DNA from: Planctomycetota bacterium
Lineage (GTDB): Bacteria > Planctomycetota > UBA11346
Direction: 5' to 3'
Length of the DNA: 64,000 bases
Assembly: GCA_038231435.1 (NCBI GenBank)
Contig: JBBRLJ010000023.1
Coordinates: forward strand, 1-64,000
The translations under genes were made by a program, and so were the position numbers. Within the stretch, counting starts at the first letter, position 1. The number at the start of each line of letters is the position of its first letter. The notes under the pieces were generated by a model, which was given only the letters and a program-made list of their open reading frames with translations, did not search any database and was not told the origin of the DNA. Of the stretch, positions 1-64,000 are shown piece after piece.

Positions 1-46
1 AAGAAGGACGACAAAGGCCGTGGGGGCCGGGGGCGAAGCCCCCGCA
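1..46 (-). repeat. Structured repeat family A, reverse copy, truncated by the window edge
   Basis: Reverse complement reads GGGGGCTTCGCCCCC-GG-CCCCCACGGCC-TTTGTC-GTCC, the same head architecture as the other copies. Confidence 0.7.
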
Positions 47-52
47 CAAAAA

Positions 53-180
53 GGCCTACCCCACGGGCTTTGTCGGGGCTCGGTTTCTCCGCTTCGCTAC
101 GAAACCGTCGGCGGATCGGCTTCGCCGATTGTATCCGCCGCCCGCCCCTCGGCGCCCGCCCCATCGCTGGGCGATGGGGC
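53..180 (+). repeat. Structured repeat family A, forward copy
   Basis: GGCCTACCCCACGGGCTTTGTCGGGGCTCG...GCCCCTCGGCGCCCG, closely matching the copies at 3644-3818, 39956-40278 and 42868-42997. Confidence 0.9.
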
Positions 181-208
181 CCCCGTCCCATCGGGCGGCC
201 CAGCCGCC

Positions 209-256
209 CGGCCGCCGAGTCCTGGTTTGCGTGAACAATGGGCGCAGCCCATCACG
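209..256 (-). repeat. Structured repeat family A, reverse tail fragment
   Basis: Plus strand GCCGAGTCCTGGTTTGCGTGAACAATGGGCGCAGCCCATCACG matches 9054-9097; reverse complement ends GGAC-TCGGC-GGCCG. Confidence 0.75.
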
Positions 257-259
257 GAT

Positions 260-1570
260 TTAGCCGTTGGGAAAATAAACGACTTTTTCCTGCGTGTAAT
301 CCAGCAGCGTCGCCATCGTGCCTTCGCGTCCAGTGCCTGAATCCTTCATGCCTCCGTAGGGCAGGCGGTCGTCGCGGCGGCCGGGCACGTCATTCACCAC
401 CAGGGTTCCCACGCTCAGGCGCTCGAAGGCGGTCGCGATCGCGGCGCGATCGGCGCTGAACATGCCGGCCTGCAAGCCGAACGGGGTATCGTCGGCGATC
501 GCCAGGGCGTGGTCGAGATCACGGTAGGCGTGCAGCGTGGCGATCGGCGCGAAGACCTCGCTGTCGCGCACCTGCGGATGCGCGGCTGGTACGCCGTCGA
601 CCAGCGTCGGCTCCAGCACCAGGCCGTTCCACCGGCCGCCAGCGAGCACGCGTCCGCCGGCGGCGCGGTAGGCGTCGAGCACGCCATCGATGCGCGCCTT
701 GGCGCGTTCGTCGATCACTGGGCCGCACACGGTGCGTTCATCCCACGGGTCGCCGGTGGGGACGCGCGCGAAGGCGGCCACCAGCGCGTCGCGCCATGCC
801 ACGCTCAGCGCGGGAGTCTCGGGGATGAGGATGCGCTGCACGCTGATGCACACCTGTCCGGCGTTGGCGGTGGCGCCGCACGCCACGGTGTCGGCGATCG
901 CGGCCATGGCCGGTTGCGCGATGTCCTCGCCGAGGATGACGGCGGCGTTGCCGCCGAGCTCGAGCAGGCATCTCGCCGAGGTCGCCAGGCGTCGGAGCTG
1001 CTTGCCGACCGGGACCGAGCCCGTGAACGACATCACCGCCAGGCGCGGGTCGGCGCACAGTCCGGCGACCTCGTCGTTGGACAGCTGCCGCACGGTGACC
1101 ATTCCGGGCGGTGCGCCAGCGCGTCGCAGCAGCTCGAGCGTTGCCTCGGCGACGCCGGGCGCAAGCGGGCTCGGCTTCCAGATCACTGGGCAACCGGCGG
1201 CGATGGCGGGGCACAGCTTGTGCAGCGAGAGGTTGAGCGGAAAATTGAACGGGGTCACCGCCAGCACCGGCCCGAGGGGGACGCGGTGGATCTCGCCGCG
1301 CGCTCCGGAGCCGAGGTCGACGCTGCGCGGTTCGAGCGAGGCCATCGCCTGGGCGGTGCCGCGGATGGTGCCGAGCCCTCGCGCGACCTCGATGCGGCTG
1401 AGCGCGATCGGTTTCGCCGTCGCCGCCGTGATCGCGCGCGCCAGATCCTCGGCGGCTCCTTCGACCAGGGTCGCGAAACGTCCGAGGATCAGCCGCCGCT
1501 GGGCGAGCGGCGGCGGGACGAACGTGCGCAGCGCATTGAGATCGACGGAATCATCGGTCGGTTGGATCAT
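260..1570 (-). CDS. Aldehyde dehydrogenase family protein
   Basis: TPFNFP, SFTGS, LELGGN, AGQVCISVQR (catalytic Cys), EVFAP, PYGGMKDSG motifs. Confidence 0.93.
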   Translation of the reverse strand: MIQPTDDSVDLNALRTFVPPPLAQRRLILGRFATLVEGAAEDLARAITAATAKPIALSRIEVARGLGTIRGTAQAMASLEPRSVDLGSGARGEIHRVPLGPVLAVTPFNFPLNLSLHKLCPAIAAGCPVIWKPSPLAPGVAEATLELLRRAGAPPGMVTVRQLSNDEVAGLCADPRLAVMSFTGSVPVGKQLRRLATSARCLLELGGNAAVILGEDIAQPAMAAIADTVACGATANAGQVCISVQRILIPETPALSVAWRDALVAAFARVPTGDPWDERTVCGPVIDERAKARIDGVLDAYRAAGGRVLAGGRWNGLVLEPTLVDGVPAAHPQVRDSEVFAPIATLHAYRDLDHALAIADDTPFGLQAGMFSADRAAIATAFERLSVGTLVVNDVPGRRDDRLPYGGMKDSGTGREGTMATLLDYTQEKVVYFPNG

Positions 1571-1591
1571 GGCTACCTCCGCAGAGCGGGC

Positions 1592-2941
<1,350 letters not shown>

Positions 2942-3058
2942 GGCCGCACGGTATCCCATATCGACGGAAGCACTACGGGGCCTGGTCCGGAACGGGCCAG
3001 ACTTTCGCTCGAGCAAAATCCATGGTATCTCCTACTCCACCGTCCCCGAGAGGATCCC

Positions 3059-3640
3059 ATGCGTCAGCTGCTCTTGTTCGTGCTCATCACCGCGGGTCTG
3101 TGTGCCACCGGCTGCGGCGGCCCCCGCTACATGGAGCCCGGTTCACGACTCGACGCGCCGCCCGCGGGCAAAGCGCTGGTGAACGTCCACCGCCCCTCGA
3201 CGGCGTACGGCTCAGGCGAGGACCTCATCGTCTGGGACGGCGAGCAGGTCATCGGCAACACCCACGGCAAGGACATGTTCCAGTACGCTTGCGATCCCGG
3301 CCACCACGTCTTCCACGCCAAGCATCTGAATGTCTCGCTGCTGACCGCCGATCTCGTCGCCGGCAAGACCTACGACATCGTCAGCGATTGCGGTCCGAAC
3401 TTCGTGCCGTTCCAGCCCGGTTTCCGCCTGTGGCTGAACGCCGTCGGTCCGGATCGCGAAAGCCAGGTCGGCCAATGGCTGGGCAAGGAGACCACCCTGG
3501 TGCTCTCGCCCAAGGCCGAAAGCGAGCGCCTGACCTACCAGAAGAAGCACCTCGCCGACGTCACCCGCTACGTCCACGATTACACCGAAGGCGATAAGAA
3601 GGACAAGGCTTCGGCGATTCCCGCCAGCGCGGGGCATTAG
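3059..3640 (+). CDS. Hypothetical lipoprotein
   Basis: Signal peptide with lipobox-like ATGC, AGGA upstream, typical codon usage. Confidence 0.75.
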   Translation: MRQLLLFVLITAGLCATGCGGPRYMEPGSRLDAPPAGKALVNVHRPSTAYGSGEDLIVWDGEQVIGNTHGKDMFQYACDPGHHVFHAKHLNVSLLTADLVAGKTYDIVSDCGPNFVPFQPGFRLWLNAVGPDRESQVGQWLGKETTLVLSPKAESERLTYQKKHLADVTRYVHDYTEGDKKDKASAIPASAGH

Positions 3641-3643
3641 CAT

Positions 3644-3818
3644 TCAGGGGCGAAGCCCCTGATTACATCCGGAGCGACAGCGACCGGGCGCCGAGGGGCG
3701 GTGGGCGGATACAATCGGCGCAGCCGATCCGCCCACGATGTCGCAGCGAAGCGGAGACATCGAGCCCCGACAAAGCCCGTGGGGTAGGCCCGCAGGGCCG
3801 TAGGGGCGGAGCCCCTGA
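3644..3818 (-). repeat. Structured repeat family A, full reverse copy between convergent genes
   Basis: Reverse complement matches 39956-40088 closely; bounded by AGGGGC-NNN-GCCCCT hairpins at both ends. Confidence 0.9.
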
Positions 3819-3826
3819 AAAAAATG

Positions 3827-4837
3827 TCAGCGCTTGGATTCACCCGGCCACCAGATGCCGATCTGGTGGCGGAGGTCGTCGAGCAGCTTCATGCCGGCGA
3901 GGCTGTCGGCCCAGGTGCAGGTAGGTGAGTGGCGCGCCTCGCGGTACTCGGCAACGGCCAGCGCTTCGCGCGCGTACAGGGCGATGCCGTCGTCGGCGGT
4001 GATGCGGTCGTCGGGCTTGCCGGGAATGCGGACGATCAGCGGTGCGTTCGGCGGGCACCGCCACGGCTCGACCACCTCGATGGAGCCGAGCGAGCCGTAG
4101 ATGGTCGCGGCGCTCGGCTGCGCGCAGCGCACGGCGGTGGCGAAGGTGCCGATCGCGCCTGAGGGGAAGCGCAGCACCCCGGCGGCCCATTCGTCGACGC
4201 CGGTCGCGCCCTTGATGCCGGCGGCCTTCGCCGAGATCGGCTCGGCGCCGACGATCCAGCGCATCCAGCTCAGCGGATAGACGCCCACATCCATCAGCCC
4301 GCCGCCTCCTTGCTCGGGCGCGAACAAGCGCGGCCGGTCCATGCCCGATCCGTCGAAGGCGAACACCGCGTGCAGCATGCGCACCTCGCCAATGACGCCG
4401 TCGGCGAGCAGCTTGCGCAGCGTCGCGTAGCGCGGATGGCAGCGATAGGCGTAGGCTTCCATGAAGAACACGCCGGCGCGCTCGACCGCCGCGAGCACGG
4501 TGCCGAGTTCGGCCGCGGTCATCGCCGCTGGCTTCTCGCAGAGGATGTGCTTGCCGGCCTGGGCGGCGGCGATCGACCAGCGCGCGTGCTGGTGGTTGAG
4601 CAGGCTGATGTAGACCGCGTCCACGCCCGGATCGGCGAGCACCGCCTCGTAGGAGCCGTGCGCGGCGCAGCCGCCATGCGCGGCGGCGAAGGCCGCGGCC
4701 TTGGCCGCGTCGCGGCTGCCGACCGCGGTCAACGCGGCGCGCTCGCCGAGCGTGGCCAGGTCCTTGGCGAATTTCCCGGCGATGTTGCCAGTGCCGAGGA
4801 TGCCCCAGCGCAGCTTCCTGCTCAGTTGAGTGCTCAT
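3827..4837 (-). CDS. Gfo/Idh/MocA family oxidoreductase
   Basis: WGILGTGNIA Rossmann motif, GKHILCEKP, GGGLMDVGVY. Confidence 0.93.
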   Translation of the reverse strand: MSTQLSRKLRWGILGTGNIAGKFAKDLATLGERAALTAVGSRDAAKAAAFAAAHGGCAAHGSYEAVLADPGVDAVYISLLNHQHARWSIAAAQAGKHILCEKPAAMTAAELGTVLAAVERAGVFFMEAYAYRCHPRYATLRKLLADGVIGEVRMLHAVFAFDGSGMDRPRLFAPEQGGGGLMDVGVYPLSWMRWIVGAEPISAKAAGIKGATGVDEWAAGVLRFPSGAIGTFATAVRCAQPSAATIYGSLGSIEVVEPWRCPPNAPLIVRIPGKPDDRITADDGIALYAREALAVAEYREARHSPTCTWADSLAGMKLLDDLRHQIGIWWPGESKR

Positions 4838-6198
4838 GGCGAACCGGGTCCCGGAGGCGCGGGGGCCCGGTTGCCGGCATCGGCCGAGGCCTTGGTGATG
4901 GCCGCGATCACGGCGGCGGCCGCGAACTCGCCGCTCCATCGGGCCAGTTCCTGGCCCTCGCGCGACTGCAGCACCGCGAGTGGCGTGCGGCCAACGAAAC
5001 GCAGCTGCGACAGCCTGGCCTTGTCGCCCTCGACGAGTTCCGCCACAGCGGCGGCATGCGCTCTAGCCTGGCGCTCGAGCGCGTCGACGCCCACAGCCTG
5101 CCCGGACGGTCCGTGCGCGAGCTCGGTATCGCTCGCTCCCGGGTGGCTGCCGAGCATGGCCGAGACATACGCGCGATGGCGGCCCTCGGCCGCGGCGGCG
5201 AAGGCCCAACGCGCGAGCGATGGGCTGGCCGGTTCATAGGCGCGGACCACGTGGCGCACGATCACGCGCACGCGCCCGTCGGCGAGGGGATCCGCCAGCG
5301 CGCGCATCAGCGCATCGTGGAGCTCGGCGCAGTGCGGGCATTGGAAGTCGATGGCCAGCTCGAGCGTCAGCGTCGCCTCATCGACGCCGATCCGCCGGCC
5401 GGTGTCCGCGGAGCGTTCCCAGGCGCGCTCGGCGGCATCGAGCGGGGCGAGGACGGCCCCTGGATGCGGCGGCTCGACGTCGACGCGCAGCGCCGGCCCA
5501 TACGCCACCAGCAGCAGCAGGAATCCGGCGGTGGCGGAGGCGATGCGCGAGAAGGCGCGCAGATGTCCCGCGCGCAGCGGCCCGATCAGCGCCAGCACCG
5601 CGGTGTGGTAGGCCAGGCACTGGTGGCAGGCGGAGCCGAGGCGGAACGAGGTCATCAGGTAGAAGGCGCTGCCGCCGACCATCGCCCAGGCGAAGGCCTG
5701 GATCCAGGCCGGCGTCGGCGGGTCGTCGGCCTGGTCGGGGCGCGGACGGCTCCACAGGTGACAGCTGGCGAGGGCGACCTGCAGCGCGAGGGAGGCGTAG
5801 AAGGCGAGCTTCACCACCGGGGTGCTGCCCAGGTATTCGTAGCCCCTGCCGCCCTGGCAGGCGATGTCGCACGGCCACCAGGTCGGCTGGTGGCGCGCGA
5901 GCAGCAGCGCCGCAGCGACCAAAACGGTGATCGCCGAGAGGTGCTCGAGCCAGCGCCGGTCGCCGCGCAGGCGCCTGCCGACCAGCCAGGAGCCGACCAC
6001 GACGAGGATAGAGAGGAGAGCGGCGAGCGCCGTCGGCGCCCAGCGCCACGACGACACCGCGACGATGTCCGCACCGAGCAGCGAGAGCCCGACCACGGCA
6101 CCTGGCAGCGCCAATTTTCGCCGCAGCCTGCCCGACACCGCCGTGACTCTCGCGGACACGCTTGCGGAGAGCCGCTTCGAGATCCGTTCGAGCGTCAT
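4834..6198 (-). CDS. Membrane VKOR-like domain fused to a DsbA/thioredoxin domain
   Basis: Several TM segments with CDIAC loop cysteines and CHQC; C-terminal DFQCPHC and a RTP cis-Pro-like motif. Confidence 0.7.
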   Translation of the reverse strand: MTLERISKRLSASVSARVTAVSGRLRRKLALPGAVVGLSLLGADIVAVSSWRWAPTALAALLSILVVVGSWLVGRRLRGDRRWLEHLSAITVLVAAALLLARHQPTWWPCDIACQGGRGYEYLGSTPVVKLAFYASLALQVALASCHLWSRPRPDQADDPPTPAWIQAFAWAMVGGSAFYLMTSFRLGSACHQCLAYHTAVLALIGPLRAGHLRAFSRIASATAGFLLLLVAYGPALRVDVEPPHPGAVLAPLDAAERAWERSADTGRRIGVDEATLTLELAIDFQCPHCAELHDALMRALADPLADGRVRVIVRHVVRAYEPASPSLARWAFAAAAEGRHRAYVSAMLGSHPGASDTELAHGPSGQAVGVDALERQARAHAAAVAELVEGDKARLSQLRFVGRTPLAVLQSREGQELARWSGEFAAAAVIAAITKASADAGNRAPAPPGPGSP

Positions 6199-6674
6199 TC
6201 CTTCTCGGCCAGTCCGAGCACGATCTTTGGCGATAGCAGCAGCCGCAGCTCCATCTTGCCGGCGAACGGCTCGCCCTCGAGCATGGCGATGCCCGCCTTC
6301 TTGAGCGGCACCGCCTGGCCGCCGAGCAGATGGCCGAGGAACGCGCCGAGGTCGGGCTCATGGCCGACCAGCGCGACGTCGACGACCTTGGGCAGTTCGC
6401 GTAGCCAGATCTCAGGAGCCGCGGCGCCGCCGGATAGCCAGGCGACCTCGCGCAGCGGCAGTTTCCAGGCCACGCTGGCGAGCTCGGCGGTCTGGCGCGC
6501 GCGCGTCCACGGCGAGGTCCAGACTTCGTCTGCCTTCACGTACGGCTTCACCAGCTTGAACACGCGGGTCGCCTGCTCGATGCCATCCTTGGTCAGGGGG
6601 CGTTCGCGATCGTCCTGGGGACGCCACTGCTCGCGATCGAGGGCCTTGCCGTGGCGAACGAGGATCAGGCGCAT
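6195..6674 (-). CDS. sixA: Phosphohistidine phosphatase SixA family
   Basis: LILVRHG, RPLT, SPWTRARQTA, LVGHEP. Confidence 0.88.
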   Translation of the reverse strand: MRLILVRHGKALDREQWRPQDDRERPLTKDGIEQATRVFKLVKPYVKADEVWTSPWTRARQTAELASVAWKLPLREVAWLSGGAAAPEIWLRELPKVVDVALVGHEPDLGAFLGHLLGGQAVPLKKAGIAMLEGEPFAGKMELRLLLSPKIVLGLAEKE

Positions 6675-6826
6675 GTGGCTCCTCGCTGAACATGGCACGC
6701 TGGAGCGGCAAATCCACACCGAGGAGGAGCTGCATGCACGTCGACTGGCGGGACCACTCCTGGCGCTGGCGCGCGGTGCGCTTGCACGATCACGTGCACC
6801 GCTAGCGTACCCGGCCCGGAGACGCC

Positions 6827-8140
<1,314 letters not shown>

Positions 8141-8158
8141 TACGGCCTGGGCGGGCCT

Positions 8159-8974
8159 TCACGGGTGCGCCCCACGTTTTTTGCGTTCGATTCCCGCGAG
8201 ACGCATGCCGGCGCGGATCAGCCACGGTGCGTGCCGGTAGAGCCACACCGCGCTGCGGCCATGGCCGGTGATCACGCGCTCGCGCGCACCGCGCGCGATA
8301 GCGCGCACCATGATGCGTGCCGCGCGATCGGCGCTCAGCTGCAGCCACGCCGGCGCGTCGTCAGCCGCCTCGGCGCGCAGCACACCGTGATTGTCGGTGC
8401 GGCGGATCTCGCTCTGGACGAATCCGGGACTCAGCAGGGTCACGCACACGCCCGCTGGCTCCAGTTCGTCGCGCAGGGATTCGCAGAACGCGCGCACCGC
8501 GAACTTGCTCATGCCGTATGGCGAGGCGCCGGGCATCGGTACATGGCCCATGACGCTGCCCATCACCGCGAGGCGGCCCTTGCTGGCGGTGAGGTCGGCC
8601 AGCGCGGCCCGCGCGGTGCGCAGCACGCCGAAGACGTTGGTCTCGAACTGGCGGCGGTAGTCGTCGAGCGACAGGTCGGCAAAGCGGCCGATGACGCCGA
8701 AGCCGGCATTGGCGATGGCGATGTCGAGTCCACCGAAGCGCTCGCGCGCCACCGCCACCGCGCGTTCGGGATCGCCGTCGATGCACACGTCGCAGGCGAC
8801 CGCCAGCGCTTCCGTTCCCGCGGCGGCGAGCTCGGCGCGCAGGAGCTCGAGCCGATCCACACGGCGCGCCGCGAGCACCAGCCGCGCTCCGCGTCGCGCA
8901 TACTCACGCGCCAACGCCTCGCCGATCCCGGACGAAGCGCCCGTGATGAGCACGCGGAGTCCAGTGGCGGCCAT
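8159..8974 (-). CDS. Short-chain dehydrogenase/reductase
   Basis: TGASSGIG, NAG, YGMSK catalytic motif. Confidence 0.92.
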   Translation of the reverse strand: MAATGLRVLITGASSGIGEALAREYARRGARLVLAARRVDRLELLRAELAAAGTEALAVACDVCIDGDPERAVAVARERFGGLDIAIANAGFGVIGRFADLSLDDYRRQFETNVFGVLRTARAALADLTASKGRLAVMGSVMGHVPMPGASPYGMSKFAVRAFCESLRDELEPAGVCVTLLSPGFVQSEIRRTDNHGVLRAEAADDAPAWLQLSADRAARIMVRAIARGARERVITGHGRSAVWLYRHAPWLIRAGMRLAGIERKKRGAHP

Positions 8975-9049
8975 GGGCAAAGCATGTCCCGCACCCCGGC
9001 CACGCCAAGCTCCGCGGTGATGCTCAGGATCGCACCCCCCGACTTCCCC

Positions 9050-9168
9050 CGAGCGCCGAATCCTGGTTTGCGTGAACCATGGGCGGAGCCCATCACGCAA
9101 ACTTTTGGCCGCCCGGCGGACAAAAAGAGGGATGACAAAGCTCGTGGGGGTTTGGGGGCAAAGCCCCC
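9050..9168 (-). repeat. Structured repeat family A, divergent reverse copy
   Basis: Reverse complement: GGGGGCTTTGCCCCC-AA-ACCCCCACGAGC-TTTGTC-ATCC...GGAT-TCGGC-GCTCG with two internal hairpins. Confidence 0.8.
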
Positions 9169-9171
9169 GAC

Positions 9172-9357
9172 TTAAGAGTCAGTGCGGCCCTTCTCGACTA
9201 CACTCCACTCGCCATCCTCATCCTCCTGGTAGGCGGTGTAGCGGTAGACCGAGGACTGCGAGACGGCCCACGAACGGAACCCTTCGAGCGAGGCCCAGCG
9301 CTCCTCGCGCTCCTCGCCGTCGGAAGAGATGAAATGGATGAGGAACCCGGAGGACAT
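9172..9357 (-). CDS. Small hypothetical protein (61 aa)
   Basis: MSSGFLIHF...; globular-looking, Trp/Tyr/acidic composition unlike GC-rich shadow ORFs. Confidence 0.65.
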   Translation of the reverse strand: MSSGFLIHFISSDGEEREERWASLEGFRSWAVSQSSVYRYTAYQEDEDGEWSVVEKGRTDS

Positions 9358-9530
9358 CCCTGTCCACTGTCGCCACCGGGCGCGGCCTTGGCAAGCCCAG
9401 GCGCCAACAGGCATCAACCATCGACCGATAGCAGAAAACCGATGATCGGCACCCATCACCATCCGCGCACGCCGTTCAAGGCCCCGTGGCGCGGCGAGGG
9501 GATGCCATAGGCTGCGGACCGGAGACGGGC

Positions 9531-10652
<1,122 letters not shown>

Positions 10653-10657
10653 ATTTC

Positions 10658-10819
10658 ACGTGCGGCGTGCGGGGTGCGGGGTGCGGCGAAACCGCAGGAA
10701 GCCGCGGCGAGCGGCGGCCGTGGAGGCCGCGGTCCGGAGGGTATGGTGTCGCGCTGGAGTCGCGGCAGACTTGCCCGGACTGCGGTTTCGCCGCACGCCG
10801 CACCACGTACCCCGCACGT
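10658..10819. repeat. Fold-back element with ~40-bp inverted arms built from heptamers (SGTGCGG)
   Basis: Left arm CGTGCGG CGTGCGG GGTGCGG GGTGCGG CGAAACCGCAG; right arm CTGCGGTTTCG CCGCACG CCGCACC ACGTACC CCGCACG. Confidence 0.85.
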
Positions 10820-10834
10820 CGTAGTCGAAAGACC

Positions 10835-11926
10835 ATGTCCCACATCCGCACCTTCCGCCGTCTCGCCGTGCTCACCGAGGGTGGGCTCGACATCTACCGC
10901 AACAAGACGGCCATGGGCCTGCTGCGCTTCCGCCCCGAGGACGTGGTGTGCGTGATCGATTCGAAGCATGCCGGCTGGGATCTGCAGGAGCTCACCGGCG
11001 TCGGCCAGGGGATCCCGGTGGTTTCGGGCGTCGAGGAGGCGGTGGGCATGGGCATCGAATGGCTGGTGATCGGCGTGGCGACCCCCGGCGGCTATCTGCC
11101 GAAGGCGCTACGTCCGCAGGTATACGAGGCCATCCGCAACAAGATCGGCGTGATCTCTGGGCTGCACGAGAGCGTCGACGGCGATCCCAACCTGGTCGCG
11201 CTCGCGGCGCGCCATTGCGTGGAACTGGTGAACCTGCGCAAGGTGCCCGATCACGAGCACACCATCTCCACCGCCAAGGCGCGTGGCACCGCCGCGCTGC
11301 GGGTGCTCACCGTCGGCACCGACACCAACATCGGCAAGACCACCACCTCGCTGTCGCTCGACCGCTGGCTGCGCGCCAACGGCCACAAGTCGCGCTTCGT
11401 CGCCACCGGCCAGGACGGCATCATGGTCACCGGCAGGGGCCTGTGCATCGACCGCGTGATCTCGGACTTCACCGGCGGCGCCGTCGAGCGCCTGATCCTG
11501 CACGAGGCGAAGGGCGCGGACATCCTGGTCATCGAGGGGCAGAACTCGATCCTGTCGCCGTGCTATTCGGGCTCGGCGCTGAGCCTGCTGCATGGCAGTT
11601 GTCCGGACGCGATGATCCTCTGCCACAGCGCGACGCGCACCCATTTGCGCCATACCGATGTGCCGGTCCCGCCGCTGAAGCGCTACATCGAACTCTACGA
11701 GGCGATGCTGGCTCCACTGCACCCCGGCAAGGTGGTGGCCATCGCCCTGAACACCCTGGAGCTGGACGATGCGCATGCGCGCGCGGCGGTGAAGCAGGCC
11801 CACCAGGAGACCAGGCTCCCGGTCGCGGACCCGGTCCGCGGGGGCGAGGACGCCTGCCGCATGCTCGCCGAGGCCGTGCTGTCGGTCAGGCGCCCGCGCG
11901 CGGTCCGCAAGCGCGCCCGCGCCTGA
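10835..11926 (+). CDS. DUF1611 family protein (P-loop, DgcN-like)
   Basis: KTAMGLLRF, SGLH, VGTDTNIGKTTT, ATGQDG, IEGQ, LLHGSCPD. Confidence 0.88.
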   Translation: MSHIRTFRRLAVLTEGGLDIYRNKTAMGLLRFRPEDVVCVIDSKHAGWDLQELTGVGQGIPVVSGVEEAVGMGIEWLVIGVATPGGYLPKALRPQVYEAIRNKIGVISGLHESVDGDPNLVALAARHCVELVNLRKVPDHEHTISTAKARGTAALRVLTVGTDTNIGKTTTSLSLDRWLRANGHKSRFVATGQDGIMVTGRGLCIDRVISDFTGGAVERLILHEAKGADILVIEGQNSILSPCYSGSALSLLHGSCPDAMILCHSATRTHLRHTDVPVPPLKRYIELYEAMLAPLHPGKVVAIALNTLELDDAHARAAVKQAHQETRLPVADPVRGGEDACRMLAEAVLSVRRPRAVRKRARA

Positions 11927-12141
11927 CGTCTTCGGCCACCTCTTTTAGCCAAGGCCTTGCGCAGGGATGCGGCACCGCCTGACCCTGGTGGTCATCGGAT
12001 CCGCATCCACCGCTGGGTCCGAGGCTGGTCCGAGGCAGCAGTCATCGCTATCGATCGGCATGAGCATTGCAGGAGGAGACCCTCGTGCATCCTGTCACCA
12101 TGATCTCGCGCCGCCCGTTTGCCTCCCTGTTCGACCTGGTG

Positions 12142-13197
12142 ATGCCGATGACGCGGCGCGCCTTCTGCCCGGTCGCCCTGGTCGTCCTCGTGTCGGCGAA
12201 TGCCGCATGTGCCGAGACCGCGGCGACCGCAGCCGACAAGGCTCCCGATCCGCTGCTCACGTTGCCGGTCCTGCCGAAGCCCGAGATCGCGACCATCGAG
12301 CCGCTGGCGCGTGGCGAGCCGTTGCCCGGAGTCGCCGGCGTGCGCTACGTCCTCGGCGAACGCGTCGCGCTCGATGGCAGCACCAACATCGATCACGGCC
12401 CGGTTGACGGGCTCGAGGTGCTGGCCTGCCTGAAGGATGGCAAGACCCACGAAGCGCTGGTCAGGCTCGACACCACCACCGGGCAGTGGGTGAAGTTCGC
12501 CTGCATCCGCGCCCTGGGCCTCGAGTCAGATGGCATGCCGACCGCCGAGGGCAGCGGCGTGCCCGCGCGCGGCACGCCGGTTCGCCTGCGTTTGGCCTGG
12601 AAGGACGAAGACGGCAAGACGCGCATCGTCGATGCCAGCTGCCTGGTGCGCGACCGGGTGATGGATCGCGCATACCCGCCGCTGCCGTTCGTCTACACCG
12701 GCAGCCGGTTCCAGGTGATCCAGGAGCAAGGGCCCGACGGCACGACCAAGCGCAAGGAGCGGTTCATGCTCGACAGCACGCGCTCGATCGCGGTCAATTT
12801 CGACGAGCCGGACGCGCTGCTCGCCAGCCCCTTCCCGGGCGCCTCGGACGACGCCCGTTTCGAGGCCAACAGCGCCCTGGTGCCTTCCGCGGGGACGGTG
12901 ATCGAACTGGTGATCGAGAAGGCCCAGCTGCCCTTCACCCTGGACATGGACGAGACCGGGGCGCTCAGCTACGAGGGCCGTCCTCGGCACGAGGCATTGA
13001 ACGACCCAGCGCTGGGCGAGGTCCTGGCCGCCCATTACGGCGCGGGACTGCCCCCCGACGCCCTGCGGGCCGTGGGCGTCAAAGTGCGGCGCAGCGTCGA
13101 CCGCTCGCTCGACGTCGCCGCGCGCGCGCGGGTGTTGGCCGCCGCCGCCGCCGCCAAGGTCTGGGTGGTGCCGGTGTTCGTCCTCGCGGGCGAGTAA
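12142..13197 (+). CDS. YdjY-like exported protein (start uncertain)
   Basis: Signal-like N-terminus; LEVLAC..GKTHEA, ALGL, FVYTGS resemble the YdjY family. Confidence 0.6.
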   Translation: MPMTRRAFCPVALVVLVSANAACAETAATAADKAPDPLLTLPVLPKPEIATIEPLARGEPLPGVAGVRYVLGERVALDGSTNIDHGPVDGLEVLACLKDGKTHEALVRLDTTTGQWVKFACIRALGLESDGMPTAEGSGVPARGTPVRLRLAWKDEDGKTRIVDASCLVRDRVMDRAYPPLPFVYTGSRFQVIQEQGPDGTTKRKERFMLDSTRSIAVNFDEPDALLASPFPGASDDARFEANSALVPSAGTVIELVIEKAQLPFTLDMDETGALSYEGRPRHEALNDPALGEVLAAHYGAGLPPDALRAVGVKVRRSVDRSLDVAARARVLAAAAAAKVWVVPVFVLAGE

Positions 13198-13357
13198 CGG
13201 GCTGCATCACACGCTCTGGCGAGGGCTTGCGTCGAAACCCGCTCTTGCACCCAGACGGATTGGATGCCACTATTTGTGATAAGGCGGCAGGCCATGCCGC
13301 TGATGCTGCGGCGCCTCCGCCGACATCAGCGCACGAGCCAGCACGCGAGGAGCGCCC

Positions 13358-14440
13358 ATGATCACCATGGAAGAGCTGTTGCGGACGATGGTGGAGCGGG
13401 GTGGCTCCGACCTGCACATCTCCGCGGGTTCGGCCCCCCGCACACGCATCGACGGCAATCTCACCGAGATTCCGCAGACCGAGATCCTCGGCCCCGAGCA
13501 GACCAAGAAGCTGGTGTATTCGGTGCTCGACAACCAGCAGATTGCCCGCTTCGAGCAGGATCTCGAGCTCGACATGAGCTTCGGCCTCGCCGGCGTCGGG
13601 CGCTTCCGCGTCAACGTCTTCTACCAGCGCGGCGCGGTCGGCTCGGTGCTGCGCACCATCCCCTACGAGATATTCACTTTCGAACAGCTCGGCCTGCCCC
13701 AGCACGTCTGCAAGCACCTCTGCGAGCTCAACCGCGGCCTGGTGCTGGTCACCGGCGCCACCGGCTCGGGCAAGTCCACGACCTTGGCCTCGATGATCGA
13801 CTACATCAACGCCACGATGCACGATCACATCATCACCATCGAGGATCCGATCGAGTTCGTGCACCGCAACAAATCGTGCCTGGTCAACCAGCGCGAAGTC
13901 GGCACCGACACCCAGGGCTTCAACCAGGCCCTGCGCCGGGTGCTGCGCCAGGATCCGGACGTGGTGCTGATCGGCGAGATGCGCGACAAGGAGACCGTCG
14001 AGGCTGGGCTGACGCTGGCCGAGACCGGCCACCTGACCTTCGCGACCCTGCACACCTCGGACTGCGTCCAGACCATCAACCGCATCATCGACGTGTTCCC
14101 GGCCTACCAGCAGAACCAGATCCGCACCCAGCTGTCCTTCGTGCTCGAGGGCGTGTTCTGCCAACAGCTGATCCCCAAGACCACCGGGCGCGGCCGCGCG
14201 CTGGCGGCCGAGATCATGCTGCCGAACGCCGCCATCCGCTCGCTGATCCGCGAGGACAAGTGCCACCAGATCATGTCGCACATCCAGACCGGCGCTAAGG
14301 TCGGCATGAAGACTCTCAACCAGAGCCTCTTCGAGCTGCACCGCGCGAACCAGATCACCTGGGACGAGGCGATGAACCGGTCCTCGGATCCCGAGGACCT
14401 CAAGCGCATGGCCCAGCGCGACGGCCCGGCGGCGAAATGA
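13358..14440 (+). CDS. pilT: Type IV pilus retraction ATPase PilT
   Basis: GSDLHI, GATGSGKSTTL, TIEDPIE, LRQDPD, AETGHL, AIRSLIRE (AIRNLIRE-type motif). Confidence 0.96.
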   Translation: MITMEELLRTMVERGGSDLHISAGSAPRTRIDGNLTEIPQTEILGPEQTKKLVYSVLDNQQIARFEQDLELDMSFGLAGVGRFRVNVFYQRGAVGSVLRTIPYEIFTFEQLGLPQHVCKHLCELNRGLVLVTGATGSGKSTTLASMIDYINATMHDHIITIEDPIEFVHRNKSCLVNQREVGTDTQGFNQALRRVLRQDPDVVLIGEMRDKETVEAGLTLAETGHLTFATLHTSDCVQTINRIIDVFPAYQQNQIRTQLSFVLEGVFCQQLIPKTTGRGRALAAEIMLPNAAIRSLIREDKCHQIMSHIQTGAKVGMKTLNQSLFELHRANQITWDEAMNRSSDPEDLKRMAQRDGPAAK

Positions 14441-14451
14441 CCAGTCAGCGT

Positions 14452-14538
14452 CAGTGGTCGGTAGTCCGTGATCCGTCGTCGCTCGATGGCGACGGTCTCC
14501 GGCCTTCCCCACGGCGGACGACGGACGACCCACGACGC
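14452..14538. repeat. Degenerate fold-back element with heptamer arms (TCCGTCG/CGACGGA type)
   Basis: 14452-14479 is about 20/28 complementary to 14511-14538, with 7-nt periodicity in both arms. Confidence 0.6.
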
Positions 14539-14558
14539 ACGCTCGAAGGAGCCGGCTG

Positions 14559-15002
14559 ATGGTCTCGCTGAACCGATTGACGCGCAAACGCCTGGGCGAA
14601 CTGCTCGTCGAGCAGGGCATCCTCAGCGAGGAGCAGGTCCAGGACGCGCTGCGCATGCAGCACCAGTCCGGCCTGCTGTTCGGCGAGACGCTGGTGCAGC
14701 AGCGCCTGATCACCGAGGACAAGATGGTGGCGGTGCTGGTCTCGCAGTTCGGCATCCCCTACATCAAACCCTCGACGTACAACATCCCGAAAGAGCTGCT
14801 CGAGATCTTCGAGCCCGCGATGATGCGCCGCTTCCAGTTCGTGCCGATGGATTCCATCGGCTCGGTGCTGGTGATCGCCATCGCCGGCCTGCTCTCGGAA
14901 GACGTGTTCAAGCAGATCGAGACCCAGACCGGCTGCAGCCTGCAGGTGTTCCTGACCAAGATGAGCGAGATCAACGTCGTGCTGCAGGCGCATGGATTAT
15001 GA
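14559..15002 (+). CDS. Stand-alone MshEN/GspE-N-terminal domain protein (putative c-di-GMP binder)
   Basis: RLGELLVEQGILSEEQVQDALRMQ followed by LFGETLVQQRLITED; AAGGAG RBS; no ATPase domain. Confidence 0.8.
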   Translation: MVSLNRLTRKRLGELLVEQGILSEEQVQDALRMQHQSGLLFGETLVQQRLITEDKMVAVLVSQFGIPYIKPSTYNIPKELLEIFEPAMMRRFQFVPMDSIGSVLVIAIAGLLSEDVFKQIETQTGCSLQVFLTKMSEINVVLQAHGL

Positions 15003-15007
15003 AGCCA

Positions 15008-15120
15008 GTGTGTAGTGTGTGGTGTGTGGTGTGTGGTCTCGATGAGACCGTGCCGCCTGTATCCACAGCTGTCACCGCGCATTCCCACTAAACACCAAAC
15101 ACCACCAACCAGACACCACC
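15008..15120. repeat. Fold-back element with heptamer arms (TGGTGTG / CACCAAA type)
   Basis: GTGTGTA GTGTGTG GTGTGTG GTGTGTG on the left; CACTAAA CACCAAA CACCA...CACCA on the right. Confidence 0.65.
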
Positions 15121-15123
15121 CCC

Positions 15124-16971
15124 ATGGCCAATGTCATCGGCTACAACCGCAAGCTCTCGACGCTGCTGCGAAAGCATAACATCGTCGACGAGAAGCAGCT
15201 CCAGGGCGTGGCCGAACGAGCCAACAAGGAGAGCGTGCTGCTGGCGTCGCTCGCCGTCACCGAGGGGCTGATCGACGAGCTCACGCTCATCGGACTGGTC
15301 AGCGAGGATTCCGGCTGGCCGACCCTCGATCTCGACAAGATGAAGGTCGACATGGAGGCGCTGAAGGAGCAGAACAACGGCAATGACATCATTCCCGAGG
15401 AGATGTCGAAGTACCATTCGATCCTGCCGCTCGCGATGATCGGCGAGTACCTGACCCTCGCCGTCGCCAATCCCTATGACGTGGTGATGGTCGACAACCT
15501 GAAGCTGCAGCTGAAGAAGCAGATCCTGCCGGTGGTGTCGAGCGAACGCGCGATCATCAAGGCCATCGAGCTGGCCTACCACGCGCAGGACAAGGCCGTC
15601 GAACAGCTGATGGAGACCATGGAGGGGTTGGACGACGACCTCACCCTGCAGGACGCCAAGAAGACCAACGACGAGAAGCCGGACGACGCCGAGCTCACCG
15701 CGGGCGGCGACGACAGCCCGGCCGTGAAGGTGGTGAAGCAGATCTTCTCGACCGCGATCAAGCGCGGCGCGTCGGACATCCATATCGAGCCGTTCGAGAA
15801 GCGCGTGCGCGTGCGCCTGCGCATCGACGGCGTGTTGACCGAAGTCCTCGATCTGCCGAAGCGGCTCGAGCGCGCGATGGTCTCGCGCCTGAAGATCATG
15901 ACCGACACCATGAACATCGCCGAGCGCGGCAAGCCGCAGGACGGCCGCATCCAGGTGTCCATGGAAGGCAAGAAGGTCGACATCCGTGTCAACTCGCTGC
16001 CGGTGGTGCACGGCGAGAAGGTGTGCATGCGTCTGCTCGCCAAGGGCAATCTCAAGGACATGAAGGAGATCGGCTTCGAGCAGCAGACGCTCGATATCCT
16101 CAATCGCGCGCTGTCCTCGCCGTACGGGATGATGCTGGTCACCGGGCCGACCGGATCGGGCAAGTCCACCACCCTGTATTCGTGCCTGAAATCGGTGATG
16201 ACCCCCGAGGACAACGTCAACACCGTCGAGGATCCGGTCGAATACGAGATCGAGGGCATCAACCAGTGCCACGTCAATCCCAAGCGCGGATTGACTTTCG
16301 CCACCGCCCTGCGCGCGCTGCTACGCCAGGATCCGGACACCATCATGATCGGCGAGATCCGCGACCAGGAGACCATCGAGATCGCGGTGAAGGCCGCGCT
16401 CACCGGCCACTTGGTGCTGTCCACGCTCCACACCAACGACGCTCCCTCGACGATCTCGCGCATCCTGGACATGGGCATCGAACCCTTCCTGTGCGCGTCC
16501 ACCGTGCTCGCCATCCTGGCCCAGCGCCTCGGCCGTCGCCTGTGCAAGAATTGCCGCATCGAGATGCCGAAGGCCGAATACCCATCGCGCCCGCAGCTGC
16601 TCGAGATCGGTTACCTGCCCGAGGAGATCGAGGGCCTGAAGCTCTGGAAGCCGATCGGCTGCAGCCTGTGCTCGGGCGGCTACAAGGGCCGCTTCGCGCT
16701 CGTAGAGTGCATGGAGATGAACGACGACCTGCGCCGCACCATCATCGGTGGCGGAACCGCTATCGAGATCCGCAAGAAGGCGGTCGAGACCGGCATGATC
16801 ACCTTGCGCCGCTGCGGGCTGCTCAACGCCATGCGCGGGGTCACCACGGTCGAGGAAGTCATGCGCCACACCGTGGGCGAGGACATCGATCGGCAGGAGA
16901 ACCAGCCCAAGAAAGCGACCTCGTCTGAGCCTGATCTGCCAGAAGCCGTCACCGCGCCAGCGGCTGGATGA
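15124..16971 (+). CDS. pilB: Type IV pilus assembly / GspE-PulE ATPase
   Basis: ASDIHIEP, PQDGRI, GPTGSGKSTTLY, LLRQDPD, TGHLVLSTLHTN, CKNC...CSLC zinc motif. Confidence 0.93.
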   Translation: MANVIGYNRKLSTLLRKHNIVDEKQLQGVAERANKESVLLASLAVTEGLIDELTLIGLVSEDSGWPTLDLDKMKVDMEALKEQNNGNDIIPEEMSKYHSILPLAMIGEYLTLAVANPYDVVMVDNLKLQLKKQILPVVSSERAIIKAIELAYHAQDKAVEQLMETMEGLDDDLTLQDAKKTNDEKPDDAELTAGGDDSPAVKVVKQIFSTAIKRGASDIHIEPFEKRVRVRLRIDGVLTEVLDLPKRLERAMVSRLKIMTDTMNIAERGKPQDGRIQVSMEGKKVDIRVNSLPVVHGEKVCMRLLAKGNLKDMKEIGFEQQTLDILNRALSSPYGMMLVTGPTGSGKSTTLYSCLKSVMTPEDNVNTVEDPVEYEIEGINQCHVNPKRGLTFATALRALLRQDPDTIMIGEIRDQETIEIAVKAALTGHLVLSTLHTNDAPSTISRILDMGIEPFLCASTVLAILAQRLGRRLCKNCRIEMPKAEYPSRPQLLEIGYLPEEIEGLKLWKPIGCSLCSGGYKGRFALVECMEMNDDLRRTIIGGGTAIEIRKKAVETGMITLRRCGLLNAMRGVTTVEEVMRHTVGEDIDRQENQPKKATSSEPDLPEAVTAPAAG

Positions 16972-17027
16972 CGCGCGAATCGGCAGTGGCGGCTACCGCT
17001 CTCGGCATTCGCCGCGGCGCGGATTGC

Positions 17028-17462
17028 CTAGCGTAGCGGCGTGACGCCCTTCTTGAGGATGATGTTGCCGTATTTCGCGGTCTCGCCGCTCATCAACACG
17101 GCGAAGGCATTGCGCGCGCGCTCGTAGAAAGCGAAGCGCTCGATCCGGGCGATGGCCGGGATCTTGGGCCAGTGCCGGTCGATCGTCGCGCGATAGGATT
17201 TCTCGACTTTCGGATCCAGCTTGTCGCCAGGAACCGCCGCCATCATCATCAGCGGCGCATCGACGTATTCGTCGAGCGCGAACAGTGGTAGGATGGCGTC
17301 GAGCAGGTCGGGAATGCGCAAGCCGTCCGCGCGCAGGACCCGCTCGTTGAAGCTCTCGCCGGGGAAGTGCGCGTCGGCCAGCACGATCTCGTCGCCATGC
17401 CCCATGCGGCAGAGCAGGGCCAGCAGATCCGGACTGATGAGGGGCGAGATGCCGATGAGCAT
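17028..17462 (-). CDS. fucU: L-fucose mutarotase, RbsD/FucU family
   Basis: [33 protein letters not shown]. Confidence 0.92.
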
Positions 17463-17669
17463 GGAGGTCTCCGAGGCTGTCCGAAGGTCGGCCAGCGGGG
17501 CGAGAAGCACACGGCGGGCATGCTGCGAGTCAATGCGCCATTTACCCGACCCCGGGCATCGCACTGATGGTGGGAGGGGCGGGCGCCCGTGCGCGCGCAT
17601 CGTTCGCCGCGGGCCGGATCGGAGCGTTTCGAACGTTGCCTGCCGAGACGCGGCCGCATACTCCGCGCC

Positions 17670-18755
17670 ATGAAATCCGCGATCCTCTGCTGCCTGCTCA
17701 CGGTCTCCGTCTTCGCTGTCCTGGGCTGCGTCCGCAGGGATGAGGCCAAATGGAACGGACAGGTCGACCAGGATGGCCGCCCGGTGGTTCCGCCCGCCGA
17801 GGGCACGGATGGCTCGGCTTCGACCGCGGCCTCCGCCGACAACGCCGGCAAGCGCATCATCGCCTTCGCGCCGGTCGCGACCGGCCCGCTCGCGCCGATC
17901 TACCCTGAGTCCCGCCTGGTGTACGCGTTCGATCTGGCCGACCGCATCGACCGCCTCTCCGACGACGATGGCCAGGCGCGCGAGAACCTCCCTGACTCCG
18001 ATGCTCAGGATTGGAGCGCGGGCCCGGTCCCCGCGGCCGCCGGTTCATTCCTGGTGGTGCTCACCCGCGTCCTCGACATCTCCACCGAGAACCCCATCGG
18101 CCCCCATCCGTCGAAGGGCTCGGTCACGGTCACCGTCGAGATGCGCGCCGTCGACCCGAGCGATCCCGCCGGCCCGCCGGTGTTCTACAAGAAGGCCAAG
18201 GGCCACGCCTCCGGCGACCCGATGGTGAAGATGATGGGCGACGTCGCCAAGCCCGAGAGCGTCGCCGCCTGGGACGCCTGCAGCACGTTGGTCGGCAGCC
18301 TGATCAAGGTCCTCAAGGACCGCCCGGACACCGCCGGCGCGCCCATGCCCGGCGGCAGCGTGGTCGTCGACATCGACAGCGACCCGGCGAACGCCGACAT
18401 CCTGGTCGACGGCACCTTCCTGAGCACCACTCCTGCCAAGCTGCCCCTGCCGCGCAAGATCATCACCGTGCGCATCGAGCGCCAAGGCTACCAGCCCTGG
18501 CAACGCCAGCTGATGCCCAGCAAGGACATGCGCATCCAACCGGTGCTCGCGAAGCTCGGCGAGGCGACGCCCTCAACCGGCACGTCGCCATCCGATGCAG
18601 CGCACGGCTCGTTGAAGCCGTCGGCGATCCCGGATCCGACGGTTCCGCCGGCCCAGGCCCCGTCCAAGGACGACCCGGCGCCCAAGCGCGCCGACGTCGA
18701 CGAGACGATGACGCCTCCAACTCCGCCCGAGCTCGTCGTCCCCGACGGGAAGTGA
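17670..18755 (+). CDS. PEGA-domain lipoprotein
   Basis: Lipobox [18 protein letters not shown]...TTP...GYQPW PEGA motif; Pro-rich tail. Confidence 0.78.
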
Positions 18756-18759
18756 CGGC

Positions 18760-19914
18760 ATGCGCCTCGCCATCGTCTGCTACCCGACCTACGGCGGCAG
18801 CGGCGTGGTCGCCACCGAGCTGGCGATGCATCTCGCCGACCGCGGCCATCAGGTCCACATGGTGTCGTACGAGATGCCGTTCCGCATGGACCGGTTCCGG
18901 CCCAACCTGATGTTCCACGGCGTGGATGTCGGCGATTATCCGCTGTTCCGCTACCCGCCGTACTCGCTCAACCTGACCAACAAGCTCATCGAGGTGGTCG
19001 AGGAGCACGGAGTGGAGATCATCCACTCGCATTACGCGATCCCGCACGCGGTTTCGGCGTGGATGGCGCGGCAGGTGCTGCGTGAGAAGGAGCCGTCGAA
19101 GGACGTGAAGCTCGCCTGCACGCTTCACGGCACCGACATCACCCTGGTCGGACGCGAGCAGGGATTCTACGAGCTGACCAAGTTCGCCATCGCGCATCAG
19201 GATCTGCTCACCGCCCCCAGCGCCTGGCTCGCGACCGAGACCGACAGCCATTTCCACACCAAGCCCGGCAGCGTTCATCCGATCGCGAACTTCGTCGATC
19301 TGGAGCGGTTCGCGCCCGATCCCGCCCAGCCCGCGCGCCAGTGTCTGGCTCCGCCGGATTGGAAGGTGATCACCCACGTCTCAAACTTCCGACCGGTGAA
19401 ACGCGTCGAGGAAGTGGTGCGCGCGTTCGCGGTGCTGCGCCGCCGCCACAAAGCGGTGCTGGCGCTGGTCGGCGACGGTCCGGATTTGCCGAAGGCCGAG
19501 AACCTCGCGCGCGAGCTCGGCGTCCGCGCCGACCTGCGGCTGCTCGGCCAGCAGAAGCCCGAGCCCATCCTGCAGGCCAGCGACCTGTTCCTGCTGCCCA
19601 GTCGATCCGAGAGTTTCGGATTGTCGGCCCTCGAAGCGATGGCCTGTGGCTGTCCGGTGCTCGGTTACCACGCTGGCGGCTTGCCCGAGGTGGTCGAGGA
19701 CGGCGTCACCGGCATCCTCTGTCCAGAGGGCAGCGACGTCTGCCTGGGCACTCTGGCCGCGAACCTGCTCGACGATGTACCGCGCTATCAGCGCATGCGC
19801 CTCGCGGCGCGCGCCTCTGCCGAGCGCTTTGCGCCCAAGCCCATCGTCGACGAGTACGAGCGCTTGCTGATGGCGTTGGTCGAGAAGCCGCAGGCCAAGG
19901 GCAGCGCGCGCTGA
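18760..19914 (+). CDS. bshA: N-acetyl-alpha-D-glucosaminyl L-malate synthase
   Basis: CYPTYGGSGVVATEL, YPLFRYPPY, HYAIPHA, TLHGTDITLVG, HVSNFRPVKR, ESFGLSALEAM. Confidence 0.93.
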   Translation: MRLAIVCYPTYGGSGVVATELAMHLADRGHQVHMVSYEMPFRMDRFRPNLMFHGVDVGDYPLFRYPPYSLNLTNKLIEVVEEHGVEIIHSHYAIPHAVSAWMARQVLREKEPSKDVKLACTLHGTDITLVGREQGFYELTKFAIAHQDLLTAPSAWLATETDSHFHTKPGSVHPIANFVDLERFAPDPAQPARQCLAPPDWKVITHVSNFRPVKRVEEVVRAFAVLRRRHKAVLALVGDGPDLPKAENLARELGVRADLRLLGQQKPEPILQASDLFLLPSRSESFGLSALEAMACGCPVLGYHAGGLPEVVEDGVTGILCPEGSDVCLGTLAANLLDDVPRYQRMRLAARASAERFAPKPIVDEYERLLMALVEKPQAKGSAR

Positions 19915-19935
19915 CACGACGCCGGCTCGCGTCGA

Positions 19936-20472
19936 TCAGCCGCTCTTCGGCCTGAAGGCCTTGATCACCGCTTCGTCGGTCTCCAGGCGCGCCGCCCCGA
20001 TCAGATCGAGGCAATAGGGAATCGCGGGAAACACCGCGTCCAGGCATTCGCGGATGCTCTTCGGCTTGCCGGGCAGGTTCACGATCAGCGACGAGCCGCG
20101 GATGCCGGCGGTCTGGCGCGAGAGGATGGCGGTGGGCACGAAGCGCAGTGACGCGGCGCGCATCAGTTCGCCGAAACCGGGCATCAGCTTGTCGCACACC
20201 GCTTCGGTGGCTTCGGGTGTCACGTCGCGCTTGGCTGGACCGGTGCCACCCGTGGTGACGACCAGATCGCAGCGCTCGACGTCGCACAGGGCGATGAGGG
20301 TGGCGCGGATGGTCTCGATATCGTCGGGAATCAGCCGTGTTATCGGCTCCCATGGCGAAGTCAGGTAGTCGTCCAGGGTCGCGGCGATGGCTGGCCCGCC
20401 GAGATCCTGGTAGACGCCGGCGCTGGCGCGATCGCTGATGGTGAGGATGCCGATGCGCGCCGTGGCGGTCAT
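19936..20472 (-). CDS. mog: Molybdopterin adenylyltransferase
   Basis: TISDRAS, TTGGTG, RDVTPEAT, NLPGKPK. Confidence 0.96.
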   Translation of the reverse strand: MTATARIGILTISDRASAGVYQDLGGPAIAATLDDYLTSPWEPITRLIPDDIETIRATLIALCDVERCDLVVTTGGTGPAKRDVTPEATEAVCDKLMPGFGELMRAASLRFVPTAILSRQTAGIRGSSLIVNLPGKPKSIRECLDAVFPAIPYCLDLIGAARLETDEAVIKAFRPKSG

Positions 20473-20564
20473 GTGCGGCGGAGGTTCGCAGGCGGGGCCG
20501 CCGGCTCAAGTCGCGCTGCGCGTTTGAATTCCCCACCTGGCGAGTGTCGGAAACCGCCTGGGGA

Positions 20565-20593
20565 TTGACACCGATGGCGCCATACCCTACGTC
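20565..20593 (+). promoter_or_regulatory. Possible sigma70-type promoter for the small acidic ORF
   Basis: Perfect TTGACA at 20565-20570; only a weak -10 (TACGTC) at 17-nt spacing. Confidence 0.3.
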
Positions 20594-20705
20594 AAAGGCA
20601 TACCACGACACGAGATGCGCACGGGATGCGGCCCAGACCAGGGCCGCGCACTACCCGCTGGTGTTCATCATCTCCTCCGTTAGGTAAGGACACAAGGAGT
20701 CGCTC

Positions 20706-20876
20706 ATGGGTCTGGAAGAAGACATCGTCAAGCTCCTCAAGAGCGAAGGCTTCCGCATCAACGAGGCGATCAAGGATGCTCTCGACGAGTTCCTCGACAC
20801 CGTCAATGACGAGAACGAAGACATGGAAGAGAACCTCGAGGACGACGAGGTGAAGGAAGACGAAGAAGACGACTGA
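20706..20876 (+). CDS. Small, very acidic protein (56 aa; not in the ORF track)
   Basis: AAGGAG RBS; MGLEEDIVKLLKSEGFRINEAIKDALDEFLDTVNDENEDMEENLEDDEVKEDEEDD*; strong GC3 bias. Confidence 0.8.
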   Translation: MGLEEDIVKLLKSEGFRINEAIKDALDEFLDTVNDENEDMEENLEDDEVKEDEEDD

Positions 20877-20928
20877 TCGGCTCGGCTCGGCCGGCTCCCA
20901 AAAGGATGGCGTCGGCATCCGCCTTGGC

Positions 20929-23799
20929 TCATTCACCCGTGTGGTCGGTCCTGGTGTGGCCGGTCGCAGGGCGATCGGATCCGACGGGTTCGGATGTGGG
21001 CGAGGTTACTGGTATTGGTGGTTCCGGTGACGCCGCTGGCGCGGCTGCCGGAGACGGCGCGGGAGATGGCGCCGGCGCTTCGCTAGCACGTGGTACCGGA
21101 GCGAGAGCTCCAGGCGGTGGCGGCTCGATCGGCGGCGCTGCCTTCATGACCTCCAGCAGATGCTTCGCCAACGGCGTCGGCCAATCGTACGCCGGCCCCA
21201 TGTGCACGACGTTGCTCAGCGCGTCGGCATAGCGTTTGGCGTCGCCGGCCATCAGCGCCAGGCGGCCATTGAAGTACTCGATGTCGTTTGCGTAGAAACG
21301 GTCGACCTCGGTCGCGGTCAGCTGAGCATCGCCCGCTGCGAGCCTCGCCATAGCCTGACCGGGACGCGTGAGGGCCTCGGGCGATGCGCGCCACACCGCG
21401 AGCGCACGATCGCGATCGCTCTGCTCGAGGTAGAGATCCCCCAACCACAGGCGCGCCCACTGGCTGTTGTTCTCCTGGTCGGCGGTGGGGTTGTTCATCA
21501 CCACCAGGTAGGCGGTCTCGGCCGAGCTCGGCAGATCGTTCAGTCGCTCGACCTCGGCCACCTTGAGCATCGCCTTCATGCGCAGGGGGACCGGCAGGTG
21601 CTGGTCGGTCGCCGAGCTGAAATACAGGGCTTTCGCATCCTCGAAGCGGCCCAGGCCGACGAGGATGTCGCCAGCCCCGGTGCGCCCCTGGCTGACCTTC
21701 TCCTCGACCTTGAGGTACACCGCGAGATCGGTTGCGGTCGAATAGAGGCGGGTCGCGCGTTGGGGTTCGGCCGCGGCCAGCTTCTCGGCGCGGTCGAGGT
21801 AGTCCTGGAGCAGCTCCTTGCGCGTATCCTCGGGGATGGATGCGACCAGGGTGTCGAGATCGTAATCGCTGCGGATCTTGTCGAAGCTGCGTTCGGCCTC
21901 CTCATAGCGCCCGAGTCTCAGCGCGCAGCCCCAGGCGTGGAAGGTGGCTACCAGCACGTAGCGCGGATCGTCCTTGTTGGCCTGCGCGACGTCGATGAAG
22001 CGCGTGAGCGCGTCCTTGTCGTCCTTGAGGCCTTCGAGGCACAGGCCGATGCGCAGGCTCGCGTCGCGGGCCTGCGGCGAGTCCGGATGATCACGCAGGA
22101 AGGCCTCGTACTCCTTCTGCGCGCGCGCGAAGTGACCATCCTGGCGGGCCATATCGCCGGTCGCCAGGGCGCTGACCATCAGCGGGCGCTTCTGGCGCTC
22201 GACGAGCACCTTGCGCACCGCCGCGGAACCCGGCGCGTAGGCCACGTACGTGGCGCTGGCGTCCTCGCCATCGATGGGCACCAGGTCGAGGAAGCGCAGC
22301 GGCGGCAGCTCGTTCAGGCGCGCGGTCACGATCGCCGTCACCACCGCGTCCTCGCGTTCGAGCGACAGTTTCCATGGCTGGCCGCGCGCCACGCGGCCGA
22401 GGGCGCGGCTGGCCACCACCTTGTCTTCGCGCATCAGCACCAGGCGATCGCCGTCCTCGGCGCCGTCGAGGCGCAGGCGGTAGCCCTTGGAGACGTCGCG
22501 GTCGTTGACGAATAGCTCCACGCGCGAGACCGTCGCGGTGAGCTCGGCCGTCACCGTCAGGCGCGCCGACCCGCTCACGGGCGGCAGGGTGGCGAGCTGC
22601 ACGCCCTCGCCGAGCGGGCCGTACACGGAGAGGTGCACGCCGCTGCCTTGGGCGTCGAGGGGGGTGTCGATGCGCTTTTCAGTCGTCCACAGCTCGGCGG
22701 GCGGCTCGGGCGGCGCGTTGCGCGCGTCCGCGGCGCGCTGCGCCTTGACCAGTTGGATCGCGCCGAGCCCCGCCGCCGACAGCGCGACGAATGCGGCGAG
22801 CGATCCGGCGGCGATGTGCCGGCGGTGCCGCCAGCACGAGCGCAGGAAGACCTTGCCGGGGGACAGCCGCTTGGCCTTGACGCGACCGCTGGCGAGGTAG
22901 CGGCGCAGATCCTCGGCCATCGCTTCCGCGGTCGCATAGCGGTCGCGCGGATCCTTGGCCATCGCCACCATCACCACCGTCTCGAGCTCGCGCGACAGCC
23001 CTGGGCGCAACTGGGACGGAGGCACCAGCGGATCGTCGATGATGCGCCGCAGCACCGCGACGGAGTTGTCGGCGGTGAATGGCTGGAAGGCGGTGAGCAG
23101 CTCGTAGAGGCAGGCGCCCATGCTGTAGACGTCGGAACGGCGGCCGACGTCGTCGCGGCTGCCGCTCGCCTGTTCGGGGCTCATGTACGCCGGCGTGCCG
23201 ACGACATTCCCGGTGCGCGTCAGGCGCGACTCGTGGTGCATGTGGCTGGCGAGGCCGAAGTCGAGGATCCGCACCACGCCCGCCTCATCGAGCATGATGT
23301 TGCCCGGTTTGATGTCGCGGTGGAGGATGCCGGCGAGATGCGCGACGTGCAGTGCCTCGAGCGCCTGCACGGTGTATTCGGCAGCCAGGCGTTCCGAGAG
23401 CGGGCCCTTGAGCACCAGGTCGTCGAGGCGCTTGCCGTCGATCAGCTGCATCACCAGGAAAGGCCGGCCCTCGTGCTCACCGCTGTCGAGCACGCGCACG
23501 ATGCCCGGGTGCCTCAGTGACTGCAGGTACGCGGCTTCGCGCTCGAAGCGCCGGCGTTCCTCGGGGTCGGTGCGGCGCAGCACCTTGATCGCCACCGGCC
23601 TACCCATCGGCACCGGGCACGAGACCGCGGCCTCGGCGAGGTAGACCGTGCCCATCCCGCCGCGTCCGAGCTGGCGGATGATGCGGTACGGCCCAACCTG
23701 GGTCGGGGCGCGCCGCGGTGCCTTGAGATCGTCGCCATCGCCGTCCGGGTCGTTGCCCTCGAACTCCTGCAGATGGATGACCTGGGTGTCGCTGCTCAC
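20929..23799 (-). CDS. Membrane Ser/Thr protein kinase with TPR-like C-terminal region
   Basis: LGRGGMGTVY, VAIK, HRDIKPGN, DFG, GTPAYMSPEQ; TM segment; helical repeats. Confidence 0.92.
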   Translation of the reverse strand: MSSDTQVIHLQEFEGNDPDGDGDDLKAPRRAPTQVGPYRIIRQLGRGGMGTVYLAEAAVSCPVPMGRPVAIKVLRRTDPEERRRFEREAAYLQSLRHPGIVRVLDSGEHEGRPFLVMQLIDGKRLDDLVLKGPLSERLAAEYTVQALEALHVAHLAGILHRDIKPGNIMLDEAGVVRILDFGLASHMHHESRLTRTGNVVGTPAYMSPEQASGSRDDVGRRSDVYSMGACLYELLTAFQPFTADNSVAVLRRIIDDPLVPPSQLRPGLSRELETVVMVAMAKDPRDRYATAEAMAEDLRRYLASGRVKAKRLSPGKVFLRSCWRHRRHIAAGSLAAFVALSAAGLGAIQLVKAQRAADARNAPPEPPAELWTTEKRIDTPLDAQGSGVHLSVYGPLGEGVQLATLPPVSGSARLTVTAELTATVSRVELFVNDRDVSKGYRLRLDGAEDGDRLVLMREDKVVASRALGRVARGQPWKLSLEREDAVVTAIVTARLNELPPLRFLDLVPIDGEDASATYVAYAPGSAAVRKVLVERQKRPLMVSALATGDMARQDGHFARAQKEYEAFLRDHPDSPQARDASLRIGLCLEGLKDDKDALTRFIDVAQANKDDPRYVLVATFHAWGCALRLGRYEEAERSFDKIRSDYDLDTLVASIPEDTRKELLQDYLDRAEKLAAAEPQRATRLYSTATDLAVYLKVEEKVSQGRTGAGDILVGLGRFEDAKALYFSSATDQHLPVPLRMKAMLKVAEVERLNDLPSSAETAYLVVMNNPTADQENNSQWARLWLGDLYLEQSDRDRALAVWRASPEALTRPGQAMARLAAGDAQLTATEVDRFYANDIEYFNGRLALMAGDAKRYADALSNVVHMGPAYDWPTPLAKHLLEVMKAAPPIEPPPPGALAPVPRASEAPAPSPAPSPAAAPAASPEPPIPVTSPTSEPVGSDRPATGHTRTDHTGE

Positions 23800-24016
23800 G
23801 TACGACTCCGCCGTACGTCGGGTATGGCGGCGATGCCGTCATGCGGCCTGCGGCCGCGCGCGTCGGGGGCCGTCACGCACCCGTTCTTGAGGCGGGGGGA
23901 TCGAGGACGATCCCCCTGCTCCGTTCGCTTCCGCCGAAGCGGCTCCAGCTCACCCCCCCTGTGCGAGGTGGAGGTTGGCGTGCTGCTGCGCAGGGGACAG
24001 AGGACAGCGAGGGGGG

Positions 24017-24679
24017 TCACAGTTCGCGTTCCACGCGGGCTTGCCATTCGTCGCGGGTGACCACGTCGTTGCGGATGACTTCGCCGTCGAAGCGCTTGAT
24101 GAACTCGCGGATCACCGGGTGGGCCTTGGCGGCCTGGTAGCGGCGGGTGCGGTCGTCGCCCTCGACCGCTTTGGCGGCGATGAAGGCCAGGCGCAGGCCG
24201 TGGGCGGAGATCGAGGCCAGGTATGGCTGCAGCTGGGCGTCCATGTCGGGCGGTGGCGGGGTGCGGCCGGGCGCGATCTCGATGGTAAGCACCCCAGCGT
24301 CGAGCGCCACGACGCTGGTCCCCGTCAGCGCGGCGGCTAGCACCGCCTGACCCTGGAGCAGCGCGGCACGCGCGAGCTCGGGCCAGCGGCGGCGCAGGTC
24401 ATCCAGGGTCGGCACTGACGCCGCCGGCCGCGCGGGAGAGGCGACCAGCGGAGGAGCGCCGGCGGCGGCAGGGGCATGGACAAGAGCGGCGGTCGGAGGC
24501 GGGCCCGGTGTTGGGGTCGGATGCGGGGTCGGCGGAGCCATCCGCGCGGGCATCTGCACGGAGCTGGGCACCGAGCTCTGCATGGTGATCGGCACGGGCG
24601 GTGCCGCCGGCGCTCTGGATTCCTGGGCGGGCGCGCGATCCAGGGCCGGTTGACCTCCCGCGGGGGCCGGCCCTACCGA
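24017..24679 (-). CDS. dnaX: Probable C-terminal (tau-specific) part of DnaX in the -1 frame
   Basis: Frame open from 24862 to 24017; Pro/Ala linker, then LRRRWPEL...HPVIREFIKRFDGEVI resembling DnaX C-termini. Confidence 0.65.
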   Translation of the reverse strand, partial: SVGPAPAGGQPALDRAPAQESRAPAAPPVPITMQSSVPSSVQMPARMAPPTPHPTPTPGPPPTAALVHAPAAAGAPPLVASPARPAASVPTLDDLRRRWPELARAALLQGQAVLAAALTGTSVVALDAGVLTIEIAPGRTPPPPDMDAQLQPYLASISAHGLRLAFIAAKAVEGDDRTRRYQAAKAHPVIREFIKRFDGEVIRNDVVTRDEWQARVEREL

Positions 24680-25890
24680 GGGCGGCCGCGGTCTCCGGCC
24701 GCTGCCGCGGCCCCGCTGGCGCCGCCACCGCCTCCGGCCTCGAGCCGTTCGAGGCGGCGCAGCAGCGTATCGACATCGGCGACCTGGCCGAGACCGGAGA
24801 TGCGCACGAATGCCAGCTCGAGCTGCAGGCGCGGGTCTACGCCCTGGCGCAGCGCCTGCTGGCTACCGACCAGGATCTGGCAGATACGGATGGTCTTCTC
24901 GGGAGTCGCCGCCTTGGCCTGGGCGTCGAGGACCGACGAGGCATTGCCCAGGCGCCTGACCACCGGCGAGGCGACGCCGCACGCCTGGGTCAGCAGGATG
25001 GCGCGGAAGTGGTCGACCAGTTGGTCGAGCAGGGTGGCGGGGGCGACGCCACCCGAGCACACGCGGTCGAGCGCGCCGATCGCCTCGGCGGGCTGCGCGG
25101 CGATCAGCTGCGCGGCGAGTTCGTCGATGTCTCCGCCGCGCGCCGCGCCCAGGAGCAGATTGAGGTCCTCCTCCTTCACCGCGCCTTCGGAGACCGCGAT
25201 CAGCTGATCGAGCAGGGTCTGCGCGTCGCGCATGCCGCCGCCCGCGGCGCGCGCGATGCGGAAGAGCAGGGCGTCGCTGAGCTGGACCTTCTCGGTCTCG
25301 CAGATCGAGCGCAGGCGCTTGACGATGTCCTCGAGATCGATGGCGCGGAAATCGAAGCGCTGCACCCGCGACAGCACCGTCGCCAGCACCTTGTCGACCT
25401 CGGTGGTCGCGAAGATGAAGCGCACGTGGGACGGCGGTTCCTCGAGCAGCTTCAGCAGCGCGTTCCACGCCGGCGTGGAGAGCATGTGCACTTCGTCGAG
25501 GATGTAGATGCGGAAGCGCGCGAGCGTTGGCGAGAACGAGGCGTTGTCGCTGAGCTCACGGATCGCATCCACGCCGTTGTAGCGCGCCGCATCGATCTCG
25601 GCCACGTCCGGATGGGTGCTGTCGGTGATCATCCGGCAGTTCTGGCAGACTCCGCACGGCGCGATCGTCGGCGCCGTCTGGTCGTCCTTGGGCCCGCTGC
25701 AGCACAGGGCCTTGGCCAGGATGCGCGCCATGCTGGTCTTGCCGACGCCGCGCGGCCCGGTGAACAGGTAGGCGTGGTGGACGCGCCCGGTCTTGATGGC
25801 GTTGGTCAAGGTCCGCGCGACCACGTCCTGCCCGGCGACCTCGGTGAAGGTCTGCGGACGGTACTTGCGGGCGATGACCAGGTAGTCCAC
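24673..25890 (-). CDS. dnaX: DNA polymerase III subunit gamma/tau, N-terminal (gamma-length) ORF
   Basis: ARKYRPQTF, GPRGVGKT, zinc-binding Cys cluster, IDAA, DEVHML, LLKLLEEPP, GGMRDA. Confidence 0.96.
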   Translation of the reverse strand: MDYLVIARKYRPQTFTEVAGQDVVARTLTNAIKTGRVHHAYLFTGPRGVGKTSMARILAKALCCSGPKDDQTAPTIAPCGVCQNCRMITDSTHPDVAEIDAARYNGVDAIRELSDNASFSPTLARFRIYILDEVHMLSTPAWNALLKLLEEPPSHVRFIFATTEVDKVLATVLSRVQRFDFRAIDLEDIVKRLRSICETEKVQLSDALLFRIARAAGGGMRDAQTLLDQLIAVSEGAVKEEDLNLLLGAARGGDIDELAAQLIAAQPAEAIGALDRVCSGGVAPATLLDQLVDHFRAILLTQACGVASPVVRRLGNASSVLDAQAKAATPEKTIRICQILVGSQQALRQGVDPRLQLELAFVRISGLGQVADVDTLLRRLERLEAGGGGGASGAAAAAGDRGRPR

Positions 25891-25928
25891 GGGGAGGAGT
25901 TTCGGGGGTCAGGACGACGAACAAGCTA

Positions 25929-26015
25929 TTGGTTGGGGGGCTCTTGGTTGGGGGGCTACGGCCCCCCAACATCGGCCTCCGGCCTGCCCCCCAGGAGCCA
26001 GGGTGCAGGGTAGGA
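25929..26015. repeat. Structured repeat family B, copy 1
   Basis: GGTTGGGGGG..CCCCCCAACATCGGCCTCCGGCCTGCCCCCCAGGAGCCAGGGTGCAGGGT, matching 26908-27039. Confidence 0.8.
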
Positions 26016-26149
26016 AGAGGGCCGGGTCGCTGCGCTTCCGGCCGCGCGTGCGCGGCTCTTTTGACTGTGCACTTCGATCTTCCGACTTCTTGGGTTTCCT
26101 GCGCTTTCCGCTTTCCGCTGCGCGCTCCGTCTCCATCGTGTCCGCCCTC

Positions 26150-26908
26150 ATGGCCAAGCGCATCGATCAACCCGCTGACGATCCCGCGATGGGCAGTGTC
26201 GATCCGGCGCTGCACCCGGCGGTGGCCTTCCCGGCGGTCGATTGGGAGTGGTTCGTGTCGCGCTGCGCGGTGCTCGGGATCGTCGATCCCGGGGCACGCA
26301 GGGAGCGGCTCGAGGCCTTGTACGGGCACCTCGTCGGCGTGAACCGCTGGCTGAACCTCACCACCCTGGTGGGGCCACGCGAATACCTCAAATCGCACGT
26401 CCTCGACAGCTTGGCGATCGAGGGCGATACCCGGGCCCGGCATCTGTCCGAGGGCTCGCCCTGCGTGGATCTCGGCTCGGGCGGCGGGTATCCTGGGCTG
26501 CCGCTGGCTCTCTGGCATCCGGCCGTGCCGTGGGTGCTCGTCGATGCGCGCAAGAAGAAGGCCGAGTTCCTGCAGGCGGCGGCCGCCCTCTCTGGCGCCC
26601 TGGTGCGCGGACTGCACCTGCGTGGCGGCGAGGTCTCCCGCGCGGCTCCGGACCTGTGGCGGAAATGCCAGCTAGTGGTGTGCCGGGCCATGGGCCAAGC
26701 CGCCGAGATCCTCGCCGAGAGCGCCGACCTGCTGCACAAGTCGGGTCACGTCGTGATCTACAAGGGGCCGGCCTTCGCTGGTCCGGAACGCGCGGCCGCC
26801 TTGTCGGCCGCGGTACGGTGCGGTTTCCGTTTCCTCTCGGAGCGGCGGGTGGTGCTCGAGGAGGGGGATCCGGAGCGGGTGATGGTGATTTTCCAGCGGA
26901 ACTCTTAG
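26150..26908 (+). CDS. rsmG: 16S rRNA m7G527 methyltransferase
   Basis: NLT, HVLDSL, DLGSGGGYPGLPL, DARKKKAEFL, CRAM, YKG. Confidence 0.92.
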   Translation: MAKRIDQPADDPAMGSVDPALHPAVAFPAVDWEWFVSRCAVLGIVDPGARRERLEALYGHLVGVNRWLNLTTLVGPREYLKSHVLDSLAIEGDTRARHLSEGSPCVDLGSGGGYPGLPLALWHPAVPWVLVDARKKKAEFLQAAAALSGALVRGLHLRGGEVSRAAPDLWRKCQLVVCRAMGQAAEILAESADLLHKSGHVVIYKGPAFAGPERAAALSAAVRCGFRFLSERRVVLEEGDPERVMVIFQRNS

Positions 26909-27039
26909 TTGGGGACTTTCGGTTGGGGGACTACTTCCTGCGGACGGCAGATGCCCCAAAGGGCATCTGAGATCGCTTCGCGATCCCCCCAACATCGCGC
27001 TCCGCGCTGCCCCCCCAGGAGCCAGGGAGCAGGGTGGGA
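26908..27039. repeat. Structured repeat family B, copy 2
   Basis: GGTTGGGGG...CCCCCCAACATCGCGCTCCGCGCTGCCCCCCCAGGAGCCAGGGAGCAGGGT. Confidence 0.8.
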
Positions 27040-27173
27040 TGAGAGCAGGCGCTTCGCGCTGCCCATGGATGCATCAGAGTGTTCATGCGTCGCGTGGGGG
27101 CTGTCTGAGTCGATGACATCGGGGTTCGGTGTCGAGGCTCCGGGGCGCAGAGTGGGCGGCTGCGGAGGCGGCC

Positions 27174-28808
27174 ATGGGGAGCAGGCACGGGTCATCCGGT
27201 TTCGTGGGCTCGGTGGGCGCGGGCGGGCTGCTCGTCGCGTTGCTTGTGATGGTGACCTCCGCGGGTTCGGTGCTGGCTGAAGAGGGCCAGGGAATTCGCG
27301 AGGGCGAACCCACGTCCTATATGAGCGAACACCCGCTGGCCACGGTGCTGGCGAACGACGTCGCGCGCACCTCGAGGCGCTTCGCGGCCTCGCCCTACGC
27401 GGATCTGGCGTCGACACCGTGGGGCGCACTGGTGGTCGCGCGGCTCGAGCACGCGCTCGATCCGCGGGGGAACGGCGGCATCACGCTCCCAGCGCTCGCG
27501 GCCTCGGTCACGCGCGCGGTAGTCGCGGTCGAGGCGATTCCCGGCGGGCAGAGGCCCGACATCCGCCTGGCTGTAGCCACCGGCGAGGACAGCGCGCCGA
27601 TGCTAGCGCTGTGCCGCAGCCTCGCTGTGGCGGACGGCGAGGACGCGGGCGCGTTGGACGATCCGTGGTTCAGCGGCGGAGGCAGCATGACGCATATCGG
27701 GCGCGTATTCGCGTTCAGAAACGGCGGCGCCTTCGGCCCGACGGCTCCTGTTCGCGCGCCACGATTCCCCGATGCGTGCTTTGAAGTGTCGCTCGATCGC
27801 GAGCGCATCGGCGCGGCCCTCGGGTCGCCGGCGGGATTCCAGCGCGACGATCCTCCCGCCGCCATCTCGGTCGCATTGCGGCTGGATGACATCGGCATGC
27901 GCGAGCACTGGGAGATCCCCGTCCCAGTCGCGCGCCTGGACACCTGGCGCGGCCTCAAGCTCGAGCCCGCGCATCGCGAGGTTCTCGATCGGCTGCCGCC
28001 CACGACGCTTTGCGCGTGCACCTTCCATGGCGAGGGCGGTGCCGCCGTGTCGGCGCTGATGGCCAGCGGCCTGCTCGACGATCCGATGGCGCTGGCTGCA
28101 TTGGATCTGGCGATGGCCCGCGCCGGCGTACCACCGTTGCTCCAGGTCCTCGCCAGTCTGCACGGGGATGCGGTGGTGTATGTCGAGGACGGCGCGCCGT
28201 TCCCCTGGCTGACCATCGCCACCGGCATGGACGAGGACGTGGCGCGCGAGATCCTGCCCATCCTCGCCATCGGCGTGGGGATGGCGCCAGAGGGCGACGA
28301 CGGCGTGCTCGGCGGATTCCTCGGGGTATCGGCCTTCCAGGCGGGGTATCGCGATGGGCAGCTGATCCTGACCACCAATCCTGCGGGAGTGGACGGCTAC
28401 CTGAAGCGCCAGGGAGGATTCACCGCCGATGCCCAGGCCAAGGCCGCGCTCGCCGAGATCCCGCCCGAGGCGGCGTTCATCGGCATCAGCCGCAGCGGGC
28501 CCGCCACAGCGGCCATGGCCCGCCTGGCGCTCCAGCCCGCGGCGCATCTCGGCGTGCCGCAGCTGGCGACCCTGCCGAACGATCTCGGCACGCGCGGTCG
28601 ACACGGATTCTTCAGCGCGCGCGGCACGGCGGATGGCGTGACGGTCGATGCCGGAGGCATCATCGGCGGGCCGCTGTGCTCATATGCGCTGATCAGCGGC
28701 ACCGTGTACGCGACCTACATCGCCGGAGCCAGGCGGATGCAGCGCCAACTCCAGGATCTGCACCGGCGCCACGAAGCGGCCCAGGGCCGGAGCGAAAAAT
28801 CGATGTGA
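27174..28808 (+). CDS. Hypothetical exported or membrane-anchored protein (start uncertain)
   Basis: N-terminal hydrophobic segment and C-terminal TM-like helix; long ORF with coding-like composition. Confidence 0.65.
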   Translation: MGSRHGSSGFVGSVGAGGLLVALLVMVTSAGSVLAEEGQGIREGEPTSYMSEHPLATVLANDVARTSRRFAASPYADLASTPWGALVVARLEHALDPRGNGGITLPALAASVTRAVVAVEAIPGGQRPDIRLAVATGEDSAPMLALCRSLAVADGEDAGALDDPWFSGGGSMTHIGRVFAFRNGGAFGPTAPVRAPRFPDACFEVSLDRERIGAALGSPAGFQRDDPPAAISVALRLDDIGMREHWEIPVPVARLDTWRGLKLEPAHREVLDRLPPTTLCACTFHGEGGAAVSALMASGLLDDPMALAALDLAMARAGVPPLLQVLASLHGDAVVYVEDGAPFPWLTIATGMDEDVAREILPILAIGVGMAPEGDDGVLGGFLGVSAFQAGYRDGQLILTTNPAGVDGYLKRQGGFTADAQAKAALAEIPPEAAFIGISRSGPATAAMARLALQPAAHLGVPQLATLPNDLGTRGRHGFFSARGTADGVTVDAGGIIGGPLCSYALISGTVYATYIAGARRMQRQLQDLHRRHEAAQGRSEKSM

Positions 28809-28890
28809 CGGTACGGCGCCATCACGGAACGGGTCACCTGTCGTCATCCGTCCTTGGCGTCGTCGCTATCGACCGCTGATGCCGGCAAAC

Positions 28891-28920
28891 GAAAAACCCC
28901 GGCGATCACCGGGGTTTTTC
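28891..28920. terminator. Bidirectional intrinsic terminator
   Basis: GAAAAACCCCGG-CGATCA-CCGGGGTTTTTC between convergent genes. Confidence 0.85.
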
Positions 28921-28953
28921 TGTGCTGCGGCAGGAGCCGCCCAGCGACGGCTC

Positions 28954-29109
28954 TCAGTGCGAAGCGCTGCCCGCGCTCGTGGCGCCGCCATTGATGATGT
29001 TCTGATCCTTGAGATCGAGGATCTCGGCCCAGCCGAAGCCCATCGCCATCAGCAAGGCGATGAAGGCGATGACGACCAGCCAGAGGTAGATCTTGTCTTG
29101 TTCTTCCAT
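28954..29109 (-). CDS. Small single-TM protein (51 aa; not in the ORF track)
   Basis: GGAG RBS; MEEQDKIYLWLVVIAFIALLMAMGFGWAEILDLKDQNIINGGATSAGSASH*; last gene before the terminator. Confidence 0.8.
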   Translation of the reverse strand: MEEQDKIYLWLVVIAFIALLMAMGFGWAEILDLKDQNIINGGATSAGSASH

Positions 29110-29154
29110 GGATGCTCCGTCGTCGTTGGCGTGTGGGGCTTCAGGCGCTCGGGC

Positions 29155-30039
29155 CTAGAGCCGGTTCGAGGCCATGTCGCCCTGCTGGATCTGCAGGTTG
29201 TTGGTGTTCCAGGTCTCCGGAATCACGCGACACGCGACCATGCCGTTCATCACGCGCTCGGCGCGGACCTTGACGATGTATTGATTGTTGCGGTAGACGA
29301 TGAATTCGATGCCTTCCTCGACCTTGTCTTCCTTGCCGAGGGTCAGCATGACCAGGTCCTGCTGGCCCTGGGGGTTGGCGCGCACCGCGGCGACCACCGC
29401 CGAGAGGTAGCGGTCAGACGCGGTCTGGTCGTTCAGCTCGGTCCAGATCTTGGGATAGCGCTCGCGCAGGATACCCATCATGGCCTGATTCTTCTTCAGG
29501 TCCTTGCTGAGCTGATCGATGTCCTGGGCGCGCTGGCTGAGCTCGGTCTGGGCGTTGTTGAGGTCGTCCTCGACCTCGGCCAGCTTGACGTTGAGGTTGA
29601 AGGCGACGGCGCGCGCGACCTGCGCGATGTGGGTCAGCTCGGCGTTGCGCTGGCGCACCATCTCGAGCGACTTCGACTGCGCCATGAAGTCTTCCTTCAG
29701 GCTATTGTAGTCAGTCTCCTGCTTCTTGAGCTGCAGATCCTTGTTCTGGATGGTCTGCTTGAGATCGGTGATGCCGTTCTCCTGCTCCTTCACCTTCGCC
29801 TGCAGGTCGGTGATCGCCGTATTCAGGCTCACCACCTGGTTGTCGGACTTCACCTTCTGCATCGACAGGTCAGCCCGGCTCTGGTTGGACGAGTCGAGCT
29901 CGGCCTTCAGCTCCTTCGTATCCTGGTCCCAGCGGCGCTTCCAGTTCTCGCGCGTGGCGTACTGGGTCATCGTCGTGAACGCGAAGAGCAACGACATGAC
30001 GAGGATCAGGACGATGAAGACTTTGATAGTGGTGCTCAT
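29155..30039 (-). CDS. Membrane-anchored coiled-coil protein with C-terminal beta domain
   Basis: N-terminal TM, about 170 aa heptad-rich helix, C-terminal LTLGKEDKV..G..F.VYR...IQQGD motif. Confidence 0.85.
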   Translation of the reverse strand: MSTTIKVFIVLILVMSLLFAFTTMTQYATRENWKRRWDQDTKELKAELDSSNQSRADLSMQKVKSDNQVVSLNTAITDLQAKVKEQENGITDLKQTIQNKDLQLKKQETDYNSLKEDFMAQSKSLEMVRQRNAELTHIAQVARAVAFNLNVKLAEVEDDLNNAQTELSQRAQDIDQLSKDLKKNQAMMGILRERYPKIWTELNDQTASDRYLSAVVAAVRANPQGQQDLVMLTLGKEDKVEEGIEFIVYRNNQYIVKVRAERVMNGMVACRVIPETWNTNNLQIQQGDMASNRL

Positions 30040-30088
30040 TTGGATTGGGCTCCAGGGGAAGATTGCAGGCGCAGCAGGCTAGGGTCTT

Positions 30089-32566
30089 TTAATTGCCGGC
30101 GGCGGGTTGGGCGGCAGGGGCGGCGGGCTTGGCCTCACCGGAGGTGATGGCATCGAGCGGATCCTTGCCGGCGCCGGGGGCGCGCACGTCGAGGCGTTGC
30201 TGTACCAGATAGCGTGAGAGCAGGGCGTTCGCCGTTTCCGGCGCATGGCCGACGGCTTCGGCCGCGGCGGCGCGGACTCCGGCGTCCTCATTCTGAAGGG
30301 CCTTCAGGATGATGGCGACAGCGGCGTCGGTGGTCGGGTTCAGCTGGCCGATGGCGTAGAGGAACGCCGAGCGGACCTCGGGCTTGAGCTGTGCGTCCTG
30401 AGCTCCGTAGACGTCGGTCACGTGCGCCACGAGCGCACGCACGCTCTCGCCGTTCTTGCCCTGGGCCGCCAATCCGAGGGCCTTGCAGGCCTGGATGCGC
30501 AGCGCGTCGTTGCGGGCGTCGAGCGTATTCGCCAGCGCCTGGGCCGCGAGCGCGGTATCGAACTGGGTGCGGGCGGGATCCGGAACCTGCAGGGCGATCG
30601 CCGCGCGCAGCGAGATGTCCTCGGCCACTTCGCGGTTCACGTTGGGCAGTTGCGCATCCTTGAGCGCCATCTCGATCTTGCCCTTGAGATCCTCGGCGGT
30701 GAACGGCTTCTTGATGAAGCCCGCGACCTTGCCATCGAAGGCGGCCTGGATCTTGTTCGAGATCTCGGGGTCCTCGGGGAGCGAGATGAAGATCGGGGTC
30801 TTCTCTGAGCGCCAGTCCTTGTGCAGCTTGTCGAGCAGCGTGTCGAGATGCTCCTCGGGATTCAGGACGATGTTGCCCTTCGAATCCTTCACCGGCGCAT
30901 CGACGTTCTCGGGCAGCGTGGGCATGAGCTCGCCGGAGATGATGATCGCATCCTTGACCGGCGACTCCTCGAGGCGCTGCATGGCCTCGAAGCCGTCGAT
31001 CGCGGTGTAGACCATGTAGCCGTCGTTGTGCAGCTGTTCGCGAGCGGTGTTGCGCTGGCGGTAATCCTGGTCGACGACCATGACCACGCGCATGCCCCAT
31101 TCGCCGACCGCTTCGGCCAGCGTCGGAACGACCTTCTCGGCATTGAAGAACTCGAGCGACGGGTCGAGATGGGCGAGGGTGATGGCCGCCTGGTAGCGGA
31201 CCTGCTTGTCGGGATGGTCGAGCCCGGCGCATAGCACGGTGCCGGACTTGTCGGGGGTCAGCCCTTCGTCCTTGGTCGGCAGGGAGGTGTCGGCGTGGGC
31301 GATGTATTTGTCTTCGAGCACGCGCATCAGATAGGCGCCGACGTCGTAGCGCTCGGAGACCACGGCCTGCTGCACGGCGCGATACAAGTGATTGCCACCA
31401 AACAACTTGATGCGATTGCTCTGCTCCTCGAGGGCCTTGACGCGCTCCTCGATGGCGGTGACGCTCTCGTCCGGGAACTGAGCCGGGACGGTGCTTTCCT
31501 TGGCCAGGCGGAAGCGCTCGACGGCCTCGACCGCCTGGGCCGCGAGATCGGCGGCCAGCAGCGGGTGGTAGGCCGAGAATTCGGGGTAGTTGGAGATGCC
31601 GTCGAACAGCAGCTCCTCGGCCATCAGCTCGTTCCACGCGTAACGCGGCACGCGCACGAAGCTGAGCTTCTTGTCCATCTCGCCAGCGGCGTTCTCATCC
31701 CAGCGCCACATCAGGCTCTCATTGGCGATCATCTCGTCATGGACCTGGTCGTTGTCGCGGAAATAGCGCAGCGCCTCGGTAAAATACGCGGCGTCGGCAG
31801 AAGCGGGCGAGGCGATCTTGGCGGCTTTCTCGATCGCGGCGATGGCGTTCGAGATGACGCGCTTCGACGTGTCGGAGGTGTCCTTGGCGTCGAGCAGGCT
31901 CCGGAGCTTGGGCAGCGAGCGGGCATCGCCGATGTCAGCGAGCACCATCGCGGCGCTCTCGACGACGCGCTGGTCCTTGGCCTTGAGGGCCTCGTCCAGT
32001 GCGATCACCGAGCGGTAGCCCATGCGGGTGAGGACGATGCGGCAGTAGGTGCGCATCTCGTCCTGGCGGTTGTCGCTCATCCGCTGCAGCAGCCACGGGA
32101 TCGCGACCGGTCCGACGGCGATCAGCTCGAGCGTCGAGACGACGCGTTCTTCCTCGCTGGCGTTGAGCTTTTCCAGCAGGATCTTGATGTAATCGGGGCT
32201 GTGGCGCATCTCGCGCTGATAGATGCGGGCGCGGCGCAGGATGTCGCGCAGAACGTCGGCGAGTTCGTCCTTCTCTTCCATGCGCACCAGCAGGCCATCG
32301 CCCGCCGCCTGCGAGAACTGGAACAGCAGGCTGTTGTCCGGGTCGAGCTTGAGCGCGCTGTGGAATGCGGCGGCGGCCTGCTTGTAGCGGCCGGCGCGGT
32401 ATTCCTTGACGCCCTCGGCGAGCAGGTCCTTCGCTTGGTCGTTGCCCGAGAAGCGCGGATCCGGAGTGAACTCGGCGCCCATCAAGCGGCCGGACAATCC
32501 GGCGGACGAGCCCACCACCATTGAGGCGGCGAGCAGCACGGTGGCCAGCAGCTTCGGCTTCGGCAT
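30089..32566 (-). CDS. Exported TPR/HEAT-repeat protein with an embedded receiver-like domain
   Basis: Signal-like MPKPKLLATVLLAAS; TPR; HEAT repeats; VMVVDQD...DGFEAMQRL...FIKKPF receiver fold. Confidence 0.82.
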   Translation of the reverse strand: MPKPKLLATVLLAASMVVGSSAGLSGRLMGAEFTPDPRFSGNDQAKDLLAEGVKEYRAGRYKQAAAAFHSALKLDPDNSLLFQFSQAAGDGLLVRMEEKDELADVLRDILRRARIYQREMRHSPDYIKILLEKLNASEEERVVSTLELIAVGPVAIPWLLQRMSDNRQDEMRTYCRIVLTRMGYRSVIALDEALKAKDQRVVESAAMVLADIGDARSLPKLRSLLDAKDTSDTSKRVISNAIAAIEKAAKIASPASADAAYFTEALRYFRDNDQVHDEMIANESLMWRWDENAAGEMDKKLSFVRVPRYAWNELMAEELLFDGISNYPEFSAYHPLLAADLAAQAVEAVERFRLAKESTVPAQFPDESVTAIEERVKALEEQSNRIKLFGGNHLYRAVQQAVVSERYDVGAYLMRVLEDKYIAHADTSLPTKDEGLTPDKSGTVLCAGLDHPDKQVRYQAAITLAHLDPSLEFFNAEKVVPTLAEAVGEWGMRVVMVVDQDYRQRNTAREQLHNDGYMVYTAIDGFEAMQRLEESPVKDAIIISGELMPTLPENVDAPVKDSKGNIVLNPEEHLDTLLDKLHKDWRSEKTPIFISLPEDPEISNKIQAAFDGKVAGFIKKPFTAEDLKGKIEMALKDAQLPNVNREVAEDISLRAAIALQVPDPARTQFDTALAAQALANTLDARNDALRIQACKALGLAAQGKNGESVRALVAHVTDVYGAQDAQLKPEVRSAFLYAIGQLNPTTDAAVAIILKALQNEDAGVRAAAAEAVGHAPETANALLSRYLVQQRLDVRAPGAGKDPLDAITSGEAKPAAPAAQPAAGN

Positions 32567-32944
32567 CACTACCTCCAGGGGGCGGCACAGTAGTCGTCGC
32601 GGAGTCAAGACAAGTTGACTGCCGCCTTCCACCAGAACGTCCCGTATCGAGTCGGCATCATTCATGGGCCGCCGTGATGCCTCAACCGCGTAGCCTTTTG
32701 CGATGGGGCCGGTGTATGATGGACCGGAGTACACAAGTCCAGGCGTGGAAATGGGGAACGAAGATCACGCCGAGGCCGGTAACCACCATCTGGAAGGGTC
32801 TGGAGAGCCCCTTCACCCGGACGGCGGATCGAGGTTCTGACCGGGGTCTCGGCGACTTTCGCGGACGATCCGGGCCAGCATGGGCCATCCCGGATGATGG
32901 CTTTCGCGGTCAATCGCACTAAACGCTGCTATCCGCTCGGACCC

Positions 32945-33790
32945 ATGCCAGCCATCTCTCTACCCGCTCCGGCGAAGATCAATCTCGTCCTCGAGGTGCT
33001 CGGGCGCCGCGCGGACGGGTTCCATGAACTCGAGACGCTGTTCCAGACCCTCGAGCTGCACGACCTGGTCGAGGTCGCGCTCGATCCCGGCGCCGATGGC
33101 ATCGCTCTGGAATGCTCGGATCCGCGCCTTCCCGCGGGATCTGGCAATCTCGCCTGGCGCGCCGCCAGCGCGGTCGCGGCGCGCCTGCCGGGCATCGGCC
33201 GCATCGGCATCCGCCTGCGCAAGGTGCTGCCGCACGGGGCCGGGCTGGGCGGCGGATCGAGCGATGCCGCGGCGGTCCTGCGCGCGCTCGCGAAGCTCGA
33301 CGCGCGCGTCGCGCGGCTCGATCTGGCGGCGATTGCCGCGGAAATCGGCTCCGATGTGCCGTTCTTCCTCGTCGGAGGCACCGCCCACGCCACTGGGCGC
33401 GGCGAGGTCCTCACCGCCCTGCCCGATGCTCCTGCGAGCGAGGTGACGGTGTTGATGCCGGACGCGATCCTGTCGACTCCGGCGGTATTTTCCGCCCTCG
33501 ACGACGCCGAGCGCGGCCCCCGCCCGGCGCGCGGAGCGGACTGGTGGAGTCGCCGCCTCGCTGCCGAGGGTCCCACGCGGATCGCCGAGAACCGCTTGTC
33601 GGGTGCCGCGCGGCGCCTGAGCCCGCGAGTTTCCCAGCTGCTCGACCACCTGTCTGGTACGGGAATTCCCCACCTGATGACCGGTTCGGGTGCGGCCTGC
33701 GTCGCCTTCGCGGCGATCGAGCCCCCGGCGGGGGTGCGTTCGTGGCGCACGCGCTTCAGGCCGCGGGCGCGCCTGGACGCACTCTCCTGA
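32945..33790 (+). CDS. ispE: 4-diphosphocytidyl-2-C-methyl-D-erythritol kinase
   Basis: APAKINL, GFHELET, GAGLGGGSSDAA, GSDVPFF, MTGSG. Confidence 0.95.
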   Translation: MPAISLPAPAKINLVLEVLGRRADGFHELETLFQTLELHDLVEVALDPGADGIALECSDPRLPAGSGNLAWRAASAVAARLPGIGRIGIRLRKVLPHGAGLGGGSSDAAAVLRALAKLDARVARLDLAAIAAEIGSDVPFFLVGGTAHATGRGEVLTALPDAPASEVTVLMPDAILSTPAVFSALDDAERGPRPARGADWWSRRLAAEGPTRIAENRLSGAARRLSPRVSQLLDHLSGTGIPHLMTGSGAACVAFAAIEPPAGVRSWRTRFRPRARLDALS

Positions 33791-34041
33791 TGCAGAGCGT
33801 CCGGTGAGGAGCGGATGCCGAGCCTGTGGCGGATGGGTGTGCGCGGCGGGTATGGGCCGAATGGTTCGCTCGCCGCTCGCCGCTCTCCTCTCGCTGCAAG
33901 CCTTCTGCCCTTAGCCCCCATAGGAGCCCCCAGATGAACAGTAATTTGACATCGGCTCATCCCAGCGTGTGATACCGGGCCTCATTCCCGTACCGTCCCG
34001 CTTCTTAAACACGCGGACAGAGCCAGCGCCGAGGATCGATA

Positions 34042-35067
34042 ATGGTCAAAGAGAAAGCCAGCCAGGAAGAGATCTACCGCGTCATGCGGTCGGACATCGA
34101 AGCCGGGGGCTATCCTGCCTCCAGCCGGCTGCCATCCGTCCGCACTCTGGCCAAGCGCTTCTCGGCGAGCCCGAACACCATCTCCAAGGTGGTGAGCCGC
34201 CTGATGGAATCGGGCCTGTGCACCGCGCGCCGCGGCGTCGGCCTGTTCGTGCGCAGCCTGCCCAACCGCAAGTTGACGCTGCTCGTCGGCACCACCTCCG
34301 ACCAGCCGAAGGACGACTTCTACGGACATGTCGAGAAGCGCATCGCCGAGCGCTGCCAGGCGGACGGCATCGAGATCGAGCGCTACCACATCACCCCTGG
34401 CGATCCGGCCTACGGCCCCGACGTCGATCGCATCCGCCGCCCGGGCAGAGTGATCCTCTGCATCGGCCTCGCCCACGAGCCGCATCTGAAGCAGCTTGCC
34501 GATCTGCGCCGCCCGATGCTGGTGGTCGGCTGCGCGCCGAGCCGCTGCAACGCTTCCTCGATCGTGCCCAACAGCTTCCGCTCCGGCTACCTCGCCGCGC
34601 GGCACCTGATCCGCAAGGGCTGCCGCCGCATCGCCTTCATCGGCCGCGTGCGCGAAGTCCGCGGTGTGACCCTGCCCGAGGCCGAGAGCCTCAAGGAATT
34701 CGCGGGCATGCAGTGCGCCTTCATGGAGGACACGCTGCCGCTGCATTCGGAGCTGGTGTTCAACGACATCGCCCAGGTCGCCGCGCGCGCTGCGACGCTC
34801 AAAGAGATGCCCGACGCGGTGATCATGCCCGACATCGACGGCATCGAAGCGATCCAGACGATGAAGGCCCTCGGCAGCAAGCTCGAGCGCGTGGTGCTTG
34901 GCGACGACCGCATCCTCGAGCGCCCCAAGCGCCCCGCCGCGGTCGTGGTCAAGCGCGAGGACGTGGTCGAGCTCGCTCTCATGGAACTCCACCGCCTGCT
35001 CGACGAGCAGAGCAAGTCCCATCGCGCGATGAGCGTCGATGGTGAGCTGCACGACGCCGTCGGCTGA
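34042..35067 (+). CDS. GntR-family regulator with LacI-type ligand-binding domain
   Basis: RLPSVRTLAKRF...RRGVGLFV winged HTH; periplasmic-binding-protein-like C-terminus. Confidence 0.88.
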   Translation: MVKEKASQEEIYRVMRSDIEAGGYPASSRLPSVRTLAKRFSASPNTISKVVSRLMESGLCTARRGVGLFVRSLPNRKLTLLVGTTSDQPKDDFYGHVEKRIAERCQADGIEIERYHITPGDPAYGPDVDRIRRPGRVILCIGLAHEPHLKQLADLRRPMLVVGCAPSRCNASSIVPNSFRSGYLAARHLIRKGCRRIAFIGRVREVRGVTLPEAESLKEFAGMQCAFMEDTLPLHSELVFNDIAQVAARAATLKEMPDAVIMPDIDGIEAIQTMKALGSKLERVVLGDDRILERPKRPAAVVVKREDVVELALMELHRLLDEQSKSHRAMSVDGELHDAVG

Positions 35068-35092
35068 GCCCGAGGGCCGAACGGCTCACGGC

Positions 35093-35347
35093 ATGAGCCG
35101 TTCGCTGCTCATCGTCGTCTCGATCTGCATGGTGCTCTCCTCGTACGTCGGGGGCTACGCCTGGTGGCGAGTCCGTGATCCGAGGTATCCGGGCATCTAC
35201 CACGGCGGGGTGTTGCGCTTCCAGAAACCCGCGACGGCGATGAACCGCTTCTGCTTCACCTTGTTCGCTCCACTGCGTTGGCTGGATGAGCGCTATCAGC
35301 ATCGGCGCGTCCAATTGTACGATCCGAACCGGTATCCGGGACTGTGA
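35093..35347 (+). CDS. Small hypothetical membrane protein
   Basis: N-terminal TM ending SYVGGY, later LFAPLRWLD. Confidence 0.6.
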   Translation: MSRSLLIVVSICMVLSSYVGGYAWWRVRDPRYPGIYHGGVLRFQKPATAMNRFCFTLFAPLRWLDERYQHRRVQLYDPNRYPGL

Positions 35348-35549
35348 TCAGTGCAACGCGGGTGATGGAAAGAGAGCTGCGCGTCGAGGCGTGTCATCTC
35401 TCGTCTGATTCACGAAACCGAAGAACGCCCACCAAGACGTGTCCTCTATCGAGCTTCTCAGATTCTCCCTCGTCCCTCGAATCCCGATTCGACATGAAGG
35501 GAAACAAGCTCGAAGCTCGGAAACGAGAAGCCGCCGGCCCCGCGCGGAA

Positions 35550-36959
35550 TCAGATGTCCCGCAGCGCCCGCTCCGCCTCGCCGAATTCCTTCGGCAACTG
35601 CGAGTCGATCTCGAGCGCCGGCCCGCCCGCAGGATGCGGCAACAGCACCTTCGACGCATGCAGCAGATGCCTCGGCACATGGATGGGATCCGCGCGGTCG
35701 CCGTAGAGGCGATCGCCGTAGAGCGGATGGCCCATCTCGCTGAAATGGATGCGGATCTGGTGGTATCGGCCGGTCTGCGGCTCGACGCGCACGCGGCTGC
35801 CGTAGGTGCCGAGGCGTTCCTCGACCGTCCAGGTGGTGATCGCCTCGCGCGCGTCCTGGCCGCGGCCGCTGCGCCAGCGCTCATAACCCACGCCGCTGTC
35901 GACCTTGACCAGGTAGCTCTTGCGGGTGCCGCTCTCGCGCGGATGGCCGCGCACGATGGCGTGGTAGGTCTTCTTCACCGCGTGGTCCTTGAACATCTCT
36001 TCGAGCCGGCGCGCGATCTTGGCCTCGCGCGCGAACAGCACGATACCCGAGGTGTCGGCGTCGAGGCGGTGCACGGGGATGATGTCCTCGCCGACCTCGA
36101 GCTTGAGGATGTCGAGCAAGCTCCAGCTCTTCGGGCCTTCGGTCGGCGTCACCGGCAGCCATGCCGGCTTGTCATAGGCGAGGACGCCGCCGCCGTCGTG
36201 CAGCACGCGGTCGCCATCGAAATGGTGCTCGTGGCTCTCGGGCAGGAAGAATTCGACGATGTCGCCGACTTCGAGTTCGCGGCTGCCGAAGGTCTCGATG
36301 CGGCCGTTGAGGCGGCAGCAGCCGAGCTCGAGGTGGCGCCGCGCGGCGCGTCCCGAGAGGTGCTTGTGCATGTGCACCAGAAAAGCCGCGAGCTTCATTC
36401 CCGATTCGGCGCGGATGATGCGCGCGTTGGGGCCCGGACGCCACACGGCGCCGCGATCGGGACGCGCCGGGCGTCCGCGATGGCGGGCATCGCCGTCGAT
36501 GCCGGCGTCCGCGTGACGCGCGTCTCCACGCGGGCCTTTGCCCGACGCGCGATCCGGACGCTGGCGGATGTCGGGGCGGGGACGACCACCAGTATCGCGG
36601 CGATCGCCTCGTGGGGTGCCACGCGCGTCGCTTCGCGATCCCCGGTCTCCACCGGTCGATCCGCGCCGTTCGTCGGGCCGTCGGCGGTCCTCAGGCCGCT
36701 GCCGTTGGGCGCGAGCGCCGCCTTCAGGGCGCGGCTTTCCTGGACGCGCGCCGTCGGCGCCGCGGCGCGGAGTTCCTCCGCTACGGGTGCGCGGGACATC
36801 GGATCCGCGCTCGGGACGCTCGTCCGAGGATCCGCGCTGATCGCGTGAGCCGCTGCGGTCTCCGCGTGGCGAGCGCTCGCCGTGGCCGTCGCGGCGCTTG
36901 CGGCGGTCGTCATCGGAGTGGTCGGAACGGCCGCGCATGCGGCTGGGGGGTCGGGCCAT
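35550..36959 (-). CDS. RluA-family pseudouridine synthase with long charged N-terminal extension
   Basis: S4-like segment, DKP, VHRLDADTSG, TGRYHQIRIH, GHPLYGD. Confidence 0.9.
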   Translation of the reverse strand: MARPPSRMRGRSDHSDDDRRKRRDGHGERSPRGDRSGSRDQRGSSDERPERGSDVPRTRSGGTPRRGADGARPGKPRPEGGARAQRQRPEDRRRPDERRGSTGGDRGSRSDARGTPRGDRRDTGGRPRPDIRQRPDRASGKGPRGDARHADAGIDGDARHRGRPARPDRGAVWRPGPNARIIRAESGMKLAAFLVHMHKHLSGRAARRHLELGCCRLNGRIETFGSRELEVGDIVEFFLPESHEHHFDGDRVLHDGGGVLAYDKPAWLPVTPTEGPKSWSLLDILKLEVGEDIIPVHRLDADTSGIVLFAREAKIARRLEEMFKDHAVKKTYHAIVRGHPRESGTRKSYLVKVDSGVGYERWRSGRGQDAREAITTWTVEERLGTYGSRVRVEPQTGRYHQIRIHFSEMGHPLYGDRLYGDRADPIHVPRHLLHASKVLLPHPAGGPALEIDSQLPKEFGEAERALRDI

Positions 36960-36961
36960 GA

Positions 36962-37900
36962 TCAGTCGCCGAGGTGCTGGAGGAATTCGTCGAGCGGCAC
37001 ATCGCGCGCGTCCGAGGGTGGCTCGAGGCGCATGCGCTCGTCGCTGATCGCCGGGAGGCCGTCGAAGCGGCCGATGGTGAAGATGATCTCGCTGAGGTCG
37101 CCGGCCACGGCGACGCGCGCCTGGGTGGGCCGCCGCTGCTCGTCGAACTGCTTGTAGCGCGAGTAGGTGATCGACACGACCTGCTTGCCATCGGCTTGGA
37201 GCAGACGCTTGGCGTCCACCACGCGCTCGCTCGCATCGATGTCGAGCTCGGCGACCAGACCGCCGCCCGCCGGGCAGGTGATGGTGTCCTTCTTCGCGCC
37301 TGCGTGGAACGGGCCCATCAGGGGCAGCGGTCCGGCGGTGAGCTCGCTGGCGATCATGGTCAGCTGCAGCAGCAACTGGGTTTCCGCCGCGGTCGGAGCC
37401 TGGTCTTTGCGTTCTTTCGTCTGAACGGACGGCTGTACGGACGGCTGCTGATCCGCGCGTGGAGTCGTGTCGCCTCCGTGGATCCCTCCACGGAGATTGC
37501 CGTGCGCGCTGAGCTTCGCGCGCGGCAGCCAGGCCGTGTAGGTGCCGTCGGCGGCCACCAGCGCCGAGCAGAACTCGACGTCGACCTTGGTGGCGTTCAC
37601 GCGCACGCGGCCGTCGGGGGCGCACCACAGGTAGAGCTGGAAGGTCTGGGCGTCCTGGTCTGGCTGCTTGATGCGGATGTTGGCGCGCGCCGCGGCGGCG
37701 GGAGTCTGGCCGAGCCGCTGCGCCACGCCGATCGCGGTGGCGGTAGCTTCGGCGTTCCGGTCGACCCCCGCCGCGTCCTCGGCACGCGGGACGTCGTCGC
37801 GCTTGGCCGGACGCACGTCGCCGCAGCCGATGGACGACATGGCGGAGGCCAGGCCGGCGATCGCCAGTCCCGCGGTGATCGCGCCGCGCACGACGCGCAT
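36962..37900 (-). CDS. Hypothetical lipoprotein (possible LolA/LolB-like fold)
   Basis: SIGC lipobox; beta-rich; start overlaps the rimO stop. Confidence 0.65.
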   Translation of the reverse strand: MRVVRGAITAGLAIAGLASAMSSIGCGDVRPAKRDDVPRAEDAAGVDRNAEATATAIGVAQRLGQTPAAAARANIRIKQPDQDAQTFQLYLWCAPDGRVRVNATKVDVEFCSALVAADGTYTAWLPRAKLSAHGNLRGGIHGGDTTPRADQQPSVQPSVQTKERKDQAPTAAETQLLLQLTMIASELTAGPLPLMGPFHAGAKKDTITCPAGGGLVAELDIDASERVVDAKRLLQADGKQVVSITYSRYKQFDEQRRPTQARVAVAGDLSEIIFTIGRFDGLPAISDERMRLEPPSDARDVPLDEFLQHLGD

Positions 37901-39195
37901 CACGCCACCGCTTCCGCGACCAGGTCGTAGCCGCGCACGCCGGTGACTCGCGCGGTGGTCCATTCGCCGATCATTGCGGACTCGGCGTGGAGGATGGTCG
38001 CCCCATCGACCTCGGAGGCCTGGCCGTAGTGGCGGGTGGCATAGACGCCGAAATCCCGCTGCGCATCGACCAGCACGCGCAGCTCGCGACCCTTCCAGCG
38101 GGCGAGGCGGGCGCGGTGGAGGCGCTTCTGCTGAGTCATGAACGCATGGTGGCGGCGCTGGATGATCTCGGCGTCGACCTTGTGCTTCATCTTCTCGGCG
38201 GTGGTGCCGTCCTCGTCGCTGTAGGTGAAGCAGCCGACCGAATCGAAGCGCTGCTCACGCGCGAATTCCATCAGCTGTTCGAAGTCCTCGTCGCGCTCGC
38301 CCGGGAAACCGACGATGAAGGTGGTGCGCAGCACCACCTCGGGCATCGCCTGGCGGATACGGTCGAGGCGTTCGGTGATGCGCGCGCGGTCGGTGCGCCG
38401 CCCCATCGCCGCGAGGGTGCGGTCGGAGGCGTGCTGGATCGGCATGTCGACGTACTTGACGATGTTCTCGGTCTCGGCCATCGCGGCGATCAACTCGTCG
38501 CTGAAGTCGTTCGGGTAGCAGTAATGCAGGCGCACCCAGGCGCGGGGGGCGGCCGCGGCAATCGCCCGGACCAGCTCGGGCAGGCGCCGGCTCCCGTACA
38601 AGTCCTGCCCGTAATAATCGAGGTGCTGCGAGATCAGATTGATCTCCTTGACCCCGCGTTCGGAGAGGGTGCGCGCCTGGGCGACCAGATCGGCGAACGG
38701 CCGCGAGCGGTGCTTGCCGCGGAAGAGCGGGATGGCGCAGAAGTTGCAGGTGTTGTCGCAGCCTTCGGCGATCTTCAGGAAGGCGAAGTGCGGGGGGGTG
38801 AGCTGGCTGCGCTGGTCATGGGTCAGCCGATGCTCGGGAATGTCCGGGAAATGGCTGCGGACCACCGCGGGGAAGCGGTCGTAGTCCTTGAAAACCACCC
38901 ACTGGTCGACCTCGGGCATGTCCCGCTCGAGCTCGCAGCGGTAGCGTTCCGTGAGACAGCCGGCCACGAACAGCTTGGCCCCCGGCTTGCGCCCGGCGGC
39001 GGCCTCGAGGATGTGCCCGATGGACTCCTGCTTGGCACCCTCGATGAACGAGCAGGTGTTGACCAGCACCAGGTCCGCCTGGTCGAGGCGGTCAGTCAGA
39101 GCGAAGTCGACCGAGCGCAGGGCCGTCACCAGGTCTTCGCTGTCGGCCAGGTTCTTGGAGCAGCCGAGGCTGATGAGCGCTGCGTGGCGTGGCAT
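37900..39195 (-). CDS. rimO: Ribosomal protein S12 methylthiotransferase
   Basis: SLGCSKN, NTCSFI, KIAEGCDNTCNFCAIP radical SAM motif, RTTFIVGFPGE, TRAM C-terminus. Confidence 0.95.
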   Translation of the reverse strand: MPRHAALISLGCSKNLADSEDLVTALRSVDFALTDRLDQADLVLVNTCSFIEGAKQESIGHILEAAAGRKPGAKLFVAGCLTERYRCELERDMPEVDQWVVFKDYDRFPAVVRSHFPDIPEHRLTHDQRSQLTPPHFAFLKIAEGCDNTCNFCAIPLFRGKHRSRPFADLVAQARTLSERGVKEINLISQHLDYYGQDLYGSRRLPELVRAIAAAAPRAWVRLHYCYPNDFSDELIAAMAETENIVKYVDMPIQHASDRTLAAMGRRTDRARITERLDRIRQAMPEVVLRTTFIVGFPGERDEDFEQLMEFAREQRFDSVGCFTYSDEDGTTAEKMKHKVDAEIIQRRHHAFMTQQKRLHRARLARWKGRELRVLVDAQRDFGVYATRHYGQASEVDGATILHAESAMIGEWTTARVTGVRGYDLVAEAVA

Positions 39196-39444
39196 GAGCC
39201 CGTTACTGTCGCACTTTCTCGCAGATGTCCATCATTTGATGGCGCAAAACCCGCGCAAAGCCCCCACGCCCCTGCCCACATCCACGGGCTTGCCACTCGC
39301 GAGCTCCGGTCTCCAGGCCTCGAGCTCCACGCTTCGAGTTTCCCCGCTTCCGTCTCAATCCGCTTCCTTCATCCCATCTGCTGCACCATCAGACACCTTG
39401 ACTGTTGCGTGCTGCCGCTTCGACTGCGGTCGCTGGAGCACGGT

Positions 39445-39945
39445 TTGTCCAAGAAGGATGTTCCAGGTCTGACACTGCGCATGGCGACCCCAGAGGACGC
39501 CGCGGTGCTCAACGACATGATCGGCGCTTTCGCCGCATACGAGCGGCTACCGAACCAGTCGACGGCCGAGGCGCTGCGCGCCGAGTTCGCGCGCCCTGAT
39601 CGGGTGGTCGAGGCGGTCCTGGCCTTCCTCGATGGGGTCCCCAGCGGCTTCGCGGTCTTCTTCCAGACCTACTCGACCTTCATCGCCAAGCGCGGCATCT
39701 ATCTCGAGGACATCTACGTGAAGGAGGAGTACCGCAATCGCGGCATCGCCACCTCGCTGCTGCGCTTCATCGCCCGCACCGCCATCGAACGCCAATACGG
39801 CCGCGTCGAGTTCACCGTGCTCCTGTGGAACACCATCGCGATCGAGTTCTTCGAGACGCTCGGCGCTACCCCCACCAGCGCTTGGACGACCTACCGCCTC
39901 AGCGGCGAGTGGCTGCAGAAACTGGCGAGCGAATCATCGCAATGA
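39445..39945 (+). CDS. GNAT N-acetyltransferase (SSAT-like)
   Basis: YSTF...IYLEDIYV...RNRGIA...VLLWN..AIEFF; TTG start after GGAG. Confidence 0.88.
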   Translation: MSKKDVPGLTLRMATPEDAAVLNDMIGAFAAYERLPNQSTAEALRAEFARPDRVVEAVLAFLDGVPSGFAVFFQTYSTFIAKRGIYLEDIYVKEEYRNRGIATSLLRFIARTAIERQYGRVEFTVLLWNTIAIEFFETLGATPTSAWTTYRLSGEWLQKLASESSQ

Positions 39946-39955
39946 CTGTTTGTTG

Positions 39956-40088
39956 AGGGGCTCCGCCCCTACGGCCCTGTCGGGCCTACCCCACGGGCTT
40001 TGTCGGGGCTCGATGTCTTCGCTGCGCTGCGACATCGTGGGCGGATGGGCTACGCCCATTCTATCCGCCCACCGCCCCTCGGCGCCCG
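39956..40088 (+). repeat. Structured repeat family A, tandem copy 1
   Basis: Direct sequence match to the other copies. Confidence 0.92.
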
Positions 40089-40100
40089 CGCTTGTATTTT

Positions 40101-40278
40101 CAGGGGCTTCGCCCCTACGGCCCGGTGTCCCCCTTCGGGGAGGCTTCGCGCGGCCTACCCCACGGGCTTTGTCGGGGCACGATGTCTTCGCTACGCTGCG
40201 ACATCGTGGGCGGATGGGCTACGCCCATTCTATCCGCCCACCGCCCCTCGGCGCCCGCCCCATCGCTACGATGGGGCC
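40101..40278 (+). repeat. Structured repeat family A, tandem copy 2
   Basis: Core nearly identical to 39988-40088; tail hairpin GCCCCATCG..CGATGGGGC shared with 158-180. Confidence 0.92.
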
Positions 40279-40358
40279 CTTTTTGGCTGCTTGTCGCATT
40301 GAGGGCGTCGCTGGCGGGGGCCTGAGCCCGCGGCCTCGCGGTATCCACGGCTTGGCGA

Positions 40359-40916
40359 TCAGAGCGCGACCTTGTCTCCGGCCTTGGCATCCGCCGGCTT
40401 GGGCTTCTTCTCCTTCTCGTGCTTCGGCACCGGTTCGGATACCACGTCGCCGGGGATCTCGATGGTGATGTCGGAGAGCCGCTTCCCGGCCTGGAAGAGG
40501 TTGCCGACCACGATCGCGCAATCGTAATTGTCGGTACCGACATCCGGGCGAATGCTCCAACGCAGATCGAGTTCGAGCGGAGTGAGGGGAGGTAGCTCGG
40601 CGATGCGCGCAGCGGTGACAGGGACGTCGTCGCGGCGATAGGCGTCGGCGCTGAAGGAGCGGCCTTCCACCTGGGCGCGGAATCCGGTCAAGGTGTCGCC
40701 GAGGTTCTTCAGCTCGACGGATGTCTCGCTGAGGTTCTCGAGGCGCAGGCGCACCGCCAAGTGGTCGTCGCGGCGATCGATCGCGACGATGCAGGCGCTG
40801 ACCGCTCCGTTGCTGGCGGATGGCGGAGCGCTGACCGGCTCGGCTGGACGCTCGCGATCATGGTGGTGGCATGCGGCCGCGAGCATGATGGGGAGCAGCA
40901 GGGCGAGGATCCGCAT
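40359..40916 (-). CDS. Hypothetical lipoprotein (paralogue of the neighbour)
   Basis: LAAAC lipobox; aligned motifs with 40985-41503. Confidence 0.75.
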   Translation of the reverse strand: MRILALLLPIMLAAACHHHDRERPAEPVSAPPSASNGAVSACIVAIDRRDDHLAVRLRLENLSETSVELKNLGDTLTGFRAQVEGRSFSADAYRRDDVPVTAARIAELPPLTPLELDLRWSIRPDVGTDNYDCAIVVGNLFQAGKRLSDITIEIPGDVVSEPVPKHEKEKKPKPADAKAGDKVAL

Positions 40917-40984
40917 GGAGTGTCCCGATCGTTTATTGGGTCAGGCGAGCATCCGGCGGCCACCGTCATGACGGCGGTCGGGCG

Positions 40985-41503
40985 TCACTTGGTGGTGTCG
41001 GGGGCGTAGCTCAGGGTGAGGTCGGGGATCTTCTTGTCGTCGATGAACATGTTGGTGATGGTGAGCGTCCACGGGTAGGTGTTGTGGGCGAGCGCCGGCT
41101 CGAAGGTGTACTTCAGGTCAAGCTCGGCTTCGGCCCCTGGGGCGAGCTCGCGTAGGCGCGCTGCGCGCGCCTTGGTGGCCTGCATCTTGCCGGCATCGGC
41201 GCCGATCGCCTCGCGGCCATCGGCGGCCACCTTGAACCCGCCCACGCGCAGCGATTCGGGGTTCTTGAACAGCACGGTCTGCTTGCCGGTGTTCTGCAAG
41301 GTGACGTTGATGTAGAGCGTCTTGTCGCGCTCCTTCATGGAGGTGGCGGTGGCCTTGACGCCGGCGTCGTTGGCGTCGGAGCCGTTGAGCACGACGGTCT
41401 CCGGCCGCTTGCCACCTCCGCACGAGGCGAGGGTCAGGGCGATGGCGATGAACGGCAGGGCGATGATGACGCGGATGTCGTTACTGCTGCTGGGATGGCG
41501 CAT
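40985..41503 (-). CDS. Hypothetical lipoprotein (Ig-like beta sandwich likely)
   Basis: LASC lipobox; INVTLQNTG, ELAPGAEAELDL. Confidence 0.75.
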   Translation of the reverse strand: MRHPSSSNDIRVIIALPFIAIALTLASCGGGKRPETVVLNGSDANDAGVKATATSMKERDKTLYINVTLQNTGKQTVLFKNPESLRVGGFKVAADGREAIGADAGKMQATKARAARLRELAPGAEAELDLKYTFEPALAHNTYPWTLTITNMFIDDKKIPDLTLSYAPDTTK

Positions 41504-41616
41504 GGGAGCTCCTTCGGGGGCTGCGAGGGTCGAGCCTGCGGCGGCGCGCGCAACCGGTTTTGCATCCCTGGCAATGCCGGGCACAGCGGTAGGATCAGGC
41601 CTTCCTGGAACCGACC

Positions 41617-42891
41617 ATGACTCCGCCACGCACACCCGCTCGCATCAAGCCCAGCTCCCACCTCGCGGACGTCCGCTATGAGATCCGCGGCCCATTGGCC
41701 CGGCGCGCCCTCGAGCTCGAGAAGGCCGGCTTCGAGATCATCAAGCTCAACATCGGCAATCCCGGCGCGTTCGGCTTCGCGATGCCCGAGAGCATGCGTC
41801 GCGCGATGATCGACAACCTTCCCGCTTCCGAGCCCTACTGCCATCAGAAGGGCATCTTCCCCGCCCGCGAGGCGGTGGCGATGCAGCAGCAGGCGCGCGG
41901 AGTGCGCGACGTGACTGCCGACGACGTGTTCATCGGCAATGGCGTGAGCGAGCTGATCATGATCGCGCTGCGCGGGCTGCTCGAGGATGGCGATGAGGTG
42001 CTGGTCCCCAGCCCCGACTATCCCCTGTGGACCGCGGCAGTGACCATCAACGGCGCGAAGGCCGTGCACTATCCGTGCCCACGCGAGACCGGCTTCATCC
42101 CCGACATCGAGGCGCTGCGCGCGCTGGTGACGCCGCGCACGCGCGCGCTGGTCATCATCACGCCCAACAATCCCACCGGCGCGGTGTATCCTCGCAAGCT
42201 ACTCGAGCAGATGGTTGCGCTCGCCGAGGAGCATCAGCTGGTGGTGTTCTCGGACGAGATCTACGACCAGATCCTCTACGAGGGCGCCGAGCACGTGCCG
42301 GTGGCGACGCTGGTGAAGAACACCCTGTGCGGGACCTTTGGCGGGCTGTCCAAGGTCTACCGCGCCTGTGGCATCCGCGTGGGCTGGCTGGTGTTCAGCG
42401 GCGAGCGCAGCCAAGCGAACGACTACATGCTGGCGCTCGATCTGCTCGCGAGCCTGCGCTTGTGCGCGAACGTGCCCGGTCAATGGGCGGTACAGACCGC
42501 GCTCGGTGGCCATCAGAGCATCCTCGAGCTCACCGCTCCCGGTGGCCGGCTCTTCCAGACGCGCAAGGCGGTGATCGATGCCGCGAAGCGCAGCAAGTAC
42601 CTCGAGGTGGCGATCCCGAAGGGAGCCATCTACGCCTTCCCGCGGGTCAAGCCGGGAACCATCCGCGATTTCGACGACAAGCGCTTCGCGCTCGACCTGC
42701 TCGAGCGCAAGCACGTTCTGGTCGCGCCGGGCACGAGCTTCAACGTCCCGTACCGCGATTCGTTCCGCATCACCCTGCTTCCCGACGAGCAGGTGATGGC
42801 CGACGTGTTCCGTCGCATCGAGGGACTGCTCGATGAGTACTGTTTGTCCGCTGCAGAGCAGCGGGCCAGGGGCTCCGCCCCTACGGCCTAG
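41617..42891 (+). CDS. alaA: PLP-dependent aminotransferase, AlaA/AlaT type
   Basis: YEIRGP, KLNIGNP, GNGVSELI, PDYPLWTA, NNPTG, DEIYD, GLSKVYR. Confidence 0.9.
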   Translation: MTPPRTPARIKPSSHLADVRYEIRGPLARRALELEKAGFEIIKLNIGNPGAFGFAMPESMRRAMIDNLPASEPYCHQKGIFPAREAVAMQQQARGVRDVTADDVFIGNGVSELIMIALRGLLEDGDEVLVPSPDYPLWTAAVTINGAKAVHYPCPRETGFIPDIEALRALVTPRTRALVIITPNNPTGAVYPRKLLEQMVALAEEHQLVVFSDEIYDQILYEGAEHVPVATLVKNTLCGTFGGLSKVYRACGIRVGWLVFSGERSQANDYMLALDLLASLRLCANVPGQWAVQTALGGHQSILELTAPGGRLFQTRKAVIDAAKRSKYLEVAIPKGAIYAFPRVKPGTIRDFDDKRFALDLLERKHVLVAPGTSFNVPYRDSFRITLLPDEQVMADVFRRIEGLLDEYCLSAAEQRARGSAPTA

Positions 42892-42997
42892 CGGCCTACC
42901 CCACGGGCTTTGTCGTGGCTCGTTTTCACCGTTCCGGTGAAAACGAGGGCGGATGGGCTTCGCCCACCGCCACTCGGCGCCCGGTCGCTGCGCTCCG
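42868..42997 (+). repeat. Structured repeat family A, variant copy overlapping the alaA stop
   Basis: Same head and core, with the compensatory pair GTGGC/GCCAC and a different internal hairpin. Confidence 0.88.
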
Positions 42998-43057
42998 AGG
43001 GGCCGGGGCAGATCCCCCGCGCGATTGCGTCGGACGTCCGAGCGGTACACCAGCAGC

Positions 43058-44755
43058 ATGACCGGAACCAACACCGAGCGCATCTCCGATTCCCCAGCCT
43101 GGAAAGGCCTGGCCGGGCACGTCGGCGATATCCGCAAGACGCATCTGCGCGAGCTGATGCAGGATGGCAAGCGCTGTGCTGCGATGACCGCCGAGCACGA
43201 CGGCATCCTGCTGGATTTCAGCCGGCAGAACGCCGACGCGAAGACCGTGTCGCTGCTGCTCGCGCTCGCGCGCCAGGTCGACCTGCCGGGCAAGCTCGCG
43301 GCGATGGCGGCCGGGGCGAAGATCAACACCACCGAGAACCGCTCGGTGCTGCACATGGCGCTGCGCGCCGAAGCTCCGGCCAAGAAGGCCAAGGGCGCCG
43401 CCGACAAGCCGCTGATCGTCGACGGTGAGGACGTCGTTGCTCAGGTGCATGAGGTGCTCGCGCGGATCAAGACCTTCAGCGACCGCGTGCGCTCAGGGAA
43501 ATGGAAGGGTGCCACCGGCAAGCCACTGACCGACGTCGTGGCGATCGGCATCGGCGGCAGCTACCTCGGTCCGGAATTCGTGTTCGAGGCGCTGCGCACC
43601 GATCCCGCGTGCGCGAAGGCCGCGGCTGGGCGCCGCCTGCGCTTCCTCGCCAACGTCGATCCGATCGACGTCGCTCGCTCGCTCGACGGGCTCGATCCGG
43701 CGCGCACCCTCGCGATCGTCGTCTCGAAGACCTTCACCACCGCCGAGACCATGCTCAACGCGCGTACGGTGCGTGCGTGGCTGGTGAAGAAGCTCGGCAA
43801 GAGCGCGGTCGCCAAGCACATGGTCGCGGTATCGACCAACCTGAAGGAGGTCGAGGCCTTCGGCATCGATCCGGCGAACGCCTTCGGTTTCTGGGACTGG
43901 GTCGGCGGTCGCTACTCGGTGTGCTCCGCCGTGGGCATGCTGCCGCTGAGCCTGCAGTATTCGCACGCGCGGATGACCGAGTTCCTCTCTGGCGCTCGCT
44001 CGCTCGATCGGCACCTGCTCGAGGCGCCGCTCGAGCGCAACCTGCCGGTGCTGATGGGCCTGTTCGGGGTATGGAATTCGACCTTCCTCGGCCATCCCGC
44101 GCGCGCGTTGCTGCCGTACTGCCAGGCGCTGCTGCGCTTCGCGCCGCACATCCAGCAGGTGGACATGGAATCCAACGGCAAGCGCGTGGCGCTCGACGGC
44201 AGCGTGCTGCCATTCGCGGCGGGCGAGATCGACTTCGGCGAGCCGGGTACCAATGGCCAGCATTCGTTCTACCAGCTGGTCCACCAGGGGCGGGTGGTGC
44301 CGGCGGATTTCATCGGTTTCCGCGCCAGCCAGCAGCCGGTGCGGCTGAAGGGCAAAAACGAGCCAGTCTCGAATCACGACGAGCTGATGGCGAACTTCTT
44401 CGCCCAGCCGGATGCGCTGGCGATAGGCAAGAGCGCTGAGGAATGCCGCGCCGAGGGCGTGCCCGAGGAGCTGATTCCCCACAAGGTGTTCCCGGGGAAC
44501 CGGCCCTCGAACGTGCTGCTGTTGGAACGGCTGACCGCGTACACCTGCGGACAACTGCTCGCGCTCTACGAGCATCGCACCGCCGTGCAGGGATTCGTGT
44601 GGGGCCTGAACAGCTTCGACCAGTGGGGCGTCGAGCTCGGCAAGGTGCTGGCCAAGCAGGTGCGCAGCCAGCTCGCCCGCAGCCGGGAGGGCAAGGCGCC
44701 GGTGACCGGTTTCAATCCCGCTACAAAGCTGTTACTCGAGCGCTACCTGCGCTGA
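43058..44755 (+). CDS. pgi: Glucose-6-phosphate isomerase
   Basis: [47 protein letters not shown]. Confidence 0.98.
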
Positions 44756-44781
44756 CATGATCCCGGGACAGGGGGTCGGCC

Positions 44782-45567
44782 ATGGATTCAGCGCGAGCGA
44801 GCTGGGGCTTCCGCATCATTATCGTCGTCGCGTGCGGGGCCTTGGCGCTTTCGGTCTCGTCGGCTATCGGCTGCGGCCATCGTGATCCGGGGAGCTCCGG
44901 GTCGACCACCCACGCGCCAGCGTCGAGCATCCCGGAGCCGAGCACTGAGCGCGTTGGACCCGCCGAGGCGCGGAGACTGGTGCAGGCGCGCATCCAGGCC
45001 GCGCATCCCACCGCCGATCCGACGCGCGTCTCAGCGGTGGCGGTCAGCGAGGTCGCGGTTCCCGAACTGTGGGAACGCATGCGCATGCAGGTGTTCGCGG
45101 CGGAGGACGACCTGTGGAACGGCTATTACGTGATGCGCGGTTCCGAAGCGGTCGAGCTGGGGCGCAGCTTTGGTGGATATGGGCTGCTATCGATCTGCGT
45201 GTGCGATCTCGATGGCGATGGCGTTCCCGAGCTTGCGTACAGCTGCTCCTGGGGATCGGGAATGCATCGTACCGAGCTCGCGATCCTCGACGGCAGGGGG
45301 TTCCCGCGCCAGGACCAGCCGGTTATGAGCTTCCCAAACGTCGACCTGTTCCTGCGCAAGCAGGATGACCGCACGGTGCTCGTCGAGCAGGGGAGGTTCG
45401 AGTCGGTGAACCGCTGGAGAACGCTGGCGCGTCTCGGAATGCTGCGCAGCGAGCCCGCGAACGCTTTGGGAGGCGCTCCGGGAGGCAATGCCATCACGCC
45501 CAGCATCGAATTCGCCCCGGACGCGCCAGCTTCCGTTCGCCCGTGGCCCGAGCCGCCCGCCAGATAG
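44782..45567 (+). CDS. Hypothetical lipoprotein
   Basis: AIGC lipobox; DLDGDGVPEL Ca-binding-like motif. Confidence 0.65.
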   Translation: MDSARASWGFRIIIVVACGALALSVSSAIGCGHRDPGSSGSTTHAPASSIPEPSTERVGPAEARRLVQARIQAAHPTADPTRVSAVAVSEVAVPELWERMRMQVFAAEDDLWNGYYVMRGSEAVELGRSFGGYGLLSICVCDLDGDGVPELAYSCSWGSGMHRTELAILDGRGFPRQDQPVMSFPNVDLFLRKQDDRTVLVEQGRFESVNRWRTLARLGMLRSEPANALGGAPGGNAITPSIEFAPDAPASVRPWPEPPAR

Positions 45568-45628
45568 GCCGGGTATTCCAGGGTTTTGCCCCAGCCCCAG
45601 CGCTCTCCGCTTTCTGCTTACCGCGTTC

Positions 45629-48178
45629 TCAGCGTATGCGCCGCCGCGCGAAGCTCGCGGCGAACGCCAGCAGCACGATCGCCAATCCGCCCATGCCGCA
45701 TTTGCCGCTTCCGTCGCTTGAGGTGAAAGCTGCCGAGGGCGCGTAATCCACCGAGGTCGACTGGGCGGTGTTGCCATTGTTCGCGGCATCGAAGGTCGTG
45801 TTCGGGGGCAGCGAGAAGGTCACGGCTCCAGGGCTGATCGGCGTCACGGTGATGATGAAGGTGTTGCCCGGCCCGGCGGTGATCGAATCGATGACGCCGT
45901 TGCCGACGATGAACGACGATGCGCTGACCGCCGACACCGGCTCTGAAAAGCCGAGCGTGACGGTGAATGGCGAGGTGGTCACGGTGGCGGCGCTGACGGT
46001 GATGATCGGCGGCACGGTATCGTAGATCATCACGCCATGCGCGGTGATGTTGGGATGGCCGTTCGGGCCGACGGCATCGCCTCCCGCCAGATCGACGGTG
46101 ACCGGACCGTTGGCGCTAGGGGTCACGTCCAGGCTGTAGACCGCTCCAGAGCCGCTGAAGGCACTCGCGACGCCGTTGCCGACCACGATGTCGCTCGCGT
46201 CGAAGCCGATCATGGCGGCGGCGAAGGTGAAGGTGAAGGTGATCGGCGATTGGTTGGTGGCGGTCCCGGTGGGCGTCACCGCCACGGAGTAGGCCAGGCT
46301 GTCCATCGTGGCGCCCACGCTGGCGGCTGGCGACAGGTTGCCCGCCAGGTCGGTCGACGTGCCAGCGGACATGCCCACGCTGACTGCGCCGTTGGCGGTG
46401 GGCGTGATGTCGATGGTGTAGACGCTGCCGCTGCCCGCGAGGGGGCCCTTGGTGCCGTTGGTGACGTTCACGTCCGCCGCGGTGAATCCGGTCACCGGCT
46501 CGGAAAAGGTGAAGGTATAGGTGTATGGGCTGCCATTGAGGATGGCGTTTACCGGGGTGATTGCGACCGTGGGCGGGGTGCGATCGCTGATGATCGAGAC
46601 GCCGGTCGCGAGCACGCCATTGCCGACCAGATCGGTAGTCGAATCGGCTCCGACCGTGACCGTGACCGGCCCGTCGGCGGTCGGCGCCACGGCCAGGGTA
46701 TAGGTGGTGCCACTGCCGGCGAATACTCCAGCGGTGCCATTCGCGACCGTCACGCCCGACGCGGCGAAGCTGGTGATCGGCTCGGCGAAGGTGAATGTGA
46801 AGGTCACCGTGTTGGCGTTGGTGGAGATGCCGGCCGGCGTGATGGTGACCACCGGCGGAGTGCGGTCGCTGGTCACCGATGCAGATGCGCCGGCCGCGAG
46901 CGCATTGCCGGCGAGATCGGTGCACGCGGCCGCGGCCGTGCTGACGCTGACCACGCCGTCGGCGGCCGGAACCACCTGCAGGGTGTACGACGCTCCGCTG
47001 CCGGTGAGCGCGCCCGTGGTGCCATTGGTCACGGTGACATCGCTGGCGGTGAAGCCGGTGACCGCTTCGTTGAAGGTGAAGACGAAGGGGATCGGGCTGA
47101 GGTTGTTAGCGCCGGAATTGGGCGAGATGGCCACGGTTGGTGGCGTGCGATCGCTGATCACCGAGGCCGAGCCCGCGAGATTGCCGTTTCCGAAGGAGTT
47201 CAGGGCGGCGTTCGCGGCCACCGAGACCGACACCGTCCCATCCGCGGCCGGGGCCACGTCCAGCGAATAGATCGAGCCGGTGACGCTGGCGAACGCCCCG
47301 GCGGTGCCGCCGCTGACCGCGATGTCGGCGAGCGTGAAGCCGGTGACATCTTCGCCGAAATTGAAGAGGAAGGAGATGGGCGATGCGTTGGTGCGCAGTC
47401 CGCTCGGGGTGATGGTCAGGTGCGGCGTGCGCACGGGAAAGATGAAGACGCCCGGTTGCCCGATGTTGCTCTGATTGACCAGATCGAGCATCTGCGCCTG
47501 GTTGCCGGACTGGGGAAACTCGTAGAAATTCACACCGTTACCCGATGAATACCCGGCTCGCGCGTGCACGCCGCCGCTCGCGTCGCCGGTGGTCCACTGC
47601 AAGGCCTCGTAACGGAATTCGATGTCGAAGTCCCCATTGCCGCGATCGAGCAGGCGGATCTGGAAGGCGTCCTGCAGATCGTCGTGCATGCTGTAGTAGC
47701 CGACGTCATCCCAGGTGAAGGTGATGACGCGATTGGCCGCATCGAAATCGTAGTAGACGAGATTGGTGCCCATCGATGTGCCGCCAGGGGTCTGGATGAA
47801 CGGAGGACCGTTGCCGCCAGCCCGGGTATCCACATCGGCGTAGAATGCGGCGATGATCGGCAGCGAGGTGGCGCCATCGATGGCGTCGGGAACGAAACTG
47901 CCTGAACCAGCACCGAAGGTCAGGTTGCCGTTGTTGTTCACGAACACGTCGGTGTAGGTCGTGCCGAAGAACCTGATGCCGGATGGGAACACCGAGGTCA
48001 GCGACACCGCCTGGAAGCTGTCGTCGTTGCGCAGCAGCTGGCCCTCGCCGAAGCCAGCCGGACCGCCCAACCCAGTGACCAGCGCCGAGGCTGCCGAGGC
48101 CGTGCTCCCGCAGCAGCAGACGAGTGCTAGGCACATGCCGACGATGAAACGGGATAGGGGCGAGCGCACGTGAGCCAT
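45629..48178 (-). CDS. Surface protein: nidogen-like (NIDO) domain, about six bacterial Ig-like repeats, C-terminal sorting tail (start uncertain)
   Basis: FVNNNGNLTF, IAAFYADVD, LQWTTGD; repeated DRTPPTV...FTFSEPVTGF...DLAGN; tail GSGKCGMGG-hydrophobic-RRRIR. Confidence 0.82.
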   Translation of the reverse strand: MAHVRSPLSRFIVGMCLALVCCCGSTASAASALVTGLGGPAGFGEGQLLRNDDSFQAVSLTSVFPSGIRFFGTTYTDVFVNNNGNLTFGAGSGSFVPDAIDGATSLPIIAAFYADVDTRAGGNGPPFIQTPGGTSMGTNLVYYDFDAANRVITFTWDDVGYYSMHDDLQDAFQIRLLDRGNGDFDIEFRYEALQWTTGDASGGVHARAGYSSGNGVNFYEFPQSGNQAQMLDLVNQSNIGQPGVFIFPVRTPHLTITPSGLRTNASPISFLFNFGEDVTGFTLADIAVSGGTAGAFASVTGSIYSLDVAPAADGTVSVSVAANAALNSFGNGNLAGSASVISDRTPPTVAISPNSGANNLSPIPFVFTFNEAVTGFTASDVTVTNGTTGALTGSGASYTLQVVPAADGVVSVSTAAAACTDLAGNALAAGASASVTSDRTPPVVTITPAGISTNANTVTFTFTFAEPITSFAASGVTVANGTAGVFAGSGTTYTLAVAPTADGPVTVTVGADSTTDLVGNGVLATGVSIISDRTPPTVAITPVNAILNGSPYTYTFTFSEPVTGFTAADVNVTNGTKGPLAGSGSVYTIDITPTANGAVSVGMSAGTSTDLAGNLSPAASVGATMDSLAYSVAVTPTGTATNQSPITFTFTFAAAMIGFDASDIVVGNGVASAFSGSGAVYSLDVTPSANGPVTVDLAGGDAVGPNGHPNITAHGVMIYDTVPPIITVSAATVTTSPFTVTLGFSEPVSAVSASSFIVGNGVIDSITAGPGNTFIITVTPISPGAVTFSLPPNTTFDAANNGNTAQSTSVDYAPSAAFTSSDGSGKCGMGGLAIVLLAFAASFARRRIR

Positions 48179-48392
48179 AAGATAAGTACCCGGAATAGAG
48201 GGATTTATACGATTAAGGACGGGCATGGTATCGACTTTCGCGAGCGAGTCACCTGCGTGATTCCTACCACATGTGTACCCCATAATCGACGTCCCCGCAG
48301 GTGCCTCGTGATAGACGGGCCCGCGCGACATTGGACGGCGGCTTCCACCGGAAGTTCACCACGGTGTGTGGCGGAGCGAGCGGCGAGCGGCT

Positions 48393-49859
48393 TTACAGGG
48401 CGTGAAAATAGCCCGCAAGGGCTGGATACAGCCCACGGAAGGCCACCGCCGACTCACGGTAGGCGGCGACCGCCTGGCGCCGTGGTGTGAAGGTGCGTTC
48501 GATCGGCCCAGGGGCGCAGGCGCGGTCACGAGGAATCCCGCAGCAGCCGATGAGCGCGAGCCGCGCTCCGCCGAGCGCGGGCCCGGCATCGGCGCCGGCG
48601 CGCAGCATCACTCGGGCGTCGCAGACGTCGGCGAGGATCTGCATCCACTCGGGCGAGCGCGTGCCGCCGCCGGTGACGGTGGCTTCCCTGACGGTGGTGC
48701 CGGCCGCGCGGATCAGGCGCAGGCTTTCGGCGAGGCCCAGGCTGATGCCTTCGAGCACCGCGCGCGTCAGGTGCGCGCGGGTGTGCCTGCGCGTCAGGCC
48801 GATGAATCCACCGCGCGCGCGCGGGTCGCACAGCGGCGTGCGTTCGCCAGTCAGGTAGGGGAGGAACATCAAGCCCTCGGCGCCGATGGGGGCCGAGGCC
48901 GCCTCGGCGCACAGCGCGCCGAACTCGGCGCCAGGAGCGCAGGTATCGCGGTACCACTGCAGGCTGCCGGCTGCCGACAGCATCACCCCCATCTGATGCC
49001 AAGTCTTGGGCAGTGCATGACAGAAGGTGTGGAGACGCCCGTCCTTCTCGGGGCTATAGCCCTTGGTGGTGGTGAAGACCACGCCCGAGGTGCCGAGAGC
49101 GATGGTGGTCTGACCCGGCTTCACGCAGCCGGCTCCAACCGCACCCGCCGCTTGGTCGCCGGCGCCGCCGACCACCGGCGTGCCCACGGGCACGCCCAGT
49201 TCCTCCGCAGCCGCGGCGGTGACCTCACCCGAGACTTCGCTGCCTTCGATCAGCCGACCGAGGTACGACTCGTCGATGCCGCAGGCAGCGAGCATGGCCT
49301 GACTCCAGCGCCGCTTGGCGACGTCCATCAGCAGCATGCCGGCGCCATCGGACATCTCGGCGACCTTCGCGCCGGTGAGCTTCAAGCGCAGCCAATCCTT
49401 TGGCAGCAGCACAGTGCGCACCTGCTTCCAGACCTTCGGTTCATGGCGTTGGACCCACAGCAGCTTCGGCGCCGTGAAGCCGACGAGGGCGCGATTGCCG
49501 GTCTCGCGGATCAGTTTCGGCACGCGCTTGTGCAGCAGGTCGCATTCGGCCTGGCAGCGGCCATCGTTCCACAAGATCGCGGGCCGGACCACGCGCTCCT
49601 GGGAATCGAGCAGCACCGCGCCGTGCATCTGGCCGCCGATGCCGATGCCCTCGATGATCTCGCCGGGCTTCTTCGCCAAGGTGGCACGCACCGCCGCGAC
49701 CAGGCCCCTCCACCAATCGGCGGGGGCCTGCTCGCTCCACAGCGGCTTCGGCGTGGACAGCGGATACTCCGCGGTCGCTGACGCGAGGATGGCGCCGTCT
49801 CGCGAGACCAGCACGCATTTGCAGCCCGAGGTGCCGAGATCGATTCCGAGGACAGACAT
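48393..49859 (-). CDS. xylB: Xylulokinase
   Basis: GIDLGTS, GQMHG, ILWND, PKLLWV, GAGDQAAG, LGTSG, PYLTGERTP. Confidence 0.95.
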   Translation of the reverse strand: MSVLGIDLGTSGCKCVLVSRDGAILASATAEYPLSTPKPLWSEQAPADWWRGLVAAVRATLAKKPGEIIEGIGIGGQMHGAVLLDSQERVVRPAILWNDGRCQAECDLLHKRVPKLIRETGNRALVGFTAPKLLWVQRHEPKVWKQVRTVLLPKDWLRLKLTGAKVAEMSDGAGMLLMDVAKRRWSQAMLAACGIDESYLGRLIEGSEVSGEVTAAAAEELGVPVGTPVVGGAGDQAAGAVGAGCVKPGQTTIALGTSGVVFTTTKGYSPEKDGRLHTFCHALPKTWHQMGVMLSAAGSLQWYRDTCAPGAEFGALCAEAASAPIGAEGLMFLPYLTGERTPLCDPRARGGFIGLTRRHTRAHLTRAVLEGISLGLAESLRLIRAAGTTVREATVTGGGTRSPEWMQILADVCDARVMLRAGADAGPALGGARLALIGCCGIPRDRACAPGPIERTFTPRRQAVAAYRESAVAFRGLYPALAGYFHAL

Positions 49860-49986
49860 GCGGCCCTTCCCTGCGCCGGCGGATGACCGGCGAGGCGCGG
49901 AGTTGAGACCTGTTGGAAGCGCTTTCAAGCGGCAAGCCGCCGTACCGCGTTCGTGGTGACGCTAGCGAGGCGTCAGAGCCCGCGCG

Positions 49987-50865
49987 TCACTTGCCGTCGC
50001 GGCGTTCGAGGGCCGCCGACTGCTGATCGGACTCCTGCCCCAGCTTCGCCTTGCCCTTGGCCTTGCCTTTGCCCGCGACCCGGTTCCCGGCGAGCTTCTT
50101 GCCAACGATCTTCGGGTTGGTCTTGATCTTGATGCGGCCTTTACCGTCGGCCGGGATGGTGATCGCGCTCGCTCCTCCGCCATTGGCGCTGGGGATGATC
50201 GCCGAGGATTTCTTCCATTCCTGGGTGCCGGCTACCGAGGTGGCGCCGAGCGTTCCGCCGCGCGTGCCGGTGCCGCGCTTGACCGCGACCTTGGCCTTGC
50301 GGCCCTTGGGCGTGATGTTGTTCCAGCGGTCGATGAGGCCCTTCTTCAAGTCCTGATAGCGCTGGACGCACTCCTGGATGACCTTGTAGGCGACCAGGCG
50401 GTCTTCCCAGCCGTAGGTGTCGGACTTTTTGCCTTCGAGGTCCTTGTAGATGTTGAAGAAGTAGTCGACCTCGGCGAGGTAGTGGCTGGGCAGGTGCTGC
50501 AGGCCGTGGACATCGCGGATGCGCGGATCGTTCACCGGCACGGCGAGGATCTTGTGGTCGAGGCCGGCGTCGTCGCGCATCACCAGCACGCCGAGCGGGC
50601 GGACCTCGATGAGGCAGCCGGGAAAGGTGTCGTGCGCGACGATCACCACCACGTCGAGCGGATCGCCGTCCTCGGAATGCGTCTGCGGGATGAATCCATA
50701 GGCGCCAGGATAATGCACCGGGCTGTAGAGCGTGCGGTCGAGGCGAAAGACGTTCAGCTCCTTGTCGTACTCGTACTTGTTCGACGAGCCCTTGGGGATC
50801 TCGATCACCGCGTTGATGGTGTGGGGAACGTCGCGCCCCGCAGGGAGCTCCATGTAATTGGTCAT
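49987..50865 (-). CDS. ppa: Inorganic pyrophosphatase (family I) with basic C-terminal tail
   Basis: EIPKGSSNKYE, YGFIPQT, DGDPLD, DHKILAVP, YKDLEGK. Confidence 0.93.
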   Translation of the reverse strand: MTNYMELPAGRDVPHTINAVIEIPKGSSNKYEYDKELNVFRLDRTLYSPVHYPGAYGFIPQTHSEDGDPLDVVVIVAHDTFPGCLIEVRPLGVLVMRDDAGLDHKILAVPVNDPRIRDVHGLQHLPSHYLAEVDYFFNIYKDLEGKKSDTYGWEDRLVAYKVIQECVQRYQDLKKGLIDRWNNITPKGRKAKVAVKRGTGTRGGTLGATSVAGTQEWKKSSAIIPSANGGGASAITIPADGKGRIKIKTNPKIVGKKLAGNRVAGKGKAKGKAKLGQESDQQSAALERRDGK

Positions 50866-51107
50866 CGTGACAGCCCTTGTGCGCTTGGACGCGTTCACGC
50901 TAGCCGATGGGGGGCGACCCCGCAATGCTGTGGGGGGCCGACGGTGGACACGCCGGAAACCGCGTTTTTCGCGCATTGGTAGCGCTTCCATGCTGCCACT
51001 TGGAAAACCGGGTCGGTCCTTAGGATGCCGCTCCCGCTCGACCTCCCTCCGACAGACATCCCGAAAACTTCCATACCGACGAGCCACGATCGTCGCCGAG
51101 GACCCAC

Positions 51108-52445
51108 ATGAAGCCAGCCGCCCGCCAGTCCCTCACCCCGTATTTCGACAAGATCCCGCGCATCGCCTACGAGGGGCCGGACAGCGACAATCCCCTGTCG
51201 TACCGCTGGTACAACCCGGACGAGAACGTCGGCGGCAAGAAGATGAAAGACCACCTGCGCATGGCGGTCTGCTACTGGCACACCTTCCGCGGCACCGCGC
51301 TCGACATCTTCGGGCCAGGTACCCTGGTGCGCCCGTGGGAGGACGGCACCAACTCGGTCGACATGGCGGTCAAGCGCACCGAGGTGGTGATGGACTTCAT
51401 CACCCGCCTCGGCCTCGACTTCTACTGCTTCCATGATCGCGACGTCGCTCCTGAGGGCGCCAACGTCGCCGAGACCAACAAGAACCTGTGGACGGTCGCC
51501 AAGCGTCTCAAGGAGCTGCAGAAGGCCACCGGCGTGAAGCTGCTGTGGGGCACCGCCAACATGTTCAGCCATCCGCGCTTCAGCCAGGGCGCGGCAACCT
51601 CGCCCAACGCCGACGTCTTCGCGTACTGCGCGAATTCGGTGAAGGAGATGCTCGACGTCAGCAAGTTCCTCGCCGGCGAGAACTACGTGTTCTGGGGCGG
51701 CCGCGAGGGCTACAACACGCTCTTCAACACCGACATGGGCCGCGAGGCAGACCACGCCGGCAAGTTCTTCCACATGGCAGCGGATTACGCGAAGAAGATC
51801 GGCTTCAAGGGCCAGTTCCTGATCGAGCCCAAGGCCATGGAGCCGACCAAGCACCAGTACGACTTCGATGCCGCCACCTGCCTTGCCTTCCTGCGCAAGT
51901 ACGGCCTCGAGAAGACCATCAAGCTCAACATCGAACAGAACCACGCTCTGCTCGCCGGCAAGGATTTCTGCCACGAGCTCGAGGTCTGCCGCATCAACGG
52001 CGTGCTCGGCTCGGTCGACGCCAATCGCGGCGATGCCATGAACGGCTGGGACACCGACCAGTTCCCGAACGACTACCGGGAATGCGCCCAGGCCATGACC
52101 ATCATCCTCAAGAGCGGCGGCTTCGGCTCCGGTGGCCTGAACTTCGACGCCAAGGTCCGCCGCGACAGCTACGACATCGAGGACATGTTCCACGGCCACA
52201 TCTGCGGCGTCGATGCCTGGGCGCGCGGACTGCGCATGGCCGTCGCCATCCAGAAGGACGGCAAGATGGACAAGTTCGTGAAGACGCGCTACAGCTCGTA
52301 CGACAAGGGCATCGGCAAGGAGATCGAGTCGGGCAAGGCGACGTTGGAAAGCCTGCAGGAATACATCGTCAAGAAGGGCGAGGCTGCGCCGAACGCGAGC
52401 GCGAGGCAGGAGTACCTGGAAAATCTGTTCAATACGTATGGTTGA
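51108..52445 (+). CDS. xylA: Xylose isomerase (class II)
   Basis: [46 protein letters not shown]. Confidence 0.98.
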
Positions 52446-52466
52446 GTGAATTGGTGTGAAGAGTGA

Positions 52467-52503
52467 GGAGCCCATGGCCGTTTGGCCATGGGCTTCGTCG
52501 TTT
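52467..52503 (+). terminator. Probable terminator of xylA
   Basis: GAGCCCATGGCC-GTTT-GGCCATGGGCTT followed by an imperfect T tract. Confidence 0.65.
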
Positions 52504-52524
52504 GGTGGTGTCTGTATTTCCCAG

Positions 52525-52637
52525 CCTTCTAGCTCTCGCGCCATCTGGCCTTCGTGCCTTCTCCGCAGTCTGCTTTATGTCGATCGAGAAACGGCAAGGG
52601 GAGGGCTGGAGGGCACGAGGGTGCGAGGGCTGGAAGG
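52525..52637 (+). repeat. Fold-back with octamer-periodic arms (GAGGGCTG type)
   Basis: 52525-52542 pairs fully with 52620-52637 using three G-U pairs; imperfect pairing extends to ~40 bp. Confidence 0.75.
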
Positions 52638-52687
52638 ACAGCGGACGGCACGTGTTGTTGTGGCGTTCTCCCCTGTCGCGCGATTTT

Positions 52688-52771
52688 CGCGATCGGCATC
52701 GGCGTCAAGGCCAGGCCGCGGAGGAACCGCGGTGGCCGGGGCGGCCAGCCTTGACTCCGATGCCGATCGCG
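52688..52771. repeat. 24-bp inverted repeat just upstream of the four-helix-bundle RBS
   Basis: CGCGATCGGCATCGGCGTCAAGGC / GCCTTGACTCCGATGCCGATCGCG, one mismatch. Confidence 0.85.
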
Positions 52772-52795
52772 GGTCGGGGCGCAAGGAGAACGGAC

Positions 52796-53146
52796 ATGAA
52801 GAGATTCGAGGATTTGAGCGTGTGGCAGAGAGCGATGGGGCTGGCTGGAGCGATTCGGGAGGAGCGGGGGCTGCGTCGGAGCGGCGAGGGTCTGCGTGGT
52901 CAGATCCGCAATGCTGCGGCATCGATCTCCTACAACATTGCTGAAGGACATGGCCGCGCGGGCGATGGGGAATTCCATCGTTTCCTGGGGATCGCGGGCG
53001 GATCCTGCGCTGAGGTGCAGGCGCAGTTGCGCATGGCGTTCCGAGGAGGGTTCATCCTGCGGGAGCGTTTCATCGTGATGCTCGATGAGGCGATCACGAT
53101 CGAGTTCATGATCCGCAATCTGCAGCGGAGGCTGAGGCCGCCGTAG
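52796..53146 (+). CDS. Four helix bundle protein (23S rRNA IVS-protein / Avd-like family)
   Basis: FEDLSVWQRA, QIRNAAASISYNIAEG, FLGIAGGSCAEV; AAGGAG RBS. Confidence 0.92.
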   Translation: MKRFEDLSVWQRAMGLAGAIREERGLRRSGEGLRGQIRNAAASISYNIAEGHGRAGDGEFHRFLGIAGGSCAEVQAQLRMAFRGGFILRERFIVMLDEAITIEFMIRNLQRRLRPP

Positions 53147-53215
53147 TCACCCGGCGGATGAGTTTCCCGCTTTCCGCCTTCTCACGTCCTCGGTGCGCGC
53201 GATGATGGCAGCGGT

Positions 53216-53881
53216 ATGCCACCCCCCGTCCTCTTCATCGATATGTGGCCGGATGTCCTACCGCCCGGCGTCATCCGTGATCGGTTCCATGATGTGCCGG
53301 GGTGCGCCAAGGATGATGGGCTCGAGCTGGTCGTCGCGCATCATTCCGCCGTTTATCCGGCAGAGTGGATCTCGCGACCGCCCGTCGCGATCATGCTGTC
53401 GGGCAGCAAGCTCAATCTGGTTGACGACCCATCCGAGGATCCCGTCGACGGCACTCCGCTGTCGCGGTTCCAGGCGGTGACGAACCTGCTCGCGGCGCTG
53501 CCGAAGGTGCCGACGCTCGGCATCTGCTTCGGCCACCAGTATCTCGCCAAGCAGGCCGGTGGTCGGCTGGCGAAAATGGCGAAGACGCGCGTCGACAACG
53601 ACTTCACCATCGAGCAGGGAGAGCCGCACGCGCTGATGGCCGGTCTGCCGGAACGGCCGAGCTTCGTCGAGAGCCATGGCTGGCGCGTGGTCGAGCCCGG
53701 ATTCGGATACCGTGTGGTGGCCACGTCGATGGACGGCATCGAGATGGTGCAGCACGCGGATCTGCCGCGGGTCGGCGTTCAGTTCCATCCGGAATACTAC
53801 CGGCGCCAGGACCCCACGCGCCAGCACGGACGCGCATTCCTGAGCAACTGGTTCCGCTCCCTAGGCGACCGCCGCGCATGA
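53216..53881 (+). CDS. Class I glutamine amidotransferase-like protein
   Basis: LSGS, LGICFGHQ, SH, GVQFHPE (Cys-His-Glu triad). Confidence 0.88.
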   Translation: MPPPVLFIDMWPDVLPPGVIRDRFHDVPGCAKDDGLELVVAHHSAVYPAEWISRPPVAIMLSGSKLNLVDDPSEDPVDGTPLSRFQAVTNLLAALPKVPTLGICFGHQYLAKQAGGRLAKMAKTRVDNDFTIEQGEPHALMAGLPERPSFVESHGWRVVEPGFGYRVVATSMDGIEMVQHADLPRVGVQFHPEYYRRQDPTRQHGRAFLSNWFRSLGDRRA

Positions 53882-54447
53882 GCCTGTTCACGCCCATCGT
53901 CTCCGCGCGTCGTGAGATCGCCAAGAACCGCTTTCTCACCTACGCTGAGGAGGACCTCACCGACCGGCTGGGCCATCCCTACACCTACTACCAAGTCGAG
54001 GCGAAGTGGGACGCGGTGGTGATCGTGCCGGTGCTCGATGATGGACGGCTGGTGCTCGAGCGTATCTACCGCCACCCTTACCGCGGATTCATGCTCGAAT
54101 GCCCGGCGGGCGGCATCGAGACCGGCGAGGATCCGCTCGCCGCCGCGAAGCGCGAGCTGGCCGAGGAGACGGGATACCAGGCCGGTCGCGTCGCCAGCCT
54201 GGGAACTTACGAGGCGATGCCCGGCCTCCTGCGCATGCGCATGCATATCGTGCTCGCGTTGGATCTGGTCGCGTCGGACGTGCGCAAGCTCGAGGCGATG
54301 GAGATCATGGAGATCGAGCTGATGACTGTCGAGCAGGCCTGGAAGGAGGCCGAGCGTCAGCCGGCCAGCTCGTTCCTGACCATGGGCTTGCTGTATTACG
54401 GCAGGTGGATGGCGGGTAGGGGGATCGAGCGACCCGGAGCCGAGTAG
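53878..54447 (+). CDS. NUDIX hydrolase (ADP-ribose pyrophosphatase-like)
   Basis: Nudix box GGIETGEDPLAAAKRELAEETG; ATGA overlap with the GATase gene. Confidence 0.9.
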   Translation: MSLFTPIVSARREIAKNRFLTYAEEDLTDRLGHPYTYYQVEAKWDAVVIVPVLDDGRLVLERIYRHPYRGFMLECPAGGIETGEDPLAAAKRELAEETGYQAGRVASLGTYEAMPGLLRMRMHIVLALDLVASDVRKLEAMEIMEIELMTVEQAWKEAERQPASSFLTMGLLYYGRWMAGRGIERPGAE

Positions 54448-54509
54448 GAGTCCGCACGTTACGGTTGGGCACAGGAGGGTGCGCCTGGCGGCAGTGGATC
54501 CGGCTACGG

Positions 54510-54911
54510 CTACGGCAGCGGCAGGAACGGCGTCTGGTCGAAGCGGTCGTCGAGATCCTCGTAGACGGCGGTGATGTCGTCGATCGGGATGTAGACGCGG
54601 TAGCGGTGGGCCTCGGCGCCGAACTGCTCGATGGCGTCGGCAAGCAGGATGTCCCGTTTGCCTTCGTTGAACTTGTTGTCGGGATTGTAACTCTTCCAGA
54701 TCTTGCGACTCATCTCCGGAGACCAGTGCAGGCAGCGCACCTCGCCGACCACCACTTCCTTGCGCACCTCGGTGATCTTGAGCAGGAAGCGCTCGCCGCG
54801 CCGGACGATGACGGTGGCGACGCGCTGCTCGTTGACGAAGGCCTCGAGGACCTTGCTGATCGATCCCGGGTTGTCCGTCCCGGGTACGATGATCTTCTTG
54901 TCTCCACTCAT
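54510..54911 (-). CDS. Hypothetical protein (133 aa)
   Basis: MSGDKKII...; start overlaps the upstream stop (ATGA); coding-like composition. Confidence 0.75.
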   Translation of the reverse strand: MSGDKKIIVPGTDNPGSISKVLEAFVNEQRVATVIVRRGERFLLKITEVRKEVVVGEVRCLHWSPEMSRKIWKSYNPDNKFNEGKRDILLADAIEQFGAEAHRYRVYIPIDDITAVYEDLDDRFDQTPFLPLP

Positions 54912-56092
54912 ACGAGGCGATCGCCGAGCTTGGCGGCCAGCTTGGTGCGCCACGCGGCGGCATGATCGGCCTGGGTCGGCGCCAGGCTCTCGACCAGCTT
55001 GCCGATGTTGCGGTTGTGGTCGAGGCGCTCCTGGTTGACCGCGACGATGGTCTCCGAGGTGATCAGCTCCTCGCCGACCACGCACAGGCCCGGGGTCAGC
55101 GCCACCGTCGAGCCGCTGCGCACGATGTAGATCGCGACGCGGTCTTGGGTCGCGCAGGTCGATTCGATGTCCTTGGGGCCGCTCTCGAAGCGGATGCCGT
55201 GATCGGGTGCGTCGAGGATCAGACCGTAGATCTCCTCGTATTGCGGGTCGATGAGCACGCTCACGCCGCGCAGCATCTCGAGCTTCGGGTCCTTGCCGTG
55301 GTCGGCCCAGCGGCGCGAGCCGCCGAGGGCCTTGGTGCGGTTCGCCATCGGCTGGCTCATCAGCACGCAGTGACCGAGATAGTCGTCGAGCCCGAGGCTG
55401 CCGAGGATGCGCACGTCGGTGTTGGCCTTGATCAGGTGCGCGGTCAGCTCCTTCCAATTGTGGATCTTGCCGGTGTCGAGCGCGTCGAGCAGGGTGGCGT
55501 GGAAGGCGTCGTAGCAGGTCAGGGACAGGTCGCGCTTGTGCTTGCGCAGGTAGGACGGGGTCACCTCGTGCTCGGTGCCCATCAGCAGGGCGCGCACCGG
55601 CGCGACGTTCTTGGCGTTGGCGGGGACGAAGTCGAACTCGATGTGGTTGAACACCATCCGGCTCGGCTTGCCGGGACGGGTGAGATCGAGCTGCAAGTGC
55701 AGGCTCAGCGCGGCTTCACGGATCTCGGGGTCGGTGTCGTGGCGCAGCGCGTCGAGCATCATCTCGACGCCGCTCTTGCCGGTGTAATCGAGCTGCACGT
55801 TCCCCTGCTCGTCGTGATAGCGGCGCATGCGTGCGAGCGCGTTCTCAACGTCGCCCAGGTCGTGGCCGAATCTATCGGCGGCGCGCAGCGTCGCGTCCAT
55901 CTCGAAGCCGCTGTTCTGCCAGAGCGCGATCAGGCCCTCTTCAAGCTTGACGCGGCGCTTGTCCTCCTTGATCAGCCGACGGATCGCCGTGACCACCTCG
56001 GGCTTGATCCAGCCGATGGTCACGAGCTTCTTCAGGACATCATCGAGGCTGCCGCCTTTGGGGGGCACTGCTACCAAGACGGGTTCGGGCAT
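54908..56092 (-). CDS. Divergent ATP phosphoribosyltransferase (HisG)-like protein
   Basis: VAVPPKGGSL N-terminus, DLSLTCYD, IVRSGSTV...GLCVVGEELITSETIVAVN resemble HisG motifs in order, with large insertions. Confidence 0.5.
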   Translation of the reverse strand: MPEPVLVAVPPKGGSLDDVLKKLVTIGWIKPEVVTAIRRLIKEDKRRVKLEEGLIALWQNSGFEMDATLRAADRFGHDLGDVENALARMRRYHDEQGNVQLDYTGKSGVEMMLDALRHDTDPEIREAALSLHLQLDLTRPGKPSRMVFNHIEFDFVPANAKNVAPVRALLMGTEHEVTPSYLRKHKRDLSLTCYDAFHATLLDALDTGKIHNWKELTAHLIKANTDVRILGSLGLDDYLGHCVLMSQPMANRTKALGGSRRWADHGKDPKLEMLRGVSVLIDPQYEEIYGLILDAPDHGIRFESGPKDIESTCATQDRVAIYIVRSGSTVALTPGLCVVGEELITSETIVAVNQERLDHNRNIGKLVESLAPTQADHAAAWRTKLAAKLGDRLV

Positions 56093-56308
56093 GCGAGGCG
56101 CCTATACGGACGAGTGTAGCGATGCGAGAGCGACAGCTTGGGCCTCAGGGCCAGGTCGCAAGGGACGGCGGAGTACCTGTGATCCGACGGTTGGTCGTTT
56201 GTCGTCGGATAGCCGGGGAGTTCGTCGGACAGGCGGACAGCGGTCGCCGTCAGGGAGGTCGAGCCGTCTGGTATCGACGACGGATCACGCATCAAAAACG
56301 ATCGACGT

Positions 56309-57751
56309 TCACCTCTTCCACGGCCTGTCGGCGTCGATCGGCTCGCCCGCCGCTCGATGCCGCTCGAGCGCTACTTTGAGTGCCAGCAGTTCGGGGCCAT
56401 GATCGGGCGGCACGCGGTTCCCTTCCTTCGCCGAGGCCAGTTCGACGGCCATGCGCGCGTCGAGATCCTTGGCGATCGCGCGTAGCGTCTCCTCGCTGCC
56501 GCCACCGCCGAGCTGATCGATGAAGATGATCAGCGCCAGGCGCTCGGTGACGTCGATGGTGGCGCGCGCGCGCGCGGCGAGCTCGGCATTCCAGCGAGCG
56601 TGATCGTCCGATTCCAGGATCCTGAACGCCCGCGCGGGCCACCATGGCGCTCCGAGGCCGAGCGCGCCATCGAGCACCGGCGCCAGTTCCGTCACGCTGA
56701 AGCGCTCGAGCTGGGCGGCATCGATCGGATGCGCGGGATCATGCAGATCGGCGAGCATCGCGTCGCGCTCCATCATGCGCGGCGCCTCAGCCGCGTGATC
56801 GCGCCACCACAACGTCCAGGCCTGGCCGGCGCCGGCCTTGCCGGTGAGCGCGTGCAGGGATGCGGCGGCGGCGTCGCGCAGTTCGGGCTGCGGCGCTTCG
56901 GCGGCGACGCGGCAGAGCACCTGCCACGCGCGGCTGTCGCCATTCGCGCCCAACGCCTTGATCGCCAGCCAGCTCGTCCACGCCTGGCTCTTCGCGGGCG
57001 CCAGTTCGACCAGCGAGACCAGGGCCGGGCACAGCCGCGGATCCTGCAAGGTGGCGCTGGCGTCGAGCAGGGTGTTGCGCTGTGCGCCACGGGTCGCCGC
57101 GAGCAGGCGCGCGAGTTCGGGCACCGCCTCGGGCCTGCGCGTGACCATGCCGAGGCTGTCGGTCATCGCGCGCTTGGCGAGATCGTCGCCGTCGTCCTCG
57201 AGCTTGGCGAGCGGACCGAGCGCCCGCACGTCGCCGAGCGATCCGAGCGCCTTGGCGGCGGCCGCGCGGATCTCGGCCTCGGCGGCACCCAGGCATTCGA
57301 CCAGGCGTTCGAACACACCGGGCCCCGTGCAACGGCCGAGCCCGAGCACCGCGGCCTCGCGCACGCGCGCCTCGCCATCGCGACTGAGCGAGAGCAGCAG
57401 GGGAGCCGAGTCGGCGCCGCCGATGCCGCCGGCGACCTCGACCACGCGCGAGCGCAGCAGCCAGTCGCGGTCCTTGGCGAGGACGGTCAGATCGGGCAGC
57501 ACCACCACGCCGCGCCGGATCAGGTTCGAGATCGCCGAGCGCTGCGCGCGGCTGTCCGAGCCGGTGAGCGCGGCGATGTCGTCCGACCACGGCTTGTCCC
57601 CGTGCGAGGGTGGCGCGACCCAATCCTTCACCGCGCCGGCGGCCTTGATCACATCCACGCCCTCGGCATGCGGAGCCTGGTCCTCGGCGGCGAGTGGGAT
57701 GAGCGGGCAGCACAGGGCCACGGCGAGGATGGCGGCGGTCGGTCTGATCAT
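56309..57751 (-). CDS. Exported HEAT-repeat protein
   Basis: Signal peptide; repeated VREAAVLGLG / IRAAAAKALG / LRDAAAASL. Confidence 0.82.
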   Translation of the reverse strand: MIRPTAAILAVALCCPLIPLAAEDQAPHAEGVDVIKAAGAVKDWVAPPSHGDKPWSDDIAALTGSDSRAQRSAISNLIRRGVVVLPDLTVLAKDRDWLLRSRVVEVAGGIGGADSAPLLLSLSRDGEARVREAAVLGLGRCTGPGVFERLVECLGAAEAEIRAAAAKALGSLGDVRALGPLAKLEDDGDDLAKRAMTDSLGMVTRRPEAVPELARLLAATRGAQRNTLLDASATLQDPRLCPALVSLVELAPAKSQAWTSWLAIKALGANGDSRAWQVLCRVAAEAPQPELRDAAAASLHALTGKAGAGQAWTLWWRDHAAEAPRMMERDAMLADLHDPAHPIDAAQLERFSVTELAPVLDGALGLGAPWWPARAFRILESDDHARWNAELAARARATIDVTERLALIIFIDQLGGGGSEETLRAIAKDLDARMAVELASAKEGNRVPPDHGPELLALKVALERHRAAGEPIDADRPWKR

Positions 57752-57924
57752 GGCGCGCCATCCTGGGGCGGTGGACGGACGGCGGAAGGGCGATCATTGA
57801 GGCCCCGCGCGCGGGCGTTGCCGCGCGACGACACGGAGCCGTTTCGAGGCCGTTCCTTGAGGATGGCGCCCACGCGCGCTTGAAGCACCCGCGCCGTCAG
57901 GTATCAACCCGCCCCGGGGGCCAC

Positions 57925-58833
57925 ATGAGCGCACAATTCGGCAGCTGGATCGGTTCTGGAGCCGCGGGCACCTGGAAACCCCGCATCGACGCGCGGCTGG
58001 TCGACGACCCGCGCTTCCCGGCGCTGCTGGCGACCGCGGCGGCGGGTGTGTCCTTCGCCGGCGCCTGCGCGCTGGTCACCGGCGCATCGGACGCGAACTC
58101 CATCGGCTACGCCATCGCCCGCAACCTCGCCCAGGGCGGAGCCAAGGTGATCATCACCGGCTCGCGCGACCTCGCGCGCATCGCCGCCACCGCCGAGCAG
58201 CTGGTGCGCGAGGCCGGTGCAGGCTCGGTGCTGCCCGCGCAGGTGAACCAGGGCGATCTCGCGCAGCTGGATCAGCTGCTCGATGTCGTCAAGGCACAGA
58301 ACCTGGCCCTGACCCACGTCTACCCGTTCGCCGCGGTCAACCACCCGGCGCTGTTCGTCGGCATCAAGGCCGAGGACTACCAGCGCGTGTTCTCGGTGAA
58401 CGTGTTCGGCGTCTACCACCTGCTCGCCAAGCACGCGCGCCAGGCGCCGCGCAAGGACCCCTGGTACGCGGTGGTGCCGCTGTCGCCGAACGATGGGCGC
58501 CTGCAGGGATCCGGGCTGTATCCCGCGACCAAGCAGGCGCTCATCCCCATCGTCGTGCAGGGTCAGAACGAGGTCGGCGACCGCCGCAACGGCCATTACA
58601 TCGGCGTGTCGATCGCCTGGACGCGCAGTGCGCTGATGAGCTCGCTGGACTCGGGCGTCGAGCAGGTGAAGGCCGCGGGCCTGAAGGTGTTCGAGACGTC
58701 CGACACCGCGGATGTCTGCACCTTGTGCGGGACACCCGGCGCCCAGGTGCTCAAGGGCACGGTCGTCGACGCGGCCGGCGGCTTCGGCCGCATGGACGCC
58801 AAGGCCATGGCCGCGGCGTTCGCACCGCATTGA
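57925..58833 (+). CDS. SDR-fold ketoreductase resembling the KR domain of fungal/mycobacterial FAS-I
   Basis: VTGAS..SIG, GGAKVIITGSR, NQG, PFAA, VPLSPNDG..GSGLY..TK, IAWTRSALM. Confidence 0.7.
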   Translation: MSAQFGSWIGSGAAGTWKPRIDARLVDDPRFPALLATAAAGVSFAGACALVTGASDANSIGYAIARNLAQGGAKVIITGSRDLARIAATAEQLVREAGAGSVLPAQVNQGDLAQLDQLLDVVKAQNLALTHVYPFAAVNHPALFVGIKAEDYQRVFSVNVFGVYHLLAKHARQAPRKDPWYAVVPLSPNDGRLQGSGLYPATKQALIPIVVQGQNEVGDRRNGHYIGVSIAWTRSALMSSLDSGVEQVKAAGLKVFETSDTADVCTLCGTPGAQVLKGTVVDAAGGFGRMDAKAMAAAFAPH

Positions 58834-58970
58834 ACCGCGTGCCGTCATGGGGCCCGGCATTCCCACCAGGGCCGCCAGGCGTTTGAAACCTCGACACATC
58901 CCGGGGTTTCACGGCGTCGCCAGCGACGCCGCTGCTTGCGCACCAGCCACGGCGACGGTCTGATCCCGGC

Positions 58971-60035
58971 ATGTTCGTCGCGCTGCTCGTATCCATTGGC
59001 GCGGCATTCGTGCTCAGCCTCGCCGGCACGCGCCTGGCGATGGCGCTCGCCGGGCGCATGGCGTTCGTCGACCAGCCCGGACTCGAAGCCCACAAGCAGC
59101 AGGCGCATGCGGTGCCCTACGGCGGCGGTCTGGCGATGGGCGTCGCGCTCGCCGTCGGCCTGGTGACCTGCCATTATCTCGAGCTGTTCCTGCCCGCCGG
59201 TCTGCCCGGCATGGACGAGATCCTCGACCACGCCCACATCATGCCCATCTATGTGGGCGCCGTCGTGCTGCTCTTCACCGGCCTGTACGACGACCACCGC
59301 CCGATGCGTGCCTGGATGAAGCTCGGGATCCAGGCCGCGGTCGCGGCGGCGGTGATCCCGGCCGCGGATCTGCAGATCGACTCGCTGCAGCACCATCCCT
59401 GGCTGGCCTACGGCCTGTCGTGGCTGTGGATGGTGCTCATCACCAACGCCTTCAACCTGCTCGACCACGCCGATGGCCTGTCCGCCAGCGTCGCGCTGGT
59501 GAGCATCACCGTGCTGCTCAGCGGCAGCCTGATGGACGGCGACCTGCAGCTCGCGGCGCTGTGGATGGTGCTGATCGCGGTGCTGCTCGGATTCCTGGTT
59601 TGGAACCTGCCGCCCGCGCGGGTGTACATGGGCGATGCCGGTTCGCTGCCGCTCGGGTTCCTGGTCGCCGCCGGGACCTTGTCGGTGACCTTCTGGCCCA
59701 GCGGCGCAGGCGGCAGCCCGCTGGCGGTGTTCTCGCCGCTGATCATCACCGCCATCCCGCTCTTCGACGCGACCGCGGTGGTGATCAAGCGCATCGCCAA
59801 TCGCCGTCCGATCATGGTCGGGGATCGCAACCACATCAGCCATCGCCTGACCCGTCTCGGCTATTCGGCCGGGACCTCGCTGGCGGTGGTGGTGGCGCTG
59901 CAGGTGTCGCTGTCCGCCAGCGCGCTGCTCCTGCGCCTCGGGGATCCGGTGGTGGGCATCGTGGTGCTCGCGCAGGTGGCCGGCATCCTCATCGCCGTGG
60001 TGCTCCTGGAAACGGTACGCGACAAGCATGCGTGA
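58971..60035 (+). CDS. MraY/WecA-family undecaprenyl-phosphate GlcNAc-1-P transferase
   Basis: PYGGGLA, GLYDD, NAFNLLDHADGL, YMGDAGS, DRNHISHRL. Confidence 0.92.
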   Translation: MFVALLVSIGAAFVLSLAGTRLAMALAGRMAFVDQPGLEAHKQQAHAVPYGGGLAMGVALAVGLVTCHYLELFLPAGLPGMDEILDHAHIMPIYVGAVVLLFTGLYDDHRPMRAWMKLGIQAAVAAAVIPAADLQIDSLQHHPWLAYGLSWLWMVLITNAFNLLDHADGLSASVALVSITVLLSGSLMDGDLQLAALWMVLIAVLLGFLVWNLPPARVYMGDAGSLPLGFLVAAGTLSVTFWPSGAGGSPLAVFSPLIITAIPLFDATAVVIKRIANRRPIMVGDRNHISHRLTRLGYSAGTSLAVVVALQVSLSASALLLRLGDPVVGIVVLAQVAGILIAVVLLETVRDKHA

Positions 60036-62211
60036 GCTCGATAGCGCGGTCGCGCGGGAGCGTCTGCCGCTGATCGCCGGCCCGGTACACGCTACGCTGC
60101 TCGCACTGCTGATCGTACTGCGTCCGCTGGTGTGGGACGGCAACGCCGCATGGCTGCCGAACCTCGCCTACCTGCTGCTGGTGGTGCTGGCGCTCGCCAC
60201 GCTGCTGGTCGAGGGCTGGGTGGACACGCGCCGCGCCTGGCGCTGGAGCGTCAATGGAGCGCTGTTCGCCGCTCTGCTGCTGGTGCTGCTGCCCGCCGCC
60301 CTGCGCTCGCCGTTGCCGGTCGAGGGCTGGTCGCTGTGGGGCATGGCGTTCATCCATCTCGGCCTCGCCGCGTACCTGATGCAGGTGGTGCCGGGCCGTG
60401 AGCGCCTGGCCCTGGCGGCGCTCGGAGCTGGCCTGGCTGGAGAGACCATCATCTGCCTCGGCCAATACGCCTTCGTGCTGCCGGGCATGGCGGCGGCGCA
60501 GGCGCGCGGCGAATTCGCCGGCGCGATCGGCCCGGGCCAACAGGGCATCCTGGCCGAGCGCATCGCCAACGGCGGCCTGTTCGGGACCTTCACCTTGTCG
60601 AACACGTTGGCGGCGTTCCTGCTGCTCGCGGTGCCGCCGCTGATCGGCTCGGCGTTCGATGCGCGCGGCTCGCGACCAGCACGAACCCTGGCCTGGATGG
60701 TCGCCGGGTTCTCGGTGCTGGTGTTCGCGCTCACCGGCAGCAAGGGCGCGGTCATCGCCTTGGGCGCGGCCATCGCCCTGCAGTGGTGGTGGCGCCACCA
60801 GGGCGTGAGGCGCTGGGTGCCGGTGGCGTTCGCCGTGGTGGTTGCGGTCGCCGCTCTGAATCATCCGGGGCTGCGCCACGGCCTGCACGACAGCGCCGAG
60901 GTGCGCGTGGGCTACTGGCGCGGCGCGATCGAGCTGGTGCGCGAAGCGCCGGTGTCCGGACACGGACTGGAATCGTTCCGCGAGCATGCGCCGCGCGTGC
61001 TGCAGCCGTGGGCCGAGTACAGCGTGCATGTCCATGACGAACCACTCGAGGCCGCGGTGGACGGAGGCGTCATCGCCGGAGGCCTGCTGCTGATCCTGCT
61101 CGCGCGACTGGCCTGGGTGCCGCGCGCGCGCGCGCGCGCGGGAGTCGAGCTCGAGCTGTCGCCGACGACCACGGGCATCCCCATCGATGGTCCGTATCCG
61201 TCAACCGCCATCGGCGCGGTCGCGCTCGCCGTGGGCGTGGCGTACTGGAGCATGCTCGGGACACTTCATGACAACCTCTCATGGTGGCCGGGCGGCGCGG
61301 GCATGCTGGGTGAATGGGGTCTCGGCGCGGTGCTCGGCGCCGTTCTCGGCGGCGTCTTCATGGTGCTGTCGCGGCTCGAGGCGCCGCCGGCATGGAGCGT
61401 CAGCCTGGGACTGATGGCGTTGGCACTGCACGCACTGCTCGATTTCGATCTGCACAGCTCGGCGGTCTGGGGAACCGTCATGGTACTCGCCGTGCTCTCG
61501 CCGAGCGCATCACGCATTGTGTCGCCCGCTGGCCGAGCGCGCGTCGCGCTGCTGTGCGTCTGCACGCTCGCGGTAGCGGCAGCGCTGGCGCTGTGGCTCG
61601 GCGGGGTGGTCCGCGCGGCAACTCTGCGAGACGCGCGTCAGATCGAGGAGTACGCGCGCATGCTCAGGACACAGGGGGCCTTGACCGGTGACGAATCCGA
61701 GCGCGTGCTCACGGCCTTGACCGAGACCGCCGGCGAACCGCTTCCGCTCCCTGGCGATGCGCAGCGCAAGGCCGACCGCAACCGTATCATCGCTGCGTGC
61801 TTGGCGGATGGCGTCCGCCTGGCTGGCGATGACCACCAGCTGGCCACCCAGCTGCTCGCTCTGCTGCCCGCGGGCGCCGCTCGCGAACCCGCCACCCGCG
61901 CGCTCCGCGCGCGCCGCCCGAACAGCTCGCTGGCCGAGGCGATGCTGGCGCAGGACTGTCAGGCGCTGGCGCTAGAGAGCAGCGGAGACCGATCGCGGGC
62001 GCACTGGCACGACGCCCTCGACCAGGCCCGCATCGCGCTGGCGCTCGCACCATCGAACCTGCGTCCGCGCAAGGCGCTGGCCGATCTCTGCGCCGACGCC
62101 GCGAACCATCTCCCGGACGAAGCCGAGGCGCTCCGCCGCGAGGAGAAGAAGCAGCGGGATCTCATCGAAGCCATGACGCCGATCGTGCACTTCGGCAATC
62201 GCCTCGAATGA
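60028..62211 (+). CDS. O-antigen ligase (WaaL/Wzy_C) family protein with helical C-terminus
   Basis: Many TMs; GTFTLSN, TGSKG, R.GYW...P..GHG..F, HVHD. Confidence 0.82.
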   Translation: MRELDSAVARERLPLIAGPVHATLLALLIVLRPLVWDGNAAWLPNLAYLLLVVLALATLLVEGWVDTRRAWRWSVNGALFAALLLVLLPAALRSPLPVEGWSLWGMAFIHLGLAAYLMQVVPGRERLALAALGAGLAGETIICLGQYAFVLPGMAAAQARGEFAGAIGPGQQGILAERIANGGLFGTFTLSNTLAAFLLLAVPPLIGSAFDARGSRPARTLAWMVAGFSVLVFALTGSKGAVIALGAAIALQWWWRHQGVRRWVPVAFAVVVAVAALNHPGLRHGLHDSAEVRVGYWRGAIELVREAPVSGHGLESFREHAPRVLQPWAEYSVHVHDEPLEAAVDGGVIAGGLLLILLARLAWVPRARARAGVELELSPTTTGIPIDGPYPSTAIGAVALAVGVAYWSMLGTLHDNLSWWPGGAGMLGEWGLGAVLGAVLGGVFMVLSRLEAPPAWSVSLGLMALALHALLDFDLHSSAVWGTVMVLAVLSPSASRIVSPAGRARVALLCVCTLAVAAALALWLGGVVRAATLRDARQIEEYARMLRTQGALTGDESERVLTALTETAGEPLPLPGDAQRKADRNRIIAACLADGVRLAGDDHQLATQLLALLPAGAAREPATRALRARRPNSSLAEAMLAQDCQALALESSGDRSRAHWHDALDQARIALALAPSNLRPRKALADLCADAANHLPDEAEALRREEKKQRDLIEAMTPIVHFGNRLE

Positions 62212-62264
62212 CCTAGGCATGCGGCTTGCGGCGAAACGACCGCCTCCGACCGCGATCCGCTCCG

Positions 62265-62292
62265 TGCTATCTGCTATCTGCTTTCTGCTCTC
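62265..62292 (+). repeat. Heptamer tandem tract (TGCTATC x2, TGCTTTC, TGCTCTC)
   Basis: Read directly; lies between convergent genes. Confidence 0.7.
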
Positions 62293-62314
62293 TCACGCCA
62301 TCCCCGCCGCACGC

Positions 62315-63454
62315 CTATTTGACGTACTGCTCCCACTCCCACGCCTGCAGCCGCGCGCGATGTCCGGCGAGCGTCGTCCACGGGCTGCTCGGTCCTCCGG
62401 CTCCCGCGGCGGCCGCGGGATTCATGCGCAGCAGCAGGTTCAGGAGCGCATGGCGCACCACCGGATCCTGATCCTTCGCGGCGCGCGCGGCCAGCGAGGC
62501 GGTGGGCACGGTCGCCTGCCACGAGACGTTCACCGCCAGTGCGGTGGCGGCGGCGGCGGCGATCTCGCGCGTGCCGTCGACGGCGATCTCGACCAGGGCC
62601 TTGGCCAGTTCCGGATCGATGTCGGCGCCAAGTCGGGAGCTGGCCAGCACCAGGCCTTCGCGGCCTTCGTCGTCGAGCTCGCCGCGCCGGCGTTCGTCGA
62701 CCAGGCGCAGGATGGCGGGCTTGAGCAGATCTGGCGAGGAGCCGTGCGGCATGCTGGTGATGCCGTGGTTGCGCTCGGCGCGGGTGGCGCGCAGCAGCGC
62801 CCATTCGAGCACCTGGCGCGCCGGCGGCGAATCCGCGCCGCAGGTATCGATCAGGAATGACAGCGCGTTCTGACGGATGCTGGGCGTGTCGGCGCCGGGC
62901 AGGTGGTCGGGCATGCGCGGATCACCCAGGCGCAAGGCGATCGCCGGAGTGGACTCCGGCTTGATCAGCCACAGGTCGATGAGCGCCGACTTGATCAGGC
63001 CGGGTTCGCTCTCGGTGGCGATGAAATGCATCAGCACATCGACCAGGGCGGGATCACGCGTCCAACGGATCTCGCGCAGGATCGCCGAGCGGGTTTCACT
63101 ATCAGCGACCTTCCAGCGACGTTCGTTGGTGGTGTCGGTGACGCGGCGCGTCCAGGGTTCGCCGGTGTAGAGCAGCCGCGCGGCGAGTAGCGTGGGGGCC
63201 TTCTCGGGGACGCGCCAGGTCAGGTAGGTGATCTGGCGCGAGATCCACGACGGGTACGGCTCGAACAGCGCCTGCCAGCGTGATTTCGCGCCGCTGTCGG
63301 CGAGCAGCAGCGAGTGCGGATTCTCGACTGCTGGATAGTCGATGGTCGCGGCCGTGGCCACGCCCGACGGCGACCAAACCGCTGCTGACAGCAGCACGGC
63401 CGGCAGCGCGCGCACTGCTCTGATCCGCTTCCCGAAGCAAGCGCGCCGCGTCAT
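62315..63454 (-). CDS. Exported HEAT-like repeat hypothetical protein
   Basis: Signal-like N-terminus, helical repeats (DPVVRHALL); start overlaps the upstream stop. Confidence 0.7.
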   Translation of the reverse strand: MTRRACFGKRIRAVRALPAVLLSAAVWSPSGVATAATIDYPAVENPHSLLLADSGAKSRWQALFEPYPSWISRQITYLTWRVPEKAPTLLAARLLYTGEPWTRRVTDTTNERRWKVADSETRSAILREIRWTRDPALVDVLMHFIATESEPGLIKSALIDLWLIKPESTPAIALRLGDPRMPDHLPGADTPSIRQNALSFLIDTCGADSPPARQVLEWALLRATRAERNHGITSMPHGSSPDLLKPAILRLVDERRRGELDDEGREGLVLASSRLGADIDPELAKALVEIAVDGTREIAAAAATALAVNVSWQATVPTASLAARAAKDQDPVVRHALLNLLLRMNPAAAAGAGGPSSPWTTLAGHRARLQAWEWEQYVK

Positions 63455-64000
63455 TTCGGCGCCTCGATCCACGCCGGCGAGAATCCGGGGTAGGCCTTGG
63501 CGAGACCAGAGAGCACCATCGGATCGGGGGTCTGGTAGGGGCCGACCAGCACCCCGAGCCGGTTCTCGGCGAGATCCTTGAGGTAGGCGGGGTAGCCGGC
63601 GGCGATCACCTGGCGCTTGAGCGACTCGGCCTGCGCGCGCTCGCGCGGCGAGCCGCTCGCGAGGCGCACGCACCACGCTCGTTCGACCGCGGGCGCGGGG
63701 CGGAGGATGGCGTCGGAGAGGCGATCGGCGAGCGCGCGCAGCTGCGGCAGCCCGATGGCCGCCGTGCGCAGGCGCTCGGCCACCGCGGCCGAGCGGTCGT
63801 GGTTGTCGCTGCGCAGCAGCTCCTGCGCGTCCGCGCTGGCGAGCACCGCTTCGCGCAGGTGGCGGGGATCCTCGTCGGTGTGGCCGATGGCGCCATCGAG
63901 CTTGAGGGACATCTCGATCAGGTAGCGGTGGGCGCCGTCGTCGCGCTCGACTCCGGCGATCAGCTTGATCGTCGCGTCGTCGACCACGCCCTTCGCGGTA
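63451..64000 (-). CDS. Partial protein with C-terminal SPOR-like domain (5' end outside the window)
   Basis: WCVRLAS...AESL...GYPAYL...VLVGPY pattern; frame open to the window edge. Confidence 0.6.
   Translation of the reverse strand, partial: TAKGVVDDATIKLIAGVERDDGAHRYLIEMSLKLDGAIGHTDEDPRHLREAVLASADAQELLRSDNHDRSAAVAERLRTAAIGLPQLRALADRLSDAILRPAPAVERAWCVRLASGSPRERAQAESLKRQVIAAGYPAYLKDLAENRLGVLVGPYQTPDPMVLSGLAKAYPGFSPAWIEAPK

Follow-up and report, generated by a model that had tools for sequence, protein, structure and literature searches.

Copies of the element in the window

The window analysed here, a 64,000-nt stretch of contig JBBRLJ010000023.1 from a Planctomycetota bacterium, carries a structured repeat beside and between its genes. 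At its left edge lies the head end of a subfamily-B unit (1..53, minus strand) with a leader (53-44), a head hairpin (43-29), stem P1, TTTGTC and one arm of stem P2; this unit is cut by the contig start and is joined into the second hairpin of the neighbouring subfamily-A unit. The latter (53..185, plus strand) has lost its head hairpin and retains its core (69-158) and a tail hairpin. Tail-to-tail with it stands the 3' half of a second B unit (186..246, minus strand; hairpin 2, P2', TCGGC, P1' and tail), truncated beside the stop codon of an aldehyde dehydrogenase gene (260-1570, minus strand). Complete minus-strand units follow at 3644..3826 (A; leader 3826-3817, head 3816-3802, core 3786-3684, tail), where an additional bare head hairpin occupies 3660-3646 and the flanking genes are convergent, and at 9045..9178 (B; leader 9178-9169), where the leader holds the TAA stop of a short ORF upstream. 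On the plus strand, a complete A unit (39946..40088) has its CT leader directly after a TGA (39943-39945) and is succeeded by a second, tandem A unit (40089..40278), which has a leader of its own, an enlarged second hairpin and a tail hairpin. Another A unit with a shortened hairpin 2 (42840..42997, plus strand) has inserted into the 3'-terminal part of an aminotransferase gene, the stop codon of which (42889-42891) now lies within the unit.

A sequence-only reading of this DNA had reported eight stretches of the repeat with particular P1, P2 and hairpin variants, and all of these are present. Its fragments 1-46 and 209-256, from which it had pieced together the CGGCC and GTCC stem variants, are parts of two different subfamily-B copies. 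The window also holds a family-C copy after a truncated head (25926..26044, plus strand), with the same CT-leader-head module and without the TTTGTC/TCGGC core; this coreless sister copy, itself spanning about 25941-26044, was absent from the earlier list.

Copy number and distribution

The source genome (G000) contains 333 unit matches at 198 intergenic loci, of which 99 are single-unit loci. A descriptor requiring TTTGTC...TCGGC, at least four of five P1 pairs and four of four P2 pairs found 159 matches in this genome vs 0, 0 and 0 in three shuffled genomes. Repeats were also detected in 35 of 47 other genomes of the same planctomycete family and in none of 144 genomes from other families; among the families searched, the element is restricted to this one. 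Occurrence within genera is patchy, with 82 matches in G006 and none in G022 and G041. Neither the plasmids searched nor, for two specific element patterns, the viral contigs gave a match, and the viral matches of two looser patterns were rejected as chance or simple phage hairpins. The novelty suggested earlier held against Rfam: the window had no match to its covariance models at gathering score, and four loci reached at best an E-value of 0.1 (18.9 bits vs a gathering score of 74). The repeats are apparently a small, previously undescribed jumping DNA element.

Fold and strand

Folding and alignment give units of about 130-180 nt, with a multibranched core of about 100 nt plus the head. Twelve folds had RNA folding z-scores of -2.8 to -5.6 on either strand, and the two strands fold equally well. 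The claim that stems change while pairing is kept was borne out by an alignment of 26 sequences, in which 97.0% of cells pair and 18 of 30 pairs change on both sides. None of 500 shuffles reached the observed value, a result that is not a probability, the aligned sequences being related and chosen by a pairing filter; slid controls were at most 44% paired. The proposed invariance of TTTGTC and TCGGC fails beyond the window: on the opposite, 'purine' strand GACAAA becomes GACCAA or GACAGA in relatives, and a 44-sequence alignment leaves only CGA/GAC as fixed bases.

Among 1017 purine-strand triloops, 616 are GNA, mostly as GC-GNA-GC, and 58 are TNC; the genomic background is 7.6%. Of 40 four-base head loops from other genomes, 37 are GNNA (29 GNYA vs 8 GNRA); 17 of the 24 loci that underlie the GNYA count belong to one genome. 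The loops of this strand are thus GC-GNA-GC or GC-GNNA-GC, the DNA mini-hairpin type. In the 178 of 256 raw matches that a pairing filter retained, stems are 97-98% Watson-Crick; their mismatches (G·T 12 vs A·C 15) lend no support to the G-U wobble that had been proposed between GUC and GGC on one strand. In 76 of these 178, hairpin 1 has G·A as its first non-pair on the inward side. Because of the GNA/GNNA loops, the G·A mismatches and the lack of a G·U excess, single-stranded DNA of the opposite strand is favoured, and the sequence-only reading most likely picked the wrong strand and molecule. Family C supplies an exception to the DNA-type loops: on the mRNA-like strand its head loop is c(TACG)g, and tetraloops of this kind are RNA-type.

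The working form would be a folded single DNA strand, the GACAAA strand. Its predicted fold comprises, in order, P1, an internal loop (GCCGA/GACAAA) containing tandem G·A, P2 and a three-way junction with two hairpins; beyond these come one or two head hairpins capped by GNA, and a linker rich in A. According to the excerpted text of PMC13037366, GCGNAGC and GCGNNAGC form DNA mini-hairpins; the melting temperature of r(GCGAAAGC) is 39 C, that of the DNA 76.5 C. The loop motif of d(GCGNAGC)/d(GCGNNAGC) recurs in nearly all purine-strand hairpins of the element; it is a structural motif and not a system, and identifies the molecule but not the enzyme.

Mobility, ends and leader

Comparison of empty and filled sites, as earlier proposed, was informative: at both loci tested (units 39946..40088 and 42840..42997), the orthologous sites in two congeners (G001 and G002) are empty, and the element is therefore mobile. 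Four DNA sequencing runs gave no interpretable empty allele.

One end of the element is fixed. It consists of (G)C^T and a variable T-rich leader of about 8 nt, followed by the head hairpin; the other end is imprecise. The sequence-only reading had missed this CT-plus-leader end. Of 218 heads, 30% have a CT beginning at -10, compared with about 6% farther upstream, and 168 have one within -14..-8 (52% in shuffles). In 79 of 96 family-C copies the CT begins exactly at -9. Where new heads have entered old copies, the junctions fall at C/CT. The leaders are hypervariable, 145 being different among 168, and none of seven pairs with identical cores at different loci has its leader in common. Nested junctions reveal the target sequence, and most leaders there match it by only 1-4 bases. 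The leader consensus is lineage-specific, nearly fixed in one lineage, and in family C its positions are mostly conserved. No target duplication was supported among 27 A units (3-, 4- and 5-mers 17, 5 and 1 observed vs 13.1, 4.6 and 1.2 expected). Replication-strand counts (35 vs 33) revealed no bias, the skew being weak and the power low.

Placement, arrays and family C

None of 196 loci lies inside a predicted gene. The TTTGTC strand is on the mRNA of the upstream gene at 165 vs 57 gene ends, the median distance to stop codons is 5 nt, and the leader often provides a new stop codon. Gaps between convergent genes are enriched (48/109 vs 226/2060), and a copy follows four of 57 tRNA calls.

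Arrays reach 16 units, in G006. Tail-to-tail pairs number 35 AB, 9 AA and 0 BB, and direct pairs 51 AA, 15 BB and 3 AB; A-B inverted doublets are preferential, as in BIMEs, and tandem amplification is seen. One locus, represented by two records with 98% identical flanks, has 5 partial units in one vs 3 in the other. About 100 copies belong to family C, in which the head is common with A and B and the TTTGTC/TCGGC core is absent. Since this family has the head without the core, the head is probably the mobilisation signal. Its presence on several bodies, together with the precise CT end, would make it a ready substrate for seeking the enzyme.

Search for the mobilising enzyme

No cognate enzyme was found, and none of nine known mobile-enzyme types searched tracks the element. 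Y1 (PF01797) was found in 42 of the 48 genomes of the family. In G000 it is represented by one complete gene, which has terminal repeats of its own, and by one fragment where a contig ends. In the 51 of 134 family Y1 matches whose flanks were read, none is bracketed by the element and one copy is nearby in three; many of these loci carry their own, different repeats. No Y1 subtype is common to all element-rich genomes, and the IS200-like genes of relatives have flanks other than the element's. IS110 is present in 28 of 48 family genomes and absent from G000, G006, G012 and G020, and TnpB is absent from G000. Reverse transcriptase occurs in 33 of 48 and was absent from five element-rich genomes including G000, the assemblies being incomplete; one reverse transcriptase with a head nearby was set aside as a group II intron. 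Y2_Tnp and Rep_1 (each 0/5; controls silent in both searches) and Rep_trans (0/5) gave nothing. The IS91 zinc domain was found in 8 of 48 genomes, in G000 as a frameshifted piece on a 1.2-kb contig without heads, and Rpn/YhgA in 9 of 48, G000 not included. The expectation that copies would flank an HUH/RAYT, reverse transcriptase or nuclease gene was not borne out: 62 loci of the enzymes searched yielded one weak repeat match. Among 110 selected neighbour ORFs compared with Pfam there were one HNH and one Rpn, the rest having host functions or no family, and clustering of the scanned subset of neighbour genes disclosed no recurrent mobile family. One protein query in three element-bearing genera found no catalytically degenerate RAYT-like gene.

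Possible routes of mobilisation

The best explanation, which we hold to be somewhat better than an even bet, is a REP/BIME-like, non-autonomous single-stranded DNA element moved in trans by an HUH-type nuclease. It would be about 130-180 nt long and comprise subfamilies A and B, with family C as a coreless sister family. A trans-acting HUH (Y1/RAYT-like) nuclease would bind the folded head, cut at C^T and transfer strands in the manner of TnpA-REP on BIMEs. Copies would persist at harmless sites, in last codons or just past stop codons or tRNA ends, where the T-rich leader may often yield a new stop codon. Against this reading count the failure to find a cognate enzyme, the lack of a Y1 subtype common to all element-rich genomes, a GTAG that is not family-wide, a CT opposite the tag strand, the RNA-type head loop of family C, the orientation relative to upstream mRNAs and the absence of a replication-strand bias.

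A less probable but still credible account keeps the same folded single-stranded mobile element but supposes that something other than the known Y1/RAYT enzymes moves it, be it a different HUH, a primase-polymerase, a recombinase or a protein of the host; this mover might write part of the T-rich leader anew at each insertion. All of the evidence for single-stranded DNA and for mobility applies to it equally, as does the failure of the nine enzyme types to track the element, and a new-made leader would fit the diversity of leaders, their divergence between identical cores and their short matches to nested targets. However, the leaders appear to be largely inherited because their consensus sequences are lineage-specific, and recombinational shuffling of modules can account for the decoupling of core and leader. 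No A- or T-specific substitution signature was seen, nor was A-specific mutagenesis like that of DGRs. Moreover, assemblies break at the repeats (84 of 198 loci are at contig ends), and an ordinary transposase gene could therefore be unassembled.

A broader proposal, which we rate as quite unlikely, is a modular, family-wide single-stranded DNA system. One head (CT, T-rich leader and mini-hairpins) would serve several unrelated folded bodies (C, the A/B three-way junction and another one in G059), and the enzyme driving it would belong to none of the known Y1, Y2, IS110 or reverse-transcriptase families. The system would target gene 3' ends in a transcription-linked orientation, its partly de novo leader creating new stop codons and protein C-termini.

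It is slightly more doubtful again that the repeat is a structured RNA module on the TTTGTC strand (a ribozyme, a terminator-like element or a stabiliser of 3' UTRs) which either spread by way of RNA or is kept by host selection. An RNA role could also explain the orientation bias, and the closeness to stop codons, the convergent-gap enrichment, the copies after tRNAs, the strong RNA folding and the cUACGg-like head loop of family C agree with it. But a G·U excess and an Rfam match are absent, both strands fold equally, and the complement of the TNC triloops is a DNA mini-hairpin; TNC triloops are not known to be stable in RNA. The T-run lies 5' of the hairpin, the wrong order for an intrinsic terminator, no reverse transcriptase was found in the incomplete assemblies of five of the element-rich genomes, and sites are not conserved between congeners. 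The sequence-only reading had left the choice between a structured RNA and a single-stranded DNA mobile element; the second is upheld by the empty sites, the fixed CT end, the arrays of tandem and inverted units and the DNA-type loops of the GTAG strand, and loop and mismatch chemistry speaks against an RNA or ribozyme on the TTTGTC strand.

Very unlikely is a reading in which a DDE or IS110 transposase moves the repeat in double-stranded form as a classical MITE, with the A-B inverted doublet as the unit that bears terminal inverted repeats. Tail-to-tail doublets do carry similar heads at either end, and the CT core that IS110 elements use would fit. But 99 of the 198 loci consist of one unit, with unlike ends and no terminal inverted repeats, target duplication is absent, IS110 is absent from the four genomes named above, and the strand-asymmetric loop chemistry requires single-stranded DNA.

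Comparison with known systems

As excerpted, the literature on REP/BIME/REPIN sequences and TnpA-REP (RAYT) offers the closest likeness to the favoured HUH-mobilised element: hundreds of intergenic copies 3' of genes, inverted doublets formed from two subfamilies, amplification in tandem, CT junctions, no target duplication and, in part of the family only, GTAG or GTGG 5' of the hairpin (PMC3333891, PMC8266576, PMC6006769, PMC3733652). TnpA-REP is described there as cutting single-stranded DNA at CT and recombining BIMEs into tandem arrays (PMC3333891, PMC8266576). In contrast to the 130-180 nt multibranched fold found here, REPs are hairpins of 20-40 nt (PMC3333891, PMC8266576, PMC6006769, PMC3733652). 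TnpA-REP cuts at CT on the GTAG strand, whereas here CT is opposite the tag strand, its spacing from the head hairpin being fixed at about 10 nt. The likeness to GTAG-type REPs noted earlier stands for part of the family: the hairpin foot is GTAG in subfamily A of G000, GTGG in B, and GCAG or GCGG in several relatives. No REPtron, a RAYT gene flanked by repeats, was seen in the Y1 loci read, from assemblies that break at repeats, and membership in a GTAG-REP/RAYT system is therefore not established.

The ends of IS200/IS605, the ori and ter of IS91 and the 3' ends of Helitrons are single-stranded DNA hairpins with the cleavage point a short fixed distance away and without target duplication. 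The element resembles them in its hairpin near a fixed cut point and in the lack of duplication; it differs in that no autonomous partner with its ends was found and no lagging-strand bias was detected.

The bcr1 (Bacillus cereus group), CIR, SPRITE and BOX repeats are similar in size (about 100-155 nt), in compensatory stem changes and in positions that are not conserved between strains, and bcr1 is likewise without an assigned transposase in the excerpted account (PMC3184786). Bcr1 differs in having 5-bp direct repeats and in being read as an RNA fold (PMC3184786); it belongs to a different phylum, and no shared sequence is apparent. Class 3 TnpA-Y1 repeats, with a CnGA foot, are also known from Planctomycetes, and the element has CCGA 5' of the stem on its purine strand, but those repeats are 25-30 nt single hairpins of unrelated sequence in the excerpted source (PMC6006769). 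The CnGA link was rejected, the published class 3 sequences being unrelated, and none of 30 translated Y1 loci encoded the class 3 motif protein.

With this element, REP/BIME-type selfish DNA is no longer limited to short hairpins but includes a multi-way, covarying fold of single-stranded DNA. Such a DNA element can mimic a new ncRNA in covariation screens, and tests of GNA/GNYA loops and of G·T mismatches separate the two. It has also rewritten the last codons of many host genes and disrupts short-read assemblies of this planctomycete lineage.

Structure and distribution of the element

All eight repeat stretches noted in the sequence-only reading were recovered at the positions it had assigned, in a window with which contig C23 begins; the assembly spans 5.2 Mb (67% GC, 108 contigs, 87.6% complete). 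In this genome (G000), a structural descriptor found 159 cores, against 0, 0 and 0 in shuffled genomes, and a profile search gave 333 unit matches, spread over 198 loci of which 84 lie at contig ends. Two subfamilies were separated by motif, A (167 matches) and B (84). The stems, which had been said to change in sequence while keeping their pairing, covaried strongly. An alignment of 26 A-type cores, drawn from seven genomes, had 97% of its cells paired, and 18 of 30 pairs had changed on both sides; none of 500 shuffles reached this and slid controls were also far lower, which lends support rather than a p-value, as the sequences are related to one another and were chosen with a pairing filter. 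Hairpin 1 took 46 distinct stem sequences among 178 parsed cores (those of 256 raw matches that passed a pairing filter).

In agreement with the proposed novelty, a search of Rfam gave zero matches, and no description of the element was found in the openly readable literature searched, including part of the PMC3733652 supplements. Class 3 CnGA repeats were set aside as unrelated on the basis of section 27 and part 7 of the supplementary table of PMC6006769. The element is a real selfish repeat, known in its general kind but apparently not described before in this form.

A covariance model matched 35 of 47 further genomes in the family to which G000 belongs (the count for any one genome being capped at 83) and 0 of 144 genomes sampled across the phylum's other families. 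A genome-collection scan returned at least 80 loci; the titles of those listed were Planctomycetota, uncultured Brocadiaceae or unclassified bacterium. Occurrence was patchy within genera, with 82 matches in G006 versus none in G022 (96% complete) and G041. No true copies were seen in the viral contigs and plasmids searched. One contig of G047 (C38, L152) closely resembles a G000 locus at the end of contig C33, although G047 belongs to another genus; mis-binning or transfer is possible.

Strand and molecule

On the GACAAA strand, 616 of 1017 triloops were GNA, mainly GC-GNA-GC, and 58 were TNC (background 7.6%). Four-base head loops in other genomes were GNNA in 37 of 40 cases (29 GNYA, 8 GNRA), 17 of the 24 GNYA head-loop loci coming from a single genome. 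PMC13037366 describes GCGNAGC and GCGNNAGC as mini-hairpins of DNA with a sheared G·A as the closing pair, the octamer being much less stable as RNA than as DNA. The core read on this strand is GCCGA/GACAAA, with a tandem G·A adjoining P2; at the junction G faces A, and the first inward non-pair of hairpin 1 was G·A in 76 of 178 parsed cores. A G-U wobble had been proposed to pair on the TTTGTC strand only; stem mismatches in parsed cores were G·T in 12 cases and A·C in 15, and tolerance of wobble is therefore apparent on neither strand.

From this loop and mismatch chemistry we infer that the selected fold is probably single-stranded DNA of the GACAAA strand. Of the earlier alternatives, a structured RNA or a single-stranded DNA intermediate, the second is thus favoured, on the strand opposite to the one proposed. 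Energy models did not tell the two strands apart. The head loop of the coreless sister family C, c(TACG)g on the mRNA-like strand, is an RNA-type tetraloop and counts against a DNA fold. A role as RNA is unlikely.

Insertion sites and ends

Orthologous intergenic regions of two congeners (G001 and G002; genes ~80% identical) were empty at both window loci tested, as expected of the mobile element first suggested. With a custom gene caller, 0 of 196 loci lay inside genes, and neighbours were convergent at 48 of 109 loci with both neighbours versus 226 of 2060 in the background. The median distance from stop codon to element was 5 nt, the TTTGTC strand was the mRNA strand at 165 gene ends and the opposite strand at 57, and 4 of 57 tRNA calls were followed by a copy.

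The head is preceded by (G)CT and about eight T-rich bases. Of 218 heads, 30% have the CT starting at -10, and 168 have it starting between -14 and -8, versus 52% in composition-preserving shuffles. Where the stop lay at most 5 nt from the head, the last codon ended in A or T in 67% of 49 cases versus 28.5% genome-wide, and TAG and TAA were over-represented; the leader therefore belongs to the element and provides new stops. Leaders were hypervariable (145 distinct of 168) and uncoupled from the core (0 of 7 identical-core pairs had a common leader; 1 of 4 identical-head pairs did), yet almost invariant in one other lineage, so that part of the leader may be synthesised de novo.

Nested insertions occurred on either strand: the new head was joined at C or CT within an older copy, whose remainder was gone. 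The end opposite the leader was ragged and no target duplication was seen. A classical MITE is very improbable.

Family C shares the A/B layout (stop codon, CT, leader, G-C head hairpin, small GNA hairpin, C-run) but lacks the TTTGTC/TCGGC core. Its CT is exactly at -9 in 79 of 96 copies, and its linker, about 30 nt long and rich in G and A, is hypervariable. Among 48 genomes searched it was expanded in G000 only (96-116 copies, by the pattern used; at most 3 pattern matches in relatives), with one copy in the window at about 25941, within 25926-26044. A further body with the same CT, leader and head, a single long hairpin, lies 200 bp 3' of a group II intron in G059 (L473:2180-2270). Since the head is common to all three, it, rather than the core, is the likely mobilisation signal.

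Arrays and doublets

Direct neighbours were AA (51), BB (15) or AB (3), tail-to-tail neighbours AB (35), AA (9) or BB (0), and head-to-head neighbours AB (6), a pattern reminiscent of BIMEs, though it may in part reflect perfect palindromes that were lost or not assembled. One array in G006 held 16 units, and at one locus two records with 98% identical flanks had 5 versus 3 partial units. An array of half-units that run from hairpin 2 to the tail, with a tRNA gene on either side (L281, L299), varies in copy number between near-identical records. An unrelated tandem repeat of ~70 bp follows a GNAT-like gene in G006 (L096), immediately 3' of a tRNA gene.

The candidate mover

TnpA-REP, as described in PMC3333891 and PMC8266576, binds folded REP, cuts single-stranded DNA at CT and, by recombining BIMEs, gives rise to variants and arrays. 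Because such chemistry would account for the junctions at CT, the lack of a duplication, the nested joins, the doublets and the arrays, we lean towards a trans-acting HUH/Y1-type enzyme that would move the element in a comparable manner. The element behaves like REP/BIME, but differs from it or shows no clear match in size, family-wide GTAG, REPtron and CT strand.

No cognate enzyme was found. Y1 genes are common across the family, but at the 51 loci read of 134 none was bracketed by the element; one copy lay near a Y1 gene at 3 of the 51. IS110, TnpB, reverse transcriptase, IS91, Rep and Rpn were rejected, being missing from G000 or distributed unlike the element. This absence is weak evidence, because assemblies break at repeats and a bracketed gene may be unassembled. 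An enzyme outside the known types, acting on the same single-stranded substrate, is a less probable alternative to the HUH/Y1-type mover.

A RAYT-like gene of G000 (C25:40497-41333; L391, L396-L407) adjoins an lpxA-like gene there, is mostly single-copy, and was matched in 29 of the family's 48 genomes (one match being weak) and in none of three genera. All 11 homologues viewed have lost the HUH histidines and carry Trp in place of the catalytic Tyr; it may be a Y1 protein that was domesticated and is catalytically dead. A Y1 transposase of 348 aa (L001, G000:C28:21759-24935) has its own short terminal inverted repeats; its neighbours are a tyrosine integrase gene and two tRNA genes. In G006, about eight direct repeats of 147 bp (L073:600-1700) copy the 5' part of the adjoining RAYT gene and its REP-like hairpins. 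Small G000 contigs (C81, C101, C103, C108, C97) with MobA/MobL-like relaxase, IS91-like, IS256-like and IS1380-like genes, identified by eye except for the IS91 domain, could be contaminants of the bin. In relatives (L229, L270, L030, L038, L039), heptamer tandem repeats lie next to elements, to Y1 genes or to four-helix-bundle (23S rRNA IVP) genes.
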